From: a virus
Reading direction: 5' to 3' (one strand)
Length of the DNA stretch: 64,000 nucleotides
IMG/VR virus record: IMGVR_UViG_3300045988_162923
The translations under genes were made by a program, and so were the position numbers. The notes beneath the pieces were generated by a model. That model was given only the letters and a program-made list of their open reading frames with translations. It did no database searches and was not told the origin of the DNA. This document shows, piece by piece, positions 1-64,000 of the stretch (position 1 is its first letter; each line of letters starts with the position of its first letter).

Positions 1-397
1 ATTGAACTTGGTATTGAAATGTTTGAAATCCTTGATTATTTTTTGTAGGTTCTGTTCTTAATGTAATTTGTTTAGAAGTAGTAATATCTTTAATAGATAT
101 TAACCACATTTTTAAATTCTTATTAACACAGAATAAATAATCAAGCTTAGAATGATTTAATACATTATCATAGATAGAACCTTTTGTTCCTCCAGTTGAT
201 CGTAAATCAATTGAATCATTTTCAGTCTAAGTAGCTTTACACTATACTGTAAAAAACTAATTATCTTTTTCAATAATTAAATCATACCACTAAGTATCAT
301 TAATTGGTAAAGATACTGTATAACCCTAAATAGTAAAATAATTTATTGCCATACTTAATCCAAGTCTACCAATCTATTTTCTGTTAACTTCATTCAT
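1..397 (-). CDS. Hypothetical protein, 5'-partial in window (runs off left edge); contains >=6 in-frame TAG codons (recoded)
   Basis: Minus-strand ATG at 397. Continuous protein-like translation (MNEVNRKQIGRLGLSMAINYF...) only if TAG is read as sense. No standard-code ORF here. Confidence 0.45.
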
Positions 398-538
398 AAC
401 AATTTATCCTTTATACAACCAGTCCGCCGCAATTGACCACTCTGCCACTCTCCCATATAAATAACTTTAGGTAGTTGAACCACACATCCCGAATGAATAT
501 TTTATTTGCCCATTGGATCATTTGTTCTTCTGGCACAA

Positions 539-679
539 TGGCACTGGTGGCTGGATTTGAACCAACGAATACAGGAGTCTGGCCGTAAATAATAGATTTG
601 AACTATTATCTTCCTATTGGATGTAATTCTTTATACTAATCTACGAAAGTCCTGTGCCTTACCGCTTGGCGACACCAGT
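539..679 (-). tRNA. tRNA gene interrupted by a ~66-nt insertion in the anticodon loop (type I tRNA; mature anticodon unresolved)
   Basis: 5' half ACTGGTG-TC-GCC..GGC-A-CAGGA (acceptor, D arm, anticodon 5' stem) at ~640-679. 3' half TCCTG-TATTC-GTTGG-TTCAAAT-CCAGC-CACCAGT-G-CCA at 539-~575. The halves pair perfectly but are separated by an insert that itself folds as a mini tRNA-like unit (CGTAGAT...AATAG-TTCAAAT-CTATT-ATTTACG-G-CCA). Confidence 0.5.
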
Positions 680-975
680 ATAATTAAACAAGACTCTTAA
701 AAACAAAATTACAAAAAATTCTTTAAAAGAGAATTAAACAGTTATTATGTTAAATAATTTGCTGTTACAGAGTCTTAAATACGAGGGAATCCATATACCA
801 CGTAGGTAATATGAATACGAACAATGCCTAATTGTTTAACCCAGACTACATATTAGGAAAAGGGATGGTTCAGGGGAGGTTATCTGTGTCATCTAGACCT
901 CATTTTTTCATTCTAATACCAATCTACTCAGGGAGATCAATCCTTTTCAATTAAATATCTTTAACAGAACCCTGA

Positions 976-1052
976 TGGTCCGGATGACAGGATTTGAACC
1001 TGCGGCATCTTGAACCCAAATCAAGCGCGATACCAAACTTCGCCACATCCGG
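976..1052 (-). tRNA. tRNA-Pro (anticodon UGG)
   Basis: Minus-strand cloverleaf. Acceptor CCGGATG/CATCCGG, anticodon stem CTTGA/TCAAG with loop TTTGGGT, T-loop TTCAAAT, encoded CCA. Confidence 0.65.
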
Positions 1053-1356
1053 ATATAAACTATTTTAATTAAAATAGTTTAAATATTAAATTAAACTTCA
1101 GGATGCCTAATGAAAAATTCAATAAATAATCCTTCATCCTGCTTATCGTCACAGAAAAGCTCAAGTTCATCACCATGCTGACCAAGCAAAGCTCCAAGAG
1201 CAATATACTGAGAAAGCGCAGATTTCATATTATATCTATCACCCTGCGGACTTACAAGCCACACATTACTATGCGCACGATTAACCGCAGCAATAAAATC
1301 TTCAACCTGAGAAATATTTGTAAGTTTCATTGTAAAATTCCTTTCTATTGGAATAA

Positions 1357-1431
1357 TGGTGCCAAAGGTTGGAATCGAACCAACATGACGGAATTATCAG
1401 TTCCGCATACTAACCGTTATATGACTTCGGC
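1357..1431 (-). tRNA. tRNA-Ile (anticodon GAU)
   Basis: Acceptor GCCGAAG/CTTTGGC (one G-U), anticodon stem CGGAA/TTCCG with loop CTGATAA, T-loop GGTTCGATTCC, CCA encoded. Confidence 0.7.
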
Positions 1432-1480
1432 TTATACAAGACAGATTTTTTAACGGCGTTTTATCCATTTAAACTAATCC

Positions 1481-1530
1481 CCGAAATTGGTCGAGGATAT
1501 AGGATTCGAACCTATAATTTCCGGCTCCCA
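1481..1530 (-). ncRNA. tRNA-like 3' fragment (T-arm + acceptor 3' strand) following the conserved promoter/leader; no matching 5' half found
   Basis: Minus strand ...TATAGG-TTCGAAT-CCTATA-TCCTCGA-C. Lies immediately downstream of a consensus promoter and the conserved leader AAGATAAAGAAAGACA. Confidence 0.3.
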
Positions 1531-1580
1531 AAGCAAATATTATTAATTGCTGATACTGTCTTTCTTTATCTTATATAAAT

Positions 1581-1609
1581 ATTATATCATAAAATTTTTA
1601 TAAAATCAA
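1581..1609 (-). promoter_or_regulatory. Sigma70-type consensus promoter (minus strand): TTGATT-17 nt-TATAAT with TGn extended -10
   Basis: Reverse complement of 1581-1609 reads TTGATTTTATAAAAATTTTATGATATAAT. Member of a >15-copy near-identical promoter family. Confidence 0.6.
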
Positions 1610-1613
1610 AAAT

Positions 1614-1690
1614 TGGCACTTCATTGAGGACTCGAACCTCAAACCCTCTAATTAGAAATCAGATGCTCTCGTCCATTGAGCTAATGAAGT
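1614..1690 (-). tRNA. tRNA-Arg (anticodon UCU)
   Basis: Acceptor ACTTCAT/ATGAAGT, D stem GCTC/GAGC, anticodon stem TCTGA/TTAGA (one G-U) with loop TTTCTAA, T arm TGAGG-TTCGAGT-CCTCA, CCA encoded. Confidence 0.65.
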
Positions 1691-1777
1691 ATATACTAGA
1701 CATAATTAAATGGTACGTCATTTACTTTAAAAAAAATGGCAAAATATTTAATGTTTGCTGTTTATGCCTTTTTAATA

Positions 1778-1925
1778 TGGTAGGGCCGGTTGGATTCGAA
1801 CCAACGATTTGGCAATTTGGCCTAAGACGTTAGATTTGAACTTACATCTTTCTTGCGCACAGACTATTCTACCATTTAAACTAGTCTTAGATAAGTTGCC
1901 GGCCTTACCCCTTGGCCACGACCCC
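1778..1925 (-). tRNA. tRNA gene with a ~85-nt anticodon-loop insertion that itself is a CCA-terminated tRNA-like unit (nested tRNA-like element); mature anticodon unresolved
   Basis: Outer tRNA: GGGGTCG-T-GGCC-AAGGGGTAA-GGCC-G-GCAA(c) ... TTGCC-AAATC-GTTGG-TTCGAAT-CCAAC-CGGCCCT-A-CCA. Inserted unit: CTAAGAC...GTAAG-TTCAAAT-CTAAC-GTCTTAG-G-CCA, a perfect 7-bp acceptor-like helix plus T-arm-like hairpin. Confidence 0.45.
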
Positions 1926-1928
1926 ATA

Positions 1929-2525
1929 TTATTCTAAAATTATTTCCTAAGATAATTGAAATTTTTTACTATTTAAATATTTATAATTAGAAGTTAATGA
2001 ATGACAATTAGGACATAATAATTCTAAATTATCCAATTCATTATGGGTTTTATCTCCATCTTTATGATGAATTTCTAATGGACATTTACCAGTAATAGGA
2101 TTTATTTCTCCCCAACCACATTTCTAACACTTATTATCATATTTCTATAATAAATAAGATCTAATATTATCAGAAATTTTATAAGTATTACCAGTCTTTT
2201 TTAATCCATTTTCTTCACCATTATTAACTTTTTCAATATAAATATTTCTTTCATATTCTCGCTAGCATTTTATAGAACAATATTTATACTATCCTTTTTG
2301 AAGTTCTACTTTACAATTTAAGCAAAATTCTTCTTTAGGTTTTATTCTGTTTAAACATCCACAAGATTTAGTCTATCCTAAAGTTAAATGGCTAGTTTGA
2401 ATTTCTTTTTGATTACCACAATCACACTAACAAAGCCAATAAGTATTACCTTTACGACTTTCTACTTTTTTAAGTGCTACTAACTTTCCAAATCTTTGAC
2501 CTGTTATATCTAATGCTTTTGGCAT
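1929..2525 (-). CDS. HNH homing endonuclease with N-terminal Zn-ribbon DNA-binding repeat (RFGKL...YWLC-Q-CDCGN...SCGC); 6 in-frame TAG codons (recoded)
   Basis: Translation with TAG=Q gives ...LDNLELLCPNCHSLTS plus HHKDGDKTHNELDNLELLCPNCH, a classic HNH motif. The ORF is unreadable in the standard code. It abuts the 5' end of the insertion-containing tRNA at 1925. Confidence 0.7.
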
Positions 2526-2645
2526 ATTAAATTCTCCTTTAATTTAAAAATTTTTCTATTAAATATAAAATTTTAATTTACTGAATTAAAATTTTATGTC
2601 CAAAATTTTCAGCTCCTATTTTTTAAATTATTGGAGTATTTAATT

Positions 2646-2720
2646 GGGGTGACTGGTGGAAATTGAATCCACGACCTTCTGAGCCACAATCAGACGTTCT
2701 ACCAACTGAACTACAGCCAC
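2646..2720 (-). tRNA. tRNA-His (anticodon GUG)
   Basis: GTGGCTGTAGTTCAGTTGGTAGAAC...anticodon loop TTGTGGC...T arm GTGGATTCAATTTCCAC...CAGTCACCCCA. Close to the bacterial tRNA-His consensus. Confidence 0.7.
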
Positions 2721-2721
2721 A

Positions 2722-2798
2722 TGGCATCCCTTGAGAGACTCGAACTCCCAATCTTGTGATTCGTAGTCACACGCTTTATTCCATTAAGCTAAAGGGAT
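2722..2798 (-). tRNA. tRNA-Arg (anticodon ACG)
   Basis: Acceptor ATCCCTT/AAGGGAT, anticodon stem TGTGA/TCACA with loop CTACGAA, T arm GGGAGTTCGAGTCTCTC, CCA encoded. Confidence 0.65.
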
Positions 2799-2803
2799 AA
2801 ATT

Positions 2804-2889
2804 TGGTGCCGGTGGCGGGACTCGAACCCGCACGGTGTTGCCACCGAGGGATTTTAAGTCCCTTGTGTCTGCCATTCCACCACACCGGC
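2804..2889 (-). tRNA. tRNA-Leu (anticodon UAA), type II with long variable arm
   Basis: Acceptor GCCGGTG/CACCGGC, anticodon stem AGGGA/TCCCT with loop CTTAAAA, long variable arm, T-loop GGTTCGAGTCC, CCA encoded. Confidence 0.7.
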
Positions 2890-2930
2890 ATATAAGGGAG
2901 AGATTATTTATCTCTCAACCTTACATATAT

Positions 2931-2959
2931 ATTATATCATAAATTTTTTATAAAATCAA
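2931..2959 (-). promoter_or_regulatory. Consensus promoter TTGATT-17-TATAAT (minus strand), upstream of the His/Arg/Leu tRNA cluster
   Basis: Reverse complement reads TTGATTTTATAAAAAATTTATGATATAAT. Confidence 0.6.
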
Positions 2960-4074
2960 ACAAGATACTTCGTTGTAAAATCAGGAGTATTTTTCTGGAA
3001 AGTAACTTCTTTAATACTCTGAGACTCAGCCTTTTTAATTACAGCCTTGCGCTCATCTTCGTCTTCAATCTGCCAATAATCATCAGGATCAACATAAATC
3101 TTAGTATTTTCACCTTTGATATAAAGCTGTCCATCTCTAAAAGTGATTTTGCTAGGAATAATCGCAAACCGCAATCTATTATCACTCTTAGTATCATATG
3201 CGTCATACCATTCATAAGAAGTCTCAGCCAAATCAATATGACGACCATAAGTTGTATATACTTTACCAGAAGCGAGAGTAACTGTCATATTGAAAGTAAC
3301 AGAACTGCTCTGAGTAATATTAAGATCATTTAGAGTTTCTTCAAGGCTATAACCCTGATTAATTTCAAAAACAATAGCACGCAGATAATCATAAGTCATG
3401 TTAATTGTACGAGAGAAATTAACAATGGAATTAATTACTTCATAATAAGCTGGCAACAACTTATCTTTGAGATATTCTCTAATTTCATTTTCTGTTGGAT
3501 AATTAATCATAAAATGATAATGGAAACGACCGGGACGATTAAGAAGATACTCATTCAACTTACGGGTTTCATTACAAGTAATGACAAAAAGTTTCTTGCC
3601 ATTATCAAGTCCATCGAACAAAGAAAGCATTTCTTCCTGCGGATCACTATGCTCAACTTCGCCAAAAGTCTTTTCAAATTCATCAAAAATAACTACGACT
3701 TCCTGTTCAATAGAGCTAAGAAAATTAGCAATACCCGGAATATATTCATTAACAATGATTACCGGCAATCCATTTTCAATAGCCTTTGCCGCAAGGACGC
3801 GAGCAAATAGAGACTTGCCAATACCTTTCTGACCACTTAAAATAATACCAAAATTACGAGTTGAACACTTATAAGATTTAATTACTTTATTTACTTTTGC
3901 TTCATGATTACCGTAAATCTTTTCTTCATTAATCGACAAATCAGGACGAGAAACCAAGAAAAAGCCAGCCATTTTATTAAAGCTAACTTCAAAAGACATA
4001 GTTGGAAGACGCTTATATGTTTTTACATCTTCACCATAAATTTGAAATCGGCTGCCAGCATTAACAACATTCAT
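2956..4074 (-). CDS. AAA+ ATPase (Walker A GQKGIGKS, Walker B VVVIFDEFEK); standard code
   Basis: 372-aa ORF with no in-frame TAG. P-loop and DExx motifs visible. Embedded between tRNA clusters. Confidence 0.7.
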   Translation of the reverse strand: MNVVNAGSRFQIYGEDVKTYKRLPTMSFEVSFNKMAGFFLVSRPDLSINEEKIYGNHEAKVNKVIKSYKCSTRNFGIILSGQKGIGKSLFARVLAAKAIENGLPVIIVNEYIPGIANFLSSIEQEVVVIFDEFEKTFGEVEHSDPQEEMLSLFDGLDNGKKLFVITCNETRKLNEYLLNRPGRFHYHFMINYPTENEIREYLKDKLLPAYYEVINSIVNFSRTINMTYDYLRAIVFEINQGYSLEETLNDLNITQSSSVTFNMTVTLASGKVYTTYGRHIDLAETSYEWYDAYDTKSDNRLRFAIIPSKITFRDGQLYIKGENTKIYVDPDDYWQIEDEDERKAVIKKAESQSIKEVTFQKNTPDFTTKYLV

Positions 4075-4099
4075 AATTTATATTATCCTTTCTTTCTGT

Positions 4100-4190
4100 T
4101 GGCGCTGGGGGTGGGATTCGAACCCACGGGAGTAATTAGCTCACACAAGTTTTCAAGACTAGGCGCTTATGACCACTTGCGCACCCCAGC
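4100..4190 (-). tRNA. Type II tRNA, probably tRNA-Ser (anticodon UGA) - anticodon stem has one mismatch
   Basis: Acceptor GCTGGGG/CCCCAGC, long variable arm, T-loop GGTTCGAATCC, CCA encoded. Anticodon-loop candidate CTTGAAA. Confidence 0.5.
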
Positions 4191-4367
4191 ATATTCAATT
4201 ACTAGACTCGCAGGACTAGAAAATAAATATTAGAAAAGCAAATAAATCACTTTCCTTATTGAAATACAAAGTTTGTCCAATTACTTACTTTAGATTTTCA
4301 TAATATTTCATCTATCTATTATTAGAAAATATTATTAGTAGTAAATTTTTGCAGTTATCAAGTCTAA

Positions 4368-4459
4368 TGGCGCGGAGGGAGAGATTCGAACTCTCGGACC
4401 GGGTTGCCCCGGTCAAGGGATTAGCAATCCCCCGCACTCGGCCTCTATGCGACCTCCGC
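4368..4459 (-). tRNA. tRNA-Ser (anticodon GCU), type II
   Basis: Acceptor GCGGAGG/CCTCCGC, anticodon stem GGGGA/TCCCT with loop TTGCTAA, long GC-rich variable arm, T-loop GAGTTCGAATCTC, CCA. Confidence 0.7.
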
Positions 4460-4727
4460 ATATATGAAAAATAGAGAGTAAAAAAACGATTTGCTTTACA
4501 GAAAGAGGAGAGAAAACAAAACATGACCACCCATCGAAAGGATGCAAAACAGGAAGTTAAAGAAAAACATAAAACAAACTAGATGTAAAAAACTCTCTCT
4601 ATTGAATAGTTTTTTGTTCCTATATATTCAAATATATAGAAAAGAGTAGTCCTTATTCTTTCAAAGGAATCCCAGCAGCCATACAACATCATTATTCCTA
4701 TATGGATCCTCTCGTGCTGTTCTTCAA

Positions 4728-4804
4728 TGGTGGGCAGAGAAGGTACCGACCCTTCACCCTCTGGTTTTTCAGACCAGTGCTCAGACCTCATAAGCTATCT
4801 GCCC
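4728..4804 (-). tRNA. tRNA-Phe (anticodon GAA) with a non-canonical T-loop (GTCGGTA instead of TTCRANN)
   Basis: Acceptor GGGCAGA/TCTGCCC-A-CCA, D stem GCTT/GAGC (one G-U), anticodon stem CTGGT/ACCAG with loop CTGAAAA, T stem GAAGG/CCTTC. Confidence 0.5.
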
Positions 4805-5150
4805 ATAGAGACAAAAAACAAGACACAATTACTTTCAAATATCATTAGAAATATTTAATGGCTGTTTGTGTCTTTTAATCAATTATAAAGCTATTTAAAT
4901 GTACTTAACCGACTTATTAAAATCACTAGACGTAAAAAGATAATATATAGGACTCGAACCTATTCGTTTTAATTTGCAATTAAAATGTGAAACCAAATCA
5001 CGAAAATTATTCTTAAAGAATATTTGCTGAATACGTCTAACATTATAATGCCTTAGAAGAAACGCAACATCTAAGGACTTACATATTATATTTTATGAAC
5101 AAAATAAGACAATCAAATGAAAAATTGGAGACTGTTCAAATGAATTGAAC

Positions 5151-5224
5151 TGGTTGCGGTCGGCGGAATCGAACCGCGTCTCCGGGTTATGAGCCCAGTA
5201 TCCTACCGTTAGAAGACCACCGCA
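5151..5224 (-). tRNA. tRNA-Met/fMet (anticodon CAU)
   Basis: Anticodon stem CTGGG/CCCGG with loop CTCATAA, T-loop GGTTCGATTCC, CCA encoded. Acceptor has one mismatch. Confidence 0.6.
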
Positions 5225-5225
5225 A

Positions 5226-5302
5226 TGGTGCCTGCCTTTGGATTCGAACCAAATATCTCTAGGGTATGAGTCTAGCGCTTGTTCCTCATAAGCTCCACAG
5301 GC
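5226..5302 (-). tRNA. Second CAU-anticodon tRNA (Met or Ile2-lysidine type); imperfect stems
   Basis: Loop CTCATAC flanked by CTAGA/CCTAG, T arm TTTGGTTCGAATCCAAA, CCA encoded. Adjacent to the other CAU tRNA (typical Met/fMet/Ile2 trio in phages). Confidence 0.5.
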
Positions 5303-5409
5303 ATATTTAATTGTGATGGTTATAAAACTTAATCTAATGCAGGCATCAGACTAATAGAACGCTCCATCAAGTTCTATGCTTCAAAATCGCTTATATCGGG
5401 AAAAGCGAA

Positions 5410-5486
5410 TGGCGATGCTAAGGGGACTCGAACCCCTGACCTTCGGAGAGACAGTCCGACATTCTAGCCAACTGAACTATAGCACC
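5410..5486 (-). tRNA. tRNA-Asp (anticodon GUC)
   Basis: GGTGCTATAGTTCAGTTGGCTAGAAT...stem TCGGA/TCCGA with loop CTGTCTC...T-loop GGGGTTCGAGTCCCC...CCA. Confidence 0.6.
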
Positions 5487-5489
5487 ATA

Positions 5490-6169
5490 TGGTCAGCGCA
5501 AGGGGGATCGAACCCCTACATTCTACCTTTGGTGTTAAGTATAAGATTTGAACTTACATCTTTTCGTACTCTTCTTTTAATCGTTTTATATTTTTACCAT
5601 TTGTAGTATCTAATTGTTGATTGCAATTAGGACAAACCCATCGAAGATTTTCTAATCTATCATCATGATTATGACCATTGACATGATCTAAAATCAAAGT
5701 CAGAGGTTTATCCTACCAAAAAGGTTCTTGCCCGCAAATAGAACATATATAAGGAGTATATTCTCCTTGTAAATAATATTTTCTTAATATTTTCTAATCT
5801 GCGGTAGAATTTTCAATAAAGATATTAGATGGATTTCGTTTTATAGGACGTCTATTTCCTAAAGAAAAATGGTCAGTTGATATATTCAACTAATCTATTC
5901 TTTTTCTAATACGAGTTCCATTATCTCCACTATGAGAACTATATCCTAATTTCTTAGCAACTTCTGCCATAGAACCACTGGATATTACAATTTCTTTAAA
6001 CTATTCATTAGTAAAAGTATCAATTTTTGCTGGCATTTTAAAAATCTCCTATCATTTTTTCTATTATATTTGATTTTTAAGACGCCATCCTTAAAAGAAA
6101 GTGTCCAAAATATTCTTCTTAAACTAACCTAACGAAAGGGTAGTGACTATACCTATTTGTCTATGCGCC
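5490..6169 (-). tRNA. tRNA gene split by a ~610-nt anticodon-loop insertion that contains a complete HNH endonuclease gene plus a tRNA-like mini-helix
   Basis: 5' half CGGCGCA-TA-GAC..GTC-A-CTACC-(ctttcgt...) at 6113-6169. 3' half (..ccaaa)-GGTAG-AATGT-AGGGG-TTCGATC-CCCCT-TGCGCTG-A-CCA at 5490-5530. Anticodon stem CTACC/GGTAG and acceptor CGGCGCA/TGCGCTG pair. The loop begins with the same CTTTCGT as the 539-679 insertion-tRNA. Confidence 0.45.
5554..6036 (-). CDS. HNH homing endonuclease (LDHVNGHNHDDRLENLRWVCPNCN), 4 in-frame TAG codons (recoded); located inside the tRNA anticodon-loop insertion
   Basis: MPAKIDTFTNE-Q-FKEIV... with HNH motif H-x-NGHNHDD...N...CPNC. Continuous only with TAG as sense. 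Confidence 0.65.
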
Positions 6170-6238
6170 GTTAAAAATGTGGGACTTTTGGCGGGAGGCT
6201 CCCACGGGACCTCAGCCTTTTGGTGGTGTAAAAGGCAT

Positions 6239-6314
6239 TGGTGACCCCAGACGGATTCGAACCGCCATCTTAACCTTGAGAGGGTTACCACCTAGCCAAT
6301 TAGTAGATGGGGCC
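6239..6314 (-). tRNA. tRNA-Glu (anticodon CUC) - tentative
   Basis: Acceptor GGCCCCA/TGGGGTC, anticodon stem TAACC/GGTTA with loop CTCTCAA, T-loop GCGGTTCGAATCCGTC, CCA. Confidence 0.55.
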
Positions 6315-6317
6315 AAA

Positions 6318-6500
6318 TTAATTATCAGAAACTAAATTTCTTGACTTTTCTTTTTCTTGTGCGCGTTCATATTTCATTCCCTTACCTTTTTTCGCAGGAG
6401 TTCGAGAACCGCGCCGTTTAAACATCATATATTCTTGAAGTTCATCAGGGCTTTTCTTAAAGATGCGTCTATCAATTTTCTTCTTGGTATTCATTTCCAT
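6318..6500 (-). CDS. Small basic protein (60 aa, K/R-rich)
   Basis: ORF from the track. Composition plausible for a nucleic-acid-binding peptide. No homology claim. Confidence 0.3.
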   Translation of the reverse strand: MEMNTKKKIDRRIFKKSPDELQEYMMFKRRGSRTPAKKGKGMKYERAQEKEKSRNLVSDN

Positions 6501-6618
6501 ATTCCTCCTTCATAAGTCTACACCATTCAAGGAACTGCCATTCAAATTCATCGGATTGGATTTGAGTATCAAAGTCATTGAACATCTTTTTAAATTCCTT
6601 TCTTAACTTTGTAAAAAT

Positions 6619-6648
6619 ATTATATCATATTTTTTTAAAAATGTCAAA
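6619..6648 (-). promoter_or_regulatory. Consensus promoter TTGACA-17-TATAAT (minus strand)
   Basis: Reverse complement reads TTGACATTTTTAAAAAAATATGATATAAT. Confidence 0.6.
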
Positions 6649-6673
6649 AAGAATTTAATATGCTAAATCCTTT

Positions 6674-6757
6674 TGGTGCTCAGAGTGGGACTTGAACCCA
6701 CACGTCTTTCGACAATCGGGTTTGAGCCGATCGCGTCTGCCATTCCGCCACCAGAGC
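6674..6757 (-). tRNA. tRNA-Leu (anticodon CAA), type II
   Basis: Acceptor GCTCTGG/TCTGAGC (one mismatch), anticodon stem ATCGG/CCGAT with loop CTCAAAC, long variable arm, T-loop GGGTTCAAGTCCC, CCA. Confidence 0.65.
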
Positions 6758-7087
6758 ATATCACATTTCGGCGGTTCCGGACCCGCCAAGGCAGTATCAC
6801 CTTAAATAACTTTTATGTCCCCTCTTAAAAAGTCATTCACAAAAAAGCTGGCTTTATGGTTAAGCCTTACCCTCTTTTCCATTTTTCCTTTTGCGTAAAG
6901 CAGTCCAAACAATCAAAAGAGTAAGCATAAAAGATAGCTCCAAGTGATTTATAGACTAACTTGATAAGTCTCGCAGCATCACATATTTTCCAAGTAACTA
7001 ATAAGGTTTAGCTGCCATTTTTCATAAATATAATCTATAATAATAATCCTATATTACATTATGGGCGATTATCATTCCCGTTCTAAT

Positions 7088-7165
7088 TACCATTACCTCA
7101 TTTGGATTCGAACCAAAAACTCCACCCTCTACTGGGCGGCGTGTTTCCATTACACCATAAGGCTT
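7088..7165 (-). pseudogene. tRNA-like sequence with intact T-arm but unpairable acceptor/anticodon stems and no U33 (probable tRNA pseudogene or non-canonical tRNA)
   Basis: T arm TTTGG-TTCGAAT-CCAAA present. Anticodon region CAGTAGA/AGTAGAG ambiguous. No CCA. Confidence 0.25.
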
Positions 7166-7230
7166 ATTAGCAACTTATTTACATAACGATGGAGTTGCCA
7201 ACCACCGGATAGTACAAAGATATCGGCTTA

Positions 7231-7306
7231 TGGTACCGGCGAAAGGACTCGAACCTTCAGATTAATGATCCTAAATCATTCGCCTATGCCATTCGGCTAC
7301 ACCGGT
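7231..7306 (-). tRNA. Type I tRNA with anticodon UAG (would decode CUA, a Leu codon, despite lacking the long variable arm of bacterial tRNA-Leu)
   Basis: Acceptor ACCGGTG/CGCCGGT (one G-U), anticodon stem AATGA/TCATT with loop TTTAGGA, 5-nt variable region AATCT, T arm GAAGG-TTCGAGT-CCTTC, CCA encoded. Confidence 0.55.
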
Positions 7307-7527
7307 ATATGGTGGAAAGAAGTATTTCACCTTTTATAGCGCGCTTCTCCCCGTTCCCGCGCTACCCCTCTCCCAATTAGCTTGATTATGAGAGGATTTT
7401 ACTATGAAGTTCATCATAGTTACCCGATTTCCCTTTGCCTCAGTTTATTTTTAATTGGTCTATTGCCAACGGCAGGTGACTAATCTACCTAGTTCAAACC
7501 GGAAACCCCATGTATAAGACCAATAAT

Positions 7528-7602
7528 GGCGGATACAGAAGGGCTCGAACCTTCGACCCACGGTTTAACAGACCGTTGCTCTGCCAACTGAGCTATGCAT
7601 CC
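7528..7602 (-). tRNA. tRNA-Asn (anticodon GUU)
   Basis: GGATGCATAGCTCAGTTGGCAGAGC...stem ACGGT/ACCGT with loop CTGTTAA...GGTTCGAGCCC...CCA. Confidence 0.7.
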
Positions 7603-7900
7603 ATATTAAATCGCCCTTTTCTTTAACGGTACTTCACAAGTAGGCTAACTCCCGACTTCCTCTTCAAGTTCCAACCAGAATTACTGATGCTCACTGTGTC
7701 TATTTTTCCTCCCATACAGTTTGGATGAATTTTATTTTAGATGACAAAAATAAAATTTAGTTTTAATTGGATTTCACCAAGGAGAGCTTTTTTGTTATTC
7801 GTTCTTTTCATCACTAAGTATGAAGCATCCATCACTCTCGCACAACGTCATCAGCAAGTTTATTGACTCCATCTGAACTGTCATAAAGAAAATTTTCATT
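7603..7900 (-). ncRNA. ~300-nt non-coding region between a consensus promoter (7921-7949) and tRNA-Asn; candidate structured ncRNA or long tRNA leader
   Basis: No ORF in either code. Contains a long A/T hairpin (AAATTTTATTTT...AAAATAAAATT). Transcribed from the promoter on its right. Confidence 0.25.
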
Positions 7901-7920
7901 TTCTTTCATTTGATATAAAT

Positions 7921-7949
7921 ATTATATCATATTTTTTATAAAAAATCAA
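7921..7949 (-). promoter_or_regulatory. Consensus promoter TTGATT-17-TATAAT (minus strand)
   Basis: Reverse complement reads TTGATTTTTTATAAAAAATATGATATAAT. Confidence 0.6.
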
Positions 7950-7989
7950 AAAAGATTTTTTAACTAAACAAAACAAGACAACTTTTTTA

Positions 7990-8065
7990 ATTACGCTGCT
8001 CTACCACTTGAGCTATCGTTTGTAAATTAATACGCACGAGTTGGACTCGAACCAACAACACACGG
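7990..8065 (-). ncRNA. Two juxtaposed tRNA fragments in non-cloverleaf order: a 3' half (T-arm + acceptor 3' strand, 8040-8065) followed by a 5' half-like piece (acceptor/D-arm AAACGATAGCTCAAGTGGTAGAGC, 7990-8030)
   Basis: T arm GTTGG-TTCGAGT-CCAAC-TCGTGCG on the minus strand directly after promoter and leader. D-arm consensus GCTCAAGTGGTAGAGC follows it. The two pieces cannot pair as one tRNA. Confidence 0.3.
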
Positions 8066-8126
8066 ATTACCAATCAATTTAAAAAATTAAAATTGCTGTA
8101 ATTGTCTTTCTTTATCTTACATATAT

Positions 8127-8155
8127 ATTATATCATAAATTTTTTATAAAATCAA
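8127..8155 (-). promoter_or_regulatory. Consensus promoter TTGATT-17-TATAAT (minus strand) followed by conserved leader AAGATAAAGAAAGACA
   Basis: Reverse complement reads TTGATTTTATAAAAAATTTATGATATAAT. Identical to the 2931 and 8388 copies. Confidence 0.6.
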
Positions 8156-8171
8156 AAAATAACTTTTTGAC

Positions 8172-8245
8172 TGGCAGGGGCGCTCCGACTCGAACGGAGA
8201 GTCCCGGTTTTGGAGACCGGTGGTTTACCATTAACCGACACCCCT
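8172..8245 (-). tRNA. tRNA-Trp (anticodon CCA)
   Basis: Acceptor AGGGGTG/CGCCCCT (one G-U), anticodon stem CCGGT/ACCGG with loop CTCCAAA, T-loop CCGTTCGAGTCGG, CCA encoded. Confidence 0.7.
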
Positions 8246-8271
8246 ATAAAATCAAGACTTATAAATTATTT

Positions 8272-8343
8272 TTCCAGAGCGTGGATTTGAACCACGGTCT
8301 TCAGGATTTTACTCTGATAGGCTATCCTCTACCCCACTTCGGA
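8272..8343 (-). tRNA. tRNA, anticodon unresolved (loop AGTAAAATC; 4-bp anticodon stem)
   Basis: Acceptor TCCGAAG/CTCTGGA (one mismatch), T arm CGTGG-TTCAAAT-CCACG. No encoded CCA. Confidence 0.45.
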
Positions 8344-8387
8344 TGACTATTGCTGTAAAAGTCTTTCTTTCTTTATCTTACATATAT

Positions 8388-8416
8388 ATTATATCATTTA
8401 TTTTTTATAAAATCAA
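8388..8416 (-). promoter_or_regulatory. Consensus promoter TTGATT-17-TATAAT (minus strand)
   Basis: Reverse complement reads TTGATTTTATAAAAAATAAATGATATAAT. Conserved leader follows. Confidence 0.6.
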
Positions 8417-8475
8417 AAATAATCTTATAGACTAGAATTGACCAGTATTAAATAGTTTTATTTAATAATAAATAA

Positions 8476-9435
8476 TCAATATCTATCATAGTCTGTATAA
8501 GGAATTCTTAATAAAGGAATATTATTTTTTTTACAATATTTATCCTTCATTTTATCATGTTCAATAACTTTATCTGTATGCCATATACTTGATTGATTAA
8601 AATGCTATTTACCATCATATTCAATTAATTTTAAAACTTTTCCGTTATGATCTAAAATAGCAAAATCAAATCGTAAATAATTTTTATCTTTTAAATCATT
8701 AAAAGTATATTCCTAAATAAAAGAAATATTATTATTTATTAAAATTTTTTTTATTAAATTTTCTCCTAATGAATTCCCTATGCATCCACAGGACTAAGTA
8801 AGTCCCTATAATAGGCTTGATTGCCGAATACTTTTAATATTTCCACAATCACATTGACATACCCAATATGCCTTGTCTTTTTGTTCTTCATCTTTATGTA
8901 GAGCAATTAATTTACCGAATCTTCGTCCAACTAAATTTAATCTTTTAGATTGAATTCCTAAAGGCTAAATATTTTCTATCATATTTATTTTTGCTTTTTC
9001 TTTCTATAAACATCCACAAGACTGAGTATGTTCTGATTTTAAAGATGAAGTAGTAACATTTACAATATTTCCACAGTCACATTTACATTCCCAATAAGAA
9101 GCAGTATTATTTAATTCTTTTCGCTTTAAAATAGTATATTCTTTATTAAAAGATAATACTGTTAATTTACCAAATTTTTGTCCCGATAAATCATCATAAA
9201 AGCTCGGATTATCTTTACGATTTCGATTAATATTTCCTTTTAAACGATTCTCTTTTCCTAAACAACCGCAAGATAAAATTTTTCCATTACGCAAATCAGC
9301 ACCACGAATATTTTTTATTATCCCACAATCACACTAGCATTTCCATAAAAGCTTATTAGAATTATCATGTCCAGCTTCTTCTAAAACTATTAATCTACCA
9401 AAACGCTAATCTATTAAATTTATTTTTTTACCCAA
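8476..9435 (-). CDS. Homing-endonuclease-like protein: three Zn-ribbon repeats (RFGKL..W.C.CDCGN..SCGC) + C-terminal PD-(D/E)XK / DUF559-like nuclease domain (RFDFAI..IEYDGK-Q-HF); TAG-recoded; start approximate (TTG at 9435)
   Basis: ORF-track fragment 9004..9294 is the middle repeat. Full reading frame continuous with TAG=Q. TAG sits at the Q of the DGKQH motif, which is CAA in the paralogue at 22523-23323. Confidence 0.6.
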
Positions 9436-9448
9436 AAATAGACCTTCT

Positions 9449-9500
9449 TTCTGTTCTTCTTTTAATATTATTAAGAAATCTACTTAGAAGAAGAACAGAA
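9449..9500 (-). terminator. Hairpin (12-bp stem TTCTGTTCTTCT/AGAAGAACAGAA) + U-tract on minus strand; terminator after gene 9511-9807
   Basis: Perfect inverted repeat seen in sequence, followed on the minus strand by TCTATTTTT. Confidence 0.45.
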
Positions 9501-9510
9501 AATGACCAAC

Positions 9511-9807
9511 TTAAAGACCTAATTTTTCCATTAAATCCTGGATATGTTTTTTCTCATCTTCAGTAATTTCTTTCTTCTCCTGAACTACTGGAGCAGAATC
9601 TTCAAAATTCATTGCCTTAGAACCAACAGTAGATACATCGCCAACTGGATTCTTAGGACAAGTCATAGAAATAGCAATCTACAGGCGTTCTCCATTCTCG
9701 GTAGCCCAAACATATAATTTACCATCATATTCTCCTATATAATCTTTACCAAATGCTGATGATATTCTACTTTTAACTTCTACTTTCGCAACGCTACCAC
9801 GAGCCAT
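9511..9807 (-). CDS. Small hypothetical protein (98 aa), one in-frame TAG (recoded)
   Basis: MARGSVAKVEVKSR...; ATG overlaps the stop of the upstream nuclease gene (TAATATG). Confidence 0.45.
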
Positions 9808-9808
9808 A

Positions 9809-10546
9809 TTAACTTTCTCCTTTTTTTACAAGATATTTATCACTAAATATCATTTCTATTGTTATATTATTTTTTTCCCAATAAGGAATTCGAACAAGAG
9901 GAATATTATGTTCAAAAGCAAAATAATTTTTTATTAAATCAGATTGCTAAGTCCGTTCAAAAGATTCTCTTCCCCATTTAGCTGGCTTAAAATGCTATTC
10001 ACCATCAAATTCAACCAGTCTAATTAAATTATTATCTTTATCAAAAATAGCAAAATCATATCTTTTATTTTTTAATTCAGAAAATTTAAATTCTTTAGCA
10101 AAAGAAATATTATTTTCTTCTAAAATATCTATAATTTTCTATTCCCCTAAAGATATTCCATTTTTACATCCACAGCTGCTAGTATTTCCACTTCTTAATT
10201 CTGCCCCAGCAACAGATACGATATTTCCGCAATCACATCTACAAATCCATTTTACTTTTCCATTAATACTTTTTGATACTGTATCTTTATATAAAACAGT
10301 TAATTTACCATATTTATTACCAGTCTCATCTTTTCCAATTGCTTCAAAAACTTTTTCATTTCGTAAGCATCCACAACTTTTTGTTGCTCCATTTTTTAAA
10401 CTTAAAGCAGCAATACTTTTTTGATTCCCGCAACTACACTAACAAATCCAATATGTTCTATGATGCTTCTTAGAGGCTTCTTCATCTTTTTTTAAAACAG
10501 TTAATCGTGAAAAAACTTTTCCAATTAAATCTTCAGATTTTGGCAT
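9809..10546 (-). CDS. Homing-endonuclease-like protein: two Zn-ribbon repeats + DUF559-like PD-(D/E)XK domain ([21 protein letters not shown]); TAG-recoded
   Basis: [18 protein letters not shown]...YWIC-Q-CSCGN...SCGC. RBS AAGGAAGAATTTATATG. 4 in-frame TAGs. Confidence 0.6.
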
Positions 10547-10637
10547 ATAAATTCTTCCTTTCTCTATATCTTCTAATTATATTAAATTTTAAGATAAGAA
10601 AATTGAAAAATTTTGTCCATCTTTTTATCTAAAAATT

Positions 10638-12083
10638 TTAATTTGTCCCTTCGCCATTATTAGCCTCCATTATTTTCTTCTCTAATTTATTACATTCATC
10701 AAAAACTAATTGCTTTAAATCAAATGGTTCTCCTCGTTCCATATCTTCTGAACACCAAGGACATAAATATTTATGATATTCCTCATTATATTTCATAGAA
10801 CTGCGATAATATCCATTACCGCATCTATCACAAGTCATACATTCATTTTTAAAGCAATCACTACAAACTATTTCGTCTGAATCAACATAATAAGCTTCAT
10901 CTAATAATATTCTGCGACCACAACAGTCACAATATCCAAAAATATCATTTTCACTATCACCATATGCTAATTCACAACTATCACATCGCATAAAATCACT
11001 ATGCTCAATTAATGATTTACCACAATTTAAACAATTAATTTCTCCGCCAATATCCCAATGCCATTCATCAGCATCACTAGCATAAAATCCTCTCGATCGG
11101 ACTGCTATATAAGGTCGATAGCATGAAGAATTTATCAAATCATCAAATTGTAAAGAATTTTTAGCATCTGCTACTTTATCTCTAATTGGATAAATTTTCC
11201 CACCAATTGCAATATAATCAGTATCTAAAGGATATTGCTTACCAGAAATTTTATCAGTATAGCCAGTAATATTACTATCTTCCCATTTATGAAACTCTAC
11301 TCCCATATTATTTAAACACATAGAAATAGTCTCTAAGGCGCTTAAAGTAGAAAGAGGATATTGCCGACCCGCAAAAATTGCTCTCCAATTCTTTTCAAAG
11401 AAAATTAATACTCTCCATTTTTTAGAATTCCAAAGCACATCTTCAGGAAAATTAGGTAATCTTACCCCATCAGCACCTTTTAAATAACAAATTACAGTTG
11501 ATTTATCAACCATATATGAAAGATTTCCTGCGCGATACTCACCGTCAAGCGCATGGCAAGACCGCCAATTATAAGTATTCTCACTTGAACTTAAAAAATC
11601 AAGTGGATGAACTGATATACATAACTTACCCTCAATCTTATCCTCTTGGATAACACGGCTTGCGCTATTTTGAATATCATTCAATAAGTCTTTATCAGAA
11701 ATAAAATACTTAAATGCTTTAACTAGTTTCATGCCTATTGGAATAATTTTACCATCAGGTAATTTATATTCTTCAATAACTTGATTAGTAAAAAATCCAT
11801 CTCTATTAATTTCAATAAAATCAATTAAATCATAATTGCTATATAAGCAATCAATTGTATCCAAAAAATTATTTAAATTCTTTTGTTTTTCTCTTTTATC
11901 AAGCTTTAAATGTAATACATACGGATATTCATAAATTAGATTACCACCAAATAATTCAATAAAATCTCTTTTAGCGTCTAAAAATCTATTAAATAATTCT
12001 TCTGTTTTAGGATTTTCAATTCCTTGTGAATAACGAATTACTTCATCGAATTGTTTTTTAATTTCTCTGATGTCGAATGACAT
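10638..12083 (-). CDS. Cys-rich protein, paralogue A (conserved N-domain + C-terminal multi-CxxC zinc-ribbon cluster); standard code
   Basis: 481-aa ORF. Shares ...C-SxHP-DF/Y...W.SC....E.R.G......WNxKKWR with 14938..16566. C-terminus CLNCG..CDSC..CDCCG..CSDC..CDRCG..CPWC. Confidence 0.65.
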   Translation of the reverse strand: MSFDIREIKKQFDEVIRYSQGIENPKTEELFNRFLDAKRDFIELFGGNLIYEYPYVLHLKLDKREKQKNLNNFLDTIDCLYSNYDLIDFIEINRDGFFTNQVIEEYKLPDGKIIPIGMKLVKAFKYFISDKDLLNDIQNSASRVIQEDKIEGKLCISVHPLDFLSSSENTYNWRSCHALDGEYRAGNLSYMVDKSTVICYLKGADGVRLPNFPEDVLWNSKKWRVLIFFEKNWRAIFAGRQYPLSTLSALETISMCLNNMGVEFHKWEDSNITGYTDKISGKQYPLDTDYIAIGGKIYPIRDKVADAKNSLQFDDLINSSCYRPYIAVRSRGFYASDADEWHWDIGGEINCLNCGKSLIEHSDFMRCDSCELAYGDSENDIFGYCDCCGRRILLDEAYYVDSDEIVCSDCFKNECMTCDRCGNGYYRSSMKYNEEYHKYLCPWCSEDMERGEPFDLKQLVFDECNKLEKKIMEANNGEGTN

Positions 12084-13060
12084 TCAAGTAGGCCTCCTGC
12101 GCAATCATTACAAATTTTCTTAGGATTATTTGGATCAATTTCAAATGGTTCTCCACAATTATCGCACCATTCAATATTTTCTACCATACAATCAGGGCAG
12201 TAAAAACAAGTCTTACCATCTAATCCTTTCACAGGAAAGACCTCATAACCAGAAAATAATCCCTTACATTTCTTACAATGAACATAAAAATCATTATCAC
12301 CTGCGGCTCCATTACTATTATATAAATCTTGGAACCATCTTTTAGCAGATAAACTAAATTCAATATATTTAAAATCTGGGATAGATTCTTTTTGAAGCAT
12401 CTTTTTAACTTTTTCAATAGTATTTAAAAGAGCACTAATATTTAGAGTTTCAATATATGTGTGTTCATTTTCATAACCAACTGATAAATTTGTGCTACAA
12501 ACCTGCCAAGCTGGTCCTAAAATACTAATATCAGAAAAACTACCAAAATCTTCAATAAATCCAAAAGATTCAATATATGCTATAAAATCGTCATTATCAC
12601 ATGAATAGAATACACAATCATTTTTTCCTTGTCTATCCAATTCAATCATATACTTTAACTGCGGAAATGGACAATTCTCTTGAGCCAATACAGATGCTCC
12701 AATGCCGCCTTGTTCTTCATCAGTAGTAAAAATGATATGTGGACGCAAATTTGTAGAACGTAATATCTGAATAATCGCATATACGCCTGCTCGATCATCA
12801 GCTCCAAGGCCCTGCGGACTCCACATAACATTTTTTCTTGTATCATAATATAATTCAGAAACAGGTTTAGGAAAAACTGTATCCATATGGGCTACAAGAG
12901 CGATCGGAATATCACCGACGGCATAAATATAATCCGCAGTAGTTTTTACTGTTTTGTATTTACTCTGAAGAAAATAAGACATAGTTTTAAGTAAGCTGCC
13001 CTGTTTCATTTTAAATAGCTGCTCTAATGTCTCATATTCTTTTGCTTTCAACCCACGCAA
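12038..13060 (-). CDS. M42/M20-family metallopeptidase-like domain (HMDTV...GADDRAG...TDEEQG) fused to C-terminal zinc ribbons; standard code
   Basis: 340-aa ORF. Motifs typical of co-catalytic metallopeptidases. C-terminal CKKCKG..CFYCPDC..CDNCG..CNDC. Overlaps upstream gene by 46 nt. Confidence 0.55.
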   Translation of the reverse strand: MRGLKAKEYETLEQLFKMKQGSLLKTMSYFLQSKYKTVKTTADYIYAVGDIPIALVAHMDTVFPKPVSELYYDTRKNVMWSPQGLGADDRAGVYAIIQILRSTNLRPHIIFTTDEEQGGIGASVLAQENCPFPQLKYMIELDRQGKNDCVFYSCDNDDFIAYIESFGFIEDFGSFSDISILGPAWQVCSTNLSVGYENEHTYIETLNISALLNTIEKVKKMLQKESIPDFKYIEFSLSAKRWFQDLYNSNGAAGDNDFYVHCKKCKGLFSGYEVFPVKGLDGKTCFYCPDCMVENIEWCDNCGEPFEIDPNNPKKICNDCAGGLLECHSTSEKLKNNSMK

Positions 13061-13096
13061 TTAAAAATTTCTCCTTATATTCTATTTTGTAATTAT

Positions 13097-13125
13097 ATTA
13101 TATCATATTTTTTAATTATTGTCAA
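13097..13125 (-). promoter_or_regulatory. Consensus promoter TTGACA-17-TATAAT (minus strand) driving 12038..13060
   Basis: Reverse complement reads TTGACAATAATTAAAAAATATGATATAAT. Confidence 0.55.
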
Positions 13126-13915
13126 TAATGCTCTCTGGGTGCGTAAAACCAACACCTTTAGTCCAGTAATCTTTATTCTTATCTACTTCTCGACTAAACT
13201 TTAGCGCAGTTTCACAAAAGCTACAAGCACTTCCACTTTGGCATCTTTGCTTACATTTAATACGCATCGGCGCAAATTCATCAGGGATGCCGCGATTATC
13301 GACATTATATTTCAAATTAGTCAATAAGAGATTTAAATTACCGGGCCATAATTCTTCTTTATAAATTCCTAATAAAGTTGCCTCTTTTTCTAAACTATCG
13401 GTATCAAATTGAATAGTATCCACATATGCGCTATAAACTTTTACATCTTCTGGACGAATATAAAATCCACGGATTCCATTTTTACGAGGAATAAAGCCAT
13501 CATAACATACATTAGCAATTACTCGAATCGGTAATCCTATCTTCTTCACTTCTGGAAGTTGAAAAGTTAGTGGAACACCTAAAAATAATTGTTTTACACC
13601 TAAATCAACTAATCCATTTAATTCATACCATGTAGTAATTGGATAAGCCCAATAATAATTAATTGAACGTGAATTACACTCACTTGCCATAAATATATTT
13701 TCAATAGCAAGAGTAAGTTTTACTTTTTCAGAGAACATTTTTAATTCGTCCCAATCAATCTATGGAGTATTCTTTGGAATACGAATTACATACTCTTTAT
13801 CATAAAAATCATCAATAATATTATATAAGCCTTCAATATCTTTATAATCAAGCATAATTTCATCAGCTACGCGCTTATTTGCCGCAGACTACCGAATTGA
13901 TACGGAATATTTCAT
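13112..13915 (-). CDS. Hypothetical protein (267 aa) with C-x3-C-x5-C-x2-C cluster; N-terminal 59 codons include two TAG codons (recoded) upstream of the track ORF 13112..13738
   Basis: Consensus promoter at 13925-13953 and RBS AAGGAGTG sit directly in front of the ATG at 13915. The frame is continuous into MFSEKVKL... only if the two TAGs are read as sense. Confidence 0.45.
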
Positions 13916-13924
13916 ATTATATCA

Positions 13925-13953
13925 CTCCTTATATATATTATAACTTATTTTTG
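13925..13953 (-). promoter_or_regulatory. Consensus promoter TTGACA-17-TATAAT (minus strand)
   Basis: Reverse complement reads TTGACATTTGTGCAAAAATAAGTTATAAT, followed by AAGGAG and the ATG at 13915. Confidence 0.55.
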
Positions 13954-14043
13954 CACAAATGTCAATAAAAATTAGTAAGCAATCTTTTATTTTTGGTTTT
14001 ACGAGTGATGCGTCCATCGCTGGCCGGAGCAGACCCTATAAAA

Positions 14044-14072
14044 AAAGGACTGGGAAATTTCCCAGTCCTTAA
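14044..14072 (-). terminator. Rho-independent terminator for minus-strand gene 14082..14498 (AGGACTGGG-AAATTT-CCCAGTCCT + U-run on minus)
   Basis: Perfect 9-bp stem. A7 tract on the plus strand to the left, which is a T-run on the minus strand after the hairpin. Confidence 0.55.
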
Positions 14073-14081
14073 TACGCTATA

Positions 14082-14498
14082 TTAGCCGTTAATTCGACGA
14101 TAGCCATTAACGGTTCTCTTCTTAGAAGTCTCAGTCGCAGGAATCGTAATTTCAGACTTCTCAACCTCGCCGGCCTTAACCAGAGAAGACAGGCGGTAAG
14201 AAACCTTCGCCGCAGTAGCATCCGGCTCCTCTTCAGCAACCATCGCAGTTACATCAGCAATAGACTTAAACTCATCGGTAGCCAAAGCCGCACGAACCAG
14301 AGCAGTCAGAATATCACCCTCAGCAGCCTTCGCCGCAGCACGTTCCTTAGCCTTTGCTGCCTTCTTATCAAGCAGGTCAATTTCATTCTCACAGAACGAA
14401 ATAACCTCAGCCGGATCATAGCGGCATTCGCCAGTCTTCATAGCCTCAGCAATTGCTTCATACATTTCACGCTTCGTAATCTTTTCCATAATTAACAC
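14082..14498 (-). CDS. Ala/Lys-rich small protein (138 aa), possibly histone-like/DNA-binding; standard code
   Basis: ORF from the track. Locally GC-richer. Preceded by two tandem consensus promoters (14543-14571, 14640-14668). Confidence 0.5.
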   Translation of the reverse strand: MLIMEKITKREMYEAIAEAMKTGECRYDPAEVISFCENEIDLLDKKAAKAKERAAAKAAEGDILTALVRAALATDEFKSIADVTAMVAEEEPDATAAKVSYRLSSLVKAGEVEKSEITIPATETSKKRTVNGYRRING

Positions 14499-14542
14499 CT
14501 TTAACCTTTCATTTTTAAAGTTTATTTATTCTTTGTATATTT

Positions 14543-14571
14543 ATTATATCTTATTTTTTGTTAAAAATCAA
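14543..14571 (-). promoter_or_regulatory. Consensus promoter TTGATT-17-TATAAT (minus strand)
   Basis: Reverse complement reads TTGATTTTTAACAAAAAATAAGATATAAT. Confidence 0.55.
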
Positions 14572-14639
14572 TTAAGATTTAAAGTCGGGGTAAAAGTTTT
14601 TTCTTTATTTCTCTTACCCTTTCTTTATCTTACATATAT

Positions 14640-14668
14640 ATTATATCTTATTTTTTATTAAAAATCAA
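14640..14668 (-). promoter_or_regulatory. Consensus promoter TTGATT-17-TATAAT (minus strand), tandem with 14543
   Basis: Reverse complement reads TTGATTTTTAATAAAAAATAAGATATAAT, preceded by the conserved leader. Confidence 0.55.
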
Positions 14669-14850
14669 ATAACTTTTTTGAAATCGACAAATTGTTCATA
14701 ATGTTCCTTTAAAGTATCTGCTGCTTTTTCAGTCATTTCTTCTTCTGGAATAGTTACTAATCCATCTTTTAATTGTTGAAAAGTAGTCCCTATTGCTCTA
14801 TAAGATTCAATAGCTTCTTGTAAAGCTTTATTTAAACTATCCCATAACAT
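14665..14850 (-). CDS. Small hypothetical protein (61 aa)
   Basis: ORF from the track. Confidence 0.35.
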   Translation of the reverse strand: MLWDSLNKALQEAIESYRAIGTTFQQLKDGLVTIPEEEMTEKAADTLKEHYEQFVDFKKVI

Positions 14851-14937
14851 ATCTTCTAGAGGATTAGTTATTTTTGCTTCTTGCTAATAATCAGAGGCTC
14901 TATATACTAAAGTAGATCCACGCGCCTAAGACTAAGA

Positions 14938-16566
14938 CTAATCTTTCAAACTGTCAAGGAACCATTGCCGGCCTTCTTTACTATTAATGGAAAAAATATC
15001 ACGTAGTCTATCAGCAGCTTCACTATCCGATTCAATCAAAGTTTCAAAATCTACTCGATAATGAACTCCAAAAGATGACTGGATAGGATCACTAATAATT
15101 AATCCAGTTTCTTCATAATCACTCTTACAATTGTAACAAAGATAAGCAGAACGCCAAGTTAATTTATTATCTTTATAAAGACGAATTTCATTCAAATACT
15201 CATTATAAAAAGCGTCGCCACAGTCTTCACACGTGCCAGCTTTTTCAGTATAACAGTCATAGCACAAACAAGTATCATCGTCAATCCAATAGTAATCATC
15301 ATTATGAATAATATCACCACAACATTTACATCTTATGGCATTAGAGCAATTATCACAAAGCAACATACAAGTATCACTAATATCACAAATCTCTTCGCCA
15401 CAATTCATACATTCACTATAGCCAGAATAATCAATATCAATTTCGTGCGGTGCTTCGATGCCAATAAAACATTTTTGATTTTTGGAATAAACATCATTAT
15501 ACATCTTATCACAATAGATGTTAATTGAATAGGGCTTATCATTCAATTCCAAACAAAAATTATTATAATCAGCATCACGGAAGTTATTATAATAAGTACA
15601 AAGATTACTATATTGCCAACCAAGATTAGTAGCCGCAAGATCTCTAATCCATTTCATACAAAGACCATTTAATTCATCATTATGCCAAGGATACTGACGA
15701 ATATCACTAATCAAATCTTTGGTGATAATATAAAGCTGACGCCATTTCTTATTATTCCAATGTGAAAGCTTCTCACCCCAGCCAAATTCCATATCTTCTT
15801 TTGCGCGAAGATAAGCAACAAGGACGCAAGGAGAGTTCATCATTTCAACAGTGCCAATACGATAATCGCCTTCATTACGCCAATTCATACAACTGTCCCA
15901 ATCGCAGTCATTATCACTCATGGTCACATAATCCATAGGATGAATTGACAAACAAAGTGTACCTTTAATAGTATCTTGATTTAAAAATTGAGAATGGGCA
16001 ATTCTAAATTCTTCATATTTTGCTTCTGACAGCTCAAAGAATTTTGTCAACTTACCAAGTAATTTACTGATTTTGGCACCTTTATTGACTAACATTGTTT
16101 GTCCATCATCACTACGAGTAATAGTAAAAGTATCACCCGTATAAATATTATTATGAAGGCTTTCAAAAGTAGTTAGCTCTCTCAAAGCCATAATGTCTTC
16201 AAGCCGATTTACTTTATAAAGAGGATCATGATAGCTTTCTGGCGTCTCAAGATTTCTTTTATCAGCAGTAAAGTCTTGATATTCACGAATAAACTTATAA
16301 CCAATCCGCCAATAACCAAGACAATCTTCAAAATCAGATCTAGACTGGCGCTCAGAACGTTTAAAAGTTACATCTTTGGAAATAGTAAATTTTTCACCAA
16401 GCATCTTCCAAAGAGTTACTTTCTCCTTATCCCAAAACCGTAAAATATGATCGACATTTTCTACATCAAGATCAGGATCTTTATCGTCACTCATACCGCC
16501 ATACATATTGATCCAATTACAAAATATTGATTTATCTTCATTACTTAAATAATTGCATAAAGCCAT
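14938..16566 (-). CDS. Cys-rich protein, paralogue B (N-domain homologous to 10638..12083 + C-terminal multi-CxxC cluster); standard code
   Basis: 542 aa. Shared GTLCLSIHPMDY...WNNKKWRQLYIITKD block. C-terminus CMNCGEEIC..CDNC..CKCCG..CYDC..CEDCG..CYNC. Confidence 0.65.
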   Translation of the reverse strand: MALCNYLSNEDKSIFCNWINMYGGMSDDKDPDLDVENVDHILRFWDKEKVTLWKMLGEKFTISKDVTFKRSERQSRSDFEDCLGYWRIGYKFIREYQDFTADKRNLETPESYHDPLYKVNRLEDIMALRELTTFESLHNNIYTGDTFTITRSDDGQTMLVNKGAKISKLLGKLTKFFELSEAKYEEFRIAHSQFLNQDTIKGTLCLSIHPMDYVTMSDNDCDWDSCMNWRNEGDYRIGTVEMMNSPCVLVAYLRAKEDMEFGWGEKLSHWNNKKWRQLYIITKDLISDIRQYPWHNDELNGLCMKWIRDLAATNLGWQYSNLCTYYNNFRDADYNNFCLELNDKPYSINIYCDKMYNDVYSKNQKCFIGIEAPHEIDIDYSGYSECMNCGEEICDISDTCMLLCDNCSNAIRCKCCGDIIHNDDYYWIDDDTCLCYDCYTEKAGTCEDCGDAFYNEYLNEIRLYKDNKLTWRSAYLCYNCKSDYEETGLIISDPIQSSFGVHYRVDFETLIESDSEAADRLRDIFSINSKEGRQWFLDSLKD

Positions 16567-16606
16567 TTAGAGTACCAACTCTCACTTTCTTTTATCTTCT
16601 ATATAT

Positions 16607-16635
16607 ATTATATCAAATTTTTATATAAAAATCAA
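16607..16635 (-). promoter_or_regulatory. Consensus promoter TTGATT-17-TATAAT (minus strand) driving 14938..16566
   Basis: Reverse complement reads TTGATTTTTATATAAAAATTTGATATAAT. Confidence 0.55.
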
Positions 16636-16675
16636 TTCCCCTCTCTGCGGCCAAACAAAGAGGGGAATCTTTTGA
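16635..16675 (-). terminator. Hairpin terminator (ATTCCCCTCT...AGAGGGGAAT + CTTTTG)
   Basis: 10-bp inverted repeat seen in sequence, between gene 16698..18113 and the promoter at 16607. Confidence 0.45.
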
Positions 16676-16697
16676 AAGGGGTTCTATATATATTAAC

Positions 16698-18113
16698 TTA
16701 CTTCTGCTGATTACTAAGCAACATCATCGGAAGGAGCTTATCCTTCATCGAAGCGCCGTCCGCTTCATCAGAAGCAAGAAAATACAACATCATAGGATTC
16801 ATATTGCTCATATTGCCACCATTTGCCAGCATAGACATCATAAGAATATCCTTCATATCCATGTCCTTATTGTCATCGCTCATCATCATCAACGGCAGCA
16901 TATTACCAAAAGGCATATCAGAAGACGGCTGAGTTACACCATTCATATCGAACAAAGAAACAATCTTTGTAACAAAATCGAAATGGAACATATTACGCAT
17001 CGGCATAATAGTTTTCTTCTCACCAGCACGGATATCAACCGCGATCAAATCACCAGTGTTCTCAGCAAAACCAACTACAAACATCGGGGTTCTATTATGG
17101 ATAATAACATCGCCGACCTTAACATCCTTAATAGCGACCGGCAGCTTAAACATATACTTAGCGCCATCAAAGTTGAACACATCAACGTCGATAATTTCAC
17201 CGCTCGCCGCATCATAAGATACATAAGTGCCGGCGGCATTCTTAATAGCGATACCATACATAGACATTCTCACATTATCATTTGCACACGGACCAAAATC
17301 AAAATTACCAAACTTCATTTTATTATTTTCCTTTCTTTTATCCCATTCTTCGTTAAAAATTTTTCGTGCTGTATCTTCAATACTATCAGCAAGAGAAATA
17401 GTACTTGTTGTGATAGGAGAAGAGCTGATAGAATATCCATCAATAGCTTTCCCAGAACCAATATTATAATCTCCTACTTGAATAGTTGTTGCTGAGCTAG
17501 TACTACCAACAGTAACAGTAGCACTTGTAGTGCTAGAAGTAGAACCAATATTTTCTGATTGAGAAGCAAAAGCTGTGGGCTGAACACTATTATAATAATC
17601 CGATGTTGCTAATTTTACTTTATTTAAAGCCTCTTTAACTTCTTGAGAACTCATAATATATTCAGTGCCTTGCTTTACAACATCATCAACAAGTTTAAAA
17701 TTATTAATAATTTCTTTATTATTATCAATATTCTTGATATATTCTTTATGCTTAATATACTTATCTTCTGTATCATCTTTAGAGGTGGAAGTCCAAAGTG
17801 CTTTATCGAGATAATCATTAGTACAATAAATCATCTCTAGTTTATCATCATCCCAGAACAAATCATACAGAAAATCGCCAAATGAACTATCATGGCGTTC
17901 AAAAGAAATCATTGTGCGAGGCTTCCCATTACGATCCTCACCCAAAGTAAGATATGCTCTACCATGAATATTAAGAATAAACATTCTGCCATCTTCAATA
18001 GCAGTTTTAATTTTGCGCCAATCATCTCGTGGCATTTTCTGATAATATTTAGCACTTACTTGATAGCTAAATTCATCAAAAATGCGCTTCATTTGATTAG
18101 TAGTAATAATCAT
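16698..18113 (-). CDS. Hypothetical protein (471 aa) with Met/Asp-rich low-complexity C-terminus; standard code
   Basis: Long ORF from the track. No recognisable motif. Confidence 0.55.
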   Translation of the reverse strand: MIITTNQMKRIFDEFSYQVSAKYYQKMPRDDWRKIKTAIEDGRMFILNIHGRAYLTLGEDRNGKPRTMISFERHDSSFGDFLYDLFWDDDKLEMIYCTNDYLDKALWTSTSKDDTEDKYIKHKEYIKNIDNNKEIINNFKLVDDVVKQGTEYIMSSQEVKEALNKVKLATSDYYNSVQPTAFASQSENIGSTSSTTSATVTVGSTSSATTIQVGDYNIGSGKAIDGYSISSSPITTSTISLADSIEDTARKIFNEEWDKRKENNKMKFGNFDFGPCANDNVRMSMYGIAIKNAAGTYVSYDAASGEIIDVDVFNFDGAKYMFKLPVAIKDVKVGDVIIHNRTPMFVVGFAENTGDLIAVDIRAGEKKTIMPMRNMFHFDFVTKIVSLFDMNGVTQPSSDMPFGNMLPLMMMSDDNKDMDMKDILMMSMLANGGNMSNMNPMMLYFLASDEADGASMKDKLLPMMLLSNQQK

Positions 18114-18124
18114 TTATCTAACTC

Positions 18125-18349
18125 CTAATTCATTCTTCGTTCAACCTCTTTTTTAATGTAATCAAGGTCACTTTGCGACAAGGAACTCGAAATAGTAATT
18201 TCAGTCTCACCTGCGCAAATTTTATCAATAATATTTTCAATCTCAGAAGTATGAAATGCGTAAGCAGAAAATGCTCTATTTTCTACAGCGCAATCATTAA
18301 CTACTGGACTCCATAAATCAAATGCGCAATGATTGCTATGGTGATACAT
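18125..18349 (-). CDS. Small hypothetical protein (74 aa)
   Basis: ORF from the track. Confidence 0.35.
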   Translation of the reverse strand: MYHHSNHCAFDLWSPVVNDCAVENRAFSAYAFHTSEIENIIDKICAGETEITISSSLSQSDLDYIKKEVERRMN

Positions 18350-18360
18350 ATTACCCCTCC

Positions 18361-18591
18361 TTAGAAATTAACTGCGTTCTTAAAATCTTCCAAAGCGCTC
18401 TTAGTCATTTCAAGGCAAGCGCGATTATCAAAATCTTCAATGATAATCTGTGTAATATCCTTAGTACAATATTCCTCATAAACATTGCCCATAGCATCGC
18501 TATAATCTTCGCCAGTCGTAATACCATAAAAATATTCAACTTCATCGCCATGACGGACACCAACTGTGTAAGTAAAATAGCAATATTCCAT
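18361..18591 (-). CDS. Small hypothetical protein (76 aa)
   Basis: ORF from the track. Consensus promoter 18644-18672 immediately upstream. Confidence 0.4.
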   Translation of the reverse strand: MEYCYFTYTVGVRHGDEVEYFYGITTGEDYSDAMGNVYEEYCTKDITQIIIEDFDNRACLEMTKSALEDFKNAVNF

Positions 18592-18643
18592 ATCTACGCA
18601 CTCTCCTTTATTTCATTTATCTCTTTCTTTATCTTACATATAT

Positions 18644-18672
18644 ATTATATCATTTATTTTTTATAAAATCAA
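18644..18672 (-). promoter_or_regulatory. Consensus promoter TTGATT-17-TATAAT (minus strand) + conserved leader
   Basis: Reverse complement reads TTGATTTTATAAAAAATAAATGATATAAT. Confidence 0.55.
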
Positions 18673-18676
18673 AAAA

Positions 18677-18700
18677 GGGAGGATTATCTCCTCCCTTTTA
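18677..18700 (-). terminator. Hairpin terminator GGGAGGA-TTATC-TCCTCCC flanked by A/T runs
   Basis: Perfect 7-bp GC stem. Terminates the small membrane-peptide genes at ~18700-18850. Confidence 0.5.
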
Positions 18701-18892
18701 TTATTTCATTCGGTGCCAACAATCTAAAGCGAAAGCAATTCCTATAATACAAATACAGGCAAGAAGTCCAAGAACCGCAGGATCACAATCCATAATTAAC
18801 CTCCTTATCGCAATATCAAAACTACAATAGCAGCAATCATAACTGCGAACACAAAAGCATCTACAAGATGACTAGTTAATTTTCCAAATTTA

Positions 18893-19348
18893 TTATCCAA
18901 AATACAACCACCATTTCGCAGTAGAGATTTCAGCGATCTCCAATTTTAGATTTTTAATTGAAATTAAATACTCATTATAAATATTTAATTGCTTCTGAAC
19001 AATTTCATTACTAGACAGTTCAGGATAAATAGAAGCAAAAATAACAGCATTATCAGGAGCCAACGCAGTATAAGTCTCTTTTTCATGGTCTAAATAATTC
19101 TGAACAACAGGATTAATACTATTTTCAATATTAGTCATTTCTTCCTGATATACAGTAATTTTTTGCTCAAGCGTATTAGCCTTAACAATTTTATTTACAT
19201 TAAAAAGACAACAAATTATTACAACAACAAGCATAACAAGTGAAATGGCAAACACTGTAGAACCGGCATCAGAATAAGGCTTCTTAAACCAGAGGATAAC
19301 ACCCAAACTAATACAAACAAGGGAAATTACAAAAAATACAATAAACAT
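18893..19348 (-). CDS. Membrane protein (N-terminal two TM helices), 151 aa
   Basis: ORF from the track. Hydrophobic N-terminus. Confidence 0.45.
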   Translation of the reverse strand: MFIVFFVISLVCISLGVILWFKKPYSDAGSTVFAISLVMLVVVIICCLFNVNKIVKANTLEQKITVYQEEMTNIENSINPVVQNYLDHEKETYTALAPDNAVIFASIYPELSSNEIVQKQLNIYNEYLISIKNLKLEIAEISTAKWWLYFG

Positions 19349-19359
19349 ATTAATTCTCC

Positions 19360-19806
19360 TTAAATAGTACGATACACAGTTTTATCAGCATAGACATTAA
19401 TATCCTTATTGCGCCAAACATCGCAATCATCTATAACAAAAGAATTTAATCTTTCCCATACTTTATAGCCATTGAACATAGTAAAATCAAAATCATTAAA
19501 AATAACCGTAGAAACCTGTCCAGTAGCTAAATCACAAAAAGTTAGGTAGGTCCAGCCATAAGTGCCACTACCATCACTATAATTAGCATATTGAATAGCA
19601 TCACAGGTTACATAAAAACGCCCACGCCACAGATTGTCATGAAGAACGCTGTCATTTAGATCTTTAATTACCTTTACAATTTTCCGCTTCAGATTCTGCT
19701 TACTCTTGGAGCTATGAGATCCTTCCCAATAAGTTTTGTCCTTATTCCGAATACAATCACAAAAATAATTTTTACGCTTTGACATTTTCCTTCCATCCTT
19801 CCTCAA
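19360..19806 (-). CDS. Hypothetical protein (148 aa)
   Basis: ORF from the track. Confidence 0.45.
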   Translation of the reverse strand: MRKDGRKMSKRKNYFCDCIRNKDKTYWEGSHSSKSKQNLKRKIVKVIKDLNDSVLHDNLWRGRFYVTCDAIQYANYSDGSGTYGWTYLTFCDLATGQVSTVIFNDFDFTMFNGYKVWERLNSFVIDDCDVWRNKDINVYADKTVYRTI

Positions 19807-20182
19807 TCACAGTAATAAAAATAGCCTTATTTTCAGTCCAAGCAAATACATAACTATTCCAAAAATTGGGATACCATGTAAAATCAACCCCATATTTATA
19901 CCCATAACTATCCAGCGTTTCCATAAGGTCAGAAATTGCTCCATTGCGGCATCTATGAGTCTCATAATGAGAATTATTCTCCATGCTGGTTACTTCATAT
20001 TCTTTAAAAATATCTTGCATAATAGTATAGATATTTTTCTTGTGTCGAATTACGCCAAGAGCTTTCAACATATCTTCGTCAGTGTAATATTCTTTTACTT
20101 TTCCCATATTAAATCTCCATACATCTTGAAAGAATAGTTTCCTTACAATTTCTAAACATTTTATGATCTTTAACTGTACCAC
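19772..20182 (-). CDS. Hypothetical protein (136 aa)
   Basis: ORF from the track. Confidence 0.45.
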   Translation of the reverse strand: MVQLKIIKCLEIVRKLFFQDVWRFNMGKVKEYYTDEDMLKALGVIRHKKNIYTIMQDIFKEYEVTSMENNSHYETHRCRNGAISDLMETLDSYGYKYGVDFTWYPNFWNSYVFAWTENKAIFITVIEEGWKENVKA

Positions 20183-20837
20183 GAATATGATGAACAGTGC
20201 CTACTTCCCATTTCTTAGAAGCAGTTGTCCAAAGGAAAATGTTATCATTTTCATCTTTGAAAGTATGCATCGTAGCCACACCGAACTGTCCATCAGTATC
20301 ATAAGTCTTTATGACAGTGACAGTAAGCTCAATACGCTGACCAATTTCACCAACATATTCGCTCGGATCTTCATCATAAAGCAGAGTATCAACAAATGCC
20401 TTTACCTTGGCATCAGGGAACAACTTACCATCCTCGCCACCAACATCTTCCCACTTTAACTGAATAGGAGTTACATCAGTCGGCAAATCCGTAGGCAGTT
20501 CTTCAGTAGAAATAAAATACCAGCCCCACAAACGAGTATAGCGAGCAGAAGACTGCTTAAACCATTCGCGATCCTCATAACAATTACCCTTGAAGATAGT
20601 AATATAACCCTTTTCAAAACCAAGAACTTCTTTCTGAGTTTTGCCCGCCTTAATTACTTTGACTTCTGGATAATACCGCGCATACTCAGTATCGCTATAC
20701 CAGCGGCACTTACGAATTGTACCAGTCGAAGGATTCTTCATATTTACATACTGCTTACCACCCGACAGGAAAATGTCACCAACCTGAGTATAAGACTGAA
20801 AACTCTTAGCAACCGGCATAATATCAATTCCTTTCAT
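20109..20837 (-). CDS. Hypothetical protein (242 aa)
   Basis: ORF from the track. Promoter 20858-20886 upstream. Confidence 0.5.
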   Translation of the reverse strand: MKGIDIMPVAKSFQSYTQVGDIFLSGGKQYVNMKNPSTGTIRKCRWYSDTEYARYYPEVKVIKAGKTQKEVLGFEKGYITIFKGNCYEDREWFKQSSARYTRLWGWYFISTEELPTDLPTDVTPIQLKWEDVGGEDGKLFPDAKVKAFVDTLLYDEDPSEYVGEIGQRIELTVTVIKTYDTDGQFGVATMHTFKDENDNIFLWTTASKKWEVGTVHHIRGTVKDHKMFRNCKETILSRCMEI

Positions 20838-20857
20838 TTCTTATCTTTTATAATAAT

Positions 20858-20886
20858 ATTATAATATATTTTTTATAAAAAATCAA
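20858..20886 (-). promoter_or_regulatory. Consensus promoter TTGATT-17-TATAAT (minus strand)
   Basis: Reverse complement reads TTGATTTTTTATAAAAAATATATTATAAT. Confidence 0.55.
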
Positions 20887-20915
20887 AGCTATTCTTTTGA
20901 ATAGCTTTGATTTTT
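20885..20915 (-). terminator. Hairpin terminator AAAGCTATTC-TTTT-GAATAGCTTT + T-run
   Basis: 10-bp perfect stem, just downstream (minus sense) of the lipoprotein gene. Confidence 0.5.
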
Positions 20916-20922
20916 ATATATA

Positions 20923-21594
20923 TTAATTAAAAACGCTCAAATCAACAATGGCGAAATTTGCGCGATGGACATAAACTGGCATACCATCAATCATAATTTC
21001 AGTGGTCTTCGGTAAATTACGAGAGACTTCCCAAGAAACATTATCGCCATTGAACATACAAATCGGATTACCATTCTGTGACTGAATAATAACCATACGA
21101 GAGCGCACAGTAGTATTACTTTGATTTTTAGTAATAAACCACCAATTCAAACTCCAATAATCACTAGCACGCAGATCACTCGGAGCAGTAACGCTATAAC
21201 CATTCTCAGTAGTTAAATCAACATTCTGCGGAATATCAATATCAATTTTTTCAAGTCGAGTATCATAGAACAAAACAGTCGAACCGCACGACTCAATCTT
21301 ATTACCATCAATATCAATAGACATTACAGAAGAAGTAGTCCAATTAGAAATCCAACTTCCGTCACTATCATAAGCGTATTCCTTAATCTTATTAGGAGAA
21401 ATATTAAAACTATTACCTTCAACACTCAACCACTGATCGCCGTAATTATCATAAAAATCAGCGACATAAGAAATCTTTACCGCATCACCGGTCTCTGAGC
21501 TTGAAGCATCCATAGTAATGGTGCTAACATCGGCACAAGCACAAAGGTTGAGAAGAAGAACAATCGTAAAAATTACCGCCATAATCTTTTTCAT
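20923..21594 (-). CDS. Putative lipoprotein (signal peptide + lipobox LLNLCAC), 223 aa
   Basis: MKKIMAVIFTIVLLLNLCACADV... Candidate superinfection-exclusion or surface protein. Confidence 0.55.
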   Translation of the reverse strand: MKKIMAVIFTIVLLLNLCACADVSTITMDASSSETGDAVKISYVADFYDNYGDQWLSVEGNSFNISPNKIKEYAYDSDGSWISNWTTSSVMSIDIDGNKIESCGSTVLFYDTRLEKIDIDIPQNVDLTTENGYSVTAPSDLRASDYWSLNWWFITKNQSNTTVRSRMVIIQSQNGNPICMFNGDNVSWEVSRNLPKTTEIMIDGMPVYVHRANFAIVDLSVFN

Positions 21595-21606
21595 TTTATT
21601 TCCTCC

Positions 21607-21885
21607 TTAATCCTGATTAAATTCAATGGCTTCATAAACATCAAGCAGGCATCGCTCACTAAGATAAACAAACATTTCATTCTTAGTCATTCCATACCAC
21701 CAATCGTAGGGGAAGATATCGCCTTCATACTCCAATTGCTGAGAATACATAATAGATTCTTCAATTTCTTCATTGATATAATCGCAAGCAAGTTCCATCA
21801 AATCTTCCCATGAAACATTGGTAAACACCTGCCGATTATACATATCGCCATAATTATCATCAATTTCAAGAATACCAACTGTCAT
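21607..21885 (-). CDS. Small acidic hypothetical protein (92 aa)
   Basis: ORF from the track. Confidence 0.4.
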   Translation of the reverse strand: MTVGILEIDDNYGDMYNRQVFTNVSWEDLMELACDYINEEIEESIMYSQQLEYEGDIFPYDWWYGMTKNEMFVYLSERCLLDVYEAIEFNQD

Positions 21886-21886
21886 A

Positions 21887-22156
21887 TTAATCCTCCCCGT
21901 ACCAAATCCCAGTATTTACATCGAGTCTATACTTCTCAGTATCGTTTTTTTCCAAAGAATGAAGGGTATATTCATCAATAAGGTTTTGTGCTTTTTCGTA
22001 ATAATCTTTATTTTCAAAGCGATAAACATCAGTAAAATTCATTGAACCAATAATAATTTTATAAGCATAATTTTCTTTAAAAAAACGTACTGTAATAGCC
22101 TGTGATAAATTTATATAAATGTACTCTTCTTCGCTAATCTGTATTTTTACTAACAT
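21887..22156 (-). CDS. Small hypothetical protein (89 aa)
   Basis: ORF from the track. Promoter 22184-22212 upstream. Confidence 0.4.
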   Translation of the reverse strand: MLVKIQISEEEYIYINLSQAITVRFFKENYAYKIIIGSMNFTDVYRFENKDYYEKAQNLIDEYTLHSLEKNDTEKYRLDVNTGIWYGED

Positions 22157-22183
22157 TTATTATTTCCTCACTTTCTATATATA

Positions 22184-22212
22184 TTATATTATATTTTTCA
22201 TAAAAAATCAAA
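22184..22212 (-). promoter_or_regulatory. Consensus promoter TTGATT-17-TATAAT (minus strand)
   Basis: Reverse complement reads TTGATTTTTTATGAAAAATATAATATAAT. Confidence 0.5.
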
Positions 22213-22522
22213 GAAGGTCTTAATTTTCATTAAGACCTTCTGAAGCGCGGCAATATAACATAATGAGGGGCCAAATAATTTTAACCAAGTCAGGATACGC
22301 AGTTTGCGCACATAATGTTTCTATCTTTTTGTCTTCTACTATTGGATCATAAGCATTTTGATTTTGAGATAATTTAATTTTAATTAAATTTTTAGATAAA
22401 TCAATTCTTGTTTCCAAGAGTTCAAGAATTTTATTATCATAATCCGCAATCTAATGCCGCAAATCACTACAAGTATCAAGATATTCAGAAATATCCATTA
22501 CTTTTTCTTTCCCTTCTTTCTT

Positions 22523-23323
22523 TTATACAATATTATACATTGAACTTATTATTTCATTATAATTTAAATGAGACAAAGATGTATATGGAATACGCTTTAA
22601 AATAATATTATTCTTTTTACAATATTCATTTTTTAAATTATCTCTAAATTGAATATCTTCTAATGTGTCTTTAGTATGGCTCCAAGTATTTGTATCTGGT
22701 CCAGTATAATGTTGTTTACCATCAAATTCAATTAAATATTGTAGATTATCGTCTTTATCAAAAATAGCAAAATCAAAGCGTAATCTATAATTAGTTAATG
22801 GATTTCGTAAATCTGGAAAAGTATATTCAGTTTTATAATTTATATTATAATTATTTAATATATCTTTTATAATTTCTTCTCCTCGAGAAGAAATACACCC
22901 ACAAGAGATAATGGCTCCAGAATTTAAATCATTTCCTCGAATAGATTTAATATTTCCACAATCACACTAACAAATATACCAACTTTCATTTTTATCTCTA
23001 CTAGCCTGTTTTCTTAATCCTTCATACTTTATAACTACTAATTTACCAAATCTATCGCCAATCTAAATAGTTCTTTGATTTTCATTATACTTTTTCATTC
23101 GAGTGCTTGCTTTAATTCTATTCTAACATCCACATGATGGGTCTTTTGCTTTTGTAAAGTATGGCATTGCCATTGGTTTAATAGTCCCACAATCACATTT
23201 ACATACCCACATAGTTTGAGTTTTATTATTTACAGTACGATACAAAGCAGTTAAATGACCAAATCTCTAATTAGTTATATCTTTAGCTTGCCCTAAAGGT
23301 ATTTTTTTATATATTTTTTCCAT
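22523..23323 (-). CDS. Homing-endonuclease-like protein: two Zn-ribbon repeats + DUF559-like PD-(D/E)XK domain ([22 protein letters not shown]); TAG-recoded (4 TAG)
   Basis: MEKIYKKIPLGQAKDITN-Q-RFGHLTAL...WVCKCDCG...SCGC-Q-NRIK...YIC-Q-CDCGN. The DGKQHY here uses CAA for Q where paralogues use TAG. Inserted among standard-code early genes. Confidence 0.6.
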
Positions 23324-23402
23324 AATTTAATAATTACCTCCTATTATTTATATTATATATAAATAATAGGAGGTATCATTTAACCGTTTTTGTCCATGAA
23401 TG

Positions 23403-24137
23403 TTACGGCAGCTTCTTTTTCTGTTTTCTTTTTCTACTTCTTACAGTCGCAGCATTAATTACAGCTCTATGAATAGATTCAACTTTAGCTAAATACCCTT
23501 GGGTCACCCATCCTTTAAGATTAATAGGTGTATAGCCAATAACATCAGCGCAAACATTATAATGAAATTTATCTTTATAGATAGGACCAGAGTGATTATG
23601 ACCGTGTAAATTTACAGCCCACTCAATGCCTTCAAGCGGCTCATGAGACAGAATAAGTTTCGGTCCAATGGTAAGAACACCTTCATACACTTCATCGAAC
23701 AAACAGTTATCGGCACTTACAGTCCAATACTCAAAAGGTGACTGAAAGCCATAACCTTCATCAACTTCATACTTACAATGAGGATAAAGCCGTTTCATTT
23801 CAAGGAGTGCTTCATCCTTCTGATATTTTTCTTTATCGAATTTTTCAGTTACAATTTCGCGCTCATAGTTGGATCGACCGGTATCATGGTTTCCAAGAAT
23901 AAGAATCTTATATCCTTTGAGCTTGCGCACGCAAGAAATATCACCTACATCGCCGAGTAGAATAAAAGTATCATGCTTACCAACTTTGTTATTAATGTTT
24001 GTAATTAATTCTTCATCTGTTGGACGCTTTGTAAAGCCAGATTTAATATCACGATCGCCAAAATGCGTATCGCCCATCAGCCATACAGCGCCCTTTTTGC
24101 CCCAATTATCAAAACAATTATAAAGACCGGGAACCAT
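23403..24137 (-). CDS. Calcineurin-like metallophosphoesterase (GDTHFG, GDVGD, GNHD, HGHNH motifs); standard code
   Basis: 244-aa ORF. Canonical phosphoesterase signature GDxHG...GDxxD...GNH[DE]...GH. Confidence 0.7.
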   Translation of the reverse strand: MVPGLYNCFDNWGKKGAVWLMGDTHFGDRDIKSGFTKRPTDEELITNINNKVGKHDTFILLGDVGDISCVRKLKGYKILILGNHDTGRSNYEREIVTEKFDKEKYQKDEALLEMKRLYPHCKYEVDEGYGFQSPFEYWTVSADNCLFDEVYEGVLTIGPKLILSHEPLEGIEWAVNLHGHNHSGPIYKDKFHYNVCADVIGYTPINLKGWVTQGYLAKVESIHRAVINAATVRSRKRKQKKKLP

Positions 24138-24384
24138 ATTATACCTCCTTTTAATTATTTACCAGAGATAAAGTGGAACTCCTCCAAGGAAAAGACTAAA
24201 TTCTTTATCTTTGTTCTCATTGTTCCACTTTTCTACATACCTTTCCGCACTTTTATGGGTCAAAAAATATTCAGACAAATTAAGATTTTCGTCCTTAAAA
24301 CGGACACCGACTTCATATACACAAATAGACGGATTTTTCAACCAATTCTTAATACGATTAAACATTTTTGCCCAAGCGCCCCTT

Positions 24385-24621
24385 TCACCAATTCACATTA
24401 TCTTCAATTTCTCTTAGCGCGTCACTATCAACAATGAGACATGAGCTATCGGATAATTCCGCAAGAGTGATCTCATTAATATTATCATAATGACGCCACA
24501 CTTTCATAATAGCATCTTGATAGCCTGTACCGCTATCCTCTTCACTATGAACGATTCCGCATTGAGAGTCATCTTTATGATTTACTTCATCATAAAACTT
24601 AACTTTATATCTATAAAACAT
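24385..24621 (-). CDS. Small hypothetical protein (78 aa)
   Basis: ORF from the track. Confidence 0.35.
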   Translation of the reverse strand: MFYRYKVKFYDEVNHKDDSQCGIVHSEEDSGTGYQDAIMKVWRHYDNINEITLAELSDSSCLIVDSDALREIEDNVNW

Positions 24622-24632
24622 CTTAATTCTCC

Positions 24633-24899
24633 TTAGCCCAGATCAATAAGGATACCTTCGTAATGAGGAAAAACCTTTTTCAGATAATTATAAATCTTTT
24701 GACCATCTTCCGGAGTCAAATCATTATCGTATTCTTCTCCGGTATATTCGATACAGTCATCAAAATATAACATTTCAAAAGATTCAGTATTATCACTGAA
24801 AAATGTTTCTTTTACATCAATATCAATACCAAGTTCATCTCTGATGGCATCTTCAAAATCATAGTATCCAACAACTGGCACAAGAGTATAAATTAACAT
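24633..24899 (-). CDS. Small acidic hypothetical protein (88 aa)
   Basis: ORF from the track. Confidence 0.4.
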   Translation of the reverse strand: MLIYTLVPVVGYYDFEDAIRDELGIDIDVKETFFSDNTESFEMLYFDDCIEYTGEEYDNDLTPEDGQKIYNYLKKVFPHYEGILIDLG

Positions 24900-24911
24900 A
24901 ATTATTCTCCT

Positions 24912-25367
24912 TTAAGTAATGGGTTTAGAAATACCCGTTGGTAATGTAATAAAAGTTCTTTCAGGAATAAGAGGAATCATATTAAATGCGACTCTAAAAT
25001 CAGAATAAGAAGTTACTTTTTTATTATAAATATGTGGAACTTCATCGTCTTCAACCGCATCAATAATACAATTTTCAAGATTATAAGTTGCGATATTGCC
25101 ATCATCATATTTTACTACAATAGTGTTATTTTTATTAAAATGAACGAATTCCTCTTCACTAATAGGGATAAGGTCATAATCATATTTGATATAAGCATTA
25201 ACACCTACATCATCAGAGCCAAGCAGACAAAAAAGACCGCAAACAAAATTTAGAAAAAGCGCAAATATTGCGAAAACACCAATAAGCGCAATACAATCAC
25301 CAAAATGTGGACGGACAGTACAAATAAGATAAACAACTATAGCAGATGCCAAAAAAATCCAAATCAT
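24912..25367 (-). CDS. Membrane protein (151 aa)
   Basis: ORF from the track. Hydrophobic N-terminal half. Confidence 0.4.
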   Translation of the reverse strand: MIWIFLASAIVVYLICTVRPHFGDCIALIGVFAIFALFLNFVCGLFCLLGSDDVGVNAYIKYDYDLIPISEEEFVHFNKNNTIVVKYDDGNIATYNLENCIIDAVEDDEVPHIYNKKVTSYSDFRVAFNMIPLIPERTFITLPTGISKPIT

Positions 25368-25482
25368 TTATTTCATCCTTTCCCACTAATATATAAAACA
25401 AGAGCAATAACTGCAAGTACAAGTAAAACTGCGACAGCCATTACTGCGGCAACACTCAAAATAACACAAAAGAGCATATCAA

Positions 25483-25749
25483 TCATTTATTTTCCTCTTT
25501 CTTATAAACATAATCAACACCATAAGTATGAAGATGGTTGTCATCATCAATCCAAGAGAAAACGCCAAATCCGCCTTCCATATTGGGCCAATCAGAATAG
25601 TCAAATCTATATTCTGCGGAAGTCTGATATTCAAAGTAATTTAAGACTTCTTCAATCATATCAGCATAGCAGACATGAGCTTCATTACTTACACGATATT
25701 TATTTGCACTTTGAAGAATGTAACGAAAATGAGTTAATTTATTTTCCAT
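25483..25749 (-). CDS. Small hypothetical protein (88 aa)
   Basis: ORF from the track. Confidence 0.4.
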   Translation of the reverse strand: MENKLTHFRYILQSANKYRVSNEAHVCYADMIEEVLNYFEYQTSAEYRFDYSDWPNMEGGFGVFSWIDDDNHLHTYGVDYVYKKEENK

Positions 25750-25752
25750 ATT

Positions 25753-26055
25753 TTAACCCTTCTTATGAGCAAATACATGATTATTCAATAAAACAAATTC
25801 TTTATTTATTTCTTCTGGATGACGATCATAATACATTTCAATGGCAGAATCCCCTCTTACAGGGAAACGACTTTCTATTTGATCAACATACAAGATTGCA
25901 CCATCACATTCTTCCATTACGTCATAGAAAAAGACTGGAAGTTCAGGGTCACACTTTTGAAGCTGCTCAATAAGTTCCTTAACCTTCATCTTCTTCCTCC
26001 TCATAACCATAAATTTCGCCATCCTGAATACTGCGGAAATGATTCTCGCCGGCAT
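25753..26055 (-). CDS. Small hypothetical protein (100 aa)
   Basis: ORF from the track. Confidence 0.4.
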   Translation of the reverse strand: MPARIISAVFRMAKFMVMRRKKMKVKELIEQLQKCDPELPVFFYDVMEECDGAILYVDQIESRFPVRGDSAIEMYYDRHPEEINKEFVLLNNHVFAHKKG

Positions 26056-26332
26056 AAAGACGATCCAAATAAGTCCGATGCTGTGCTATGGCTTCTTCGC
26101 GATTCTTAGTGCGATAAAGGATACACCATTCAGACTGATCTTCAACGAAGGAAACCGCGGTTTCATAGGCCTGAACATCATTAACAAATGCAGTATCAAG
26201 AGTAATGTAAGTCTTACCTTTCATAAAGGTAACATTACCAATTACCTCGCCTCGAAGAGCTTCAAGAAAATTATTCGTAATAAAGTTCGTAAACATTTCA
26301 TAATCACTCAAAAAAGTAGTAGTTTCCTTCAT
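25979..26332 (-). CDS. Hypothetical protein (117 aa)
   Basis: ORF from the track. Promoter 26374-26402 upstream. Confidence 0.45.
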   Translation of the reverse strand: MKETTTFLSDYEMFTNFITNNFLEALRGEVIGNVTFMKGKTYITLDTAFVNDVQAYETAVSFVEDQSEWCILYRTKNREEAIAQHRTYLDRLYAGENHFRSIQDGEIYGYEEEEDEG

Positions 26333-26373
26333 AAATCGTATCTCCTTTATTATTTTCTTTATTTTATATAAAT

Positions 26374-26402
26374 ATTATAATATATTTTTTATAAAAAATC
26401 AA
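26374..26402 (-). promoter_or_regulatory. Consensus promoter TTGATT-17-TATAAT (minus strand)
   Basis: Reverse complement reads TTGATTTTTTATAAAAAATATATTATAAT (same as the 20858 copy). Confidence 0.55.
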
Positions 26403-26403
26403 T

Positions 26404-26434
26404 AAAGGTCTTTTGGTATAACCAAAAGACCTTT
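26404..26434 (-). terminator. Hairpin terminator AAAGGTCTTTTGG-TATAA-CCAAAAGACCTTT
   Basis: 13-bp perfect inverted repeat. Confidence 0.5.
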
Positions 26435-26439
26435 AATAG

Positions 26440-26847
26440 TTAATTAAAAGGAATTAATTCGATATTCTTCCAACAAGATGGAACAAACCAACTTGTCCAA
26501 AGATTCTCTGCCATTGCTTGCTTACCGCGTACACGCTCATTAAATTCTGTGATCTGATTAAACAATTCATTTGCGCCATAATTAATATCATTAAGATAAA
26601 GCTGGTTATTATACTGATAAATAAGTGAATCGCGTTGAACTTCAAGAGCTTGAGCAGTAGCAATACCGGTAATCTGATTTCCAATAATCGCTACTAGACA
26701 AACGATAACACAAATAACCATGAGAATGAACAAAATGGTAAAAATGACATTTAAAACAAGGACTGGTCCTTTATACCCATCTTCAGTGGCTTTCATAATA
26801 AAATATGAAATAATACAAAGAACAATTGCGCCAATAAACAGTAACAT
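26440..26847 (-). CDS. Membrane protein (135 aa, two TM helices)
   Basis: ORF from the track. Confidence 0.4.
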   Translation of the reverse strand: MLLFIGAIVLCIISYFIMKATEDGYKGPVLVLNVIFTILFILMVICVIVCLVAIIGNQITGIATAQALEVQRDSLIYQYNNQLYLNDINYGANELFNQITEFNERVRGKQAMAENLWTSWFVPSCWKNIELIPFN

Positions 26848-26905
26848 ATAATTCTCCTTATATTGATTTTATAGATTTTTTTATGTATAATAATATTATA
26901 AAAGA

Positions 26906-27229
26906 TTAACAATCATAATCTTTATTAGGATCAAAAGGCTCTGCCCACCACTCTGTCCAACTTTCTTTTTCCTCTTGGTAATGAGCATCTACATCCGCAT
27001 CAGTGATATTGTCATCAGGGAAAGAATCAATAAGATCTTCGCGGCATTCTTCCCAACTCATAATACCATACATTCCTTCATAAGACTCATAGATTTCCAT
27101 GGCGAGAGTGTATGCTTCTCGATCGGCCTCATCATCGTCTTTACAATCAGCGAAAGTCTGGAAGGTCGCTCCGCCAAAACTACCTGTCATACCAGCGTAA
27201 AGTGCGTAAGTCTTTTTATTGTAAGTCAA
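26906..27229 (-). CDS. Acidic hypothetical protein (107 aa)
   Basis: ORF from the track. Confidence 0.4.
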   Translation of the reverse strand: MTYNKKTYALYAGMTGSFGGATFQTFADCKDDDEADREAYTLAMEIYESYEGMYGIMSWEECREDLIDSFPDDNITDADVDAHYQEEKESWTEWWAEPFDPNKDYDC

Positions 27230-27797
27230 TTGTAAATCCTCCTATAATTGTGCCTTTTGGAACATAAATATAATAATATGGAGCGTTGTCATTGAAAAAA
27301 TGCTTACGCAGAAATTCAGATTTATAAGTTATTTGATGTGTTTCTACACTTGGTGCTTTATCATCAGTTTCGATAATATAGGCGCGATTTGCTAAGACGC
27401 TTTGAGTGAGATAACCGCGTTCTGTCTTAATCATATAATTGTATCTAATATTATTATTTTTATCGGCAGAACGATACAAATAAGTTTGACTATTATCTGC
27501 TAATGCGATGATTTCATTATCAGATTCGATAGTATCTATCATAATATTTGAATTATTACTAATAATACAACCGATAAAGAATGCGAAAATCCCGCAAATA
27601 ATGGCGCCAAACACTATTCCGCCAATAGCATTTAAAATAACAGGGCCGATGCCTTCTTCCCAATAAATTGTATGACCTACTAGGAGAATAATAATTATGC
27701 CAGTAATAACAAACCAAAGCCACATTTTAATACTCCTTCTCGCTATAATCGCTACATACTTTATAATTTCTATTACATTCTTTATTTTCTTTGTCAA
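27216..27797 (-). CDS. Membrane protein (193 aa)
   Basis: ORF from the track. Confidence 0.45.
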   Translation of the reverse strand: MTKKIKNVIEIIKYVAIIARRSIKMWLWFVITGIIIILLVGHTIYWEEGIGPVILNAIGGIVFGAIICGIFAFFIGCIISNNSNIMIDTIESDNEIIALADNSQTYLYRSADKNNNIRYNYMIKTERGYLTQSVLANRAYIIETDDKAPSVETHQITYKSEFLRKHFFNDNAPYYYIYVPKGTIIGGFTIDLQ

Positions 27798-28185
27798 AAC
27801 AAGAACATCCTTTTTGGCAAGTAATCTCGATTCGTTTCGGATTCATTACTGTTGTCACGGCAATACCTTGTGGCACACGCACTTGCTGTTGGATAAGTTT
27901 TGGAATTGGATTTGGATCTTCTTCAAAGGCGCAATTGCCAGAAAATTTACAGTGCGCGCAACTACCAAATTTGGCTGCGCATTCTTTACAAAAAGGCTTA
28001 TCATTATAGAATAAAACTTCTTTATGATAAATCTGCTTGCCGCATGAAGTACAATTATATTTAATACGATAAAATTCACCACAACTGGGAGAATCTAATT
28101 GAACATTTTTGCCCAAGAGCACGCACAATGAATATGCGCCAGTTTTATCTTTTGAATATGCGCATTGATGACAAGTTGTAATCAT
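27727..28185 (-). CDS. Cys-rich zinc-finger protein (152 aa)
   Basis: Multiple CxxC pairs (CHQC, CTSCG, CKEC, CAHC, CQKGCSC). Confidence 0.45.
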   Translation of the reverse strand: MITTCHQCAYSKDKTGAYSLCVLLGKNVQLDSPSCGEFYRIKYNCTSCGKQIYHKEVLFYNDKPFCKECAAKFGSCAHCKFSGNCAFEEDPNPIPKLIQQQVRVPQGIAVTTVMNPKRIEITCQKGCSCFDKENKECNRNYKVCSDYSEKEY

Positions 28186-28196
28186 GCGGTTCCTCC

Positions 28197-28538
28197 TTAT
28201 GAGATTTTTACACCTAGGTAAGTGTGAATTTCAGCGTCTTTTTTATTGGGGAAGTAACGTAATAAAAGGTCTTTGATAAAGAGATCTTCATCAGTGTAAT
28301 GTGAAGGATTAATTTCTGCGGGATAGCTATCTTCATCACAGTAATCCATAGTAATGCCAAGAATACCGTACCAATTTTCATTATGTTCCCAATCAGCGCT
28401 ATTAAAATTATAGTCTTTAAGAAATTCGGTATCATAGAGTTCTTGAATTTGGTCATGGGTAAGAGACTTCATGTCTGCGGCATTGAGGCGGTAGCCGCGT
28501 GTAATAACTGCGGAATATTCAATACTCATTTTTATCAA
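28197..28538 (-). CDS. Hypothetical protein (113 aa)
   Basis: ORF from the track. Promoter 28567-28595 upstream. Confidence 0.45.
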   Translation of the reverse strand: MIKMSIEYSAVITRGYRLNAADMKSLTHDQIQELYDTEFLKDYNFNSADWEHNENWYGILGITMDYCDEDSYPAEINPSHYTDEDLFIKDLLLRYFPNKKDAEIHTYLGVKIS

Positions 28539-28566
28539 TACCTTTCTTTTTTCATTTTCTATAAAT

Positions 28567-28595
28567 ATTATATATTATTTTTTATTAAAAATCAA
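28567..28595 (-). promoter_or_regulatory. Consensus promoter TTGATT-17-TATAAT (minus strand); rightmost promoter of the 10.6-28.5 kb minus-strand gene block
   Basis: Reverse complement reads TTGATTTTTAATAAAAAATAATATATAAT. Confidence 0.55.
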
Positions 28596-28628
28596 ATTGG
28601 TAAATTTTTAATTAGTTATATTTTAATT

Positions 28629-28968
28629 AAATTAGGTAATTTTTCATAGTTTCTAATAAAAATATAAAATGGTCGTTTTAAATAAAAATGGTTAAAATTT
28701 TCTGATAAATGGTCAAAATTTTCTATATTTTTGTCCGAAAATTTCTATTGTTTTGGTCAAAAATTTCTATTAGTTGGTCATAAATAAGTGTTTAGAACCA
28801 AATTAGGTAATTTTTCATAGTTTCCTATTTTTATTTAAAGTGGATAAATTAGGTAAAATTTTTAGGTAATTTTTCATATGTTCCTCTTTTTATTTAAAAT
28901 TTTAGGTAATTTTTCATAGTTACTGATCGGGAAATCGAAGTGCTGATTAGGTAATTTTTCATAGTTCC
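28629..28968. repeat. Iteron array A: 5 direct copies of ~20-bp TTAGGTAATTTTTCATAGTT
   Basis: Copies at ~28631, 28803, 28862, 28902, 28948. Three more copies at 29676-29755 on the other side of the recoded wHTH gene. Confidence 0.6.
28669..28790. repeat. Iteron array B: ~5 direct copies of TGGTCAAAA(A)TTTTCTAT (degenerate)
   Basis: AATGGTCGTTTTAAAT / AATGGTTAAAATTTTCTGAT / AATGGTCAAAATTTTCTATAT / TTGTCCGAAAATTTCTATTG / TTGGTCAAAAATTTCTATTAG. Confidence 0.5.
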
Positions 28969-29028
28969 CTATTTTTATTTAGTTGGGTAAAAATCGTTAA
29001 TTTTACCTATTTAGATTTTAAATAAAGT

Positions 29029-29682
29029 ATGAAAGGAGGCAATATTAAATTGGCTGAAGATAAAAAACGCTTTCCGGCGAATACTACTATGGAAGTTCTT
29101 ACTTTTTTAAATGATAAAAAAATTAATGGTGAGTTATATGCTTATTTATAGACTTTATCTACTTATGAAGTAATAGATAAAGATAATAATTTATTTAGAA
29201 CTTTTGTGTTAAAGAAATCATTACCTTCATAGTCTTAGATATGTAAGACATTAGGTATCAAAAGCCCCAAGACTTATAAATCACATTTAAGTTATTTAAT
29301 TGAGTAGGGTTATGTTATTGAAGAAGAAGATAAATATATGTTACCTGAAATGGAGAATATATATTTTTTAATTCCATTAAAGACTTTATAGTATATAAAT
29401 GATAACTGTAAAGAGCATATTATAAAGATTTATGTATATCTTGGTTAGAGATATAAATGGGCATTGGAACGAGGAATATAGTATGAATTTACTTTAAAAG
29501 AGTTAGGGGAACATAGTGGTATTAAAGTAGAGAATAATACTCGTGGTTATGAAATTGTTAATAATGCTTTAACATTTTTATGTAATTCTGAATTAATAGA
29601 TTATGTTAGTTTTTTTGATGGTAAAAGTTAGAAGAAGCGATTAACGAAATTTTGCTTTGATTATAAAGATTTAGTTAGGTAA
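29029..29682 (+). CDS. Winged-helix DNA-binding protein (217 aa) flanked by iterons; candidate replication initiator or regulator; 8 in-frame TAG codons (recoded)
   Basis: ATG at 29029 (or TTG at 29050 after AAGGAGG). Translation ...LKELGEHSGIKVENNTRGYEIVNNALTFLCNSELIDYV... continuous only with TAG as sense. Ends TAA at 29680. Confidence 0.5.
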
Positions 29683-29755
29683 TTTTTCATACCCACTTTA
29701 GGTAATTTTTCATAGTTGCTTCGTATTAAATTAGGTAAAAAATCATAGTTTATCT
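29676..29755. repeat. Iteron array A, right-hand copies (3 copies of GGTAATTTTTCATAGTT variant)
   Basis: Copies at ~29676, 29700, 29733. Confidence 0.55.
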
Positions 29756-29861
29756 AAGTAATAAGTAATATAAGTAGGGATGGTATAGGCTTTAAATGTC
29801 CCTTCGGGCCATTTAAATCCTATACAAGACTTTTTTCGAGGGAGTTAAGGGAGGAATAATA

Positions 29862-30128
29862 ATGGTAATAGATGGTAAAGTAGTAAATGAATTAAAGCAC
29901 TGTGGATTAAAGTTATATTTATTTTTAAGTTGCTTTTATAATGAATAGGAATGGATAGTAAATCCGTAGGAATATGCTAATTGGTTAAATATAGATTATA
30001 AAGTAAAAAGTAGAACAGTTAGAAAATCTATGAATGATGCTATTATTAATTTAATTGAATGTGGATATATGAAAATAATAGATGAAGATAAATATTATTT
30101 TTCAATAGATAAATTAAAGGAGAAATAA
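29862..30128 (+). CDS. Small wHTH-like protein (88 aa), 2 in-frame TAG (recoded)
   Basis: RBS GGAGGAATAATAATG. MVIDGKVVNELKHCGLKLYLFLSCFYNE-Q-EWIVNP-Q-EYANWL... Confidence 0.45.
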
Positions 30129-30129
30129 A

Positions 30130-30399
30130 ATGATACAATTAGATGAAAATAAATTAAGTGATTCAACAATAATGAATATAGGATTAGATTTAGGTATTTA
30201 TCCATATGATGATGAAGGTATTAAAGCATATAGATAGAGAATAATTGGATATATAAATCCAACCGCATTATGTAAAGAAAGTTAGAAAACATATAATATA
30301 TATACAGATGGTAATCCTAATGCTTGGTTAGATGGATATAATACAGCTAAATATAGTATGTATGATTATTACCATGAAGTATATGGTGATGAGTTATAA
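30130..30399 (+). CDS. Small hypothetical protein (89 aa), 2 in-frame TAG (recoded)
   Basis: RBS AAGGAGAAATAAAATG. ATG overlaps the previous stop. Confidence 0.4.
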
Positions 30400-30533
30400 G
30401 AGTGTATTTGATTTATATTTATAATTATGTTATAATATAAATATAATAAGAAAGGAGTAAGGAACATCCTATATAATGAGGGCATTTTAATGCCCGAGTT
30501 GAAAATTTAAAGGGACCCTTAGAGAAAATTGAA

Positions 30534-30899
30534 ATGGAATTTTGCTATGAAACTTTAAAGGATAATGATGAAAGAGTAGGCACTTATAAAGGATTGCCTG
30601 TATATGCTCTTTCTACTTATAATTATAAAGATTATGATGATATGGTCTTTATTATGTATGATGATGGCATGAAGCTTGTTTATAAGGGCTTTGTTGTTGG
30701 TACTATTCAGCGTGATGGTGGTATTAAGTCGGTAAGTCAATATAGATATACTCCTAAAAAGAAAGGCGCAGTAGTGCCGCAGTCTATGGGTGATATTCTT
30801 TATGATAAGCATGAATGTATGTTAGAAGATAAGCATACTCTCGCAGAAGCTATGATTAAAGAATATAGTGCTTTGAGTATTGATGATTTGTTAAGATAA
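30534..30899 (+). CDS. Hypothetical protein (121 aa), standard code
   Basis: ORF from the track. Followed immediately by a strong bidirectional terminator. Confidence 0.5.
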   Translation: MEFCYETLKDNDERVGTYKGLPVYALSTYNYKDYDDMVFIMYDDGMKLVYKGFVVGTIQRDGGIKSVSQYRYTPKKKGAVVPQSMGDILYDKHECMLEDKHTLAEAMIKEYSALSIDDLLR

Positions 30900-30905
30900 A
30901 AAAAA

Positions 30906-30935
30906 TAACCGCTGAAATAGCGGTTATTTTTTTTA
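30906..30935. terminator. Bidirectional rho-independent terminator (TAACCGCT-GAAAT-AGCGGTTA, A-run left, T-run right)
   Basis: 8-bp GC-containing stem with T9 on plus and A9 on the left. Confidence 0.65.
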
Positions 30936-31012
30936 TTTAATTGTAATACAAAGCAAGGTAGTAGAAAGAATAAAATTGAAAGGATGGAGGTTGTTCCTCA
31001 CTTTGTAATTAT

Positions 31013-31041
31013 ATTATATAATAAATTTTTTCTTTTGTCAA
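31013..31041 (-). promoter_or_regulatory. Consensus promoter TTGACA-17-TATAAT (minus strand) firing toward the 30906 terminator (~100-nt transcript, no ORF)
   Basis: Reverse complement reads TTGACAAAAGAAAAAATTTATTATATAAT. Confidence 0.45.
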
Positions 31042-31432
31042 GATTTTGTTAAGAATTTTTTATAAGTGTTAATTGTGCGGGAGGGCATTCGGCAATTCCT
31101 TCTCTATTGGATCATAAGCTTGAAATAGTTTATTTGATTGCTATTGGATTAGTGGGAGAGAGATAAAAATATAGGAATTATATAGGAAGAAAGATTATAG
31201 AGGTAATAAGAATTATAATGAATTGTAGATAGCTATAGAAAATTGTGGGGAAACTGTGGAAGTGTCGTGCCGATCGGTCCTATACAATTATCTCAACAAT
31301 CCATCCTCATCGTCACCGTAATAAAAATAAAAAAAAGAGTGAAACTCAACGTTTCACTCTTTAATATCTCGATTTCTATTCAGATTTCCAATTCTTAGGA
31401 TGAAAATTGTCCCACCCGAAGAAGTGTCCGTT

Positions 31433-31810
31433 TTAATCTACGAATACCTTCAAAAAGTCCGAAATTGCCTTATCCGAAGTCTTAGCAGTCGTGCGCGCAG
31501 AAGCACCCTTGTCATCATACTTCTCCATGACCTCAATCAAAGGCATAACGGCCTCAATAGTATCAAGGAACTGATCGGTCAGGCTGGTCATTTCATCGGT
31601 AGTACAAGTGTCATCTACATCAAAATACTCCAATAGCAGATTCACGAGATCAGTTGCCTTTTCATTGATAGCCGTGCGCAGGTTAGTCTTATCATCCTGT
31701 TCCTTGGTCTCCTGGACTGCCTCATTCAGAGTCTTAGCCATTTCATCTGCGATAGACTGAGCGTCCTCACCCTTAGCAAGACGAGCAATAATATCTTCCT
31801 TAGTAAACAT
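31433..31810 (-). CDS. Acidic hypothetical protein (125 aa)
   Basis: ORF from the track. Promoter 31862-31890 upstream, hairpin terminator ~31330-31362 downstream. Confidence 0.5.
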   Translation of the reverse strand: MFTKEDIIARLAKGEDAQSIADEMAKTLNEAVQETKEQDDKTNLRTAINEKATDLVNLLLEYFDVDDTCTTDEMTSLTDQFLDTIEAVMPLIEVMEKYDDKGASARTTAKTSDKAISDFLKVFVD

Positions 31811-31861
31811 ATATGTTACCTCTTTATCTAATAGTAAAGTGATCTCTCACTTTCTAAATAT

Positions 31862-31890
31862 ATTATATCATTTTTTTTTATAAATGTCAA
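31862..31890 (-). promoter_or_regulatory. Perfect consensus promoter TTGACA-17-TATAAT (minus strand)
   Basis: Reverse complement reads TTGACATTTATAAAAAAAAATGATATAAT. Confidence 0.6.
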
Positions 31891-32201
31891 ATGGGCGGAT
31901 TGTCTAAATGGGCCGCGCTTTAAAAATGCTTTTTTTTAATATTATAACAAATTTTTTTAATATTGTCAAATGCCGGGCATATGATATAGTACCGATCGGC
32001 GCCCTGCGGGGGGCATCACTTTCGGGAGAACCAGGTCGCATATGGAGGCCACTGGATTGAGCAAAAATTTTCCATATGGGATAAAGGATCGGGAATTCGG
32101 TCCAACACCTCCGGCGTCGGCCCGCTAAACTATCCCTTATAAATATTGTACCACCCCAGGTCGCATTTGTCAATAGGCAAAATGAACAAAAAAAAGAGGG
32201 G

Positions 32202-32363
32202 TTATTCCCCCTCTTTTTCTCGCCGCTCTTTTTCCATTTCCGCAAGACGTCTGCGACGCTCCTTTTCTTCTTCCTCGCGTCTCCGGGCATTTCGTCGCAT
32301 GGTATTCATAGCAGTCGTACAAGCGACTTGAGTAGCAATCATAGCGCCTACATTGATAATCAT
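32202..32363 (-). CDS. Small Arg/Glu-rich peptide (53 aa)
   Basis: RBS GGAGGTAAAAAAATG. MIINVGAMIATQVACTTAMNTMRRNARRREEEEKERRRRLAEMEKERREKEGE. Confidence 0.35.
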   Translation of the reverse strand: MIINVGAMIATQVACTTAMNTMRRNARRREEEEKERRRRLAEMEKERREKEGE

Positions 32364-32375
32364 TTTTTTACCTCC

Positions 32376-32657
32376 TTAACAATCATAGGTGAAACAACCG
32401 GCGTAAGGGTCAAAGCCCTCATCGCTGTCAATGTCATCTGGTTCATCATCTTCATCAAGTTCATCAGGTTCATAAGCCAGAAAGAAAATTTTTGCGCCTT
32501 CATGTTGAGCTGCGAGGTCACGAGCTTCCCCGTAACTCGCACACGGCACACCCGCAAAAGTTCCGTCTCCCTTAACAACTGCCCACCGCACATCAGTCCA
32601 GTCAAAATTTTTCATGTTATCAGTTCCTTTTCTCTTGGATTGTCTATAGTATAGCAC
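32376..32657 (-). CDS. Hypothetical protein (~85 aa from internal Met), acidic C-terminus
   Basis: ORF from the track. The first ~8 codons of the track ORF are probably 5'UTR (promoter 32648-32676). Confidence 0.45.
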   Translation of the reverse strand: MLYYRQSKRKGTDNMKNFDWTDVRWAVVKGDGTFAGVPCASYGEARDLAAQHEGAKIFFLAYEPDELDEDDEPDDIDSDEGFDPYAGCFTYDC

Positions 32658-32676
32658 AAAAAGGGGCTTTTGTCAA
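32648..32676 (-). promoter_or_regulatory. Consensus promoter TTGACA-17-TATACT (minus strand), GC-rich-module type
   Basis: Reverse complement reads TTGACAAAAGCCCCTTTTTGTGCTATACT. Confidence 0.5.
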
Positions 32677-32686
32677 GCCCCTTTTT

Positions 32687-33274
32687 TCAAAATGGCAAAT
32701 CTTCTTCGTTGGAAAGTGTGGAATTGTAGTCGCTGGTAATTTCAGGAATGTCGATGAAATTTCTGGAAGCAATGTAATCCGCAAGATGGACAAGCCTGTC
32801 AATATTTGTAAAAGGTCTGTCCTCGCGGTCGGTACTCCATTGCCCCATGTGGGATTTAATGGCTTGCGTGAGCAGAAACGGAGCAGGTTCGTCAAAGTAT
32901 TCGCACCAGGCAGAATCTACCAATTTTGCGGCATTTGCGGCATGGTTGGGATATTCTTCCTTGTCAAAATCTTCTAAACCGTATTTTGCGGTATCGTGAC
33001 AGATACAAGCGACACGCGCAAGGTCTTTATATTCGTCTTTCATGTAAGCCCACTGAGACATTCTCAAAAGTTCTTCACAGAACGCGCAAACGGCTTTAGT
33101 GTGCCGAACTAGACCACCTTCGCCCTGAGAAAAAACAGGATGAAATTTTCCAGAACTTGAAGCGCCGATTTTCCAGAAATAGGACGGAACTTTTTCGTCA
33201 AGATAGAACTTAACGAACATTCGCAAATCTTCACTTTCGATCTGGTCGATTTCCTTGGAAAAATATTCAAACAT
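32687..33274 (-). CDS. HD-domain phosphohydrolase (CICHDTAKYG ... HLADYIASR)
   Basis: 195-aa ORF. H...HD...H...D metal-binding pattern of the HD superfamily. Confidence 0.6.
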   Translation of the reverse strand: MFEYFSKEIDQIESEDLRMFVKFYLDEKVPSYFWKIGASSSGKFHPVFSQGEGGLVRHTKAVCAFCEELLRMSQWAYMKDEYKDLARVACICHDTAKYGLEDFDKEEYPNHAANAAKLVDSAWCEYFDEPAPFLLTQAIKSHMGQWSTDREDRPFTNIDRLVHLADYIASRNFIDIPEITSDYNSTLSNEEDLPF

Positions 33275-33328
33275 ACGCTTTACCTTTCTGCGGTTGGTTG
33301 GGTTGTCCGCTCCCTTAACTGTATAGAC

Positions 33329-33357
33329 ATTATACCATACAAAAAAGCCGTTGTCAA
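33329..33357 (-). promoter_or_regulatory. Consensus promoter TTGACA-17-TATAAT (minus strand)
   Basis: Reverse complement reads TTGACAACGGCTTTTTTGTATGGTATAAT. Confidence 0.5.
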
Positions 33358-33412
33358 GCCTAACTTTTCCGCAGTTTTTGCCTAGGAAAAGGGCGATTTC
33401 TCGCCCTTTTTC

Positions 33413-33817
33413 TTAACTTTTTGGCTTTCTTTTCTGCGTGAGCGTCAATTCGTAGCAATTTTCACCAACTTTGAACGCAATCATGCGCTCTTTGTTCGTA
33501 ATTTCCACGTTTTCGCACGCATTTTCGCTGTTTTCAGCCAAAAAAGTTGCTAATTCCGCGATAATTCCGGCTTTAGTCGGATTTTCTTTGCGCTTGCGCT
33601 GGTCAAATTTGTAATTTGTCGGCACTTTGCGCGTTCCCGCGTTCATATATTTTTTAGCTTCTTTTTCCTGTTCTGGTGGCAAGTCAAACTCAACACGTTC
33701 ACCCTTGTCGATAGCGCGGTCGGCTTCCCACACGCTTTCCGCTTCTTCCTGCGTCCAGCCCATGAGCTTCATATTTTTGTCAATCCACGCCTGTTTGTCT
33801 TTTTCCTTTAATGCCAT
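33413..33817 (-). CDS. Hypothetical protein (134 aa); paralogue of 38668..39024
   Basis: Shared block FDLPPEQEKEAKKYMNAGTRKV / FELPPELEAGAKKARQTGTRKV. Confidence 0.5.
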   Translation of the reverse strand: MALKEKDKQAWIDKNMKLMGWTQEEAESVWEADRAIDKGERVEFDLPPEQEKEAKKYMNAGTRKVPTNYKFDQRKRKENPTKAGIIAELATFLAENSENACENVEITNKERMIAFKVGENCYELTLTQKRKPKS

Positions 33818-33869
33818 TTAATTCCACCTTTCTTCTGGATGGGGCGGATTGCTCCGCCCCGATTGGCAA

Positions 33870-34310
33870 TTACTGGTGAATACGGAAATAAGCTTTCCGC
33901 TTTTCCTCAACGCGGTCGAGCGTGCCATCCTTTACCATCTGCCGGACGATAGCAGAAACACGCTGGTTCGTCAGGTCTACGATTTCCGGAACGGACTTAA
34001 TCAGTTCCGTGATAGTGAACAGACGGGTCGGCTCTGCGGACATCACCGCCGCAATCGAGGTCTTGAAACCGTCGTTCGCCACCTGCGTGGCAGTCGGCTT
34101 CTTGTCAGCCGCGTTCTTCTTGGAAAGCAGTTCCAGCTCATGGTCGATGAAACCGATAACTGCGTCATAGTTGTCCGCGGTCTGCGGATACGCTTCACGG
34201 AGAATGTTGAAGTAGTCGCGCTTGGTCAGCTTGGAAGTAGTCTTAGTCATAGTATCAATTCCTTTCTGGTTTTTTAGTGTGTCCTTCACTTGATGAATAT
34301 ATTGTATCAC
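33870..34310 (-). CDS. Putative DNA-binding protein (~125 aa from internal Met MTKTTSKL); paralogue of 39068..39469
   Basis: Shared KKPTATQ.ANDGFK......LFTITELIKSVPEI.DLTNQRVSAIV.QMVK.G.L. Confidence 0.5.
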   Translation of the reverse strand: MIQYIHQVKDTLKNQKGIDTMTKTTSKLTKRDYFNILREAYPQTADNYDAVIGFIDHELELLSKKNAADKKPTATQVANDGFKTSIAAVMSAEPTRLFTITELIKSVPEIVDLTNQRVSAIVRQMVKDGTLDRVEEKRKAYFRIHQ

Positions 34311-35253
34311 AAACCTTGCGATTTGTCAATACCTAACTTGAATTTTTTTTGCCATCCTATCAGCCGCTACCTTCCAGCAAATGGTAGCTGTTGGTTCACA
34401 TTTATATCCCGCAACAATAGGACTCCGTGCGGAAGATTCTAACGAGAAAGTCTTACATCGCTCTCATGGGCTACGGTCATATTCACCGTTGCTTTCTCTC
34501 TCTTTTGTACCCTCATTGTATCACATCTGAGGGGCTTTGTCAAGAGGAAATTTTCAATTCCCAAAAATTTTTTTCGCCCCTTGGGAACTCTCCATTCCCT
34601 CTTGACATTATGTAGTATAACAGATACGCCTTAAAAAGTCTATTGGCAAAATGACGAAAATGGGATAAAATAAAAAGATTATTTTGTATAACTTTTCTCT
34701 TGACAAATTGCTGGCGGGGTGGTATAATGGAAATTCGGCGCCTCACATACGTGGGCGCCGCGCCCAAAAATTCCCAAGTAAAAAGGCGAAAAAAGTTGAG
34801 GAAATTTATTCCTCAACTTCGCACGCGGTTTCCAGAAGTCGGCAGAGCATGATAATATCATAAAAGTCAATACCTTCCAGTTCTTCTTGCCAGCAGAAGC
34901 AACCGCAGTATTCACCATTGACATTTACTGGATAGCAGCACCAGTTATTTTCAATTTTACGGACTTCGTTCATCTCAGGTGGAAAATAATGTTTCTTTGG
35001 TTCAGTGTTCCAATAGCTGATTGGCATACCGTCTGCCCCATACAGGGCAAACGGTTGACAATAATCTTCACACCACTTTCTCACAACTTTTATGAAAAAT
35101 TCCATTTTTAACCCTCCACCAGATTTTCCCTGATAAATTCATCATCTTCATAGAAGAATTCGCCCCATGAAAATTTACAAATCCAAAGGGCTTCATAATG
35201 GTCCCACTGGACAGCTTGGGCGATGTAACCGCCCTTTCTGAACTTTTTCCCTT

Positions 35254-35529
35254 TCATGCGTTAAAATCCTTCTTTCCATCAAGAATTGCTTCAATTTCAG
35301 AAGTGGTTAGGCGGTCAACCTTTTCTTCAATCTCGTGAAGAATTACTCCATCATCTCCACAAATTTCATCGGTGATGTTCAGCCATCCATTGTAGATGTG
35401 AAGCAGGACAAAATCACCAGATTCAACTGTTGCGCCACAACAACCGCAAATGATTTCGTCTCTGTCCTGATTCCAAATGCCGCTACAGACATTGCCCTCG
35501 TTGTCCATGAAAATAACCTGTTTATTCAT
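35254..35529 (-). CDS. Small Cys-containing protein (~91 aa; true start at second Met, MNKQVIF...)
   Basis: The track ORF starts MIYQKKGIDTM. The first 10 codons are the conserved 5'UTR (AAAGAAAGGAATTGATACA-ATG) shared with 37292..37573. Confidence 0.45.
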   Translation of the reverse strand: MNKQVIFMDNEGNVCSGIWNQDRDEIICGCCGATVESGDFVLLHIYNGWLNITDEICGDDGVILHEIEEKVDRLTTSEIEAILDGKKDFNA

Positions 35530-35583
35530 TGTATCAATTCCTTTCTTTTGATAAATCAATTATACCATACCACAGAGGCTTTG

Positions 35584-35988
35584 TCAAGCCTCTGTGGAAA
35601 ATTTATTTTTAATTTCATTTAGTTTTTCATGTTCTTCAATCCAGTATTTCCATGTTCCGTACCCATCTTCACAGAAATAATACAATCCGGGCGAATTAAA
35701 TACACCATTGATAATTTTAACAGGCTTTTCATAGCCCATTTCTTCAAAGAAATCATCAATAAATTGCGCGTCCGCATAGCTGTTAACGCGGATTGCCCAA
35801 ATACAATCAGGATCAGTATTGGAATTAAATGCCAGTAAATTTCCTGCCCGATTATAGATTTTCAAGCGGTTATCATCATCCGCCATTAAATCATTATAGC
35901 GGCAACCCCACTCATGACGGCGGCAGTCATCATAATCGTCAAATTCCTGTCCGCAATAATCGCACTTATAAATATTCAATTCTGTCAT
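35584..35988 (-). CDS. Hypothetical protein (134 aa) with N-terminal CxxC..C..C zinc ribbon
   Basis: ORF from the track. CDYCGQEFDDYDDCRRHEWGC. Confidence 0.45.
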   Translation of the reverse strand: MTELNIYKCDYCGQEFDDYDDCRRHEWGCRYNDLMADDDNRLKIYNRAGNLLAFNSNTDPDCIWAIRVNSYADAQFIDDFFEEMGYEKPVKIINGVFNSPGLYYFCEDGYGTWKYWIEEHEKLNEIKNKFSTEA

Positions 35989-36826
35989 GGTATCAATTCC
36001 TTTCTTTATTGTATAATTATTATAACATATTTTTATTTATTTGTCAAGCCGGTCGGGAATTTCTTTTTTATAATTTTCCCTAACCGGCTTACGCTTATTT
36101 CTCCCAAATGTCTTGTGCCAACCAGAAGAAACCAGTTCTTAAACGGGACTGAATCTCAAAAAGGTTATCACTCAGCTCTTGGATGTCCTCGCGGTCATCT
36201 TCAGCCGCGTCCTTTTTAGTAGCCGCAACATCTTCAGATAACTGAAGAATTTCTTCGGCAATTTTATTAAGTCTTTCAGCAATACTATTTGTCATTGTTC
36301 ATTCTCCTTACTTGTTCTCTCTTGGAACAATTATAGTATAACAAGTATCGGGAAAAATGTCAACTGTCATTTTACACAAATTTTGCCCGAAAAAATTGTG
36401 TAATGTGTTTAAAATCTAAAAATCCTCGCGCTTGGGCCGTGGGCGCGAGGCTGAAAGATTAACAGATTTTTAAAAAATCCAGAGAGCATAACCCTCTGGA
36501 TTTTATTTTTAGCCGTCAACATAAATAATAAGGGTATTGTCTTTGGTTTTCAAACCAGTAACAGGCAATCCCAATACCCATTCTTCGCTTGCGTCCAGAA
36601 GGTCTCCATTCAAGGTCATGCGGCCTTTGCGGTTTTTGAGATAGCGACCACAGGTATTTTCATTTATCACTTCAACGCCATTTCCATCATAAAACATCAG
36701 CGCTCCTTTTACAGTGCCGATTACATTTTTAATCATGCTCAAAGTCATTTTTATCAATTCCTTTCTTTTGATAAATAAATTATAGCACAAGAGGTTGATT
36801 TTGTCAAGCCCCTTGTGCTATTTTTT

Positions 36827-37279
36827 TTAACGTTCAGATGCGATACTAAGATATCGAACAATCATGTCCATTTCGCAACCCATGTCCTGCTGGTCGCAAA
36901 CCGCATAACCCACAAGGTCGCCGTCCGCACAAATCGGATAAACGCCATAAGTGTTATTGAAAACAAACGGCTTTCTTTTAAAATCCCACTGGGTCGAAAC
37001 ATAAGGCGGAAAGTTTTCCATACCACGCAGTTTTACGGTAGTGTCATAGATTGCGATGGGACGCAGACCAGAATTTGATGCCATTGTAATGGCAACCCGC
37101 AGAGCTTCTTCGGTCAAAGAACCAAGTACTGAATACCTCTTAAAGCAAACACAGTTATCATCTTCAATAAAGATTTCAAGAGGGTCTCCCTCGCGAATCT
37201 TCAAACTACGGCGGATTTCTTTCGGAATAACAACACGTCCAAGGTCATCAATTCTGCGAATAATGCCAGTTGCTTTCAT
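36827..37279 (-). CDS. AbrB/SpoVT-family transition-state-regulator-like protein (N-terminal swapped-hairpin DNA-binding domain GIIRRIDDLGRVVIPKEIRRSLKIREGDPLEIF)
   Basis: Textbook AbrB/SpoVT N-domain motif. 150 aa with extra C-terminal domain. Confidence 0.6.
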   Translation of the reverse strand: MKATGIIRRIDDLGRVVIPKEIRRSLKIREGDPLEIFIEDDNCVCFKRYSVLGSLTEEALRVAITMASNSGLRPIAIYDTTVKLRGMENFPPYVSTQWDFKRKPFVFNNTYGVYPICADGDLVGYAVCDQQDMGCEMDMIVRYLSIASER

Positions 37280-37291
37280 TGTACTTCCTCC

Positions 37292-37573
37292 TTAAAGATA
37301 AATAGTGCCTTGATCGCAAGCAGGCGGATTCAGTCTATCTACTGTAATATCAGTTTCTGCGTTCTGACCATCTTTATCTTCATACTCGACATGGAATGTC
37401 AAGTCTCCAACATTATCCAGATAGTCCTGAATAGCCTTGACGATTGTGTTCAGATATTTTCTTTCTTTGGCTTCATCTCTGTCTTGCTGTTCTCTGTAAG
37501 CAAGACCAATCAATGTGGCGATTTCTCCATCAGTCAAGCCTTTCAACATTTCTTCCATATTATTATCTAACAT
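37292..37573 (-). CDS. Small acidic protein (~93 aa; start at second Met)
   Basis: Same conserved 5'UTR + RBS as 35254..35529. Promoter 37603-37631. Confidence 0.4.
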   Translation of the reverse strand: MLDNNMEEMLKGLTDGEIATLIGLAYREQQDRDEAKERKYLNTIVKAIQDYLDNVGDLTFHVEYEDKDGQNAETDITVDRLNPPACDQGTIYL

Positions 37574-37602
37574 TGTATCAATTCCTTTCTTTTGATAAAT
37601 CA

Positions 37603-37631
37603 ATTATATCATATAAGGGCTTGTTTGTCAA
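37603..37631 (-). promoter_or_regulatory. Consensus promoter TTGACA-17-TATAAT (minus strand)
   Basis: Reverse complement reads TTGACAAACAAGCCCTTATATGATATAAT. Confidence 0.5.
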
Positions 37632-37885
37632 GCCTTTAAATTAAATTTTCTTCATAAAGCATTTCGCCTTTACTCCATCGTTGAAAATGTACATTCATAA
37701 GCTCCAGGTGTCTTTCATAATAATCGGCATCAGCAGGGTTCTCAAAATCATGCTCTATAACTACACCTGTCTTATCGTTAATCATACGAATAACTTCACC
37801 CTGATAAATTGGCTTATCCATAATTAGCACTCCTTTCTTTTGATAGCCCTATTATATCACAATAGGGCTATCTTGTCAACTCTTA

Positions 37886-38323
37886 TTATTTGATAGATAC
37901 GCAGTTAATACCGCGATCTTTAATCCATTCAATGAAATCTTCACCGCTGAGATTTTTTGCCAAATCTTCCATAGTAGGATGAACTTCACTAAATTTGTAA
38001 GTAATTGTAACCGGCTTGTAATTTTTCCAACTAAAAGTATAAATCTCAAAGCCAATTGCAGCGCGGACGCGAGGTTTTTTAAGGAAAAGCGTTTGTTGTA
38101 CTTCCAGACAAGGGATGGTATATTCATCCAGCAAATCCAAAAGGTCACCAAATGATTTACAGTAAAATTCGCGATCTTGCGGCTTCTCATCTCTAACAAG
38201 CAGATTATAGCCCCGCCATGTTAAAAGTTTGCTTTCTTCTTTGCCCCAATCCATAAAAATATTCATATCATAAATCTTTTTCATTGTGTTAATCCTCCAT
38301 CCAATCTTTAATTCTTTCAGCAC
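37886..38323 (-). CDS. Hypothetical protein (145 aa)
   Basis: ORF from the track. Confidence 0.45.
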   Translation of the reverse strand: MLKELKIGWRINTMKKIYDMNIFMDWGKEESKLLTWRGYNLLVRDEKPQDREFYCKSFGDLLDLLDEYTIPCLEVQQTLFLKKPRVRAAIGFEIYTFSWKNYKPVTITYKFSEVHPTMEDLAKNLSGEDFIEWIKDRGINCVSIK

Positions 38324-38667
38324 AATCTATACAATCAATGTCTCTTTCATCACACTGAGAATACAGTGGACAACAAGCGCAATCATTAAATGTCTCAACC
38401 CAACTTTCCAAGCACTCAGTTAGACGCTCGGTATTTACTTCAATGTTCATTAGGTGTTTCCTCCCTTAACCTTGTACCAACATTATAAAGCTTTTTGGGA
38501 GAAAAGTCAACCGTCAAAATACACAAAAAATGTGCGGAAAATTTGTTGAATGTTACTCTTGACAAAAATGACGCGCCCACTGGATTGTGGTCGCGCGGCC
38601 GAATTTCCATCTATTTCCAAATAATTTGGGTAAAAAAATTCCTCCCATTTTTTGGGAGGAACTTTTG

Positions 38668-39024
38668 TCATTTTCTGGGGCAAGCCAACGTCAGCCGGTA
38701 CTTTTTACCATTGTAAGTAAATTCCATTTCTCGCTCTGGATTTGTAATGGTAATGTTATCCAAATCCAAATCGGGGTAGGCGTCTTCCAAAGAGCTTTCC
38801 AAATACTGGATGAGTTCGCGCTTGTCCTCGTCGGGTTTGCGCTCTCGTTTAACCTCTGTGACCTTGCGCGTTCCAGTTTGTCTTGCCTTTTTCGCTCCTG
38901 CTTCAAGCTCCGGCGGCAATTCAAACAACTTTTCACCGCGGTCAATGCGTTTGTCGTCCTCTTGGACTTGTCGCGCTTCATCGACTGAAATATTCAACCG
39001 CTTGGCGAGTTCTTCGACTGTCAT
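38668..39024 (-). CDS. Hypothetical protein (118 aa); paralogue of 33413..33817
   Basis: See 33413..33817. Confidence 0.5.
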   Translation of the reverse strand: MTVEELAKRLNISVDEARQVQEDDKRIDRGEKLFELPPELEAGAKKARQTGTRKVTEVKRERKPDEDKRELIQYLESSLEDAYPDLDLDNITITNPEREMEFTYNGKKYRLTLACPRK

Positions 39025-39067
39025 TTTTTACCTCCTTTCGGAAGTGGGGGCAAAAGCCCCCATCCGG

Positions 39068-39469
39068 TCACGCCACCTTGAAGAAAGCCTTTCTCTTGTC
39101 GTCAACACGGACAAGGCTTCCAGCCTTTACCATCTGACCGACAATCGCGCTGACGCGCTGGTTGGTCAGGTCGGCAATCTCCGGCACGGACTTAATCAGC
39201 TCAGTGATAGTGAAAAGCTGGTCAGGGGTCATGCCCATGTGGGCAAGAATCGCGGACTTGAAGCCATCATTGGCGAGCTGGGTCGCAGTCGGCTTCTTTT
39301 CGGCGCTGTTCTTCTTCGCCAGCAGTTCGAGTTCGTGGTTAATGAAATCCACGATAGTCTGGTTGGACTGGACTTCGTTCATCTGGAGCAGAGCGGTGAA
39401 GCAATCCTTCTTAGTCATCTTAGTAGCCATAATATCAATTCCTTTCTGGTTTTTCAGTGTGTCCTTCAC
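39068..39469 (-). CDS. Putative DNA-binding protein (~120 aa from internal Met); paralogue of 33870..34310
   Basis: See 33870..34310. Duplicated two-gene cassette. Confidence 0.5.
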   Translation of the reverse strand: MKDTLKNQKGIDIMATKMTKKDCFTALLQMNEVQSNQTIVDFINHELELLAKKNSAEKKPTATQLANDGFKSAILAHMGMTPDQLFTITELIKSVPEIADLTNQRVSAIVGQMVKAGSLVRVDDKRKAFFKVA

Positions 39470-39613
39470 TTGATGAATTTATTGTATCACAAATCTTTCG
39501 ACTTGTCAATACCTTTTTAAGATTTTTTTTCGTATCCTTGGGGAGAAGTTCATCTCCCCTTGGAACATTTACATTGTATCACACTTTGCGGCGATTGTCA
39601 AGCGTTAATTTTC

Positions 39614-40120
39614 TCAGCCGACAATTTTTTTCAGAGCCGCGATTTCCTTGGAAAGCTGTTCCAGCTTTTCCTGCTTCTTACAGAGGGCAATTTTCCACTC
39701 AGTCACGCGGTTACTCAGATACTTTTCATAGGCTTCCGGGTTGAACTGGTAATAATACCGCTTACAGGTAATTGTTTCCACGTCGCGGTATTCGATGTGG
39801 ATACCGCCTGCCGCCTTGGTAATCATTTCCTGAACAGACTGCGGCAGAGCCTTGAAATCGTTCAGCTTCATGATACTTTCATTGTTGGCGTTCAGAACGT
39901 ATTCCGCGCCATAGCAAGAATCAACTTCTTTTTCAAAAGTTTCAGTCTTGACGATGGTTACAATGTGATGATTTTCAAGAGTGCTGAGAAGTGCCATACC
40001 CTTGGGGCGGTTAGTGTTGTATTCCTTGGAGGTAAAGGGGTTAGTGCCAAAGAGTTCCTTAACGCGGCAAACAGCTTCGGCGAGGTTAGCGGCATCGGTA
40101 AAGTTAATTCTAGTCATGGT
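39614..40120 (-). CDS. Hypothetical protein (~168 aa from MTRINFTD...)
   Basis: Track ORF 39614..40288. The upstream part is probably UTR (conserved KKGIDTM leader). Confidence 0.4.
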   Translation of the reverse strand, partial: TMTRINFTDAANLAEAVCRVKELFGTNPFTSKEYNTNRPKGMALLSTLENHHIVTIVKTETFEKEVDSCYGAEYVLNANNESIMKLNDFKALPQSVQEMITKAAGGIHIEYRDVETITCKRYYYQFNPEAYEKYLSNRVTEWKIALCKKQEKLEQLSKEIAALKKIVG

Positions 40121-40184
40121 ATCAATTCCTTTCTTAATTTCTGTATTGATTATATCACATTCGGTCGGGTTTGTCAAGTGGTTT

Positions 40185-40844
40185 TTACCACTTGGGGAAC
40201 ATTTTATTTTCGTGGCAATTCCACTGGTGGCAGTTTTTGGTAAAGCGCTTATGGAGCGAATAGCACTTAACAAAAATTGCCATTTCATTCAGTGCGTCAG
40301 AAAGCGCGGTGTGTTCTTCTTCAAAGTCGGGGTTTCTGGTGATGTAGGCATAGACCGCTTCAACACCTGTTGCGCAAGACCTACCGCCATTCTTAGAACG
40401 CATACCATGTTCATGGCAGAATTTGTCAAAGCCTTTCTGGTGCGTGATGGTCTGTAAAGCCATCAAATAAAGGTCGATAAACTCAAATTCGTCCAGAAGC
40501 GCGGCAAAAGGTGTCTTAATGAAATCAAAACAGCTATTGTATGCCATAACATACTTTACACCATAGAACCGGCAGAGGTTGCGTACAATGGACACGGCTT
40601 CGGCTTCGGTAGTTACCGCAGAAATTGTGCCATTTATCAGACGGGCTTCATAGACCGGAAAATGCTTCTTGGCATAATCGTCTTTGTTGATGTTGTCATA
40701 ATGTTCCATGATGAGGATGGAAGTTGTTGCCAAAATGTTACCATCCTTGTCGTGAATGACAGCACCCGCGTTATACATTCCGGTCGGGTTAGAACTGCCA
40801 CCGACTGTCTCAGTGTCCAACGTACAGTAGATATTTTTGTTCAT
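40185..40844 (-). CDS. DnaQ-like 3'-5' exonuclease (DEDDh: CTLDTETVG / AYNSCFDF / HTALSDALNEMAI)
   Basis: 219 aa. Exo I-III motifs recognisable. Confidence 0.6.
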   Translation of the reverse strand: MNKNIYCTLDTETVGGSSNPTGMYNAGAVIHDKDGNILATTSILIMEHYDNINKDDYAKKHFPVYEARLINGTISAVTTEAEAVSIVRNLCRFYGVKYVMAYNSCFDFIKTPFAALLDEFEFIDLYLMALQTITHQKGFDKFCHEHGMRSKNGGRSCATGVEAVYAYITRNPDFEEEHTALSDALNEMAIFVKCYSLHKRFTKNCHQWNCHENKMFPKW

Positions 40845-41333
40845 TTTTGGTAATTCCTTTCTTTTGGATGGGGCTTACCATCGTTTCCCCTATCCTTAAT
40901 TTCTGTATTGATTATAGCACATCAGGAGCTGTTTGTCAAGAGGAAATTTTATTTTTTTTTACACACGAACCGCGGAAGTTGTGTAGCCCAGCTAATGATA
41001 CCAAGCACTTTTAATCGCTATTCCCTCTTGACATTATAAAGTATATCACATGATGGGCGATTTGTCAAGAGGTTTTATATATTTTTTCAAGAAATCTTAT
41101 CTCAAAATGAGCGTATAACGTTTCTTTCCTCTTGACATTATAGAGTATATCACATTTCAGGATTTTTGTCTATTGGCAAAATACACAAAAATCCGCTCAA
41201 AAAATTAGTGAACATTCCCTCTTGACAAAATGGCGCGGCCACACAATCGTGACCGCGCGGCTGTCATTTTACAACTATTTCCAAAAAATGAATCAAAAAA
41301 AATTGGGAATCCAGATTTTGGATTCCCATTTTT

Positions 41334-41624
41334 TCAATCAATAGGAAGCGAATTGTAAGAAACGGGAGAAACAGTAATACCAACATTTGACTTCAACAAG
41401 AACTTGGCATCTTCTCCGATGTAATCAAAACTGTAAACAGCCCATTCCGTTTCAATATCTTCATCATCCAGCATCAGATTTTGCCAAGCTGGGTTAACAG
41501 CGGCAACCTTGTCAAAAATTGTCTGGACTGCTTCTTTTGCTTTTTCAAATGTGTCAAATGCACAATCCAAGTCTGTAAAATCAGCTTCTTCAAAATGAAC
41601 TACCCAAATAATCTTTGTTTCCAT
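41334..41624 (-). CDS. Small acidic protein (96 aa)
   Basis: ORF from the track. Confidence 0.4.
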   Translation of the reverse strand: METKIIWVVHFEEADFTDLDCAFDTFEKAKEAVQTIFDKVAAVNPAWQNLMLDDEDIETEWAVYSFDYIGEDAKFLLKSNVGITVSPVSYNSLPID

Positions 41625-41639
41625 TTTTTGTCAATCCTT

Positions 41640-41891
41640 TCAGAGTTCAGTAATATAATTATCTTCCATTGTCCAGACGGCACACAGATTATCGAATGAA
41701 AAATCTTTATCCATTTTTTTAAGTTTATTTCCGATATCTGTCAAAAAATTTTCGATATTTTCATCAAAATATATGTCTTCTTCTTCTGATGTTCCATCGA
41801 CATGATTACCATAATCTTCCATTGGCTTCCATTTATCATCAACTTCTACTTCAACTGGAACACATTTCGTGACATAAGCGATAAATTTCAT
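41640..41891 (-). CDS. Small acidic protein (83 aa)
   Basis: ORF from the track. Confidence 0.4.
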   Translation of the reverse strand: MKFIAYVTKCVPVEVEVDDKWKPMEDYGNHVDGTSEEEDIYFDENIENFLTDIGNKLKKMDKDFSFDNLCAVWTMEDNYITEL

Positions 41892-41906
41892 TTTTTACTA
41901 ATCCTT

Positions 41907-42161
41907 TCACATTTCAAAAATTGAATTTCCATTTACTGTATCTACGCACAATCCATCATAGGGAAATTCTGCCCGAATTTCTTCAAGAAACTCTGAAGCA
42001 AATTTATTGTAATAGTCAACTGCTTCATCTGGAGCATCATAAAATTCTGGATATTTTTCACAATCGCTTACCAGTTTATCCCATTTTCTATCAACTTCAA
42101 TTTCTTTTTCAATTCTTGCCGGATAAGACACAATAACTTTCATACCATCACCCCAAGGCAA
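41907..42161 (-). CDS. Small acidic protein (84 aa)
   Basis: ORF from the track. Confidence 0.4.
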   Translation of the reverse strand: MPWGDGMKVIVSYPARIEKEIEVDRKWDKLVSDCEKYPEFYDAPDEAVDYYNKFASEFLEEIRAEFPYDGLCVDTVNGNSIFEM

Positions 42162-42433
42162 TCAAAATTTTAATATCGGTCGCTTCTTCCATCAAGATTT
42201 CAAGCTGTTCGTCATTCATCTGTTATCCCTTCCTTTTTTCCCCAAGTGATAATTTTTGTGTAAGACTTTAATCCGAACATAAGTTTTTTCATGTCCAGAA
42301 TAAACAGGTCAGCGTCTCGTTCTGTGCGGAACTCTAATGTATTGCTATAATACAATCCCCTTTTATCAAAACCTGAATATTTGACAATAATATTTTTAGG
42401 AACCATTTTCTTATTTCCTTTCTTTGGAAGCGC

Positions 42434-42910
42434 TTAGCGCGCTTCCAGAATATTCCGCAGGATTTCAATGATATTTTCTTTTGTGGGGTCGATTGCTTCA
42501 CCAAGCGTCCAAGCGTTCCGCACTCGCGCATCATCATCGAAAATCAGTGCTGTTCCATCTTCTGGAAGTTCCCGCTTGACTACCTGATGTTTCGGTGTTC
42601 CATACTTGACTCCGTGGAAATGGTCAAAGGGAAAATCATGATTGCTCAGCCATTCTTTTTTTGCTTCTCTCACCGCTTTATCATAGTCGGGAGTGGAAAC
42701 CTTGCTCAGCCAAGTTACAACGGAAATTTCAATCCCGATAACGCGACACTGAGAAAGCAGGTTGGCAAGTTCTGCCATGTCGGTTAGAGGTTCTGCGATT
42801 TTATACGGGGTCGGGTCGGATGTTCTCAGCATTTCCAGCCAGTTCTCAACGCCATACAGGTCAGCGATAGTTCCATCCATGTCGAACACGATTTCTTTAA
42901 TCATTTTTTT
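42434..42910 (-). CDS. HAD-superfamily hydrolase / 5'(3')-deoxyribonucleotidase-like (FDMDGTIADL motif I); start probably at internal MIKEIVFDMDG
   Basis: Track ORF 42434..43180. Motif I DxDGT plus C-terminal FDDD motif typical of HAD phosphatases. Confidence 0.5.
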   Translation of the reverse strand, partial: KKMIKEIVFDMDGTIADLYGVENWLEMLRTSDPTPYKIAEPLTDMAELANLLSQCRVIGIEISVVTWLSKVSTPDYDKAVREAKKEWLSNHDFPFDHFHGVKYGTPKHQVVKRELPEDGTALIFDDDARVRNAWTLGEAIDPTKENIIEILRNILEAR

Positions 42911-43091
42911 TTCATTCCTTTTCGTTTTTGTATCTTGATTATAACACGCTTTTGCTTGTTTGTCAAGAGCCAGTTTTGAATTTCTGCGATATTTCCGCAC
43001 GAATTTTTTTCTCAGTTTGTTGTCAGGTTTTACACAGCGGGGACAATTTAAGTCCCACGCTGTAAAATCCTTACAAGTCCCTTTTTTCAGA

Positions 43092-43406
43092 TCATCCATG
43101 GAAAAAGCCCCGGATAATCTTTTCAAATGCGGGTTTGTAGTTTTCGGTCCAACGGCGCTCAAGTTCGGAGTTAGTGCCATTCACATAAGCGTCCCACTCG
43201 ATAGCGCCAAGGGCGTTGTGCTCGAACAGTTCGGCATCAGTAGGCATAGTCTCAGCAAAAATCAACTGCTGTTTGATATAAGCGTCAATAGTGAAGTTCT
43301 TCATTGTAATTACCTCGTTCCTTAACTTTGTACCCTTATTATACACCCTATTATTCTCTTTGTCTATTGGCAGAATACACAAATTCGGGATCAAATATTT
43401 TTTCAT
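43092..43406 (-). CDS. Hypothetical protein (104 aa)
   Basis: ORF from the track. Confidence 0.4.
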   Translation of the reverse strand: MKKYLIPNLCILPIDKENNRVYNKGTKLRNEVITMKNFTIDAYIKQQLIFAETMPTDAELFEHNALGAIEWDAYVNGTNSELERRWTENYKPAFEKIIRGFFHG

Positions 43407-43579
43407 TTTTGTTCAATTTTTCGCTTGACAAAATGGTTAGCCGGTGTTATAATGGAAATACCGGGGCTGGCAAACGTCGGCGGGCGGCCGCAAATCCTTT
43501 ATCCTTTAATTATAGCATACTCAGTTGAAAATGTCAATAGGCAAATTAAATAAAAATTAAAGCCCATTTGGGCTTTAAT

Positions 43580-43837
43580 TTACAAAATGTGGATTTCTGC
43601 GTCATAGGGATAAATGATCTGGTCACCTCGAACAAACTCCCAGTCCATTGTTTCAACATCTATGGCTGTTACATAAGTTCCATCTTCATCCATTAGCGGC
43701 ATAAGCTCATTAGCAATTTTCAAATAAATGCGTTCCGCATTATTAGACGGAGCAAAACAAGTGCCAATTGCTACATTCTTAAAGACAATAGGAGATTTCT
43801 TATTACATACAACTTTCATGTTATCAGCTTCTTTCAA
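43580..43837 (-). CDS. Small protein (85 aa); paralogue of 43834..44064
   Basis: Shared ..G.CF......D.LY.K.. Confidence 0.4.
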   Translation of the reverse strand: MKEADNMKVVCNKKSPIVFKNVAIGTCFAPSNNAERIYLKIANELMPLMDEDGTYVTAIDVETMDWEFVRGDQIIYPYDAEIHIL

Positions 43838-44064
43838 TACTCGGCGTGAATTTCTGCCCTTACTGGAAAAACATGGTGTTCATCATCAATCGCAGTATAA
43901 CCCATCACTTCAAGATTAACTGCGTTGATTGGTCCAATACTCTGTTCATAGAAAGATGGCATTTTCATGTAAAGAACATCAGAATTTCCAGTGGAATAGA
44001 AGCAATCACCAACCCTCAACTTGCTAAATTCAACTGCTCTAGTACCATCGCGAATAATTTTCAT
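43834..44064 (-). CDS. Small protein (76 aa); paralogue of 43580..43837
   Basis: ORF from the track. Confidence 0.4.
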   Translation of the reverse strand: MKIIRDGTRAVEFSKLRVGDCFYSTGNSDVLYMKMPSFYEQSIGPINAVNLEVMGYTAIDDEHHVFPVRAEIHAEY

Positions 44065-44645
44065 AGTATCAATTTCCTTTCTTTATTGTATAATTATTAT
44101 ATCACATTTTTATTATTTTGTCAATAGAGAATTTTATTGTCCAGTAGTTAAAACCACTGGACAATAAAAGGTACGGTAAAGAGAACGAATGAACGGATGA
44201 TAACATCGACAATGCTTTTCTTGTTTCCAGTAGCGAATTTCAGGACAGCGACCAGCCAGTCAATGACAAAAATAGCAATTACCAGAGTGAAGATAACCAT
44301 TTTCATTTTAAGTACCTCGCTTTCTTTTATATCATTATTCTATCATAGACTGGCTAGTTTGTCAACCCTTTTGTTCAGCTCTCTGCCAAAAAATTTTCAT
44401 AATACAGGTCAAAGTCATACGCATGGCAAAGATTTCCATGTACTCGAACTGGGGCAGATCAAAGTGCCAAGCAAAAATGTTCCAGCCCCACCAAATCAAA
44501 GCGGCAGTTGCGAACCACTTGCCAACTGTGTAGATAATCATGCTGATTGCCGCGCCTGCGGTCATGTTCTTGAAATCCATTGTTTTCATTTCCTTTCTTA
44601 ATTTGTACATTTATTATATCATGTAAGGGCTTGTTTGTCAAGCCC

Positions 44646-44960
44646 TTATTTCATAATCGCAGAAAATTCTTCTGTATGACCGCATTTATCGCAAGTGTAA
44701 TAATAATCTTTTGAGCCACGATAATTAGTAGCGCTAGAGAACTGATACTGACCACCGCATTCACAGTAACCATTATTCCAGCGGTCATGATTTCCTTCCG
44801 CGTCTTTATACAAAAGAGTCGCAACGCCAAAAGCGATAGCAAGCGCAACTAGAATGGCAATGATTTTGCCACGGCAAGTTTCAGGGGCAAGAAAAGCAAT
44901 CATCAGAGGGAAAATAGCCATAACTGCCCATACGATGTAAAAGCTCGGATTTGTAAACAT
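44646..44960 (-). CDS. Membrane protein with C-terminal zinc ribbon (104 aa)
   Basis: ORF from the track. Confidence 0.4.
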   Translation of the reverse strand: MFTNPSFYIVWAVMAIFPLMIAFLAPETCRGKIIAILVALAIAFGVATLLYKDAEGNHDRWNNGYCECGGQYQFSSATNYRGSKDYYYTCDKCGHTEEFSAIMK

Positions 44961-46051
44961 TGTAGTTACCTCATTCCTTAATTTCTGTATTGATTATACC
45001 ACATGGTAGCGGCTTTGTCAAGCCCTTTTATAAGAAAATTATTGCGGCAGAGAAAACTACCAGTACATAACCAATAGTTCCCATTATTACAGTGTGTCTA
45101 AACGCGCCATTTACATTCGCGTCAATGATAGCAAATCCGGCAAGGAATACCAGAAAAGCTATGAAGTATTGAAGTATTTTCATGTTAGAAACTCCAATGA
45201 CTTTCATGGTCAGCAAGCAAGGCTTCCCACATTTTGTTATAAAGCGGATAACCGCCCTCTTTGATACATTTTTCTCTGATAGATTCCCGAACCGCGAAAA
45301 TGCGGGCTAGTTCTTTATCCTGTTCTTGAAGCATAACTAAGTTAGCATCAAATTCCTTTTTGGTCATTGTAGTAACCTCTTTCTTAATTTCTACAGTTAT
45401 TATAGCATGGAATGGGGACTTTGTCAATCCCCATCACGCATTTTTTTCAGTTCTTCCAAAACTTCCCAAATCGCATTGTATTCTTCGTGGGAAGTCGCAT
45501 GGATGTTGGCAAAATTATTCAGGCTTTCATCATCCCAGCCATAGCGGTCGAGCCATGCGGACAATTTCTCAGCAAGTGTGTTCATAGTCATTGTGAATTA
45601 CCTCGTTCCTTAACTTTGTATCTTTATTATAACACCATGCTATTCTGTTTGTCTATTGGCAAAACGCACAAATTTCGGGAGAATTTTTTGTATAATATTT
45701 GTTCGATTTTTCCCTTGACAAATTGGCTGGCAGTATGTTATAATAAAATGCCGGCTAGTGGCGATTGTGGCCGGTGCGCCCATTTTATCATATTCTATTG
45801 GATTTGTCAATAGGCAAAATACACAAAAAATAAGGGGAATTTTCATTCCCCTTTGTGCGTCTTTTCGTATTCTTCAATCATGCGGCGAACCATCAGCCCG
45901 CCAACTGAATAGGTAGGCGCGGGATGCCCATTTACATAATCCTTAATGATGATTTTTTCATCCTCGGTCAGCGCGTCGAGCGTCTCTTTGAGTGCGTCAA
46001 GCTTTTTTACATCGAACATTTTTTATCAATTCCTTTCTTTATTGTATAATT

Positions 46052-46080
46052 ATTATAGCACGTTAAGTGCTAGTTGTCAA
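46052..46080 (-). promoter_or_regulatory. Consensus promoter TTGACA-17-TATAAT (minus strand)
   Basis: Reverse complement reads TTGACAACTAGCACTTAACGTGCTATAAT. Confidence 0.5.
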
Positions 46081-47334
46081 GTGTTTATTTCAGAAGTCCA
46101 AAGCCACAACGGAAAATAATAATAATTTCGCCGGTTGTATTGTCAACAACAATGTACTTGTTGCGCCAATGGTGCTTTCTACCAGTAGAACAACGCTGAG
46201 CAAATGTCATAGCATCATCCAGAGAATCCCAGTGAAGCGGAAATTCATAATCATTTTCATAAACATGATACATAATTTTTACTTCCTTTCTCCGGGACTT
46301 AATAGCCCCGGTTTTCCAAGCGGCACAGCCGACCAGCAAGGACGCCAGCCAGCCAAGTCTTAGACTGTTTCATCAGCCAAGCGGCGGTGCTCTGGCAGTT
46401 CGCCCAAATGTCCCAAGTCTGACCCTCGCGGATAATGTCCGCTTTCTTCATGCCCATGAGCTTGTTGTAGTAGGTGTTGTAGTTGTCAGCCATTGTTGTT
46501 ATCTCCTTCGTTCTTTGTGTCTTAATTATAGCATGAAGATTGCGGTTTGTCAAGCCCTAATTTTATTTTATTTCACCATTTTTAAAATACCCTGCGACGG
46601 GAATAAGTTTATAAGCTTCGGGATTTAGTCCATTATCATAGATAAATTTTTCAGCTGTTTCTTTGTCCTCAAAGACACAACCAGTGAATTCCAGACCGCG
46701 TTCGTATTTCATCAAACCAACCATTTTATTTGTCCCTTTCTTAATCAACGTATTCAGAATACAAAACTTTCCATTCAGCCGCATCCAGCTTACTTCTGTG
46801 GAAAGCATCAATTTCATTGTATCCAAAAATGATTTTTTCTTCCTGAGTGTTAATGTTCAAAATACCAAACTCAAACATGATTATTACCTCTCTTTATTTT
46901 GTATCTGTATTATAACACATCTGATAGCTGTTGTCAAGAACTAATTTTGCTTAATTCCACTCACGGCTGTTATAGTAGTCACGCACAGCATCCCATGCCT
47001 GAGACATAGAACCAGTAGCAAAACAGTAACCAGCTCCAAAAGAAAAAGAAGAAGCGGACACTTTGCGGCTAGGCACATGGCTATAATAGCCACGATCTGC
47101 GGAAAATGCTTTCTTCTGCTCATCAGATACGATGATAGATACTGTAGTCTTTGCCATGGTGTGTTACCTCATTTCCTTACCTTGTATTTGTATTATATCA
47201 TTTCGGGAACGCTTTGTCAAGCCTTTTTGCGCAAATATTTTACAGAATTTTTCTTTAGTACTTTAGCTTGGCGAAGTTCCGGAAACTCACTATCGTGTGC
47301 GGAAACTAACAAACGCAGAAAGAGCACGCTTTGC

Positions 47335-47643
47335 TTAGCGTGCTCTAACCTCGATGATTTCATCATCACAGATGGGTGATGTTCCCATGGTATTCATTAC
47401 CAAAAGAACCTTATCTCCAACGGACACATTTTCGTCTGTAGTACTCCATTCATTGCCCGCGCCATCTGTGTAGAATTGGACATTGCCATTGACTTCACAA
47501 ACAGTTGCGCTTCTCGCATAGATGTTATTGACATCCTGAGCTGGGTGTGCCTTAATGTACTGGCAGAGTAAGATAATGAGTAGGACAACAATGACTGCGC
47601 TGATAGCGCTGAAGATGTTCATGCGGCGTCTGATTTCTTCCAT
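47335..47643 (-). CDS. Secreted/membrane-anchored small protein (102 aa)
   Basis: ORF from the track. N-terminal hydrophobic helix. Confidence 0.4.
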   Translation of the reverse strand: MEEIRRRMNIFSAISAVIVVLLIILLCQYIKAHPAQDVNNIYARSATVCEVNGNVQFYTDGAGNEWSTTDENVSVGDKVLLVMNTMGTSPICDDEIIEVRAR

Positions 47644-47761
47644 AGTGAATACCTCTTTTCTTTACTGTATCTATAGTATAACACATTGCGGGAAACTTGT
47701 CAAGGGATAATTTTACACAAAAAGCACAAAAGATTTTTGTGACATTTGTATAATACGCAAA

Positions 47762-47791
47762 CTCGGCGCGCCACACCCGCCAGCGCGCCGA
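47762..47791. terminator. GC-rich perfect hairpin CTCGGCGCGC-N10-GCGCGCCGAG at the right boundary of the GC-richer module
   Basis: 10-bp all-GC stem seen directly. Marks the compositional transition. Confidence 0.5.
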
Positions 47792-47921
47792 GCAGCCTAT
47801 TGATGTGATGATTGTGTGTTATTTATTATGTGCTATTCATTATGTGTATAAATTATTATACTTATTGCGTGCTTGCGCACGTGTTCGCAGTCTTTGAGCA
47901 GCTTGAGATTGTGAGAGTTGC

Positions 47922-48233
47922 TTATTCAATTATGTTCTCGACTTTCTCTGCTAACTCTTCTGGTACATCAAGATCTAGGTCGAGCAGCACCTACATTGCT
48001 ATCTTGTATTTCACTAAGTCTTCGTTAGTTTTACTGATGCCCACATACTGCTATCCATCATTATTAAGAATAGAGAAATAAACTTCATCTCCAATATTCA
48101 ATTTGTATGTATCTCTGATTCCTTTTGGAATAACTACTCGGCCTAATGTATCAATCTTACGTGATACATTCATTGGCATTATTGATAACATTATCATTCT
48201 CCTTCTGGATAGATAGATTAGCTGATAGCACAA
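47922..48233 (-). CDS. AbrB/MazE-like swapped-hairpin DNA-binding protein (IDTLGRVVIPKGIRDTYKLNIGDEVYF), 103 aa, 2 in-frame TAG (recoded)
   Basis: Track ORF 48051..48233 continues through TAG to TAA at 47922. C-terminal acidic tail. Confidence 0.5.
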
Positions 48234-48454
48234 AGCGGGGCATGAGTTTGTATTGATAATGAAAGGTTAAAGATGTAAGGAAAACTCTTTGTGCTTTATT
48301 TGACGGGGGTGTATAAATGAAGCTGTACTTGCTCTGTGAGAATCAAGACAACAGACTGCTAATATTTTCTCAGGACAGAATCAGAGAGAAATACCCCGGG
48401 GTGTATTATGGGAAAAAATTTTTTTATTTTTAATTTTTGAGTATGTGCTGAGCA

Positions 48455-48585
48455 AAACTCTCTCCAAAACATTTTTCAATTCTGGATCACGAAAAACATT
48501 TTTCGATTTCAAATTACGGAAAAACATTTTTCGATTCTAAATCACGAAGATTCTAAATCACAAAAAATATTTACTTATAACAAAA
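48455..48585. repeat. Direct-repeat array: 3-4 copies of ~27-bp AAAAACATTTTTCGATTCTAAATCACG
   Basis: AAAACATTTTTCAATTCTGGATCACG / AAAAACATTTTTCGATTTCAAATTACGG / AAAAACATTTTTCGATTCTAAATCACGAAG / ATTCTAAATCAC. Confidence 0.5.
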
Positions 48586-49149
48586 ATAAGTAGTACTTTC
48601 CCACCAACCAGTATTTACATAACTACTTTTCCAAATACCGCTACCTTGTGTAAATTGAGCCTGATATACTACGTTCAAAGGAACATCAACGTATCCTTCT
48701 AAAGCCAATCGCGCATTTTCATAACATCTATCTTCAATATCAGTAGGATTCGCACGCGCATACCATTCCAAATAAGCGCCCGGTTGAGTAATTACGCCTT
48801 CAATAGTATCTGGAAAATCTTTATCTAACATTCTATTAATAACAATTCGAGCAACTACTTGCTGATGCCAATCAGGGCAACCCTTACTTTCATAATGAAC
48901 AACGTTAGCCAGCATTTTCAATTCCGCATCTGTATAGGGAACCGCATACCGCACTTCACTTACGCCATCATAAATCTCTTGTGCTCTTACAATAATAGGA
49001 TCATCTTCTGAAAGTCCAATAGAACGAGCTAATTCAGCAATTTGATGGGCTTTATCCTTAACATCATCTACATCCTTGCCGACATAAGTAAATCCGCACA
49101 AAGATAAAATTAAGCATAAAGCTAAACAAATAACAATAAATTTTTTCAT
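48571..49149 (-). CDS. SleB/CwlJ-family cell-wall hydrolase with lipoprotein-type signal peptide; candidate lysin
   Basis: MKKFIVICLALCLILSLCGF... plus VARIVINRMLDKDFPDTIEGVITQPGAYLEWY, resembling the Hydrolase_2 signature. Confidence 0.55.
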   Translation of the reverse strand: MKKFIVICLALCLILSLCGFTYVGKDVDDVKDKAHQIAELARSIGLSEDDPIIVRAQEIYDGVSEVRYAVPYTDAELKMLANVVHYESKGCPDWHQQVVARIVINRMLDKDFPDTIEGVITQPGAYLEWYARANPTDIEDRCYENARLALEGYVDVPLNVVYQAQFTQGSGIWKSSYVNTGWWESTTYFCYK

Positions 49150-49543
49150 TTTTCTTTACATCCTTTATCATAAAATTTACATTCTAGCATACATTGTCCA
49201 TCAAAAAAACAAGGTCTACATTTCATTAAAAGAAAAGTCTATAATTCTGTAGGATTACTATAATTATTACAATAATTCCATGCTTTTTCAAAGCCATATT
49301 CTTGTGCTACTCGCACAATTACATATTCATTTTTTAAACAACACCACTTTTTTTTATCTTCATCAGTAAAGTGCTTGCGCTTCTAAGTGCCATCAAAAGT
49401 ATAAGCAATAGTGCCGTCTTCGCGTTCAATGGGAGTAAAAGTAGTCTAAATCTAAAATGGATTTTCTAAATTTAATTTCTTACTTTCATATAAAGTAAAT
49501 TCGCGTTCCCAAAGACTTATTTTCCATTCAAAACCAGTAATCA

Positions 49544-49990
49544 TCATGCCCATCTTGCCTCTAACGCATTCAGAATATCTTTATAAGCATCTTCGCGCTC
49601 TTTATCAATTGGTCGATATACTTTGCGCAATTCTGTATTAAAACAGTTATTTCCAATATCAAGAATGCCGCGATTTTTTGTCGCCCATCCTCCAAGAGCA
49701 AAAGGATAACAATTAATGATATGCTCACCTTCCGGGAAATCAATGATGGTCAAAGTTGATTCAGAGATCATATCAAAAATATCTGGAGTATGCTTATTAC
49801 ACAGATGAACGGTAATGTCATGCGCCAACAGCACATTGAGAAGCGGTGCAAGATATTCATTGTTACGGTAGTCTGTACAAAAACATACTGTGCTACGTGG
49901 AGAGAGCGCTTGGGCAATTCTTGTTAGAGGATCTATCCAATTTTTCTAGTTATCTTCTTTTAGTTTATTTGTCAAATTTGTCACTGTCAT
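49544..49990 (-). CDS. Hypothetical protein (~148 aa) - track ORF 49544..49834 extended upstream through one TAG to the ATG at 49990
   Basis: In-frame continuation MTVTNLTNKLKEDN-Q-KNWIDPLTRIAQALSPRST... Would overlap the upstream gene end by 26 nt. Confidence 0.3.
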
Positions 49991-50198
49991 CTTCATCATT
50001 CCATCCTTCAGGCATTAATATATCTAAAATATAATTAAAAATATTAGTGATAGCAAAAAATGGACCACTAATTAAAAATATTAATAAAACAATAAATTTA
50101 TCATTATTTGATTCTATCTCTTTAATAAAAGGAACATATTCTATAAATTCAAGAGCGGAAATTATTCCCCATAATAAAATTATTATAGTTCCTCCCAA
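49965..50198 (-). CDS. Small membrane protein (77 aa)
   Basis: ORF from the track. Confidence 0.4.
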   Translation of the reverse strand: MGGTIIILLWGIISALEFIEYVPFIKEIESNNDKFIVLLIFLISGPFFAITNIFNYILDILMPEGWNDEDDSDKFDK

Positions 50199-50551
50199 TC
50201 AAAATATCCTCCTTCATATTCATAAACTATACAATTTGGAATGAACGTTAGCATTTCAATACCTGCTAAATCTTCAGGAGGATCTTTTGGTTCATAACTT
50301 GTGAATACAATTAAATTATAATCTTCATATTTTGAAAAATCTGTAATTATACCATCAAAATCAGCGTTAAATACAATACTTAATCCAATAGTACAAGGAT
50401 ATTTATTTATAACTTTACCTAATATTATTTCTTTTTGACTTAATGCGGTATTATTAGAACCATTAGAAAAAATAAATACAGCACAATTTAATCCTTCAAA
50501 AATTACCATAATTATTAAAAAAATAATATTTATAGTACTTAATACTTCCAT
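50183..50551 (-). CDS. Membrane-anchored protein (122 aa)
   Basis: ORF from the track. Last gene of the minus-strand block. Confidence 0.45.
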   Translation of the reverse strand: MEVLSTINIIFLIIMVIFEGLNCAVFIFSNGSNNTALSQKEIILGKVINKYPCTIGLSIVFNADFDGIITDFSKYEDYNLIVFTSYEPKDPPEDLAGIEMLTFIPNCIVYEYEGGYFDWEEL

Positions 50552-50741
50552 ATAATCCTCCTATCTTTTTATTCTATAAATATTATAATAAATTTTTTTA
50601 AAATTGTCAAATTTCTGTAAATGGGCAATTTCTATTAATTTATCTAAAAAAATTTTTAATCTTTTATTTAAAAGATTAAAAATTTTCTTTGACAGAAGAG
50701 AAAATTTGCGATATAATATTTATATAGACTGGAGGTAAAAA

Positions 50742-51806
50742 ATGATAAAGTTAGATTATTCTTTACAAACTCCAGAAGAGAGAAATGAATTAGTCGAAAA
50801 GATTCTTGCTGAGAATTCTGAACCAAGTGAAAAATATTTAGAAATCTTGGCTGACTATTTAGTTCTTTGTATGGAGAAACAAGAGAAAAAGGAAAAAAAA
50901 TTATTAACTGAAAATCGTATGGCTACAGTTAATAAAAGAGAAACTTCTTTTGAAGGTCTTGTCTCTCAACTAGAAAATGGCGAAGATGGAATTTATAATT
51001 TAATTACTGAAAATAAAAATACAATATTTTAGCCAAAAGTTACAATTACAAAAAAAGATGTTGAAGAAATACCTTATTTAAAATAGTTAAAAGAAGCCAT
51101 TTCAGCTTGGGAAGCCAAATTGAAAGTGACAGAAGGTAAAGATGCTTTTATAATTAAAAAAGCATTAATTGAAATGCGGAAAGATTAGTATGTTATTAAA
51201 AATGCTTACCGTAAACCAATTATTCCTAATAAATTAACTCGCTCAAGATGTTTAACTCCTTTAGATGGAGAAGTAAAAATGTTAGATGATGAAGATGGAT
51301 ATGTTTATCCAATTCCAGAAGGAGTAAGTTTATTAGATCCTGTCGTTTGTTCTGCTATTTTATGCAACTATTCTCGATTAAAACAAGATAGTCAAGGCGA
51401 GTATGAAAAAGATTTATGGTATTTAATGGAAGATTTTGATAAATTATGCGACCAAGCCTTGAAAGACTATCCATTATATGACAGAATAGTTGAATATAAA
51501 ATTGATGGATTACAAAATATTGACATTCAAGAGAAAATCCAAATGGAATTTGGTATTAAACATAGTCTTGAGTATATTTCTAGTCTATGGAGAAACAAAA
51601 TTCCAAAATTAATTGCATCTACTGCGGAAGATGAATATTTAAGTTGGTATTATTTAAATGTTGAAAAAGGACATTATAAACGTTGTAGTAGATGTGGTGA
51701 AATAAAATTAGCTCATAATAAATATTTTAGTAAAAATAAAACTAGTAAAGATGGATTTTATAGCATTTGTAAATGTTGTCGAAATTCTAAGGCCAAAAAA
51801 TCATAA
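50742..51806 (+). CDS. Hypothetical protein (354 aa) with C-terminal zinc ribbon (CSRCG...CKCC); 3 in-frame TAG (recoded); first gene of late block
   Basis: Track ORFs 50742..51032 and 51279..51806 are in the same frame and joined by a TAG-containing segment. Possible late regulator or small-terminase candidate. Confidence 0.45.
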
Positions 51807-51850
51807 TCCTTTCTATGAATTACTAATAATCTAATGAAAGGAGAAATTTT

Positions 51851-53026
51851 ATGGCAGAAACTTATTATTGCGAGAAATGTAATCGCACAATGAATGCTTC
51901 TGAATTTTATGGTAGTAATAATTTAGAAAAGTATCCTACCGGTAAATTAAATCAATGTAAAAAATGTATTACAATGCACGTTGATAACTGGAATCCAGAT
52001 ACTTATCTTTGGATTTTACAAGAAGCTGATGTTCCTTATGTTCCTAAAGAATGGCAAAGTCTTATGATGAAATATGCCACTAATCCAAGTGAAGTAACAG
52101 GAACTACTATTTTAGGACGTTATCTTTCTAAAATGAAATTAAAACAATATAAAGATACTCGTTGGAAAGATACTGAACGACTTCAAGAATTAGAAGATGC
52201 TAAATTAGAGCAAACTATGAAACGTCAAGGTTATGACGCAGTTCAGATTATGGAAGCAAAAGAAAAAGGCAGAGTATTTACAATGCCTGATAAGCCCCTT
52301 GAGGAACCTGTATATGAAGATACTACTATAGTTCCGCAAGAAGATTATTTTGCTTAGCAAAACGGTCCAGAAGAAGATTTAGATTTAACTGAAGAAGACC
52401 GTACGTATCTAAGATTAAAATGGGGCAAAACTTATAAACCTGAAGAATGGGTTAAATTAGAATAGTTATATGAAGAAATGATGGCTTCATATGATATTCA
52501 AGGCGCAGGTCACAAAGATACATTAAAATTAATATGTAAGACATCTTTGAAAGCGAATTAGCTGATCGATATTGGTGATATCGAAGGATTCCAAAAGATG
52601 AGCAAAGTTTATGATAGTTTAATGAAATCTGGTAAATTTACTGCTGCTCAAAATAAATCTGAGTCTTCTGGAGAATTTGATTCTATTAGTGAATTAGTTG
52701 AAATGTGTGAACGCGAAGGATTTATTCCTCGCTATTATACTGAAGGTCCTATGGACAAAGTTGATGAAACTTTAAATGATTTAAAGAATTATACTCATAC
52801 ATTAGTCACTGAAGAAATGAATCTTGGTAATCTTATTGAAGCTGCCGTTAAAAATATGGTTGATTAGGAAAACCGTGAAGAAGATGAAGATATTGAAGAT
52901 ATGGATAATTTAGATGAAGAAGTATTAAAAGATGAAGATTTTATAGAACATAATTAGTTCTTAGAAGATGAAAGTGATTTAGATGAAATAATTTATGAAA
53001 ATATGGCGAAAGGAAAAGAAGTCTAA
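51851..53026 (+). CDS. Hypothetical protein (391 aa), N-terminal CxxC..CxxC zinc ribbon and very acidic C-terminus; 6 in-frame TAG (recoded); stop overlaps the terL start
   Basis: Track ORFs 51851..52357 and 52598..52867 are in the same frame. Its position immediately upstream of TerL suggests a small-terminase/packaging role. Confidence 0.4.
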
Positions 53027-54759
53027 TGGCACTTAAAGACTTATTAGATTTAAGTGCCTCTCGCCGTAAAGTTGGTCTTTCAGAAGAGCGATTAAGAGGT
53101 ATTATTCCAGAAGCACGTAAGTATATTGCCTTCTGGAGAGAATATCCTGATTTATTTATTGATTTCATGGCGGGACCGGATGGTGGTCCCCAACACTTTC
53201 ATTTATTCTTTTATTAGAGAATCTTTTTGCGTGCGGCAATGCGACATAAATATATTTATGCCGTATTTCCTCGTGCGTATTCTAAATCATTCTTATCTAT
53301 GATGGTACTTATGTGTCGAGCTATTCTTTATCCTCGTTGTAAATTATTTATTACTTCTGGTGGTAAGGAACAGGCCGCAGGTATCGTTAAAGAAAAAGTA
53401 CAAGAAATTTGTACATTAATTCCAGCATTTAATAAAGAAATTGATTGGCGGCGTGGTCAAACACTTGAAGGTAAGGACTATGTTAAATATGTATTTAAGA
53501 ATGGTTCTTATTTTGATAATATTGCTGCTAGAGAATCTTCTCGTGGTAAACGTCGTCATGGCGGCCTTATTGAGGAATGCGTTGGTGTTGATGGAGATAT
53601 TTTATCTTAGGTTATTATTCCTACGATGAACATTTCTCGTATGTGTATGGATGGCACAACGCATGATGAAGAAACTCTTAATAAATCTTAGATTTATATT
53701 ACTACTGCTGGATATAAAAATACATTCCCTTATGATAAGTTAATTCAGTTACTTGTCTGGGAAATTATTAAACCTTAGCAGTCAATTATAATGGGTGGTA
53801 CTTGGCGTATTCCTGTGTTAATTGGCTTACAATCTAAATCATTTATTCAAGATTTAAAACAAGATGGTACTTTCAATGAAAGTTCTTTTGATCGTGAATA
53901 TGAAAGTAAATGGTCTGGTACTGTTGAAGACGCATTTTTCAATGCGGAAATTTTTGATAGAAACCGCATTTTAAATTAGCCTGAATATGAAGCAAGTGGT
54001 CGTTCTTCTAAATTAGCTTTTTATGTTTTAGCGGCTGATATTGGACGTAAAGGTTGTGATTCTGTTATTTGTGTATTTAAAGTAACTCCGCAATCTCAAG
54101 GCGGCGCCACAAAAAGTCTTGTTAATATTTATACTTTGTCAGATGAACATTTTGAAGATTAGGCTATTAAATTAAAGAAATTATATTATAAATATAATGC
54201 TCGTTAGATTGTAATAGATGGTAATGGTATGGGTATTGGCTTAATTGACTATATGGTTAAATCTTAGACTGATCCTGATACTAATGAAACTTATCCTGAT
54301 TTTGGTGTCTCTAATGACGAAGAAGGATACTACAAAAAATATAAGACCTCTGTTACCGAATTAGATGCTATGTATATTTTAAAAGCGAATGCGCCAATCA
54401 ATACTGAAGCGCATGCTATTGCGCGTTCATAGCTATCTTCTGGAAAAGTAAAATTCCTTATTGATGAACGTATTGCTAAAAATAAATTAATGGCAACTAA
54501 AGTTGGTCAATCTATGAAACCTGAGTAGAGGGCAGAATATTTAAAACCATTTACTTTAACTTCCATATTAAAAGAAGAAATGATGAATTTGCGTGAAGAA
54601 ACTGAAGGAGTAAATATTATCCTGAAGCAGGCAAATCGTGGTATCCGAAAGGATAAATTTTCAGCTTTTGAATATGGATTATATTATTTAAAACTCGAAG
54701 AAGATAAAAAGAAAAAACGTAAGAAATTTAAAGCATCTGATTGGTGCTTTATGAATTAA
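53026..54759 (+). CDS. terL: Terminase large subunit (ATPase + RNase-H-like nuclease domains); ~11 in-frame TAG codons (recoded)
   Basis: Track ORFs 53026.., 53227.., 53791.. are all in one frame. Nuclease-domain motifs LAADIGRKGCDSVICVF and IVIDGNGMGIGLIDY. Followed by the portal gene. Confidence 0.7.
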
Positions 54760-54771
54760 GGAGGGAAGTCT

Positions 54772-55128
54772 ATGCGTGCTTCTAGAGGAGAAATAAAAAT
54801 AGAAGAAATCTTAGAAGAAGCTGGACTTCCTTTTAAAATGGAATATATATTTCCAGATTTAAGAAGTCCAAATGGACGTCCTTTGAGATTTGATTTCGTT
54901 ATATTTGATGATGATGGTAAAATTGATTTTATCATTGAGTATTAGGGCAAGCAACATTATGAAGCAAGTTCTAAATTTGGAGGTAAACGCGGTTTATATC
55001 AATAGCAATATAATGATAATCAAAAGAGACGTTTTTGTGCTTTGCACGATTTTAAATTAATAGAAATTCCATACACTGATGAAAACCTTATTTCTTATGA
55101 TTATATAATGAAACTAGCAGGTTATTAA
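54772..55128 (+). CDS. Freestanding PD-(D/E)XK / DUF559-like endonuclease (LRFDFVIFDDDGKIDFIIEY-Q-GKQHY); 2 in-frame TAG; homing-endonuclease-like insertion between terL and portal
   Basis: Same nuclease-domain family as the C-termini of the Zn-ribbon proteins at 8476-10546 and 22523-23323. Confidence 0.55.
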
Positions 55129-55140
55129 GGAGGTGGAATT

Positions 55141-56826
55141 TTGGATAATCAAACTCAGACCCTAAATCAAGTCCGTGCTGAAGAAATTCATAATAAAGGA
55201 TTTGATATGACTGATTCTTATCGAGAATATAGAACTGCGATTGCTAATGAATATAAAAAAGTTAAGGTTGGTAATAGAAGTCTAAATGATGTTATTTTAG
55301 ATTTAGATTATTACCAAAAAATAAACATTCCGGGTCAAAAAGGTTTTTGTAAAGCAGATATTTATAAAGCAATAGCTGATCATGATTTACCGGAATTGCG
55401 TCGTATATCTAATTTATTTTATAGTGTAAATGGTATATATGAGCGCACTTGTAATTATTTTGCTTTTTTATATAGATATGATTGGTATGTCGCGCCAGAG
55501 ATTCTAGATGATGCAGTCAAAGAGGAAAAGATATTAAAAGATTTTTCAAAGACTCTTAATTATTTAGATAGTAGTTATATTAAGAAAATTTGTGGAGATA
55601 TATCTTTAAAAGTAATTAAGGAAGGTTGTTATTATGGATATATAGTTCCTTCTAATGACCATTTAATTTTACAAGATTTGCCGGTTAACTTCTGCCGTTC
55701 TCGATACAGCGTAGATAATATGCCTGTTATTGAATTTAATATGAAGTTCTTTGATACTTTCCGCGATATTAATTATCGTATGAAGGTATTGAAATTATTC
55801 CCTGATGAATTTGCCAAAGGTTATATGTTATATAAGCAAGGTAAATTAAAATCAGAAGAAATTGTATTAGGCAGAGATTCTACTATTGGATGTTGGTATA
55901 TGTTAGATCCACAGTATTGTGTGAAGTTTAATTTAAATAATGATGATATGCCATTATTTGTTAGTTCTATTCCTGCTATTATGGATTTAGATGCTGCACA
56001 AGAATTAGACCGTAAAAAGCAAATGTAGAAGTTGTTAAAAATCATTGTTCAAAAACTTCCTATGGATAAAAATGGAGATTTAATTTTTGACTCTGATGAA
56101 GCATTAGATATTCACCATAATGCTGTAGAGATGTTGCGTAGATGTATTGGTGTTGATGTTTTAACTACATTTACTGATGTTGATACTATTGATTTAGCAG
56201 ATAGGAATACTACAACAACTACTGATGACTTATCTAAAGTAGAACGTACTGTTTATAATTCTTTAGGTATTTCATAGAATTTGTTTAATACTGATGGTAA
56301 TATGGCATTAGAAAAATCAGTATTAAATGATGAATCATATTTGCGCAATCTTTTATTACAATACAATATTTTCTTTAATAGAATTACTGCTATGCGTAAT
56401 AGCAATAGTCGTAAATATAATTTTAAATTTTATATGCTTGAAACTACACAATATAATTATTAGAATTTAGCAAAATTATATAAAGAACATGTGTAGTTAG
56501 GATACTCTAAAATGCTTCCTCAAATTGCTTTAGGCCATTCTTAGAGTTTCATTCTAAATGCTGCTCATTTTGAGAATGATGTACTACATTTGAGTGAAGT
56601 TATGATACCTCCTCTTATGAGTTCTACTATGGGTAGTGAAGATATTTTGGGCTTAAAAGGTTCAGGAAATAAAACTGAAACTCAAAATAATTCAGGAACA
56701 TAGAAAACAAATGTTACTACAACAACGGCTAAAACATCAAGCGGTTCTGGTACGGCCGGACGACCTGAGAAAGCCGATGATGAAAAGAGTAGTAAAACTA
56801 TTTAGAATAAAGAATCAATGAGTTAA
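55141..56826 (+). CDS. Portal protein (~561 aa); 6 in-frame TAG (recoded)
   Basis: Track ORF 55141..56028 extends in frame through TAGs to TAA at 56824. Size and position (after TerL, before scaffold/capsid) fit a portal. S/T/G-rich C-terminus. Confidence 0.55.
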
Positions 56827-56833
56827 GGAGGAC

Positions 56834-58462
56834 ATGATGAAACATACAAGTATTAAATTAGAAACACCTTGTGAGTTTATAAATATTACTCCTGTTAATC
56901 CTTTAATTTCTAAGTGTTAGATTAAAGTGTGCTATGTCGGAGATACACCTAACCGCAATGGTAGTATTATTACTAAAGAAGTTGCGCGTTAGATGGCTAA
57001 TTCTTTGCCAGGTAGTCCCATTGTTGGTTATTACAATGATGCTACTGGAGATTTTGAAGAGCATAATCGTGTAATTGATATTTCAAATGGTCAATTTAAA
57101 ATCCAAGATACAACTAAGCCTTATGGTTTTGTTGATTTAAGTGCGCGTGCATGGTTTTAGAAATTTAATGATGATGGCATAGAGCATGAATATCTAATGA
57201 CTGAGGGTTATATTTGGACTGGCCAGTATCCTGAGTGCCAGCGCATTATAGACCAAGGTAATAATCAATCCATGGAATTAGATGAAAAAACTTTAAATGC
57301 AACATGGACAAAAGATGATAATGGTAAGCCAAAGTTTTTTATTATAAATGAGGCAATAATCTCTAAGCTTTGTGTTTTGGGAGAAGAATGTGAACCTTGT
57401 TTTGAAGGCTCTCAAATCACAAAATTTAGTCTTACATTCGATGAAGATTTTAAGCAAAAGCTATTCTCCATGATGAATGATTTAAAAGAATTAATTAAAG
57501 AAGGAGGAACCAAAGTGTTTTCAAGATATGCTGTTGAAATTGGCGATAACTTATGGAACTCTTTATGGAATTACACTTTAGAGAAATATCCTGATGCTGA
57601 CAATGCTTATAGTTCAGTATATGCTATCGAAGGTGTATGTGAAGAGGATTCTCAGAAGTTTGCTGTCTTACAGAATCGTGCTGATAATAAGTATTATCGT
57701 TTAAATTTCTCTTTAAATGAAACCGATGGTTTTGTTCCTGCTGATGCTTTAATTGAAGTAACTGAGTCTTATACTCCTGCCGCTGAACCTCAATTTTCTT
57801 TAGAGGCAGTAAAGACTTATGAAACTGAATATGCTTCTAAAAAAAAGGCAGAAGAAGAGGACAAAAATAATAAAGATAATAAGTCTAATTCTGATAATAA
57901 ATCAGAGGGCAAAGATAATGATTCTGATAATCCAGAAGATGGCAAAGACAAAAAGCCAATCGGTAAAAAAGATGATCCTGATGATGGTAAGGGTAATAAC
58001 TCTGACGATGATGGTAACAAAGATGATGAAGATAAGAAAAAGAAGAAAAAGTATTCATTAGAAGATGTTACTGAATATCAAGAACTAAAAACTGAATATG
58101 AAGAATTAAAATCTAAATATGCCGCTTTAGAAACAGAAAAGAATTCTTTAACAGAAGAAATTGAACCTTTAAGAAAGTTCAAACTTGCTTCTGAAAAGAA
58201 AGATAAGGAAGCTATGATTGCTCAATTCTATATGTTATCTGATGACGATAAGAAAGATGTCATTGATAACATTGATAAGTATTCTGTTGATGATATTGAA
58301 GCAAAGCTTTCTGTTATTTGCGTTCGCAACAAGGTAAGTTTCGACCTTGACGAAAATAAAGAAACCAAGCCTACTACTTATAATTTAAATAATGGTGAAG
58401 ATGATGATGAATCTATTCCGGCTTGGGTAAAAGCTGCGTTGAAATATGAAAACGCTAGATAA
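56834..58462 (+). CDS. Head scaffolding protein (possibly with N-terminal prohead-protease-like domain); acidic/Lys-rich repeat region and coiled coil; 3 in-frame TAG
   Basis: RBS AAGGAGG. Track ORF 57197..58462 extended upstream. YQELKTEYEELKSKYAALETEKNSLTEEIEPLRKFKL coiled coil. Confidence 0.5.
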
Positions 58463-58485
58463 ATTTAATAAGGAGGACATACTAA

Positions 58486-59397
58486 ATGTTTAAAGACTTT
58501 TGGACTCGAAATATGGACCCAAAGTATCACAAGTCTCAGGCTAAGTATGTTGAGTTTGGTTACGGTCAGGTCGAACCTAATCACCTGTCAGCACAGAGAA
58601 CCGCTCAAATTTATGCTCAGTTGCCTGCTAAACCAGAGATTGAGATTCTTGAAAACGGTCAATATGTAAAGTATGATTATGCTGCTAATGGCAATGGCAT
58701 TGGCGAAGTTAATTTCACTGGCGCTGGCGAGTGGATGTTAGTATATAATGAAATTAAGTTATATCGTAACCATCTTGATGGTACAAAACAGTGGGATTGC
58801 GAATTCGCAATGCTAAAGGACGATTATCAGGCTCGTGTATATAGCCCATTGGATTGGGAACATCCTGAGCAGGAATATCAGACCAAGTGGCTTAATGGCG
58901 TTGATGCTGATGGTAAGAGTTCTTACACTTGGAAGATGAATGTTGATATCAATCGTGATGGCAAGACTGTTACTATTGATGGTCAGGATTATGATGTTGC
59001 TGATAATAAATTTACTTATAATGGTACTGAATATACTCTTGTTGATGGTAAAGTAACTATTGACTTTGTTCGTACTTTTGATGATGTTACTACTAATGTT
59101 CGCGATATCTATGAAATGAATTGGACTAATGATCCATATCATAAGTTAGGTATTTATCGTGAAAAGCGCATGAATCCAGGTACTGCTATGGTTCCTCGTG
59201 TTTTCAAGACTAATGTTGGTGATATTTATACTACCAATATGATTAATGAAGAAACCTTAGAGATTGGCGATATCCTTTCTCCTGATGCTACTGGTATTTT
59301 AAGTAAGACTGGCGACGCTACTATGAGTTGGCAGGTTGTTAAGCTTTATACCATGCCTGATGGACAAAAAGGCGCTAAGATTATGCGTATTAAGTAA
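58486..59397 (+). CDS. Structural (capsid-associated/decoration?) protein, 303 aa, no TAG
   Basis: RBS AAGGAGG. Strongly biased 'highly expressed' codon usage (GGT/GCT/CGT). Confidence 0.45.
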   Translation: MFKDFWTRNMDPKYHKSQAKYVEFGYGQVEPNHLSAQRTAQIYAQLPAKPEIEILENGQYVKYDYAANGNGIGEVNFTGAGEWMLVYNEIKLYRNHLDGTKQWDCEFAMLKDDYQARVYSPLDWEHPEQEYQTKWLNGVDADGKSSYTWKMNVDINRDGKTVTIDGQDYDVADNKFTYNGTEYTLVDGKVTIDFVRTFDDVTTNVRDIYEMNWTNDPYHKLGIYREKRMNPGTAMVPRVFKTNVGDIYTTNMINEETLEIGDILSPDATGILSKTGDATMSWQVVKLYTMPDGQKGAKIMRIK

Positions 59398-59414
59398 GAA
59401 AGGAGAGAAGAACA

Positions 59415-60521
59415 ATGTTAGATAGAAAAAATTTAGTCGCTTTAATGAAGACTGTTGCTAAAGCTGATCCTTCTGCTCCTACTGCTTATAGTTTTGGTGG
59501 TCAGAATCTAAGTTATGATGCTTTGAATGACACTCTTCGCGCAGAAATGAATGAATTAGCTGGTACTTATTCACTTTATCGTGATAATAAGAATCAGATT
59601 TTCTCTATGATTGAAGAAACTCTTGATGAAGTTCTTCCAAAGAAAGTTATTCAGCAATATGATCAGTTTGCTGAAGTTAAGACCTTTGCTCAGGGCGATA
59701 AGCCAATTTTCCGTCGTCCATTACAGACTCGTGCTCGCGCAAAGCAGTTCGTAACTCGTGTCGGTCTTGCTGGTATTTATGAAGTATTTAAGCTTGGACC
59801 TGCTGAGAACGAATGCTTCGAAGTTCGTACATCTGCTATCGGCGGAGCCGCTCAGATCGGTTTCGAAGAATTCCTTGATGGTCGTGTTGATTTCGCTGAA
59901 ATGACTAAGATCATTATGGAAGGCATGGACGAACTTATTTACAAAGAAGTTGCTCGTGCTCTTGTTTCTTCTATCAATCAGTTACCACCTGCTAACCGCG
60001 TTGCTGTTGCTGGTTTCGATGAAGCTGCTATGGATAAGTTAATTACTATTGCTCGTGCTTATGGTACTCCTACTATTTATTGTACTTATGAGTTTGCTGT
60101 TAAGATGATTCCACAGGAAGCTTGGAGATACACTGAGGCTATGAAGACTGAGCTTTGGAATACTGGTCGTCTTCCTACTTATAAGGGAACTCAGGTTATT
60201 ATTCTTGAGCAGGGCTTTGAAGATGAAACCAATAGTCGTAAGGTAATTGATCCTGGTTATGCTTGGGTTATTCCTACTGGTGCTGATGGCAAGCCTGTTA
60301 AGATTGCTTTCGAGGGCAATACCATTGTTGATGAATTCCATGGTTATGATCGTTCTCGTGAAATTTAGGTTTATAAGAAGGTTGGCGTTGTTTGCATGCT
60401 TGCTAACAATATTTGCGCTTACTGCGATACTTCACTTGTTGGTCAGATGGCTACTTGGAATTATGATGGTGTCACTGGTAAGGTCGTTACCTATGATGGT
60501 AGATTAGATGGTACAATCTAA
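59415..60521 (+). CDS. Major capsid protein candidate (368 aa); 1 in-frame TAG near C-terminus
   Basis: RBS AAGGAGAG. High-expression codon bias. Followed by the strongest terminator in the window. Track ORF 59415..60368 continues through TAG to TAA at 60519. Confidence 0.5.
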
Positions 60522-60550
60522 TTCATAATTAATATATAAATTTACCTAAT

Positions 60551-60590
60551 GGGGAGAGGGAAATAACTCCCTCTCCCCATTATTTTTTTT
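60551..60590 (+). terminator. Strong rho-independent terminator (GGGGAGAGGG-loop-CCCTCTCCCC + T8)
   Basis: 10-bp G/C stem followed by TTATTTTTTTT. Confidence 0.7.
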
Positions 60591-60611
60591 AAGAGATAAA
60601 GGAGATATAAA

Positions 60612-61205
60612 ATGATTAATCAAACTGATATGTATAATGTTAAGAATAGAAGTTCTAGTGTTGTTGTCTATTCAATTCCAGAAAGTAATTTACGTAGAAC
60701 ATTTGCCCCAGGCGAGTCTAAAAGAATTCCTTTTAGTGAATTAGAGAAGCTAACTTATCAGCCTGGTGGCCGTGAATTAATTGCTAATTTTTTACAGATT
60801 ATGGAAGAAGAAGTTACTCAGGATTTAAATATTCACAGAGAGCCTGAATATAATATGTCAGAAGACCAAGTCCGCGATTTAATTTTAAATGGTTCACTTG
60901 ATGCTTTCTTGGATGCTCTTGATTTTGCTCCAATTGGAGTTATTGATTTAATTAAGAGTCTTTCTGTATCTCTTCCTATTACTGATTTCCAAAAGCGTCA
61001 AGCTCTTTTAAAGAAAACTGGATTTGATGTAGATAAAGCTATTGCTAATGATAAGGCTAGTAAGGAGAGCAATGAATCTTCTAGTATCCTAGAAGATGTA
61101 AGTCCTAATAAGAGAAGAGTTGTTCAGGAAGAAGCTCCTCAAGGCCGCCGCACTGCAGGCAATAACTATAAGGTAATTAATAAAACCGCGGAAACTTCTA
61201 AGTAA
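60612..61205 (+). CDS. Hypothetical structural protein (197 aa)
   Basis: RBS AAAGGAGAT. ORF from the track. Confidence 0.45.
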   Translation: MINQTDMYNVKNRSSSVVVYSIPESNLRRTFAPGESKRIPFSELEKLTYQPGGRELIANFLQIMEEEVTQDLNIHREPEYNMSEDQVRDLILNGSLDAFLDALDFAPIGVIDLIKSLSVSLPITDFQKRQALLKKTGFDVDKAIANDKASKESNESSSILEDVSPNKRRVVQEEAPQGRRTAGNNYKVINKTAETSK

Positions 61206-61225
61206 TAAAAGAAGGGAGCGATTAA

Positions 61226-61807
61226 ATGGGAACACTATTCTCTACTGTATATAATCGCTTTCTAGGAAAAGTTACTGATGATATGTATCTGGAATTAACT
61301 CCATAGGATACTTTAAAAGATTTATAGAATTTGATTATAGATGCTATACCGGGATTTGAATTTCCGCGTAAAAATCTATATGATTATACAATTCAAGTTG
61401 ATACTGTTGATGAAGATAGTACAACTTCAAATGATTTTATTGTAGGTACTTTATGGGGAACTATTCCAGAACCGGGCGAAAAACCTCAAGTCCTAGTAGA
61501 TCGTTCTACTTTTGGATGTGATTTAACTGAAGAAGAAATTAATATTTTAGCTATTTTGATGATGTGCGGTTGGGTACAACGTCAAGTCACTTCTATTGAA
61601 AACACTCGAATGAAATATAGTGGTTCAGATTTTAAATTTACTTCATAGGCAAATCATTTGTCTAAATTATTAAATTTATTATCTGACTGTCAAAGATAGT
61701 CCCATCATTTACAACGTCTTTATAAACGTAGACGTTTAAATGATAAAGGTGAATATGAATCTACATGGGATATGTTTAAACCTGATGAATACAAGTTATG
61801 GTATTAA
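61226..61807 (+). CDS. Head-tail connector/head-completion-like protein (193 aa); 4 in-frame TAG
   Basis: RBS AAGGGAG. Track ORF 61331..61648 extended both ways through TAGs. Confidence 0.4.
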
Positions 61808-61933
61808 TATCCCAAAAGAGAGTGTTGAAAAAAATTGTTTACGCTTAACCAACCAATTATGGAAATTAATTCCAATGCGTGAACATGATGAAGATTGGCA
61901 AAAATAGCTAGAAACTGTCATAAATGAAATCGT

Positions 61934-61970
61934 GGGGTTCAGTGTAATTTTTAGTACTGAACCCCTTTTC
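61934..61970 (+). terminator. Hairpin GGGGTTCAGTG-N10-TACTGAACCCC + TTTTC
   Basis: 11-bp perfect inverted repeat. Alternatively lies inside a small recoded ORF (61875..62093). Confidence 0.4.
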
Positions 61971-62076
61971 TTATAGCTTTTAGGAAAACTTGAAGGCTTA
62001 GATAATCAGGAGACAGAATTTAATTTCTATCGTAAAACTGTTTTTGAAGCTATTAATTTATTATAGGAAATAAATC

Positions 62077-63141
62077 ATGGCATCAGGATATGATTATAGT
62101 AGTTAGCATCCATTTAGATTGATATAGGGACGACTGGGTACATATGATAAACGTCCGTATGAAGGTAACTCTGTTGAAGGCGTGAATGATACTGCGGCAA
62201 GACTGCGTTAGATGGGTGGTAATCTCCAACAAGAACGTATGATAATGTCTAAGCGCAGAAGTTTAGATTAGGCAGTATGGAATTCATATTAGGCTGCTGA
62301 GATTATAAAACCAAAAGCAGCATTAAAAAAACCTATACGTGCTTTAATAAATCCTAATAAATTAAAGCAAGATTATGATGATAAGATTCTTTCTGTTGGA
62401 TATGAATATAATTTTAAACCAGGGGATGTATTTGAGTGGCGTGGTACTCATACTTATTGGCTTATTTATTTACAAGATTTAACTGAACTTGCATATTTTA
62501 GAGGAGATATACGTAAATGTTCTTTTGAAATTAATTGGCAAGATGAAGAAGGTAATGAGCAAAGTACTTATGCGGCTATTCGCGGACCAGTTGAAACTAA
62601 AATTGATTATATTTAGAAACATGGTATTAGTGTAGATAATCCAAATTATACATTAAATATATTAATGCCTAAGACAGAAGAAACTTTGAAATATTTTAAA
62701 CGTTATAGTAAATTTTATCTTTCTCCATATATAGAAGGCGCTGATAAAATATGTTGGCGAGTTGAAGCAATAGATTCTATTAGTATGCCGGGAATATTAG
62801 AAGTTAATGCTACAGAATATTTTGCTAACAAAATTGAAGATGATTTAGAAAAAGGTATTGTTGGAGCATTAATTACTAAACCTATAGATCCAAATGAAAA
62901 TCCTGATTTATATGAAATTTAGGGAGAAACTTTTATTCACCCTAAAAAAGAATATAAATATAATTTTTCTGGTTGGGAAGCTGGAGAGTGGAGTATAGAT
63001 AAAAAATTCCCTGTTAAATATAAAATAGATGATTTTGACCCTCGTGAAATTACAATATATTGGGAGGCAGGATTTAGCGGACAATTTGATTTAACTTATG
63101 GCAATTATAAAAAAACTATTGTAGTTGAATCATTGTTTTAA
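62077..63141 (+). CDS. Tail/structural protein (354 aa); 7 in-frame TAG
   Basis: Track ORF 62665..62922 extended in frame. Continuous with TAG=Q. Confidence 0.45.
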
Positions 63142-63156
63142 AGGAGATAAAGGTGT

Positions 63157-63741
63157 ATGAAAATTGATGGAGTAAAAATACCAAAGTCAAGTTTCTTATC
63201 TATTGAAAAAGATGCAGGCATTATAGTAGATAGAATTTGTGCCAATGAAAGATTAAAACGATTATTATATTATACTACTCCAGATGCAATGGAAAGACCT
63301 AATTTAACTGATGATTAGATGTATGAATTATTTAAAAAGAATATTAAATTAGTACCAAAAGTTTATGTTGATGGTTCTGTATTAAATTATTTAATTATTT
63401 CTTTTGATAAATTTGTAACTAATGAGACTAATCCAGAATTTAGAAATAATCTTATTGAATTTGATATTGTTTGTAATTTTGATTAGTGGCATTTAAAAGA
63501 TTATTAGTTAAGACCTTTCAGAATTGCAGCAGAATTAGATAGTATATTAAGTGATACTCATTTAACTGGTATTGGTAAATTAGAGTATGTTGATGCTGAA
63601 CTTTTTGTTTTAAATGATTATTATGGTGGAGTCTGTTTAACTTATTAGGCTATCCATGGTGAAGAAGATAAAAAGAGAATGCCTAATCCAATAGATGATG
63701 AAAAATTTTTAAAAGATTTTGAGGAAATGAATAGTAAATAA
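63157..63741 (+). CDS. Structural protein (194 aa); 4 in-frame TAG
   Basis: RBS AAGGAGATAAAGGTGTATG. Stop TAA overlaps the next ATG (TAATG). Confidence 0.4.
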
Positions 63742-64000
63742 TGGATATACGATTGGCACTTATGTGTGGAACTGATATTCCAGTTCCTGAAATACAATCA
63801 ATTATTCATTAGCCTAAAATCCGTGAAATTGCTTATATTGGAGAACAAGACTTTTTTATAGGGATGTAGTGTTTTTGTATTAACAAAGATAATTTACATA
63901 TAAACGAGGGCGAAAGTCTTTTAAGGAATACAAGTAATTTTTAGATATTTATGACAATGATGTAGGAAAAGGAAATGGCAGATAAAAAATATGCTACTCG
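63741..64000 (+). CDS. Structural protein, 3'-partial (runs off window end); TAG-recoded
   Basis: MDIRLALMCGTDIPVPEIQSIIH-Q-PKIREIAYIGEQDFF... Confidence 0.35.

Follow-up and report, generated by a model that had tools for sequence, protein, structure and literature searches.

In each of three tRNA genes of a gut phage, a small insert shaped like a tRNA interrupts the anticodon. Our preferred reading, to which we give a probability of roughly 45%, is that the inserts are mobile tRNA-mimicking introns, and we infer that they would be spliced through excision by RNase P and an RNase Z-type enzyme followed by sealing by an RNA ligase. All the genes described here are on the minus strand of the window, i.e. 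the whole stretch of 64,000 nucleotides that was analysed, and have the following parts:

679-539, minus strand: interrupted tRNA gene L1, insert of 66 nt
679-646, minus strand: 5' exon of the L1 tRNA-Gln(UUG), with acceptor 679-673, D-arm 670-656, anticodon stem 654-650 and loop CUUU 649-646
645-580, minus strand: L1 insert, 66 nt, between anticodon nt 35 and 36, with acceptor 645-639 / 590-584, D-arm 636-623, 3-bp hairpin 621-612, T-arm 607-591 and tail GCCA 583-580
579-539, minus strand: 3' exon of the L1 tRNA-Gln(UUG), with loop GAC, anticodon stem 576-572, T-arm 566-550, acceptor 549-543 and GCCA
1925-1778, minus strand: interrupted tRNA gene L2, insert of 73 nt
1925-1891, minus strand: 5' exon of the L2 tRNA-Ile(UAU), with loop CUUAU at its end
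1890-1818, minus strand: L2 insert, 73 nt, between nt 36 and 37, with acceptor 1890-1884 / 1828-1822, D-arm 1881-1866, 3-bp hairpin with loop GUGCGCA 1863-1851, T-arm 1845-1829 and GCCA 1821-1818
1817-1778, minus strand: 3' exon of the L2 tRNA-Ile(UAU), with loop AA, stem, T-arm, acceptor and ACCA
6170-5490, minus strand: interrupted tRNA gene L3, insert of 604 nt
6170-6134, minus strand: 5' exon of the L3 tRNA-Glu(UUC), with loop CUUUC at its end
6133-5530, minus strand: L3 insert, 604 nt, between nt 36 and 37, with acceptor 6133-6127 / 5540-5534, D-arm region from 6124, an HNH ORF in place of the hairpin, T-arm 5557-5541 and ACCA 5533-5530
5554-6036, minus strand: HNH homing endonuclease ORF inside the L3 insert, 160 aa
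5529-5490, minus strand: 3' exon of the L3 tRNA-Glu(UUC), with loop AA

ARAGORN, with introns allowed, called interrupted tRNAs at all three loci, and the Rfam model RF00005 matched 542-679 with 48.8 bits and a large insertion inside, upholding the original prediction of large anticodon-loop insertions in tRNA genes. The predicted insert length of 66 nt stands, while those of ~85 and ~610 nt are corrected to 73 and 604 nt, and the start CTTTCGT thought to be shared by two inserts proves to be the exon loop (CTTT or CTTTC) plus the first intron bases. Spliced in silico, the genes are called by ARAGORN as canonical cloverleaves of Gln(UUG), Ile(UAU) and Glu(UUC), each with the 7-nt anticodon loop, U33 and purine at 37 of a canonical tRNA. 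The candidate anticodons CCA, UCA and UUA are replaced by UUG (Gln), UAU (Ile) and UUC (Glu), as fixed by intron-less alleles. A tie to TAG recoding had also been suggested and is unsupported, because there is no suppressor among the three anticodons; recoding comes in only through the HNH ORF, which is TAG-recoded itself.

The nested tRNA-like architecture exceeds chance. Each insert forms one tRNA-like unit with a 7-bp acceptor stem, U8-A9, a D-arm, a T-arm (5-bp T-stem, loop TTCAAAT), a discriminator and CCA, and its anticodon arm is replaced by a short hairpin in L1 and L2 or by the HNH gene in L3. The acceptor helix, T-arm loop and N-CCA end had been noticed before and are present as described; U8-A9 and the D-arm come in addition. 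In our alignment A1 the units share with canonical tRNAs the 7-bp acceptor, the 5-bp T-stem, the 7-nt T-loop, U8 and the D-arm, but lack a canonical anticodon arm, i.e. a 5-bp stem and a 7-nt loop holding the anticodon; its position is taken across the units by a 3-6-bp hairpin with a 4-9-nt loop, by nothing, or by an ORF. ARAGORN called no tRNA in the isolated inserts. A covariance model (R1) built from 13 such units matched the L1 insert over exactly 580-645 (69.4 bits, E 1.5e-12), the L2 insert (75 bits, E 9e-14) and only the 3' part of the L3 insert (5530-5597, 34.7 bits). In alignment A1, 96.8% of the inner-helix cells are paired, and 11 of the 12 inner helix pairs show compensatory changes on both sides, a result reached by none of 500 shuffles. 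Conservation among the units is limited to tRNA-type features. The shortest member has 58 nt and no hairpin, and the hairpin position accommodates ORFs of ~480 nt and longer.

We searched the region 400-9000 with Rfam and found no group I core (RF00028) at E<=1 or at the gathering threshold, and neither a group II intron nor a small self-cleaving ribozyme (HDV-like/theta, hammerhead, twister and others) at E<=1. A group I intron was rejected on size, the ORF-less inserts of 58-73 nt falling short of ~200 nt and the L3 insert having only ~120 nt outside its ORF, and on the missing terminal G, as all three inserts end in ...CCA with A as the last base. A group II intron, which has a domain V in a six-domain structure and usually an RT ORF, was rejected since the inserts are far too short and the ORF is an HNH endonuclease. 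A BHB intron, in which the intron 5' end and the 3' exon form a 4-bp helix flanked by two 3-nt bulges, was rejected on reading the sequences: the first intron bases CGUA of L1 are unable to pair with the 3-nt GAC, and L2 and L3 have only AA ahead of the anticodon stem. The earlier exclusion of these three classes is thus borne out by the blank Rfam searches, the insert lengths and the last base. The inserts gave no match to YrlA or Y RNA-like RNAs (RF02553); two regions of the window outside the inserts have sub-threshold RF02553 (YrlA-like) matches.

A new small self-splicing ribozyme that resembles a tRNA by chance appears quite improbable to us, as the conserved positions are all of tRNA type, members go down to 58 nt, the known ribozyme and intron families gave nothing at E<=1, the terminal G is absent, and the sequences contain no guide-like complementarity to the differing exons. 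What speaks for such a ribozyme is that phage introns with homing endonucleases are normally self-splicing, and that both splice sites lie a few nt apart where the inner acceptor helix ends.

Group I introns in the tRNA anticodon loops of bacteria and phages (reviewed in PMC3984707) and of Patescibacteria (PMC13011429) resemble the inserts in their site and in having alleles with and without the intron; in some of them a peripheral loop holds a homing endonuclease gene, and U often precedes the 5' splice site. However they have a P3-P9 core, a length of ~200 nt or more and a final G, whereas the phage inserts are core-less, A-ended and, where they hold no ORF, 58-73 nt long, and they conserve ribozyme features where the phage inserts conserve tRNA features. 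Archaeal and eukaryal tRNA introns are similar in the probable dependence on proteins, the requirement for an RNA ligase and a site within or close to the anticodon, but are marked by the BHB and the canonical 37/38 site, neither of which the phage inserts have. We know of no EndA-type enzyme in a bacteriophage setting. In mascRNA from MALAT1 and in mitochondrial tRNA punctuation, tRNA-like units are released by RNase P and RNase Z, and external-guide-sequence RNAs are RNase P substrates. In all these systems, as in the inserts, the cut sites are marked by a tRNA mimic that lacks a normal anticodon arm, but their flanks stay separate, whereas those of the phage inserts are tRNA halves needing ligation. 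The split and permuted tRNA genes of Nanoarchaeum and Cyanidioschyzon likewise build a tRNA from separately encoded, mutually pairing halves; the phage halves differ in lying on one transcript unit with a mobile element between them and in having intron-less alleles, and a split-tRNA reading of the three loci is less likely. Endonuclease-driven mobility in tRNA gene arrays is also seen for the free-standing homing endonuclease T4 SegB (PMC2330249), which unlike the phage inserts is intergenic and leaves the tRNA uninterrupted.

The boundaries of the inserts can be read from a near-identical relative phage, L017, which lacks two of them (L1 and L3). The window and L017 are collinear with 91-98% identity, and their alignment is broken only at the two insert sites, with breakpoints between 646 and 645 and between 580 and 579 for L1, and between 6134 and 6133 and between 5530 and 5529 for L3. 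These gaps run exactly from the nested unit's first acceptor base to the end of its CCA, and the unit ends that the structure and the covariance model give independently agree with them. The L1 exons are 96% identical to the uninterrupted tRNA-Gln allele in L017 and the L3 exons 98.7% identical to the uninterrupted tRNA-Glu at L017 1843-1919, so that alleles with and without the element occur at one site, as for mobile introns. For L2, an uninterrupted tRNA-Ile(UAU) with an identical anticodon arm was found in other phages. An assembly or chimera artefact is already refuted, as the three genes are 100% identical across four independent assemblies from different samples and the architecture recurs in many IMG/VR contigs.

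Another hallmark of mobile introns, an endonuclease gene encoded inside, is found in L3 alone; L1 and L2 contain no ORF. The HNH ORF is intact provided that its four in-frame TAG codons specify amino acids, and its stop codon TAA falls within the inner T-stem. It matches PHROG 10822 (HNH endonuclease) with E 1.8e-40, backing the prediction of an intact TAG-recoded HNH ORF, and has the motif ...DHVNGHNHDDRLENLRWVCPNCN...; its score against Pfam HNH, 19.3 bits, is under the cut-off of 21.4. We found 27 homologues in or adjoining phage tRNA genes. The presence/absence alleles and the HNH gene suggest that the unit may spread by homing at the DNA level. A free-standing HNH gene also lies at 2525-1929, between two tRNA genes of the window, and is missing from L017.

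Other phage contigs have inserts of this architecture too, with tRNAs for Lys, Asn, Asp, Pro and Gly, and also Glu and Gln, as hosts. Introns homologous to that of L2 are found in L017, L056, L158, L090 and L160, with compensatory changes in the acceptor. In every contig case examined the 5' junction is the inner +1, and intron removal restores the 7-nt loop, U33 and purine 37. The 3' junction follows NCCA or another 4-nt tail, or lies 1-2 nt past the acceptor in CCA-less cases. The insertion points in the anticodon are 34/35, 35/36 or 36/37, and the host exons retain complementary stems although their sequences differ between lineages.

An alternative hypothesis could be that the inserts are not introns, i.e. 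that a tRNA gene has been hit by a separate small-RNA gene of tRNA-like form, which may or may not bring a homing endonuclease. The tRNA-processing enzymes would then free the tRNA-like RNA, and the host tRNA would be broken and lost or persist as halves only. Free-standing tRNA-like units do exist outside tRNA genes (L152, L069, L042 and L106), and the exact span from +1 to CCA would also result if a mature RNA or an entire gene unit had been inserted. We consider this rather unlikely, and the view that the inserts are introns that must be removed highly probable: in the interrupted genes the acceptor, D, anticodon and T stems stay complementary in lineages whose exon sequences differ; the window has no other Gln, Ile(UAU) or Glu(UUC) tRNA, and GAA is the most frequent of the codons counted (60.5 per 1000); and at least eight different host tRNAs are interrupted, all at the three anticodon positions and none elsewhere.

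As for how the mobile tRNA-mimicking introns would be removed, the unit may be a single L-shaped RNA of acceptor, U8-A9, D-arm, variable region, T-arm, discriminator and usually CCA, with the anticodon arm reduced to a dispensable hairpin able to host an HNH gene. RNase P would recognise the nested acceptor, T-arm and CCA and cut at +1, giving a 5' exon with a 3'-OH. We regard this 5' cut as probable. The original prediction had suggested RNase P and RNase Z, and the insertion boundaries fit, being the RNase P site (inner +1) and the CCA end. All three inserts have features of RNase P substrates, i.e. a 7+5 bp acceptor/T stack and the tails GCCA, GCCA and ACCA, and position -1 is U, U and C for L1, L2 and L3. 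Bacterial RNase P prefers U before the cut, and U is there in most cases. An RNase Z-type enzyme would then cut after CCA, or after the discriminator in CCA-less units, leaving a 5'-phosphate on the 3' exon. The exon halves would be kept together by the outer anticodon and acceptor stems, and a 3'-OH/5'-P RNA ligase of phage or host would seal the nick into a 7-nt anticodon loop, yielding tRNA-Gln(UUG), tRNA-Ile(UAU) and tRNA-Glu(UUC) plus a free tRNA-like RNA.

This 3' cut and ligation are put forward more tentatively. The RNase Z of Thermotoga cleaves just past the encoded CCA and other RNase Z enzymes past the discriminator (PMC7479834), and these two cut positions mirror the two tail lengths of the inserts. 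However a single fixed ruler is insufficient because the distance between the inner acceptor and the 3' junction is 1, 2 or 4 nt and some 4-nt tails are non-CCA (ACAA, ACCG, CCCT). In gut phages with theta ribozymes beside tRNA genes, many of them stop-codon recoded, a DRB0094-family RNA ligase is ~140-fold enriched, its function being only proposed there (PMC10879173). We found no RNA ligase among the window proteins scanned or the flanks examined, the window being about one third of a ~200-kb genome.

The variable length of the 3' tail is ill-suited to an intron-based ruler, and the splicing could be defined by the exons: an endonuclease of phage or host would read the outer tRNA body and cut the enlarged anticodon loop, leaving a 2',3'-cyclic phosphate and a 5'-OH for an RtcB-type ligase to join, and the nested shape would have another use, for example in stability, a by-product RNA or homing. 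In L126 an HNH gene alone, its stop codon completed by the exon, sits in the anticodon loop of tRNA-Gln with the nested tRNA-like RNA absent, which hints that its removal, if any, may not need the nested fold. The two YrlA-like Y RNA candidates of the window point the same way, Salmonella Y RNAs of this type being encoded beside RtcB in the rsr-yrlBA-rtcBA operon. We hold exon-defined splicing to be unlikely: a ruler based on the outer tRNA also fails because the insertion site varies relative to it (34/35, 35/36, 36/37), the exact boundary match to the inner +1 and CCA end is left unexplained, the nested unit should be cut by RNase P regardless, and the phage parts examined showed neither an EndA-like nor an RtcB gene.

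A search of the searchable literature found no description of such tRNA-shaped introns, and the inserts look like a so far undescribed kind of intron.

A dense array of tRNA genes on the minus strand fills the first 8.4 kb of the window, which has a G+C content of 34%, and default ARAGORN reports 19 tRNAs in the window. None of them lies at the following three loci, where our analysis finds interrupted tRNA genes:

679-539, minus strand: tRNA-Gln(UUG), with a 66-nt insert at 645-580
1925-1778, minus strand: tRNA-Ile(UAU), with a 73-nt insert at 1890-1818
6170-5490, minus strand: tRNA-Glu(UUC), with a 604-nt insert at 6133-5530

The Rfam tRNA model covers 542-679 at 48.8 bits with a large internal insertion. 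When introns are allowed, ARAGORN reports all three loci as interrupted tRNAs with an arbitrary placement of the junctions, and labels them Glu, Trp and SeC. Both halves of a tRNA are complete at each locus on the minus strand: the acceptor, the D-arm and the 5' side of the anticodon stem lie before the insert, and the 3' side of the anticodon stem, the variable loop, the T-arm, the acceptor and an encoded CCA lie after it. The halves are mutually paired across the gap, and once the inserts are taken out in silico, each gene becomes a canonical cloverleaf with an anticodon loop of 7 nt:

Gln locus: loop CUUUGAC, tRNA-Gln(UUG), predicted junction between ...CAGGACUUU and GACUCCUG...
Ile locus: loop CUUAUAA, tRNA-Ile(UAU), predicted junction between ...GGCAACUUAU and AAUUGCC...
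Glu locus: loop CUUUCAA, tRNA-Glu(UUC), predicted junction between ...CUACCCUUUC and AAGGUAG...

The anticodons are UUG, UAU and UUC, in place of CCA, UCA and UUA, which the original prediction had listed as candidates. The three genes are 100% identical across four assemblies from different samples; one of these is a human-gut contig of 200 kb, the probable source of the window.

The boundaries of two inserts were read from a near-identical relative phage (L017), represented by 13 kb from a 201-kb IMG/VR phage contig, which align collinearly with the window at 91-98% identity. Window 7579 to 6134 aligns with positions 398-1879 of this relative and window 5529 to 2804 with 1880-4607; likewise, window 1609 to 646 aligns with 7530-8493 and window 579 to 420 with 8494-8653. 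These breakpoints make 6133-5530 and 645-580 clean insertions without counterpart in the relative, and the adjacent bases permit no other junction position. The boundaries coincide with the first base of a nested acceptor helix and the A of a nested CCA, and a covariance model of the nested units only returns identical coordinates (580-645 and 1818-1890). After in-silico splicing, the Gln product shares 96% and the Glu product 98.7% identity with the uninterrupted genes of the relative. The Ile intron is also present there, and uninterrupted tRNA-Ile(UAU) genes of other phages in the same dataset have the matching anticodon arm CCGGCGA-CUUAUAA-UCGCCAGAUG. It is unlikely, in our estimate, that the inserts are tRNA-like RNA genes that simply stay unspliced in their host tRNAs; the window encodes no other Gln, Ile(UAU) or Glu(UUC) tRNA, and GAA is used by the phage at 60.5 per 1000 codons.

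Every insert is a single tRNA-like unit. The 7-bp acceptor helices are CGUAGAU/AUUUACG in the Gln insert, CUAAGAC/GUCUUAG in the Ile insert and GUUAGGU/ACUUAAC in the Glu insert. The acceptor strand is followed by U8-A9, a D-arm, a short hairpin and the 4-nt linker AGAU, and then by a 5-bp T-stem with the loop UUCAAAU, the discriminator and CCA. None of the three has the normal 17-nt anticodon arm; in its place, the Gln insert has a 3-bp stem with a tetraloop and the Ile insert a 3-bp stem with the loop GUGCGCA. The hairpin position of the Glu insert holds a gene:

6036-5554, minus strand: ORF with four in-frame TAG codons and its stop codon within the T-stem

This ORF is an HNH endonuclease (PHROG 10822, E 1.8e-40; Pfam HNH at 19.3 bits, slightly below the cut-off). 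The hairpin loop of the Ile-type introns (1851-1863, minus strand, and homologues in three other phage contigs, L017, L090 and L160) always contains a 6-nt palindrome, which differs by lineage (UGCGCA, AGCGCU or AGUACU) and may act in kissing-loop dimerization or as a site on protein or DNA recognition.

The nested architecture recurs in many other phage contigs, as found by pattern scans and the covariance model. The first pattern scan (AAGATNNNNGTTCAAATCT) matched mostly ordinary tRNA-Trp genes and coding sequence, and its matches were then sorted by eye. A D-arm motif scan of the HNH-bearing subfamily gave nearly all noise and recovered just two already-known loci, and one pattern run on 185,579 species genomes found ordinary tRNAs only, with no nested unit and no host clue. 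Across 13 distinct aligned units, pairing in the acceptor and T helices reaches 96.8%, and both-side changes occur at 7/7 acceptor pairs and 4/5 T-stem pairs. None of 500 shuffles reached this pairing and covariation, and sliding the partners lowers the pairing to 39-51%. The hairpin stems vary yet pair (UCC/GGA, UUUC/GAAA, UCCU/AGGA, UCUAUU/AAUAGA and UCUG/CAGA), and one 58-nt member has no hairpin. Thermodynamic folding of the inserts gives weak z-scores, as expected for AT-rich tRNA-like RNAs, and the structural case therefore rests on covariation. The reading of tRNA halves separated by tRNA-like inserts in the original prediction is borne out.

A second subfamily (contigs L125, L139, L143 and L145) lacks CCA, differs in its T-loops and carries mostly longer HNH genes. 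Throughout the family, the 5' junction is the first acceptor base of the nested unit. On the 3' side, the junction comes after NCCA or a 4-nt variant (ACAA, ACCG or CCCT), and in the CCA-less units it lies 1-2 nt beyond the acceptor. Once the insert is removed, the loop always has 7 nt, U33 and, at position 37, a purine. Among the host tRNAs, Lys(UUU) is interrupted at two different positions; the others are Asn(GUU), Pro(UGG), Gly(UCC), Asp(GUC), Glu(UUC), Gln(UUG) and Ile(UAU). These eight tRNAs overlap the usual targets of anticodon nucleases. The insertion sites were observed to fall inside the anticodon itself, in the window and in the contigs L016-L160. These introns may have a link to defence or counter-defence. 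Free-standing tRNA-like units, outside tRNA genes, were also observed in other contigs (L152 5772-5839, L069 797-869, L042 6382-6464 and L049 4324-4405, and two in L106 at 9426-9508 and 9580-9662); their anticodon arm is odd or reduced, and CCA is usual.

The Rfam search of 400-9000, even at E<=1, found no group I, group II or small-ribozyme family. A group I intron was rejected, as the ORF-less inserts are much smaller than any group I core and the terminal base is A rather than G. A bulge-helix-bulge is impossible, since only 2-3 exon bases precede the anticodon stem on the 3' side and cannot offer a 4-nt partner to the start of the intron. ARAGORN reports no tRNA in the isolated inserts. 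That the inserts form a new small ribozyme seems to us quite improbable; the conservation is limited to features that tRNA end-processing enzymes recognize.

Our data suggest, at a probability of roughly 0.4, that the inserts are a further class of introns, which mimic tRNAs, have no catalytic core, are excised by RNase P and an RNase Z-type enzyme with ligation of 3'-OH and 5'-phosphate ends, and spread by HNH homing. The host exons stay intact tRNA halves in lineages with differing exon sequences. The inserted unit runs exactly from the mature 5' end to the mature 3' end of a tRNA mimic, and the idea of RNase P/Z processing raised in the original prediction holds up in this respect, the cleavage being what we infer. 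In the first step RNase P would cleave at the first acceptor base of the nested unit, which is preceded by U in most cases; an encoded CCA would favour bacterial RNase P. The 3' cut would then be made by an RNase Z-type enzyme, and such enzymes cut after the discriminator or, in Thermotoga, directly after the encoded CCA (PMC7479834). The two tail classes of the introns appear to match these two known behaviours. Finally, the nick would be sealed by an RNA ligase, which has to be ATP-dependent because both cuts leave 3'-OH and 5'-phosphate ends. In gut phages with theta ribozymes beside tRNA genes, many of them recoded, the DRB0094-family RNA ligase is ~140-fold enriched, and that study proposes its role (PMC10879173). 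We found no RNA ligase or RtcB by Pfam on nine window proteins, by a KxDG motif scan, in the source-contig flanks or, by eye, in the large ORFs of relatives' loci; the search covered the smaller part of the ~200-kb genome.

Some observations count against the RNase P/Z route. The 3' tail is variable in length, and not every tail is CCA. The nearest relatives of the terminase belong to Firmicutes phages (Enterococcus VRE9_4/EF1 and Geobacillus E3), which points to Firmicutes as probable hosts, and Bacillus-type RNase Z avoids CCA; this is a weak point of the route. Another is the contig L126 (1450-2263), where an HNH homologue lies directly in the anticodon loop of tRNA-Gln(UUG), between UUUUG and AA, with no tRNA-like RNA around it and with a stop codon completed by the first two exon bases. 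An alternative hypothesis could be that cutting is defined by the exons and followed by RtcB-type joining, which we regard as rather improbable. Because of the variable tails, the mismatch between Firmicutes hosts and RNase Z, and L126, this hypothesis is retained together with the unspliced insertion and the new small ribozyme.

The spread by homing included in the proposed intron class has its own evidence. At identical sites the window has the element and its relative L017 an allele without it, the Ile intron is 93% conserved, above its surrounding exons, and the HNH genes within the Glu insert and within the second subfamily are related, all of which is evidence for a homing-type spread as judged from sequence comparison. 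Another HNH gene stands free between tRNA-His and the interrupted tRNA-Ile:

2525-1929, minus strand: free-standing HNH gene, 198 aa, with seven in-frame TAG codons

The segment 2644-1930, which carries this gene, is missing from the relative and is a putative second kind of mobile insertion in the tRNA array. In three further contigs (L123, L136 and L138, at ~1390-2050) HNH homologues split tRNA-Gln genes with a different insert beginning AAAAAUUUUUGUGCC, and the L138 insert additionally holds a second Gln-type anticodon arm. Three minus-strand ORFs of the window (8476-9435, 9809-10546 and 22523-23323) have repeated W-x-C-x-C-x-C-G...S-C-G-C modules and look like homing endonucleases. Selfish nuclease genes crowd the early region of the window.

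In-frame TAG occurs 66 times (8.1 per 1000) across 23 long ORFs that have no TGA in frame, and this phage clearly reads TAG as a sense codon. None of the three anticodons reads a stop codon, so the suggested relevance of the inserts to recoding is restricted to the TAG-recoded HNH gene. The window shows no tRNA(CUA) suppressor. ARAGORN reports the tRNA at 7093-7164 (minus strand) as '???' with a four-base anticodon gtag; it has the 8-nt loop CAGUAGAG and no encoded CCA, and the aligned region of L017 is 93.6% identical.

Several other features were observed in and near the window:

1440-1560 and 7975-8100, minus strand: two YrlA-like (Y RNA-like) genes with a permuted tRNA-like module
1570-1612, 2925-2966, 6598-6656, 7905-7945 and 8120-8150, minus strand: AT-rich promoter-like motif (TTGAT..., then TATAAT)
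6238-6171, minus strand: 69-nt spacer between tRNA-Glu(CUC) and the interrupted tRNA-Glu(UUC)
10638-12083 and 14665-16566, minus strand: paralogous proteins of 481 and 633 aa

The YrlA-like genes score 26.9 and 38.2 bits against Rfam RF02553, below the threshold, and both are preceded by the promoter-like motif TTGATTTTATAAAAAATTTATGATATAAT. This same AT-rich motif heads several tRNA and small-RNA blocks and also occurs several times in L017. The spacer, near-identical in L017, folds into two plain hairpins only; as a theta/HDV-like ribozyme it was rejected, with no Rfam match and a failed by-eye fit to the published drz-Mtgn-1 arrangement. The paralogues share the invariant motif SVHPLD...SEN..NWRSCH..DGEYR.GN.SYM.D and C-terminal zinc fingers, and their family of >2000 members lacks any Pfam domain or fold match though the model is confident (pLDDT 86). 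Immediately beyond the left window edge (L281 13678-21096; L283 6431-12000) the source contig encodes a PDDEXK_5 protein and two Mtd_N proteins, the latter pointing to targets of a diversity-generating retroelement; one relative has DUF2828/VWA, PP2C and protein-kinase genes in their place.

To our knowledge, self-splicing group I introns are the only tRNA introns of bacteria and their phages, and protein-spliced tRNA introns are regarded as an archaeal and eukaryotic feature. No tRNA-shaped intron in a tRNA gene was found in the full-text literature, where subscription journals are thinly covered and a prior description is possible, and tRNA introns are unmentioned in the recoding papers and the theta-ribozyme paper (PMC10879173). 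We regard the element as undescribed within the literature searched, and it would be a new intron class if splicing is confirmed. Since standard tRNA finders overlook such interrupted genes or assign them wrongly, phage tRNA repertoires and code predictions are biased. If the proposed route is true, RNase P, RNase Z and a ligase can serve as a splicing system in the bacterial world, and a selfish element would be made harmless by borrowed housekeeping enzymes. It would also give a role to the RNA ligases strongly enriched in the tRNA-rich gut phages with theta ribozymes, and the supply of key tRNAs could be coupled to the infection programme.

Follow-up and report, generated by a model that had tools for sequence, protein, structure and literature searches.

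Putative mobile introns that mimic pre-tRNA in the anticodon loops of phage tRNA genes

In the 64,000-nucleotide stretch of phage DNA analysed here (the window), three tRNA genes are interrupted in their anticodon loops by inserts that resemble small precursor tRNAs, and we propose, with a probability of roughly 0.55, that these inserts belong to a previously undescribed class of mobile intron that mimics pre-tRNA and would be excised by RNase P and an RNase Z-type enzyme, probably those of the host cell, after which the exons would be ligated. We found no description of such tRNA-shaped introns in the literature, and none of the other intron classes fits. An earlier note on this DNA had offered three readings of the units, as processing substrates, as mobile elements targeting anticodon loops, or as excised introns, and the sequences favour a combination of all three, given the exact placement in anticodon loops, the presence or absence of the inserts in near-identical phages, the homing endonucleases, and boundaries that coincide with the ends of the tRNA-like fold.

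The recurrent T-arm-like motif from which that note started, AAGAT-N3-AGTTCAAATCT, is borne out, with three minus-strand copies against a chance expectation of 0.2. Exact matches to AAGATNNNAGTTCAAATCT occur at 594-612, 1832-1850 and 5544-5562, all on the minus strand, whereas dinucleotide shuffles gave 0.20 expected matches and reached three in none of 100 shuffles. In all three cases, the motif forms the variable loop and T-arm of a larger unit whose end consists of the 7-nt 3′ strand of an acceptor stem, then a discriminator and CCA, with a tRNA 3′ half directly after it, as had been claimed. Other details needed correction: the coordinates given for the copies were shifted by 12-25 nt (Table 1), the proposed size of around 65-75 nt holds for two units (66 and 73 nt) but not for the third, which is 604 nt long and carries an ORF, and the 5′ acceptor strand thought to be present in two copies also exists in the third. 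We derived a covariance model from short members of the family and ran it on the whole 64-kb window with filters off; it picked exactly these three units above ordinary tRNAs, with scores of 72, 65 and 33 bits (introns 2, 1 and 3, respectively), everything else scoring 32 bits or less. The 33 bits are those of the 3′ part of intron 3, which had not contributed to the model.

Table 1. Coordinates of the interrupted tRNA genes, their introns and associated ORFs in the window
Feature	Position	Strand	Basis
Interrupted tRNA-Gln(UUG) gene	539..679	-	Rfam tRNA model, ARAGORN, uninterrupted allele in L121
tRNA-Gln exons	5′ exon 679..646; 3′ exon 579..539 including CCA	-	
tRNA-like intron 1, 66 nt	580..645	-	Sequence, L121 alignment, covariance model
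Interrupted tRNA-Ile(UAU) gene	1778..1925	-	ARAGORN with introns, cloverleaf after splicing
tRNA-Ile exons	5′ exon 1925..1891; 3′ exon 1817..1778	-	
tRNA-like intron 2, 73 nt, ORF-less	1818..1890	-	Sequence, orthologues, covariance model
Free-standing HNH endonuclease ORF, 198 aa, 7 TAG codons	1929..2525	-	Pfam HNH
Interrupted tRNA-Glu(UUC) gene	5490..6170	-	ARAGORN with introns, uninterrupted alleles
tRNA-Glu exons	5′ exon 6170..6134; 3′ exon 5529..5490	-	
tRNA-like intron 3, 604 nt	5530..6133	-	L121 alignment, covariance model, L133 orthologue
Intron-encoded HNH endonuclease ORF, 160 aa, 4 in-frame TAG as Gln	5554..6036	-	Pfam, motif, homologues
Fourth interrupted gene, tRNA-Tyr(GUA)	1..454	-	L121 uninterrupted tRNA-Tyr
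tRNA-Tyr 5′ exon and intron	5′ exon 454..420; intron from 419 leftwards, past window edge	-	

The host sites are the anticodon loops of phage genes for tRNA-Gln(UUG), tRNA-Ile(UAU) and tRNA-Glu(UUC), each the sole gene for its anticodon in the window's tRNA array. When introns were allowed, ARAGORN reported inserts of 66, 73 and 604 nt in these genes, and the Rfam tRNA model spanned 542-679 of the Gln locus with a 69-nt insertion (48.8 bits). In silico excision leaves a 7-nt anticodon loop with U33 and A37 in all three, and ARAGORN calls the insert-free sequences tRNA-Gln(ttg), tRNA-Ile(tat) and tRNA-Glu(ttc), the first two with cloverleaf folds. Uninterrupted alleles confirm these predictions for Gln and Glu. 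In a close relative (L121/L006, 99% identity in a neighbouring protein), both genes lack the insert and match the predicted spliced products, with 72/75 identity for the Gln gene of L121 and 76/77 for the Glu genes of L121 and L006. Alignment of L121 with the window shows a single clean gap at each locus, of 66 nt with the same ends at Gln (flanks 97% identical) and of 604 nt at Glu (flanks 94% identical). These alleles fix the insert boundaries, placing the first base at position +1 of the acceptor stem and the last at the end of CCA. For tRNA-Gly in L113, the host exons are identical at 76/76 positions to the uninterrupted genes of L131, L135 and L137.

All three units share a tRNA-like architecture. 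Intron 1 has the acceptor CGTAGAT/ATTTACG, followed by U8 and a 3-bp D-arm, a mini hairpin (TCC-AATA-GGA) that replaces the anticodon arm, the T-arm AATAG-TTCAAAT-CTATT, a discriminator G and CCA. Intron 2 pairs CTAAGAC with GTCTTAG, continues with U8-A9, a D-arm (GTTT-AAATGGTA-GAAT) bearing A14, G18, G19 and A21 and a 3-bp mini stem, and ends with the T-arm GTAAG-TTCAAAT-CTAAC (one A.A mismatch), G and CCA. In intron 3, the acceptor GTTAGGT/ACTTAAC is followed by U8-A9, the D-arm GTTT-AAGAA-GAAT, an ORF-bearing central region, the T-arm GTAAG-TTCAAAT-CTTAT, A and CCA; its 5′ acceptor strand is displaced 570 nt upstream by an HNH ORF located between the D-arm and T-arm. This ORF matches Pfam HNH below the curated cut-off (E=1.3e-3), shows the H-N-H/CxxC motif DHVNGHNHDDRLENLRWVCPNCN, has 27 homologues located in phage tRNA arrays (38-64% identity), and has its stop codon within the intron T-arm, 24 nt from the intron end. 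An orthologous intron of 607 nt interrupts tRNA-Glu in L133.

A fourth interrupted gene, for tRNA-Tyr(GUA), lies at the window edge. Its intron holds a PD-(D/E)XK endonuclease ORF (Pfam PDDEXK_5, E=7e-16) that starts at 397 and continues past the edge. Complete relatives of this intron possess the acceptor stem, T-arm and tail, the last being TCCA in L410 (1176-1620) and a single nucleotide in L406 and L407.

Around 30 related inserts, of 50-875 nt and in 11 different tRNA species, were found in other gut-phage contigs, carrying HNH, GIY-YIG (Pfam 6e-13) or PD-(D/E)XK ORFs, or none; there too, removal of the insert restores a 7-nt loop (24 hits). The invariant, covarying core of the family is the acceptor/T-arm minihelix: across 26 members, a set partly selected for pairing, its 12 pairs are 97% paired, with double changes at 11 of the 12 and a covariation score of 0.97 compared with 0.24 for shuffled and 0.11-0.18 for slid alignments. 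RNAalifold independently predicts both helices, and thermodynamic folding alone gives a weak signal (z-scores of -1 to -2.3). As a rule, members also have a D-arm with U8 and A14, and the anticodon-arm position holds a mini hairpin, nothing, or a long stem-loop with a homing-endonuclease gene. At the tRNA-Ile site, orthologous introns in other phages have fully compensated acceptors (CCAAGAT/ATCTTGG, CCAAAAT/ATTTTGG and CTGTGGG/CTCACAG), and these were found with the T-arm motif alone.

It is scarcely credible that the units are tRNA pseudogene debris, a possibility raised in the earlier note, or real, nested tRNA genes, or transposons of the MITE type whose ends are 7-bp inverted repeats. T-arms and D-arms like those of tRNAs are present, and ARAGORN reports copy 2 as tRNA-Arg once its threshold is relaxed, but its default run calls none of the three, the Rfam tRNA model does not match inserts 1 and 2 (E<=1 in 1-10000; E<=10 in 400-2000), there is no anticodon arm, and the units form a covarying family of their own. 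The L121 alignments show no target-site duplications, and the terminal repeats vary in sequence between copies yet stay complementary, which points to a constraint on RNA rather than on transposase binding. These observations contradict this group of explanations. Self-splicing or self-cleaving ribozymes, such as degenerate group I or II introns or a new small ribozyme, would account for the location, a site classically used by the group I introns of bacterial tRNA genes, and for homing endonuclease genes of the same kinds, and are nevertheless very improbable: no Rfam group I, group II or small-ribozyme model matched at E<=1 in window positions 1-10000 or in the L177 intron, members of 50-73 nt are far too small to hold a group I core, the last base is A or T and not G, and the junction surroundings show no conservation other than the tRNA-like helices.

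Several signs point to mobility of the inserts. They carry endonuclease ORFs, and ORFs of the same types also occur free-standing beside uninterrupted target tRNAs. A free-standing HNH ORF (21.9 bits with Pfam HNH, above cut-off, and a match to HNH_3) lies immediately upstream of the tRNA-Ile gene that intron 2 interrupts, and its product may mobilise this intron, which has no ORF of its own, in trans. The insertions in the Gln and Glu genes are recent polymorphisms, present in one phage and absent from a near-identical one. The tRNA-Ile introns of the window and L006 are about 92% identical (a hand count of two sequences), while their host exons strongly diverge, which suggests recent spread. 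One possibility is that the inserts are simply selfish and break dispensable phage tRNA genes whose halves are never rejoined; RNase P and RNase Z may still release the tRNA-like RNA, and either that RNA would be the product, serving for example to decoy defences that target tRNA, or there would be no product at all. Since the Gln and Glu insertions are so recent, these genes could be freshly broken, and the failure to find a ligase gene (see below) is in line with this explanation. We consider it unlikely, however, as every host gene examined gives a perfect cloverleaf and 7-nt loop after removal, even the mutually diverged tRNA-Ile hosts, whose anticodon stems, GGCAA/TTGCC and GGCGA/TCGCC, differ by a compensated change. 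Moreover, insert length is invariably exactly loop-restoring, and the interrupted genes alone serve their anticodons in the window's array. ORF-less members (50-106 nt) retain the fold through compensatory change, which is what one would expect if excision from a required tRNA were under selection, whereas a dead insertion would have no reason to keep it.

For mobile introns that mimic pre-tRNA, we envisage the following route. The primary transcript would fold so that the intron resembles a pre-tRNA, and RNase P would cut between intron positions -1 and +1, so that the 5′ exon ends in a 3′-OH. A tRNA 3′-end endonuclease of the RNase Z type would then cut past the intron tail, after A76 if the phage's tRNA genes encode CCA and otherwise after the discriminator, leaving a 5′-phosphate on the 3′ exon. 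Finally, an ATP-dependent RNA ligase of the T4 Rnl1-like kind that repairs nicked anticodon loops would join the exons into a normal 7-nt loop, and endonuclease-driven homing would spread the introns into intron-less tRNA alleles. RNase Z is known to cut past the discriminator in CCA-less precursors and past CCA in CCA-containing ones, and requires a 5′-matured substrate and, strictly, an acceptor stem (PMC7479834; PMC1540738).

The 3′ tails speak to this scheme. An encoded CCA, which the earlier note had described, is present in all three window units but in only part of the wider family, and the tail format follows the 3′ ends of the phage's own tRNA genes: loci with 4-nt, NCCA-like intron tails encode CCA in 209/229 tRNA genes (18/18 loci), and those with 1-2-nt tails in 4/83 (0/8 loci). 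There are exceptions beyond a simple RNase Z rule, as the tails of several CCA-less introns are 2 nt long and not 1 nt, NCAA is used in one phage, and one intron has CCCT. Furthermore, RNase Z from B. subtilis is inhibited 1520-fold by CCA with Mg2+ (PMC7479834), which, together with a terminase suggestive of a Firmicutes-type phage, makes it less certain that an RNase Z would be the enzyme cutting after CCA here.

A doubtful alternative is that these are true introns removed by a dedicated, perhaps phage-encoded, endonuclease and ligase system, akin to an archaeal splicing endonuclease with RtcB or to a Pnkp-type healing-and-sealing enzyme, for which the tRNA-like fold would be the recognition handle. 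The exceptional tails, which suit RNase Z poorly, are compatible with it, as are a conserved AAA ATPase and several function-unassigned proteins in or beside the tRNA array, and in other common gut phages a trifunctional kinase-phosphatase-Rnl1 ligase (737 aa; Pfam RNA_lig_T4_1, 7.6e-36) adjoins the array. The loci of these Pnkp-bearing phages contain no such introns, though, and no RNA ligase gene was found among around 30 ORFs scanned in the window, which covers 64 kb of an approximately 200-kb genome, nor did a tblastn search of the window and the intron-bearing loci with a ligase of the Rnl1 type find one; this result also counts against the ligation step of the route proposed above. The junctions lack bulge-helix-bulge features, both being opposed across one internal loop, their position varies from 34/35 to 36/37, as set by empty-site alleles, and the correlation of tails with CCA implicates the general tRNA 3′-end machinery.

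Among known systems, group I introns also interrupt bacterial and phage tRNA anticodon loops and carry homing endonucleases, as in cyanobacterial tRNA-Leu(UAA) and tRNA-fMet with I-Ssp6803I, and the phage inserts share with them the site, the presence/absence polymorphism, ORF-bearing and ORF-less forms, HNH, GIY-YIG and PD-(D/E)XK endonucleases, and free-standing ORF relatives beside the target gene. They differ in having neither a group I core nor a terminal G, in shrinking to 50-73 nt, and in conserving a tRNA-like minihelix. Like the protein-spliced tRNA introns of archaea and eukaryotes, they are short, non-catalytic and located in the anticodon loop, and are presumably removed by proteins or RNPs with ligation; unlike them, they lie in a bacterial virus, are themselves tRNA mimics, have no bulge-helix-bulge, and have junctions at 34/35 to 36/37 instead of 37/38, and the expected exon ends are 3′-OH/5′-P rather than 2′,3′-cyclic phosphate/5′-OH.

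Small tRNA-like RNAs with acceptor, D and T elements and without anticodon function include the tRNA-like domain of YrlA and other bacterial Y RNAs and the Streptococcus sRNA SpF41, but YrlA is circularly permuted and a stand-alone gene, and neither is an intervening sequence. The SpF41 model matches intron 1 weakly (24.7 bits, E=0.39), far below its gathering score. Separately, the window has two YrlA-like RNAs, with scores far below gathering scores. Embedded mimics that lack a functional anticodon arm, mark exact cleavage sites at both ends and are processed by RNase P and RNase Z are also known from mascRNA (MALAT1), MEN-beta, plant mitochondrial t-elements and mitochondrial tRNA punctuation. 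All of these separate transcripts, whereas the phage mimic is mobile DNA with homing endonucleases and interrupts a functional RNA, so that its flanks must be rejoined. The proposed last step is the same reaction as the resealing of PrrC-cut tRNA-Lys by T4 Pnkp/Rnl1 and as bacterial Pnkp/Hen1 repair, namely closure of a nick in an anticodon loop whose two sides are kept in place by the remainder of the molecule. Such repair answers damage, while the phage intron nicks would be programmed, and the intron-bearing phages show no ligase in the sequence available. Lys-UUU, Glu-UUC and Gln-UUG, which are frequent targets of anticodon nucleases, are also common hosts of the tRNA-like introns.

The motif AAGAT-N3-AGTTCAAATCT, which the earlier note had picked out, occurs three times in the window, always on the minus strand and against 0.2 copies expected by chance, and in all three cases the unit to which it belongs does lie directly 5′ of a tRNA 3′ half, with the matching tRNA 5′ half upstream of the unit. 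The motif corresponds to a variable loop and a T-arm; at the end of each unit come the 7-nt 3′ strand of an acceptor stem, the discriminator, and CCA. The note had recognized a complementary 5′ acceptor strand in two of the copies; both stand, but the restriction to two does not, as the third copy has such a strand too (GTTAGGT/ACTTAAC, 7/7 paired). A covariance-model search, also suggested there, returned exactly three copies in the 64-kb window. When the units are removed at the limits listed in the table, the spliced genes are perfect cloverleaves with the anticodon loops CUUUGAC, CUUAUAA, and CUUUCAA, and ARAGORN calls them tRNA-Gln(UUG), tRNA-Ile(UAU), and tRNA-Glu(UUC). These are the sole genes for their anticodons in the array, and standard tools overlook or mis-assign them: default ARAGORN misses all three, while its intron mode, which reports introns of exactly 66, 73, and 604 nt, places them arbitrarily and thus gives wrong anticodons (Glu, Trp, and SeC for Gln, Ile, and Glu). 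In the third unit, a 160-aa HNH open reading frame that contains four TAG codons separates the D-arm from the T-arm.

Coordinates of the features discussed (loci labelled L are from other gut-phage contigs)
Feature	Locus	Position	Strand	Remark
Motif AAGAT-N3-AGTTCAAATCT	window	594-612, 1832-1850, 5544-5562	-	
Intron 1	window	645..580	-	in tRNA-Gln
Intron 2	window	1890..1818	-	in tRNA-Ile
Intron 3	window	6133..5530	-	in tRNA-Glu
Rfam tRNA-model span	window	542-679		69-nt insertion
Interrupted tRNA-Tyr(GUA)	window	1-454 (5′ exon 454..420)	-	cut after G34; uninterrupted in L121
Free-standing HNH gene	window	2525..1929	-	abuts interrupted tRNA-Ile
Introns with HNH ORF	window, L133, L177, L195, L191, L197			
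Intron with GIY-YIG ORF	L012			Pfam 6e-13, above cut-off; C-terminal domain same as that of the HNH enzymes
Introns with PD-(D/E)XK ORF	tRNA-Tyr introns			Pfam PDDEXK_5 7e-16, above cut-off
Intron in suppressor tRNA(CUA)	L158	18413-18487		75 nt
Intron in suppressor tRNA(CUA)	L168	16196-16272		77 nt
Suppressor tRNA(CUA)	L121	15696-15770		
Introns ending NCAA	L005	3023-3084, 9635-9701		one phage
Intron ending CCCT	L044	9597..9475		
Trifunctional protein gene	L326	2603-4813		737 aa
YrlA-like match	window	7971-8080	-	38.2 bits, E=1e-5
YrlA-like match	window	1433-1543	-	26.9 bits, E=0.02
TTTTGATTTTATAAAAAATTTATGATATAAT block	window	~1550-1608, 2920-2955, 6600-6650, 7900-7950, 8095-8160, 8360-8420	-	
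tRNA (ARAGORN)	window	7093-7164	-	8-nt anticodon loop ('gtag')
tRNA (Rfam)	window	5155-5223	-	47.9 bits, CAT anticodon region; missed by ARAGORN
'tRNA-Cys' (ARAGORN)	window	4939-5010	-	very AT-rich; without Rfam support
Large paralogue	window	10638-12083	-	481 aa
Large paralogue	window	14665-16566	-	633 aa
TAG-rich W-x-C-x-C-x-C-G ORFs	window	8476-8982, 9809-10546, 22523-23323	-	
Structural late genes	window	50742-63741	+	up to 10 TAG per gene
Early genes (in-frame TAG nearly absent)	window	10638-28529	-	

A close relative of this phage is found in IMG/VR (contig 3300045988_151351, 201 kb, our loci L006 and L121), with a neighbouring ATPase that is 99% identical. There, tRNA-Glu(UUC) and tRNA-Gln(UUG) are uninterrupted and equal to the predicted spliced products (76/77 and 72/75 identical). 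Pairwise alignment of the window with L121 leaves one gap per gene, of exactly 604 and 66 nt, between flanks that are 94-97% identical; each gap opens at base 1 of the acceptor stem and closes with the A of CCA, so that the junctions are unambiguous, and this alignment contains no target-site duplication. Similarly, in another lineage, a tRNA-Gly(UCC) with an 847-nt insert (L113) has exons that are 76/76 identical to uninterrupted genes in L131, L135, and L137. Thus, the clean gaps and the empty alleles indicate that the units are precise, recently mobile insertions, whose ends are the ends of the tRNA-like fold. The earlier suggestion of a mobile element in the anticodon loop is therefore borne out by precise presence or absence at the same site in near-identical genomes. 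That such an element could be a MITE or another transposon is unlikely, as target-site duplications are lacking and the termini are variable yet complementary. Because the Gln and Glu insertions are young, they cannot, by themselves, prove that the interrupted genes stay functional.

Related inserts were sought in loci from other phages. The screen required a T-arm, directly after it an acceptor 3′ strand and a tail, and a pairing 5′ strand at most 1.6 kb upstream; a candidate was kept only if ARAGORN, once the candidate was deleted, called a tRNA whose anticodon loop contained the junction. The screened loci yielded ~30 distinct inserts, which measure 50-875 nt, come from at least 25 viral contigs, and interrupt tRNAs for Gln-UUG, Glu-UUC, Ile-UAU, Lys-UUU, Gly-UCC, Thr-UGU, Pro-UGG, Asp-GUC, Asn-GUU, and Tyr-GUA as well as an amber suppressor (CUA). 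The junction is at 34/35, 35/36, or 36/37; the empty-site alleles place it at 35/36 for Gln and 36/37 for Glu, with other members at 34/35. In all of the ~30 members, the 7-bp acceptor stem adjoins a 5-bp T-stem whose loop has 7 nt, and the 3′ end is a single-stranded tail; this format is that of RNase P/Z elements of the mascRNA or t-element type. Most also have U8, an AAAGAT linker, and a D-arm, which is often TAGTTTAAATGG with A14, G18, G19, and A21. At the position of the anticodon arm, there may be a mini hairpin of 3-4 bp, a long stem enclosing an open reading frame, or nothing, as in the introns of L027 (58 nt) and L411 (50 nt). The mini hairpin covaries in sequence (TCC/GGA, TCT/AGA, TTG/CAA, TTTC/GAAA).

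Among 26 cores, the 12 pairs of the minihelix (acceptor stem plus T-arm) are 97% paired, with two-sided changes in 11 of the 12. The covariation score of 0.97 for these cores, most of which had been selected for pairing, compares with 0.24 in shuffles and 0.11-0.18 with slid partners. The tRNA-Ile introns, in contrast, were found by the T-arm motif alone, and their acceptors are CTAAGAC/GTCTTAG, CCAAGAT/ATCTTGG, CCAAAAT/ATTTTGG, and CTGTGGG/CTCACAG. RNAalifold independently gives the same minihelix helices, and minimum-free-energy folding is weak (z-scores of -1 to -2.3). It is the diverged tRNA-Ile hosts, which are intact, together with the ORF-less fold kept by compensatory change and the status of the interrupted genes as sole genes for their anticodons, that make the case for function.

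The possibility that the inserts are themselves genuine tRNAs, or tRNA debris, needs to be weighed, given their shape. The Rfam tRNA model (RF00005) matches neither insert 1 nor insert 2 at E<=10, and at E<=1 all three are without a match; default ARAGORN finds no tRNA in them, and they have no full anticodon arm, so this explanation is improbable. The inserts also give no match to YrlA RNA (RF02553). A pattern scan of 185,579 species-representative bacterial and archaeal genomes returned, apart from ordinary tRNAs, one copy only, which lies on a 4.4-kb contig in the bin of a Clostridium MAG, and no copies of the tRNA-like intron were found among the deposited phage genomes of INPHARED. A second DNA pattern, of D-arm and stem, was too AT-rich for specificity and recovered known members only.

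The most telling result concerns the 3′ end. In the 18 loci whose introns have 4-nt tails, 209 of 229 tRNA genes encode CCA, while only 4 of 83 do so in the eight loci with tails of 1-2 nt, the loci being phylogenetically not all independent. The intron 3′ boundary thus follows the 3′-end format of the phage's own tRNA genes. The 4-nt tails read NCCA, with NCAA in one phage (both introns listed for L005, though its tRNA genes encode CCA) and CCCT once (in L044, where the tRNA genes also encode CCA). These exceptions, together with the 2-nt tails of several CCA-less introns, lie outside a simple RNase Z rule. The overall pattern matches the enzymology of RNase Z, which cuts after the discriminator in CCA-less precursors and after CCA in precursors that contain it, needs prior 5′ maturation, and strictly requires the acceptor stem (PMC7479834). 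For the tRNase Z of Thermotoga maritima, the cut falls exactly after A76 (PMC1540738), whereas a weak point is that the Bacillus subtilis enzyme is strongly inhibited by CCA with Mg2+ (PMC7479834). RNase E of Escherichia coli can produce mature CCA ends in one endonucleolytic step (PMC5291269).

The DNA boundaries of the inserts coincide with the predicted RNase P site (-1/+1) and the predicted RNase Z 3′ site. An acceptor/T-arm minihelix with a tail is the minimal unit for RNase P, RNase Z, and the CCA-adding enzyme; cuts by RNase P and RNase Z leave a 3′-OH on the 5′ exon and a 5′-phosphate on the 3′ exon, and ligases of the Rnl1 and Rnl2 types seal such ends in anticodon loops. As a well-motivated hypothesis built on these DNA-level facts, we propose that RNase P would cut on the 5′ side of the intron at -1/+1, that an RNase Z-type enzyme would cut after the intron tail, and that an RNA ligase would join the tRNA exons. 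Splicing would restore the host tRNA, to judge from the intact exons and the exact restoration of the loop. A search for an RNA ligase was negative for the 64-kb window, the L121 flanks, and the other intron-bearing loci; among ~30 window proteins, Pfam and PHROGs identified neither an RNA ligase nor RtcB nor an RNase, and the intron-bearing sequences contain no homologue of a Pnkp-type kinase-phosphatase-Rnl1 ligase.

A motif screen did reveal, beside the tRNA array of L326 and ~80 near-identical loci (L327-L405) from a very common gut phage of ~135 kb, a 737-aa trifunctional protein in which an Rnl1-type ligase (Pfam RNA_lig_T4_1, 7.6e-36) is joined to a P-loop kinase and a calcineurin-type phosphoesterase, as in Pnkp-like RNA repair. 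In this phage lineage, no tRNA-like introns were found; the ARAGORN 'introns' there are chimeras of adjacent tRNAs.

Known intron classes account poorly for these inserts. A group I origin is unlikely: Intron_gpI of Rfam gives no match at E<=1 in window positions 1-10000, which include the 604-nt intron, or in the 845-nt intron of L177, and the ORF-less members measure 50-123 nt, against ~200 nt or more needed for the core, and end not in G but in A (CCA, CAA) or in T/A tails. Group II introns (domain V and other models) and small ribozymes likewise have no Rfam match at E<=1 in positions 1-10000 or in the L177 intron, and the 5′ ends vary (CGTAG, CTAAG, GTTAG, GATGA, etc.) instead of reading GUGYG. 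There is no bulge-helix-bulge (BHB) motif of two 3-nt bulges around a 4-bp helix, as the two junctions share a single internal loop, which is bordered by the anticodon stem of the host and the acceptor stem of the intron, and the junctions at 34/35, 35/36, and 36/37 differ from the canonical 37/38. A 453-nt tRNA-Met intron in L129 also has no group I match and is treated as a different, unclassified intron.

The long members encode endonucleases of three kinds, HNH, GIY-YIG, and PD-(D/E)XK. The HNH matches of the intron ORFs are weak and sub-threshold in Pfam, with the motif visible and 27 homologues. The stop codon of every intron ORF lies inside the T-arm, 21-34 nt before the intron end, which explains the conserved AAGATGTAAG of the motif and shows that intron 2, now ORF-less, had an ancestor with an ORF. 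The same endonucleases are also found free-standing next to uninterrupted target tRNAs. At the loci of the 27 HNH homologues, a strict CCA-based pipeline gave no intron, and inspection found CCA-less relatives of the introns and many free-standing copies. The ORF in the tRNA-Tyr(GUA) intron, the fourth interruption in the window, is of the PD-(D/E)XK kind and runs off the left edge; a complete relative in L410 has the acceptor GGTAGAA/TTCTATC, a T-arm, and a TCCA tail. The Tyr introns of L410, L406, and L407 have the same acceptor/T-arm/tail design with no evident D-arm, and their ORF stands free beside an intact tRNA-Tyr in L409 and L411-L413. The three W-x-C-x-C-x-C-G ORFs of the window, which have repeated zinc-knuckle-like N-terminal modules and, in the two leftmost, a C-terminal domain of the DUF2726/DUF5889 type, are probably further free-standing homing endonucleases.

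A dense array of tRNA genes on the minus strand takes up the left 8.4 kb of the window; it belongs to an AT-rich phage and comprises 19 tRNAs by ARAGORN and ~21 by Rfam. The nearest relatives of the phage's large terminase are from Enterococcus phages VRE9_4, H1, and EF1, Geobacillus virus E3, and the gut phage Phass-1, and in-frame TAG codons are many in late and endonuclease genes and nearly absent from early minus-strand genes; together, these point to a large Firmicutes-type siphovirus in which TAG encodes Gln, and not to a crAss-like phage. INPHARED contains no counterpart of the window region or of the interrupted genes. Every homing-endonuclease ORF of the window has frequent in-frame TAG. 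The codon distribution fits TAG-to-Gln recoding confined to late expression. A suppressor tRNA(CUA) lies just beyond the window, and in two related phages, L158 and L168, this tRNA is interrupted by tRNA-like introns whose T-loop (GGCAGTA or GGCGGTA) is unusual. Excision of the suppressor intron could set when the recoded genes become translatable; with suppressor tRNAs among the hosts, the introns may bear on the timing of stop-codon recoding.

Several other features of the array deserve mention. A promoter-like block, TTTTGATTTTATAAAAAATTTATGATATAAT, recurs almost unchanged before tRNAs and YrlA-like units, where the leader GATAAAGAAAGAC usually comes next, an arrangement that suggests many short, independent transcription units. 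The YrlA-like units, which score below the gathering score of 69 and have strong promoter-like sequence upstream, are circularly permuted (T-arm, closed acceptor stem, D-arm). The lower-scoring one has ACCA in its acceptor-closing loop and a D-arm, TAGTTTAAATGGATAAAAC, that resembles the D-arm of the introns. Modules like these, flanked by ACAGCAA and GTCTTG, recur in related phages and mislead the intron mode of ARAGORN. Two large paralogues adjoining the array share the motif C-[IL]-S-[VI]-HP-[LM]-D ... W-[RD]-SC, and their C-termini are rich in cysteine. Pfam matches neither of them, and PHROGs matches the 481-aa protein alone, with a family whose function is unknown.

To our knowledge, tRNA introns are removed in only two established ways, by self-splicing of group I RNA or by a BHB endonuclease and a ligase. 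Full-text literature searches, which included work on related recoded gut phages, gave no account of introns of this tRNA-like shape in the tRNA genes of phages, and we rate the architecture as categorically new. Our tentative reading, to which we give a probability of roughly 0.45, is that these introns represent a third mechanistic class, in which a pre-tRNA mimic would be excised by RNase P and then an RNase Z-type enzyme, with the exons sealed by a ligase, colonized by at least three homing-endonuclease families, widespread in gut phages, and able to gate TAG recoding through tRNA(CUA). If this is true, it would mean a new splicing logic that uses housekeeping enzymes alone; it would also open a new niche to homing endonucleases and provide bacteria with a natural case of programmed RNA cutting and ligation. 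Among known systems, group I tRNA introns with homing endonucleases are alike in insertion site and mobility, but their RNA differs. Likewise, BHB introns are protein-spliced, as we propose here, although by a different motif and chemistry, while RNase P/Z signals of the mascRNA type share the recognition logic, without re-ligation and without mobility.

Follow-up and report, generated by a model that had tools for sequence, protein, structure and literature searches.

The window analysed here, a stretch of 64,000 nucleotides from the viral record IMGVR_UViG_3300045988_162923 (IMG/VR), belongs to an uncultured phage of the gut or rumen that reads TAG as an amino acid (code 15), a property missed by the first-pass annotation. 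A tRNA array (539-8343, minus strand; 19 genes by ARAGORN and two more by Rfam alone) runs past the left end of the window and is followed by minus-strand operons at 8-32 kb, by small genes at 32-48 kb and by the structural arm on the plus strand. The gene-bearing strand of the region discussed below is the minus strand, on which all features lie unless stated otherwise. A motif repeated through this region is, as judged from its sequence, a real family of promoter cassettes of about 60 bases and of the host sigma-A type, from which the phage would express its non-structural genes as well as its tRNAs and small RNAs. Elements of this kind are well known, and they have not previously been described in the phage group concerned.

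The copies in the left half of the window, which we call class A, share one order of elements: TTGATT or TTGACA, a 17-bp spacer composed of a T-tract and then an A-tract ending in TRTG, TATAAT, an ATATAT discriminator, and a start at R, with the first 15 transcribed nucleotides rich in purines. The spacers in the window are A/T palindromes (TTTTATAAAA). A scan of the whole window with TTGAYW-N14-TGNTATAAT, allowing at most one mismatch, returned 52 matches (0.60 +/- 0.86 expected), 48 of them on the minus strand, and the 29-mer TTGATTTTATAAAAAATTTATGATATAAT recurs five times in the window with up to three mismatches, against none expected. The sites are co-oriented with start codons led by a Shine-Dalgarno (SD) sequence or with RNA genes, and lie 15-55 nt upstream of them. 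All 17 sites reported earlier are present with a spacing of exactly 17 bp, two of them at corrected positions (13937 for 13925, 22183 for 22184). The figure of more than 20 copies between 1581 and 31890 should rather be about 20, namely 19 on the minus strand, including two not listed before (31013, and 31941-31969, whose end falls just past this range), and one on the plus strand (30408). As had been described, the -35 element of the 19 is either TTGATT (13) or TTGACA (6); the extended -10 was attributed to all copies, and 11 of the 19 have a TG before the -10. The idea of maximal strength is doubtful, since most -35 elements are TTGATT, which matches the consensus at four of six positions. 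The 16-base leader AAGATAAAGAAAGACA, said to follow many promoters, is exact only at 1581 and 8127, with one mismatch at 8388 and 18644 and three at 14640; what is conserved is the looser purine-rich start ATATAT-R-TAAGATAAAGAAAG.

Six class-A promoters transcribe the tRNA array, and the promoters of this region adjoin tRNA 3' ends. A tRNA-Arg has its 3' end next to P1581 (1581-1609; TTGATT-17-TGATATAAT), which drives first a tRNA-like small RNA and then tRNA-Ile; P2931 (2931-2959) drives tRNA-Leu, tRNA-Arg and tRNA-His; P6619 (6619-6647), with TTGACA, drives a 60-aa ORF followed by more tRNAs. To their right lie P7921 (7921-7949), P8127 (8127-8155), which is 16 nt past tRNA-Trp and drives another tRNA-like small RNA, and P8388 (8388-8416), which drives a helix-enclosed "tRNA-Phe(AAA)" followed by tRNA-Trp. 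The tRNA-like small RNAs are enclosed by a covarying helix, one strand of which is formed by the "GACA" end of the leader, a feature of the leader that the first-pass annotation had also overlooked. In the RNA at 7975-8120, the closing helix forms between AGACAAUU (+14 to +21) and AGUUGUCU at the 3' end, and the interior consists of a T-arm and then a D-arm-like element; its match to the Rfam family YrlA scores 38.2 bits, below the threshold. The second such RNA (1433-1574) is closed by pairing of GACAGU with ACUGUC, and its YrlA match scores 26.9 bits.

Further to the right, the operons headed by the cassettes range in size from one gene to about 10, and the 13 promoters at 8.4-32 kb account for about 34 genes, so that the picture of one promoter per early gene does not hold here. 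P13097 (13097-13125; TTGACA) heads a peptidase-like gene (12038-13060) and the gene at 10638-12083. P13937 (13937-13965), of class-A type with TTGACA but without TG, heads the gene at 13112-13921, which has two in-frame TAGs. P14543 (14543-14571) stands in tandem with P14640 (14640-14668), and the 62-nt segment transcribed from the latter before P14543 folds as a hairpin (z = -4.5). P16607 (16607-16635) heads the gene at 14665-16566, with 634 codons between stops and four in-frame TAGs. The operons of P18644 (18644-18672), P20858 (20858-20886), P22183 (22183-22211), P26374 (26374-26402) and P28567 (28567-28595) comprise three, four, three (including a DUF5052 gene), about ten (4.1 kb) and five genes, respectively. 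The plus-strand promoter P30408 (30408-30436), of like type, heads the gene at 30534-30899; P31013 (31013-31041) drives an ORF-less transcript of 102 nt that ends in a terminator, a candidate small RNA (30905-31006); and P31862 (31862-31890; TTGACA), with P31941 (31941-31969) in tandem 79 nt upstream, heads the gene at 31433-31810. The label "early" is too narrow for this set, because it also heads the two TAG-containing genes at 13112-13921 and 14665-16566.

Each promoter had also been described as paired with a hairpin terminator. A strong abutting hairpin is found at only five of the 19 sites (about a quarter of the cassettes): 16634-16669 (15 pairs by the terminator scan), whose T run is the TTGATTTTT of P16607; 18673-18699 (11 bp), abutting P18644; 20878-20915, overlapping the -35 of P20858; 22212-22241 (13 bp), abutting P22183; and 26403-26435 (15 bp), abutting P26374. 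Two terminators stand free, one at 14045-14070, about 80 nt upstream of P13937, and one at 31334-31362, which ends the P31862 unit. Across the clade, a hairpin lies within 2 nt of 40 of 321 cassettes, compared to 3.9% of random positions, with 30 of the 158 cassettes of the TTGATT+TTT type and 10 of the 163 others contributing. At cassettes that mark the end of an upstream operon, the hairpin would abut the -35 element, with TTGATTTTTT doubling as the U-tract of the terminator.

The neighbouring 32-48 kb carries a second array, class B (32145-47703), of 30 minus-strand copies with TTGACAAA, a G+C-rich spacer and TGnTAYAAT. Their cores start at 32145, 32648, 33329, 34301, 34515, 35559, 36019, 36335, 36779, 37603, 37851, 38482, 39481, 39573, 40149, 40911, 41040, 42938, 43509, 44096, 44337, 44613, 44993, 45399, 45782, 46052, 46525, 46909, 47192 and 47675. 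These promoters head nearly all the small genes of the region, about one each, and the description as monocistronic, insulated units, which is unfit for 1.5-32 kb, suits this array instead. Of the homology breakpoints with two close relatives, 18 of 28 and 18 of 26 fall within 50 nt of a class-B core (about 6.5 expected; p <= 5e-5), so that the cassettes would coincide with sites of gene-cassette swaps between close relatives; the enrichment is confounded by the fact that the intergenic space in this array is the cassette itself.

In the late arm (50739-63741, plus strand), 12 contiguous reading frames contain a total of 46 in-frame TAGs, and all 11 of the stop codons checked are TAA. The motif scan of the window detected no sigma-A-type promoter inside these 13 kb of structural genes. 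The boundary between the arms is marked by a divergent pair (50582-50717), P50582 on the minus strand and P50689 on the plus strand, the latter being the sole cassette at the structural arm. The suppressor tRNA of this phage lies outside the window. In one relative (L051), tRNA-Val comes next after the cassette P15409, and behind it a tRNA(CTA) that starts 258 nt after the -10; a cassette lies at most 1.8 kb upstream of 37 of 44 suppressor tRNAs. Since the late genes read TAG as sense, and the suppressor tRNA(CTA) is found downstream of class-A cassettes in relatives, these promoters probably also set the time at which the suppressor appears.

On the strength of these arrangements, we consider it very likely that the cassettes are conserved promoters of about 60 bp for the host RNA polymerase with its primary, sigma-A-type factor, which start transcription of the non-structural arm, and they are best read as early/middle promoters. 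The sigma-70/sigma-A assignment made earlier is supported by the exact 17-bp spacing, by TG/TRTG with TATAAT, by the co-orientation with genes and by the absence from the structural arm, and the same holds in phAss-1. The host holoenzyme would recognise the -35 and -10 elements together with the TG. Fast opening and escape would be favoured by a discriminator rich in A+T and by an unstructured, purine-rich start, which together run directly into the SD sequence AGAAAGGAG. The proposal of a Firmicutes-like rather than Bacteroidota host is also supported: the ATPase and capsid-like proteins have matches in phages of Enterococcus, Bacillus and Brochothrix, five of six cassette-carrying MAG bins are Bacillota (Eubacteriales, Bacillota, Lachnospiraceae, Selenomonadaceae, Acutalibacteraceae), the predicted host of phAss-1 is Eubacteriales, and AGAAAGGAG is compatible with a tail of the 16S rRNA that ends in CCUCCUUUCU.

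The conservation of the cassette extends beyond these contacts. The class-A consensus is common to 17 related genomes, dozens of IMG/VR contigs contain the cassette between flanks that are unrelated, and an exact 30-mer spanning the -10 and the start is found at 38 IMG/VR loci, whose flanks are mostly unrelated and from which 87 further, unselected cassettes retain information content between about -40 and +16. In the clade, positions of the spacer carry up to about 1.2 bits and those from +1 to +16 carry 0.4-1.4 bits. Recognition by sigma-A requires neither kind of conservation, so that a further factor could be involved. It is possible, although we regard it as doubtful, that the cassettes additionally carry an operator for a phage-encoded repressor, activator or RNA polymerase modifier that would bind either the spacer with its T/A-tract or the first 15 bases of the transcribed region, so that class A would have a timing of its own (delayed-early or middle) and be distinct from class B. 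Such an addition would be compatible with the sigma-A explanation; the A/T-palindromic spacers and the separate blocks of two promoter classes in both phages speak for it, as do the TAG-containing genes under class-A promoters. However, no candidate regulator has been identified, the T-run is partly accounted for by sharing with terminators, spacer identity is only modestly higher within genomes (0.73) than between them (0.62), and the spacers of phAss-1 and the window clade differ while remaining A+T-rich, which composition or DNA shape could explain.

It is somewhat less probable still that the near-identity is mainly historical, with selection acting on the -35, TG and -10 only and the remainder spread and homogenised through duplication, gene conversion or recombination mediated by the cassettes. 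The excess of within-genome identity and the identical 29-mers would fit such concerted evolution, as would insertion boundaries: 1.4 kb is inserted in the window precisely where transcription from P26374 would start, compared to one relative (L017), and another insertion, of 1.08 kb, stops 16 nt short of P8388 on its upstream side. The breakpoints at class-B cassettes would fit as well. On the other hand, breakpoints in the class-A region are not clustered at cassettes (2 of 16, p = 0.13-0.28), and the consensus of spacer and start is retained where the ATPase is only 44-59% identical and the flanks are unrelated, which implies purifying selection. That the repeat represents ends of mobile elements or sites of replication, packaging or recombination merely resembling a promoter is unlikely in the extreme: the shortness, near-identity and dispersal of the copies would suit it, as would the insertion boundaries at which some of them stand, but all copies are intergenic, 48 of 52 follow the gene orientation, the conserved positions are exactly the -35, TRTG and -10 at 17-bp spacing, the distance to the SD and start codon, or to the RNA gene, that comes next is short and fixed, neither paired inverted ends nor target duplications accompany them, and the structural arm has no copies.

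In the sharing of hairpins, which would yield a compact terminator-promoter junction, the cassettes of the window resemble the PeSL cassettes of T4-type phages, for which concerted evolution has likewise been proposed. Both classes are also present in phAss-1, which has about 24 promoters resembling class A and about 15 resembling class B, located only in the non-structural arm and at the genome ends. There, the same promoter types span the whole arm of replication and nucleotide metabolism, which counts against a strictly "early" role in the window phage. The spacer palindrome of phAss-1, AAAAATTTTT, differs in sequence from that of the window and shares its A+T-rich character, and both phages keep two promoter classes in separate blocks of the genome.

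The repeated element has the geometry of a sigma-A promoter, including the TRTG element of Gram-positive bacteria, and its copies precede RNA genes or start codons led by a Shine-Dalgarno (SD) sequence. On these grounds we predict with considerable confidence that the repeat is a family of promoters for the sigma-A RNA polymerase of the host. The pattern TTGAYW-N14-TGNTATAAT, with at most one mismatch, has 52 matches in the window against 0.60 +/- 0.86 expected, and the 29-mer TTGATTTTATAAAAAATTTATGATATAAT (minus-strand reading) occurs five times with up to three mismatches and never in shuffled sequences. The minus strand carries 48 of the 52 pattern matches; 48 of the 52 likewise lie on the coding strand between genes, with a start codon or an RNA gene 15-55 nt past the -10 element, and the late arm of the window is devoid of these sites. 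Among the 19 copies of the class-A cassette, which is found at 1.5-32 kb, the -35 element is TTGATT in 13 and TTGACA in six, and a 17-bp spacer and a TATAAT -10 element are present in every copy. TG before the -10 element is found in 11 of these 19 copies and in nearly all members of class B, the promoter array at 32145-47703 on the minus strand, the consensus being TATG or TGTG. The TG at -15/-14, or Gram-positive TRTG -16 element, was reportedly defined by Voskuil and Chambliss in 1998. The host holoenzyme would initiate at the R about 7 nt past the -10 element, where the A+T-rich discriminator and the purine-rich start would favour opening and escape, and the same segment would yield an unstructured 5' UTR leading into the SD. 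The sequence AGAAAGGAG pairs with the tail of the 16S rRNA, which we take to end in CCUCCUUUCU, at -13.4 kcal/mol, compared to -4.4 kcal/mol for the conserved start alone. Because of this difference the conserved start cannot be considered a stand-alone stabilizer; a role as a ribosome-docking 5' stabilizer of the STAB-SD/SP82 type was rejected, as an arbitrary purine run pairs more strongly (-6.9 kcal/mol), and the start acts as an SD only once GGAG comes next.

The first-pass annotation described more than 20 early promoters at 1581-31890, one per gene and each with a terminator, many of them followed by a leader. All 17 sites that it listed were found, every one with a 17-bp spacer and nearly all at the exact coordinate, save that 13925 should be 13937 and 22184 should be 22183. 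That range contains 19 copies on the minus strand and, at 30408, a single copy on the plus strand; the copies at 31013 and 31941 are missing from the list, and the latter (31941-31969) extends slightly beyond the range. The proposed correspondence of one promoter to one gene did not hold, as 13 promoters serve about 34 genes between 8.4 and 32 kb: P26374 (the number gives the promoter start) is followed by about 10 genes over 4.1 kb, P28567 by five, P20858 by four, and P18644 and P22183 by three each. Nor does every promoter have its terminator, since a strong hairpin abuts the -35 element only at 16607, 18644, 20858, 22183 and 26374; two more terminators in the range are free-standing, and the promoters of the tRNA region come right after tRNA 3' ends. 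The description of insulated single-gene units fails for the range in which it was made and applies to the class-B block at 32145-47703, and the assignment of a Bacillota host from the promoter type is supported.

The stem-loop is enriched at class-A cassettes, yet it is present in a minority of them, about a quarter. It lies directly upstream of 5 of the 19 copies in the window, and across 321 unique cassettes of the clade a hairpin is found within 20 nt in 80 and within 2 nt (i.e. abutting) in 40, compared with 3.9% at random positions. Hairpins within 2 nt accompany 30 of the 158 cassettes that start with TTGATT+TTT versus 10 of the 163 others. Because the hairpin abuts the -35 element where an operon ends at a cassette, TTGATTTTTT would double as the U-tract. 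In phAss-1, a described TAG-recoded phage, the spacer starts with TAAAAA, and several hairpins have a T-run of their own.

The class-B block comprises 30 promoters in which TTGACAAA is followed by a G+C-rich spacer, then by TGnTA(T/C)AAT and then by a leader, for instance ATCAAAAGAAAGGAATTGATACAATG, with a density of about one promoter per small gene (about 30 promoters for about 35-43 genes). Their -35 element is TTGACA, except for TTGACT at 38482, and the G+C content of the block (32000-48000) is 38-46%, versus about 27-38% in the class-A and tRNA regions. In about 4-6 of the 30 promoters the -35 element TTGACAAA is looped out by a G+C-rich hairpin, to which the spacer contributes the 3' arm (p = 0.008 for helices of at least 5 bp); being a minority feature, this arrangement was rejected as the general design of the class. 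Pairs of promoters face each other about 45-50 nt apart around a G+C-rich core at 43425-43537, 45715-45810, 34678-34728 and 31941-32173. They belong to a repeated module of about 200 nt with a TTTGTGTATTTTGCC(A/T)AT(A/T)GACA box and a second promoter, whose -35 element is TAGACA; the plus-strand promoter of the module would give an antisense RNA of about 110 nt ending at a bidirectional terminator. This module is kept in phAss-1 (positions 499 and 132917).

The class-A cassette is conserved far outside the window. The exact 30-mer TGATATAATATATATGTAAGATAAAGAAAG occurs in 38 IMG/VR loci (contigs of 9-402 kb) with mostly unrelated flanks, where it sits upstream of protein genes or tRNA-like sequences, as well as in six MAG contigs, five of which are binned in Bacillota lineages. 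A further 87 cassettes from the same IMG/VR loci, chosen without the leader criterion, retain information content in an A-run near -45, in the whole spacer, in the ATATAT discriminator and out to about +16. Seventeen related genomes, each with at least six cassettes, share the consensus TTGATT TTTT..AAAAAA.TATG. TATAAT ATATAT-R-TAAGATAAAGAAAG, with a spacer identity of 0.73 within genomes and 0.62 between them. In phAss-1, about 24 sites of the form TTGACA-TAAAAAAATTTTTRTGN-TATAAT-ATATATAGAAARTGAG are distributed along the replication and tRNA arm, and TTGACAA promoters with a G+C spacer are located at the genome ends; the structural arm has only two pattern matches, both on the strand opposite to the genes. 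A literature search on the motif string returned nothing relevant, promoters go unmentioned in the phAss-1 paper (PMC10607447), and, as far as our literature search could find, such cassettes in TAG-recoded phAss-1-like phages are undescribed.

The phage in the window reads TAG as sense (code 15). In the plus-strand arm from 50.7 kb (50739-63741), which looks fragmented under code 11, the ORF content grows from 2485 to 4312 aa once TAG counts as a sense codon, and the arm resolves into 12 contiguous reading frames that together contain 46 in-frame TAGs; the stop codon is TAA in all 11 frames checked, and the matches to PHROG families (terminase, portal, "sigma factor") run across the in-frame TAGs. 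The minus-strand genes mostly fit the standard code, with in-frame TAGs in 13112-13921, in 14665-16566 and in several genes resembling homing endonucleases. Megablast searches of GenBank phages with two 20-kb pieces of the window returned no nucleotide match. At the protein level, the AAA ATPase (2956-4074) shares 39-48% identity with proteins from phages of Enterococcus, Brochothrix, Bacillus and Lactococcus, and the capsid-like protein (59415-60368) is 51.6% identical to a protein of phAss-1 ("Caudoviricetes code 15 clade"). With phAss-1 and the proposed Phassvirus (Babkin et al. 2023, PMC10607447) the window phage shares TAG as sense in the late genes, the same two promoter classes and layout, and a large tRNA array, which in the window phage too would probably include a tRNA-Sup(CTA). 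It differs in having protein identities of about 50% and no megablast nucleotide match, in G+C content (44.5% in phAss-1 versus 28-36% over most of the window, with a maximum of 46% in the class-B block) and in the spacer (TAAAAAAATTTTT in phAss-1 versus TTTTATAAAAAAT in the window). The host of phAss-1 was predicted to belong to Eubacteriales (PMC10607447).

Several further reading frames come to light with the change of code. P50689, the promoter at the boundary to the late arm, heads a 354-aa ORF with three in-frame TAGs (50689-51806, plus strand) that matches PHROG 5767 "sigma factor" with E = 1e-52; this ORF has neither a Pfam sigma domain nor a homologue in phAss-1, and the proposal of a conserved timer in the form of a late sigma factor gated by TAG was rejected and survives only as speculation. 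The plus-strand island at 28650-30530, where the G+C skew flips, contains a 219-codon frame with eight in-frame TAGs (29026-29682, plus strand) in an otherwise ORF-poor stretch of 27% G+C. On the minus strand, the A+T-rich stretches 8476-9483, 9809-10576, 22523-23326, 1929-2543 and 5554-6051, apparently without ORFs, turn under code 15 into TAG-rich ORFs. These five ORFs carry repeated zinc-ribbon-like CxCDCG...SCGC modules, with an HNH motif in the last two, and therefore resemble homing endonucleases; the first three coincide with insertions missing in the close relatives L017, L019 and L023.

The suppressor tRNA(CTA) is missing from the window because the tRNA array runs off its left end. 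In the related IMG/VR locus L051, whose ATPase is 99% identical, tRNA(CTA) is located at 15696-15770, the order being the cassette P15409, tRNA-Val, and then tRNA(CTA), which starts 258 nt past the -10 element. The loci of the clade hold 43 further tRNAs(CTA), and across the clade 37 of 44 suppressor tRNAs have a cassette on the same strand within 1.8 kb upstream, 12 of those at a distance of 57-258 nt. The tRNA array displays a number of other peculiarities. The tRNA-Gln(TTG) at 539-679 (minus strand) has a 66-nt insertion within the anticodon (580-645) that is lacking in L051, and ARAGORN calls it a tRNA-Glu with an intron. At 1-460 (minus strand), homology to the tRNA-Tyr of L051 ends inside the anticodon loop at 420, which suggests a larger insertion running off the window. 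The tRNA at 7093-7164 (minus strand), with an anticodon loop of 8 nt (ARAGORN "gtag"), and the "tRNA-Phe" with the anticodon AAA at 8272-8343 (minus strand), which lies inside a leader-trailer helix, are unlikely to be ordinary decoders. The related locus L002 (IMGVR_UViG_3300021255_000109) has a tmRNA and a ROOL RNA (341 bits) within its tRNA array, at 3098-3399 and 4082-4706.

The 16-base sequence AAGATAAAGAAAGACA, regarded in the first-pass annotation as a leader common to the promoters, is exact in two copies, has one mismatch in two and three mismatches in one, and cannot be called common. Its "GACA" end is a feature of the RNA, being part of a helix strand. P8127 and P1581 are each followed by an RNA of about 140 nt (7975-8120 and 1433-1574, both on the minus strand), in which the segment from about +13 to +21 pairs with the 3' end, and according to RNAfold and cmscan alignments the interior contains a T-arm followed by a D-arm-like element. 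In the clade loci we identified 172 boxes in which A-R-G-R-C is followed by 3-9 variable bases and then by NCAGCAA, of which 134 have a G-Y-C-TTG motif downstream at a median distance of 86 nt. The helix is supported by covariation: in the 134 units, 3.12 of the four variable positions pair with their own partner versus 1.97 +/- 0.07 with shuffled partners, and the R-Y position of GRC/GYC is A-T in 100 units, G-C in 28, G-T in four and A-C in two. Across the window and loci L001-L102 the units follow the pattern AAGRC-N...ACAGCAA ... N-GYCTTG, and 120 of the 137 helix units in L001-L102 enclose no tRNA callable by ARAGORN. Among cassettes leading RNA genes, 34% have the CAGCAA box, versus 7% of all others. 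It would be tempting to place the suppressor tRNAs inside this helix, an option rejected because none of the 137 units holds tRNA(CTA), and one holds tRNA(TCA).

These helix-enclosed RNAs resemble YrlA, the bacterial Y RNA-like tRNA mimic (Chen et al. 2014, PMC4201824; Rfam RF02553), in that the 5' and 3' ends form a closing helix around a T-arm, a looped "acceptor" and a D-arm-like element, and differ from it in that the GNCGAAN0-1G motif is absent from both and a conserved ACAGCAA box stands in its place. The full-length alignments to RF02553 score 38.2 bits (7975-8120) and 26.9 bits (1433-1574) with a threshold of 69, YrlA has no match at threshold in eight related loci, and no Ro60/TROVE gene was found among the large ORFs scanned in the window. 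With sub-threshold scores, no Rsr motif and no relative at threshold, the two RNAs were rejected as members of YrlA. The P31013 transcript (30905-31006, minus strand), of 102 nt and without an ORF, has an 11-bp 5' stem, an intrinsic terminator and a fold z-score of -5.2, and is a candidate small RNA.

It is tantalizing to consider the class-A cassette as more than a strong promoter, namely as a control point of the genetic-code switch that times the translatability of TAG-containing genes, a reading that we nonetheless consider improbable. According to this scenario, the host sigma-A polymerase would fire the class-A cassettes and so transcribe the suppressor tRNA(CTA) along with the tRNA arrays and the tRNA-like RNAs enclosed by the helix, and the conserved spacer and transcribed start would constitute an operator or an RNA signal for a phage factor; the genes so timed would include some of those driven by class A and the sigma-like gene behind P50689. 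As the suppressor tRNA lies directly behind a cassette in a close relative and in several contigs, the onset of the code switch becomes a testable question. Strong consensus early promoters by themselves are ordinary phage biology; what deserves pursuit is the conservation of spacer and start, the connection with the suppressor tRNA and the tRNA-like RNAs enclosed by a helix. Taken as predicted host sigma-A promoters, the cassettes provide a promoter and operon map for the widespread uncultured large phages of gut and rumen that reassign TAG, and the type of promoter and SD constitutes independent evidence for a Bacillota host. The cassette can also be used as a sequence tag, as the 30-mer recovers dozens of related contigs.

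The cassette is a known kind of element, which resembles the early promoters of T4, T5 and SPO1 and the promoter-early stem-loop cassettes (PeSLs) of T4-type phages. The early promoters of T4 and T5 have an extended conserved consensus, and strong T5 promoters such as N25 have purine-rich initial transcribed regions. The resemblance to these phages comprises many near-identical promoters for the host RNA polymerase, tRNA clusters in the same arm, A+T-rich surroundings, and conservation that extends past the hexamers and into the initial transcribed sequence. On the other hand, the clade of the window has the Gram-positive-type TRTG -16 element, a TTGATT -35 element, and a different spacer and start. 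In SPO1, the host-takeover module has 26 genes grouped in fewer operons (Stewart et al. 1998, as described in PMC6873191). The class-B block is similar in that small genes follow one another, each with the kind of promoter and ribosome-binding site known from strongly expressed early genes, as well as in the location of its phAss-1 equivalent at the genome ends; it differs in having about 30 promoters for about 35-43 genes, and the likeness is one of layout.

A close parallel in architecture is offered by PeSLs, composite elements of T4-type phages in which an SD and a sigma-70 promoter are joined to a stem-loop and which occur where swapped gene cassettes meet (Arbiol et al. 2010, PMC2839356; Comeau et al. 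2014, PMC4122927). Like them, the elements described here recur as cassettes about 50-60 bp long that are A+T-rich upstream and have a near-consensus sigma-70 promoter, in a minority with a stem-loop just before it; copies leading protein genes have an SD and a start codon at their 3' end, the six copies leading tRNAs or small RNAs being outside the scope of this comparison. They are also dense among small variable genes, at places where close relatives differ by an insertion, a deletion or a replacement. When the window was aligned to the loci L048 and L049, both about 94% identical, a promoter core lay within 50 nt of 18 of the 28 homology breakpoints in the class-B block in one comparison and of 18 of the 26 in the other, versus about 6.5 expected (p <= 5e-5). 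However, the intergenic space in this block is the cassette itself, so that whole-gene replacement would give the same pattern of breakpoints. No significant association was seen in the class-A region, where only 2 of 16 breakpoints have a cassette nearby, and PeSL-type breakpoints were rejected there. The differences from PeSLs are several: only about a quarter of the class-A cassettes have a stem-loop, many hairpins of the clade use the -35 element and spacer as the U-tract, about 5 of the 30 class-B promoters have the -35 element in a loop, and the cassette reaches into a conserved transcribed start and also heads tRNA and small-RNA genes. Moreover, the window phage belongs to an unrelated group (TAG-recoded, kin of phAss-1) whose host is probably a member of Bacillota. 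PeSLs were described in T4-type myoviruses of Gram-negative hosts, and the window phage is most closely related to phAss-1 and to Enterococcus and Bacillus phages; therefore, we regard the cassettes as an analogue of PeSLs rather than as a member of the described set. The class-B array carries the idea behind PeSLs, namely that genes are swapped at places marked by shared regulatory cassettes, past the T4-type phages.
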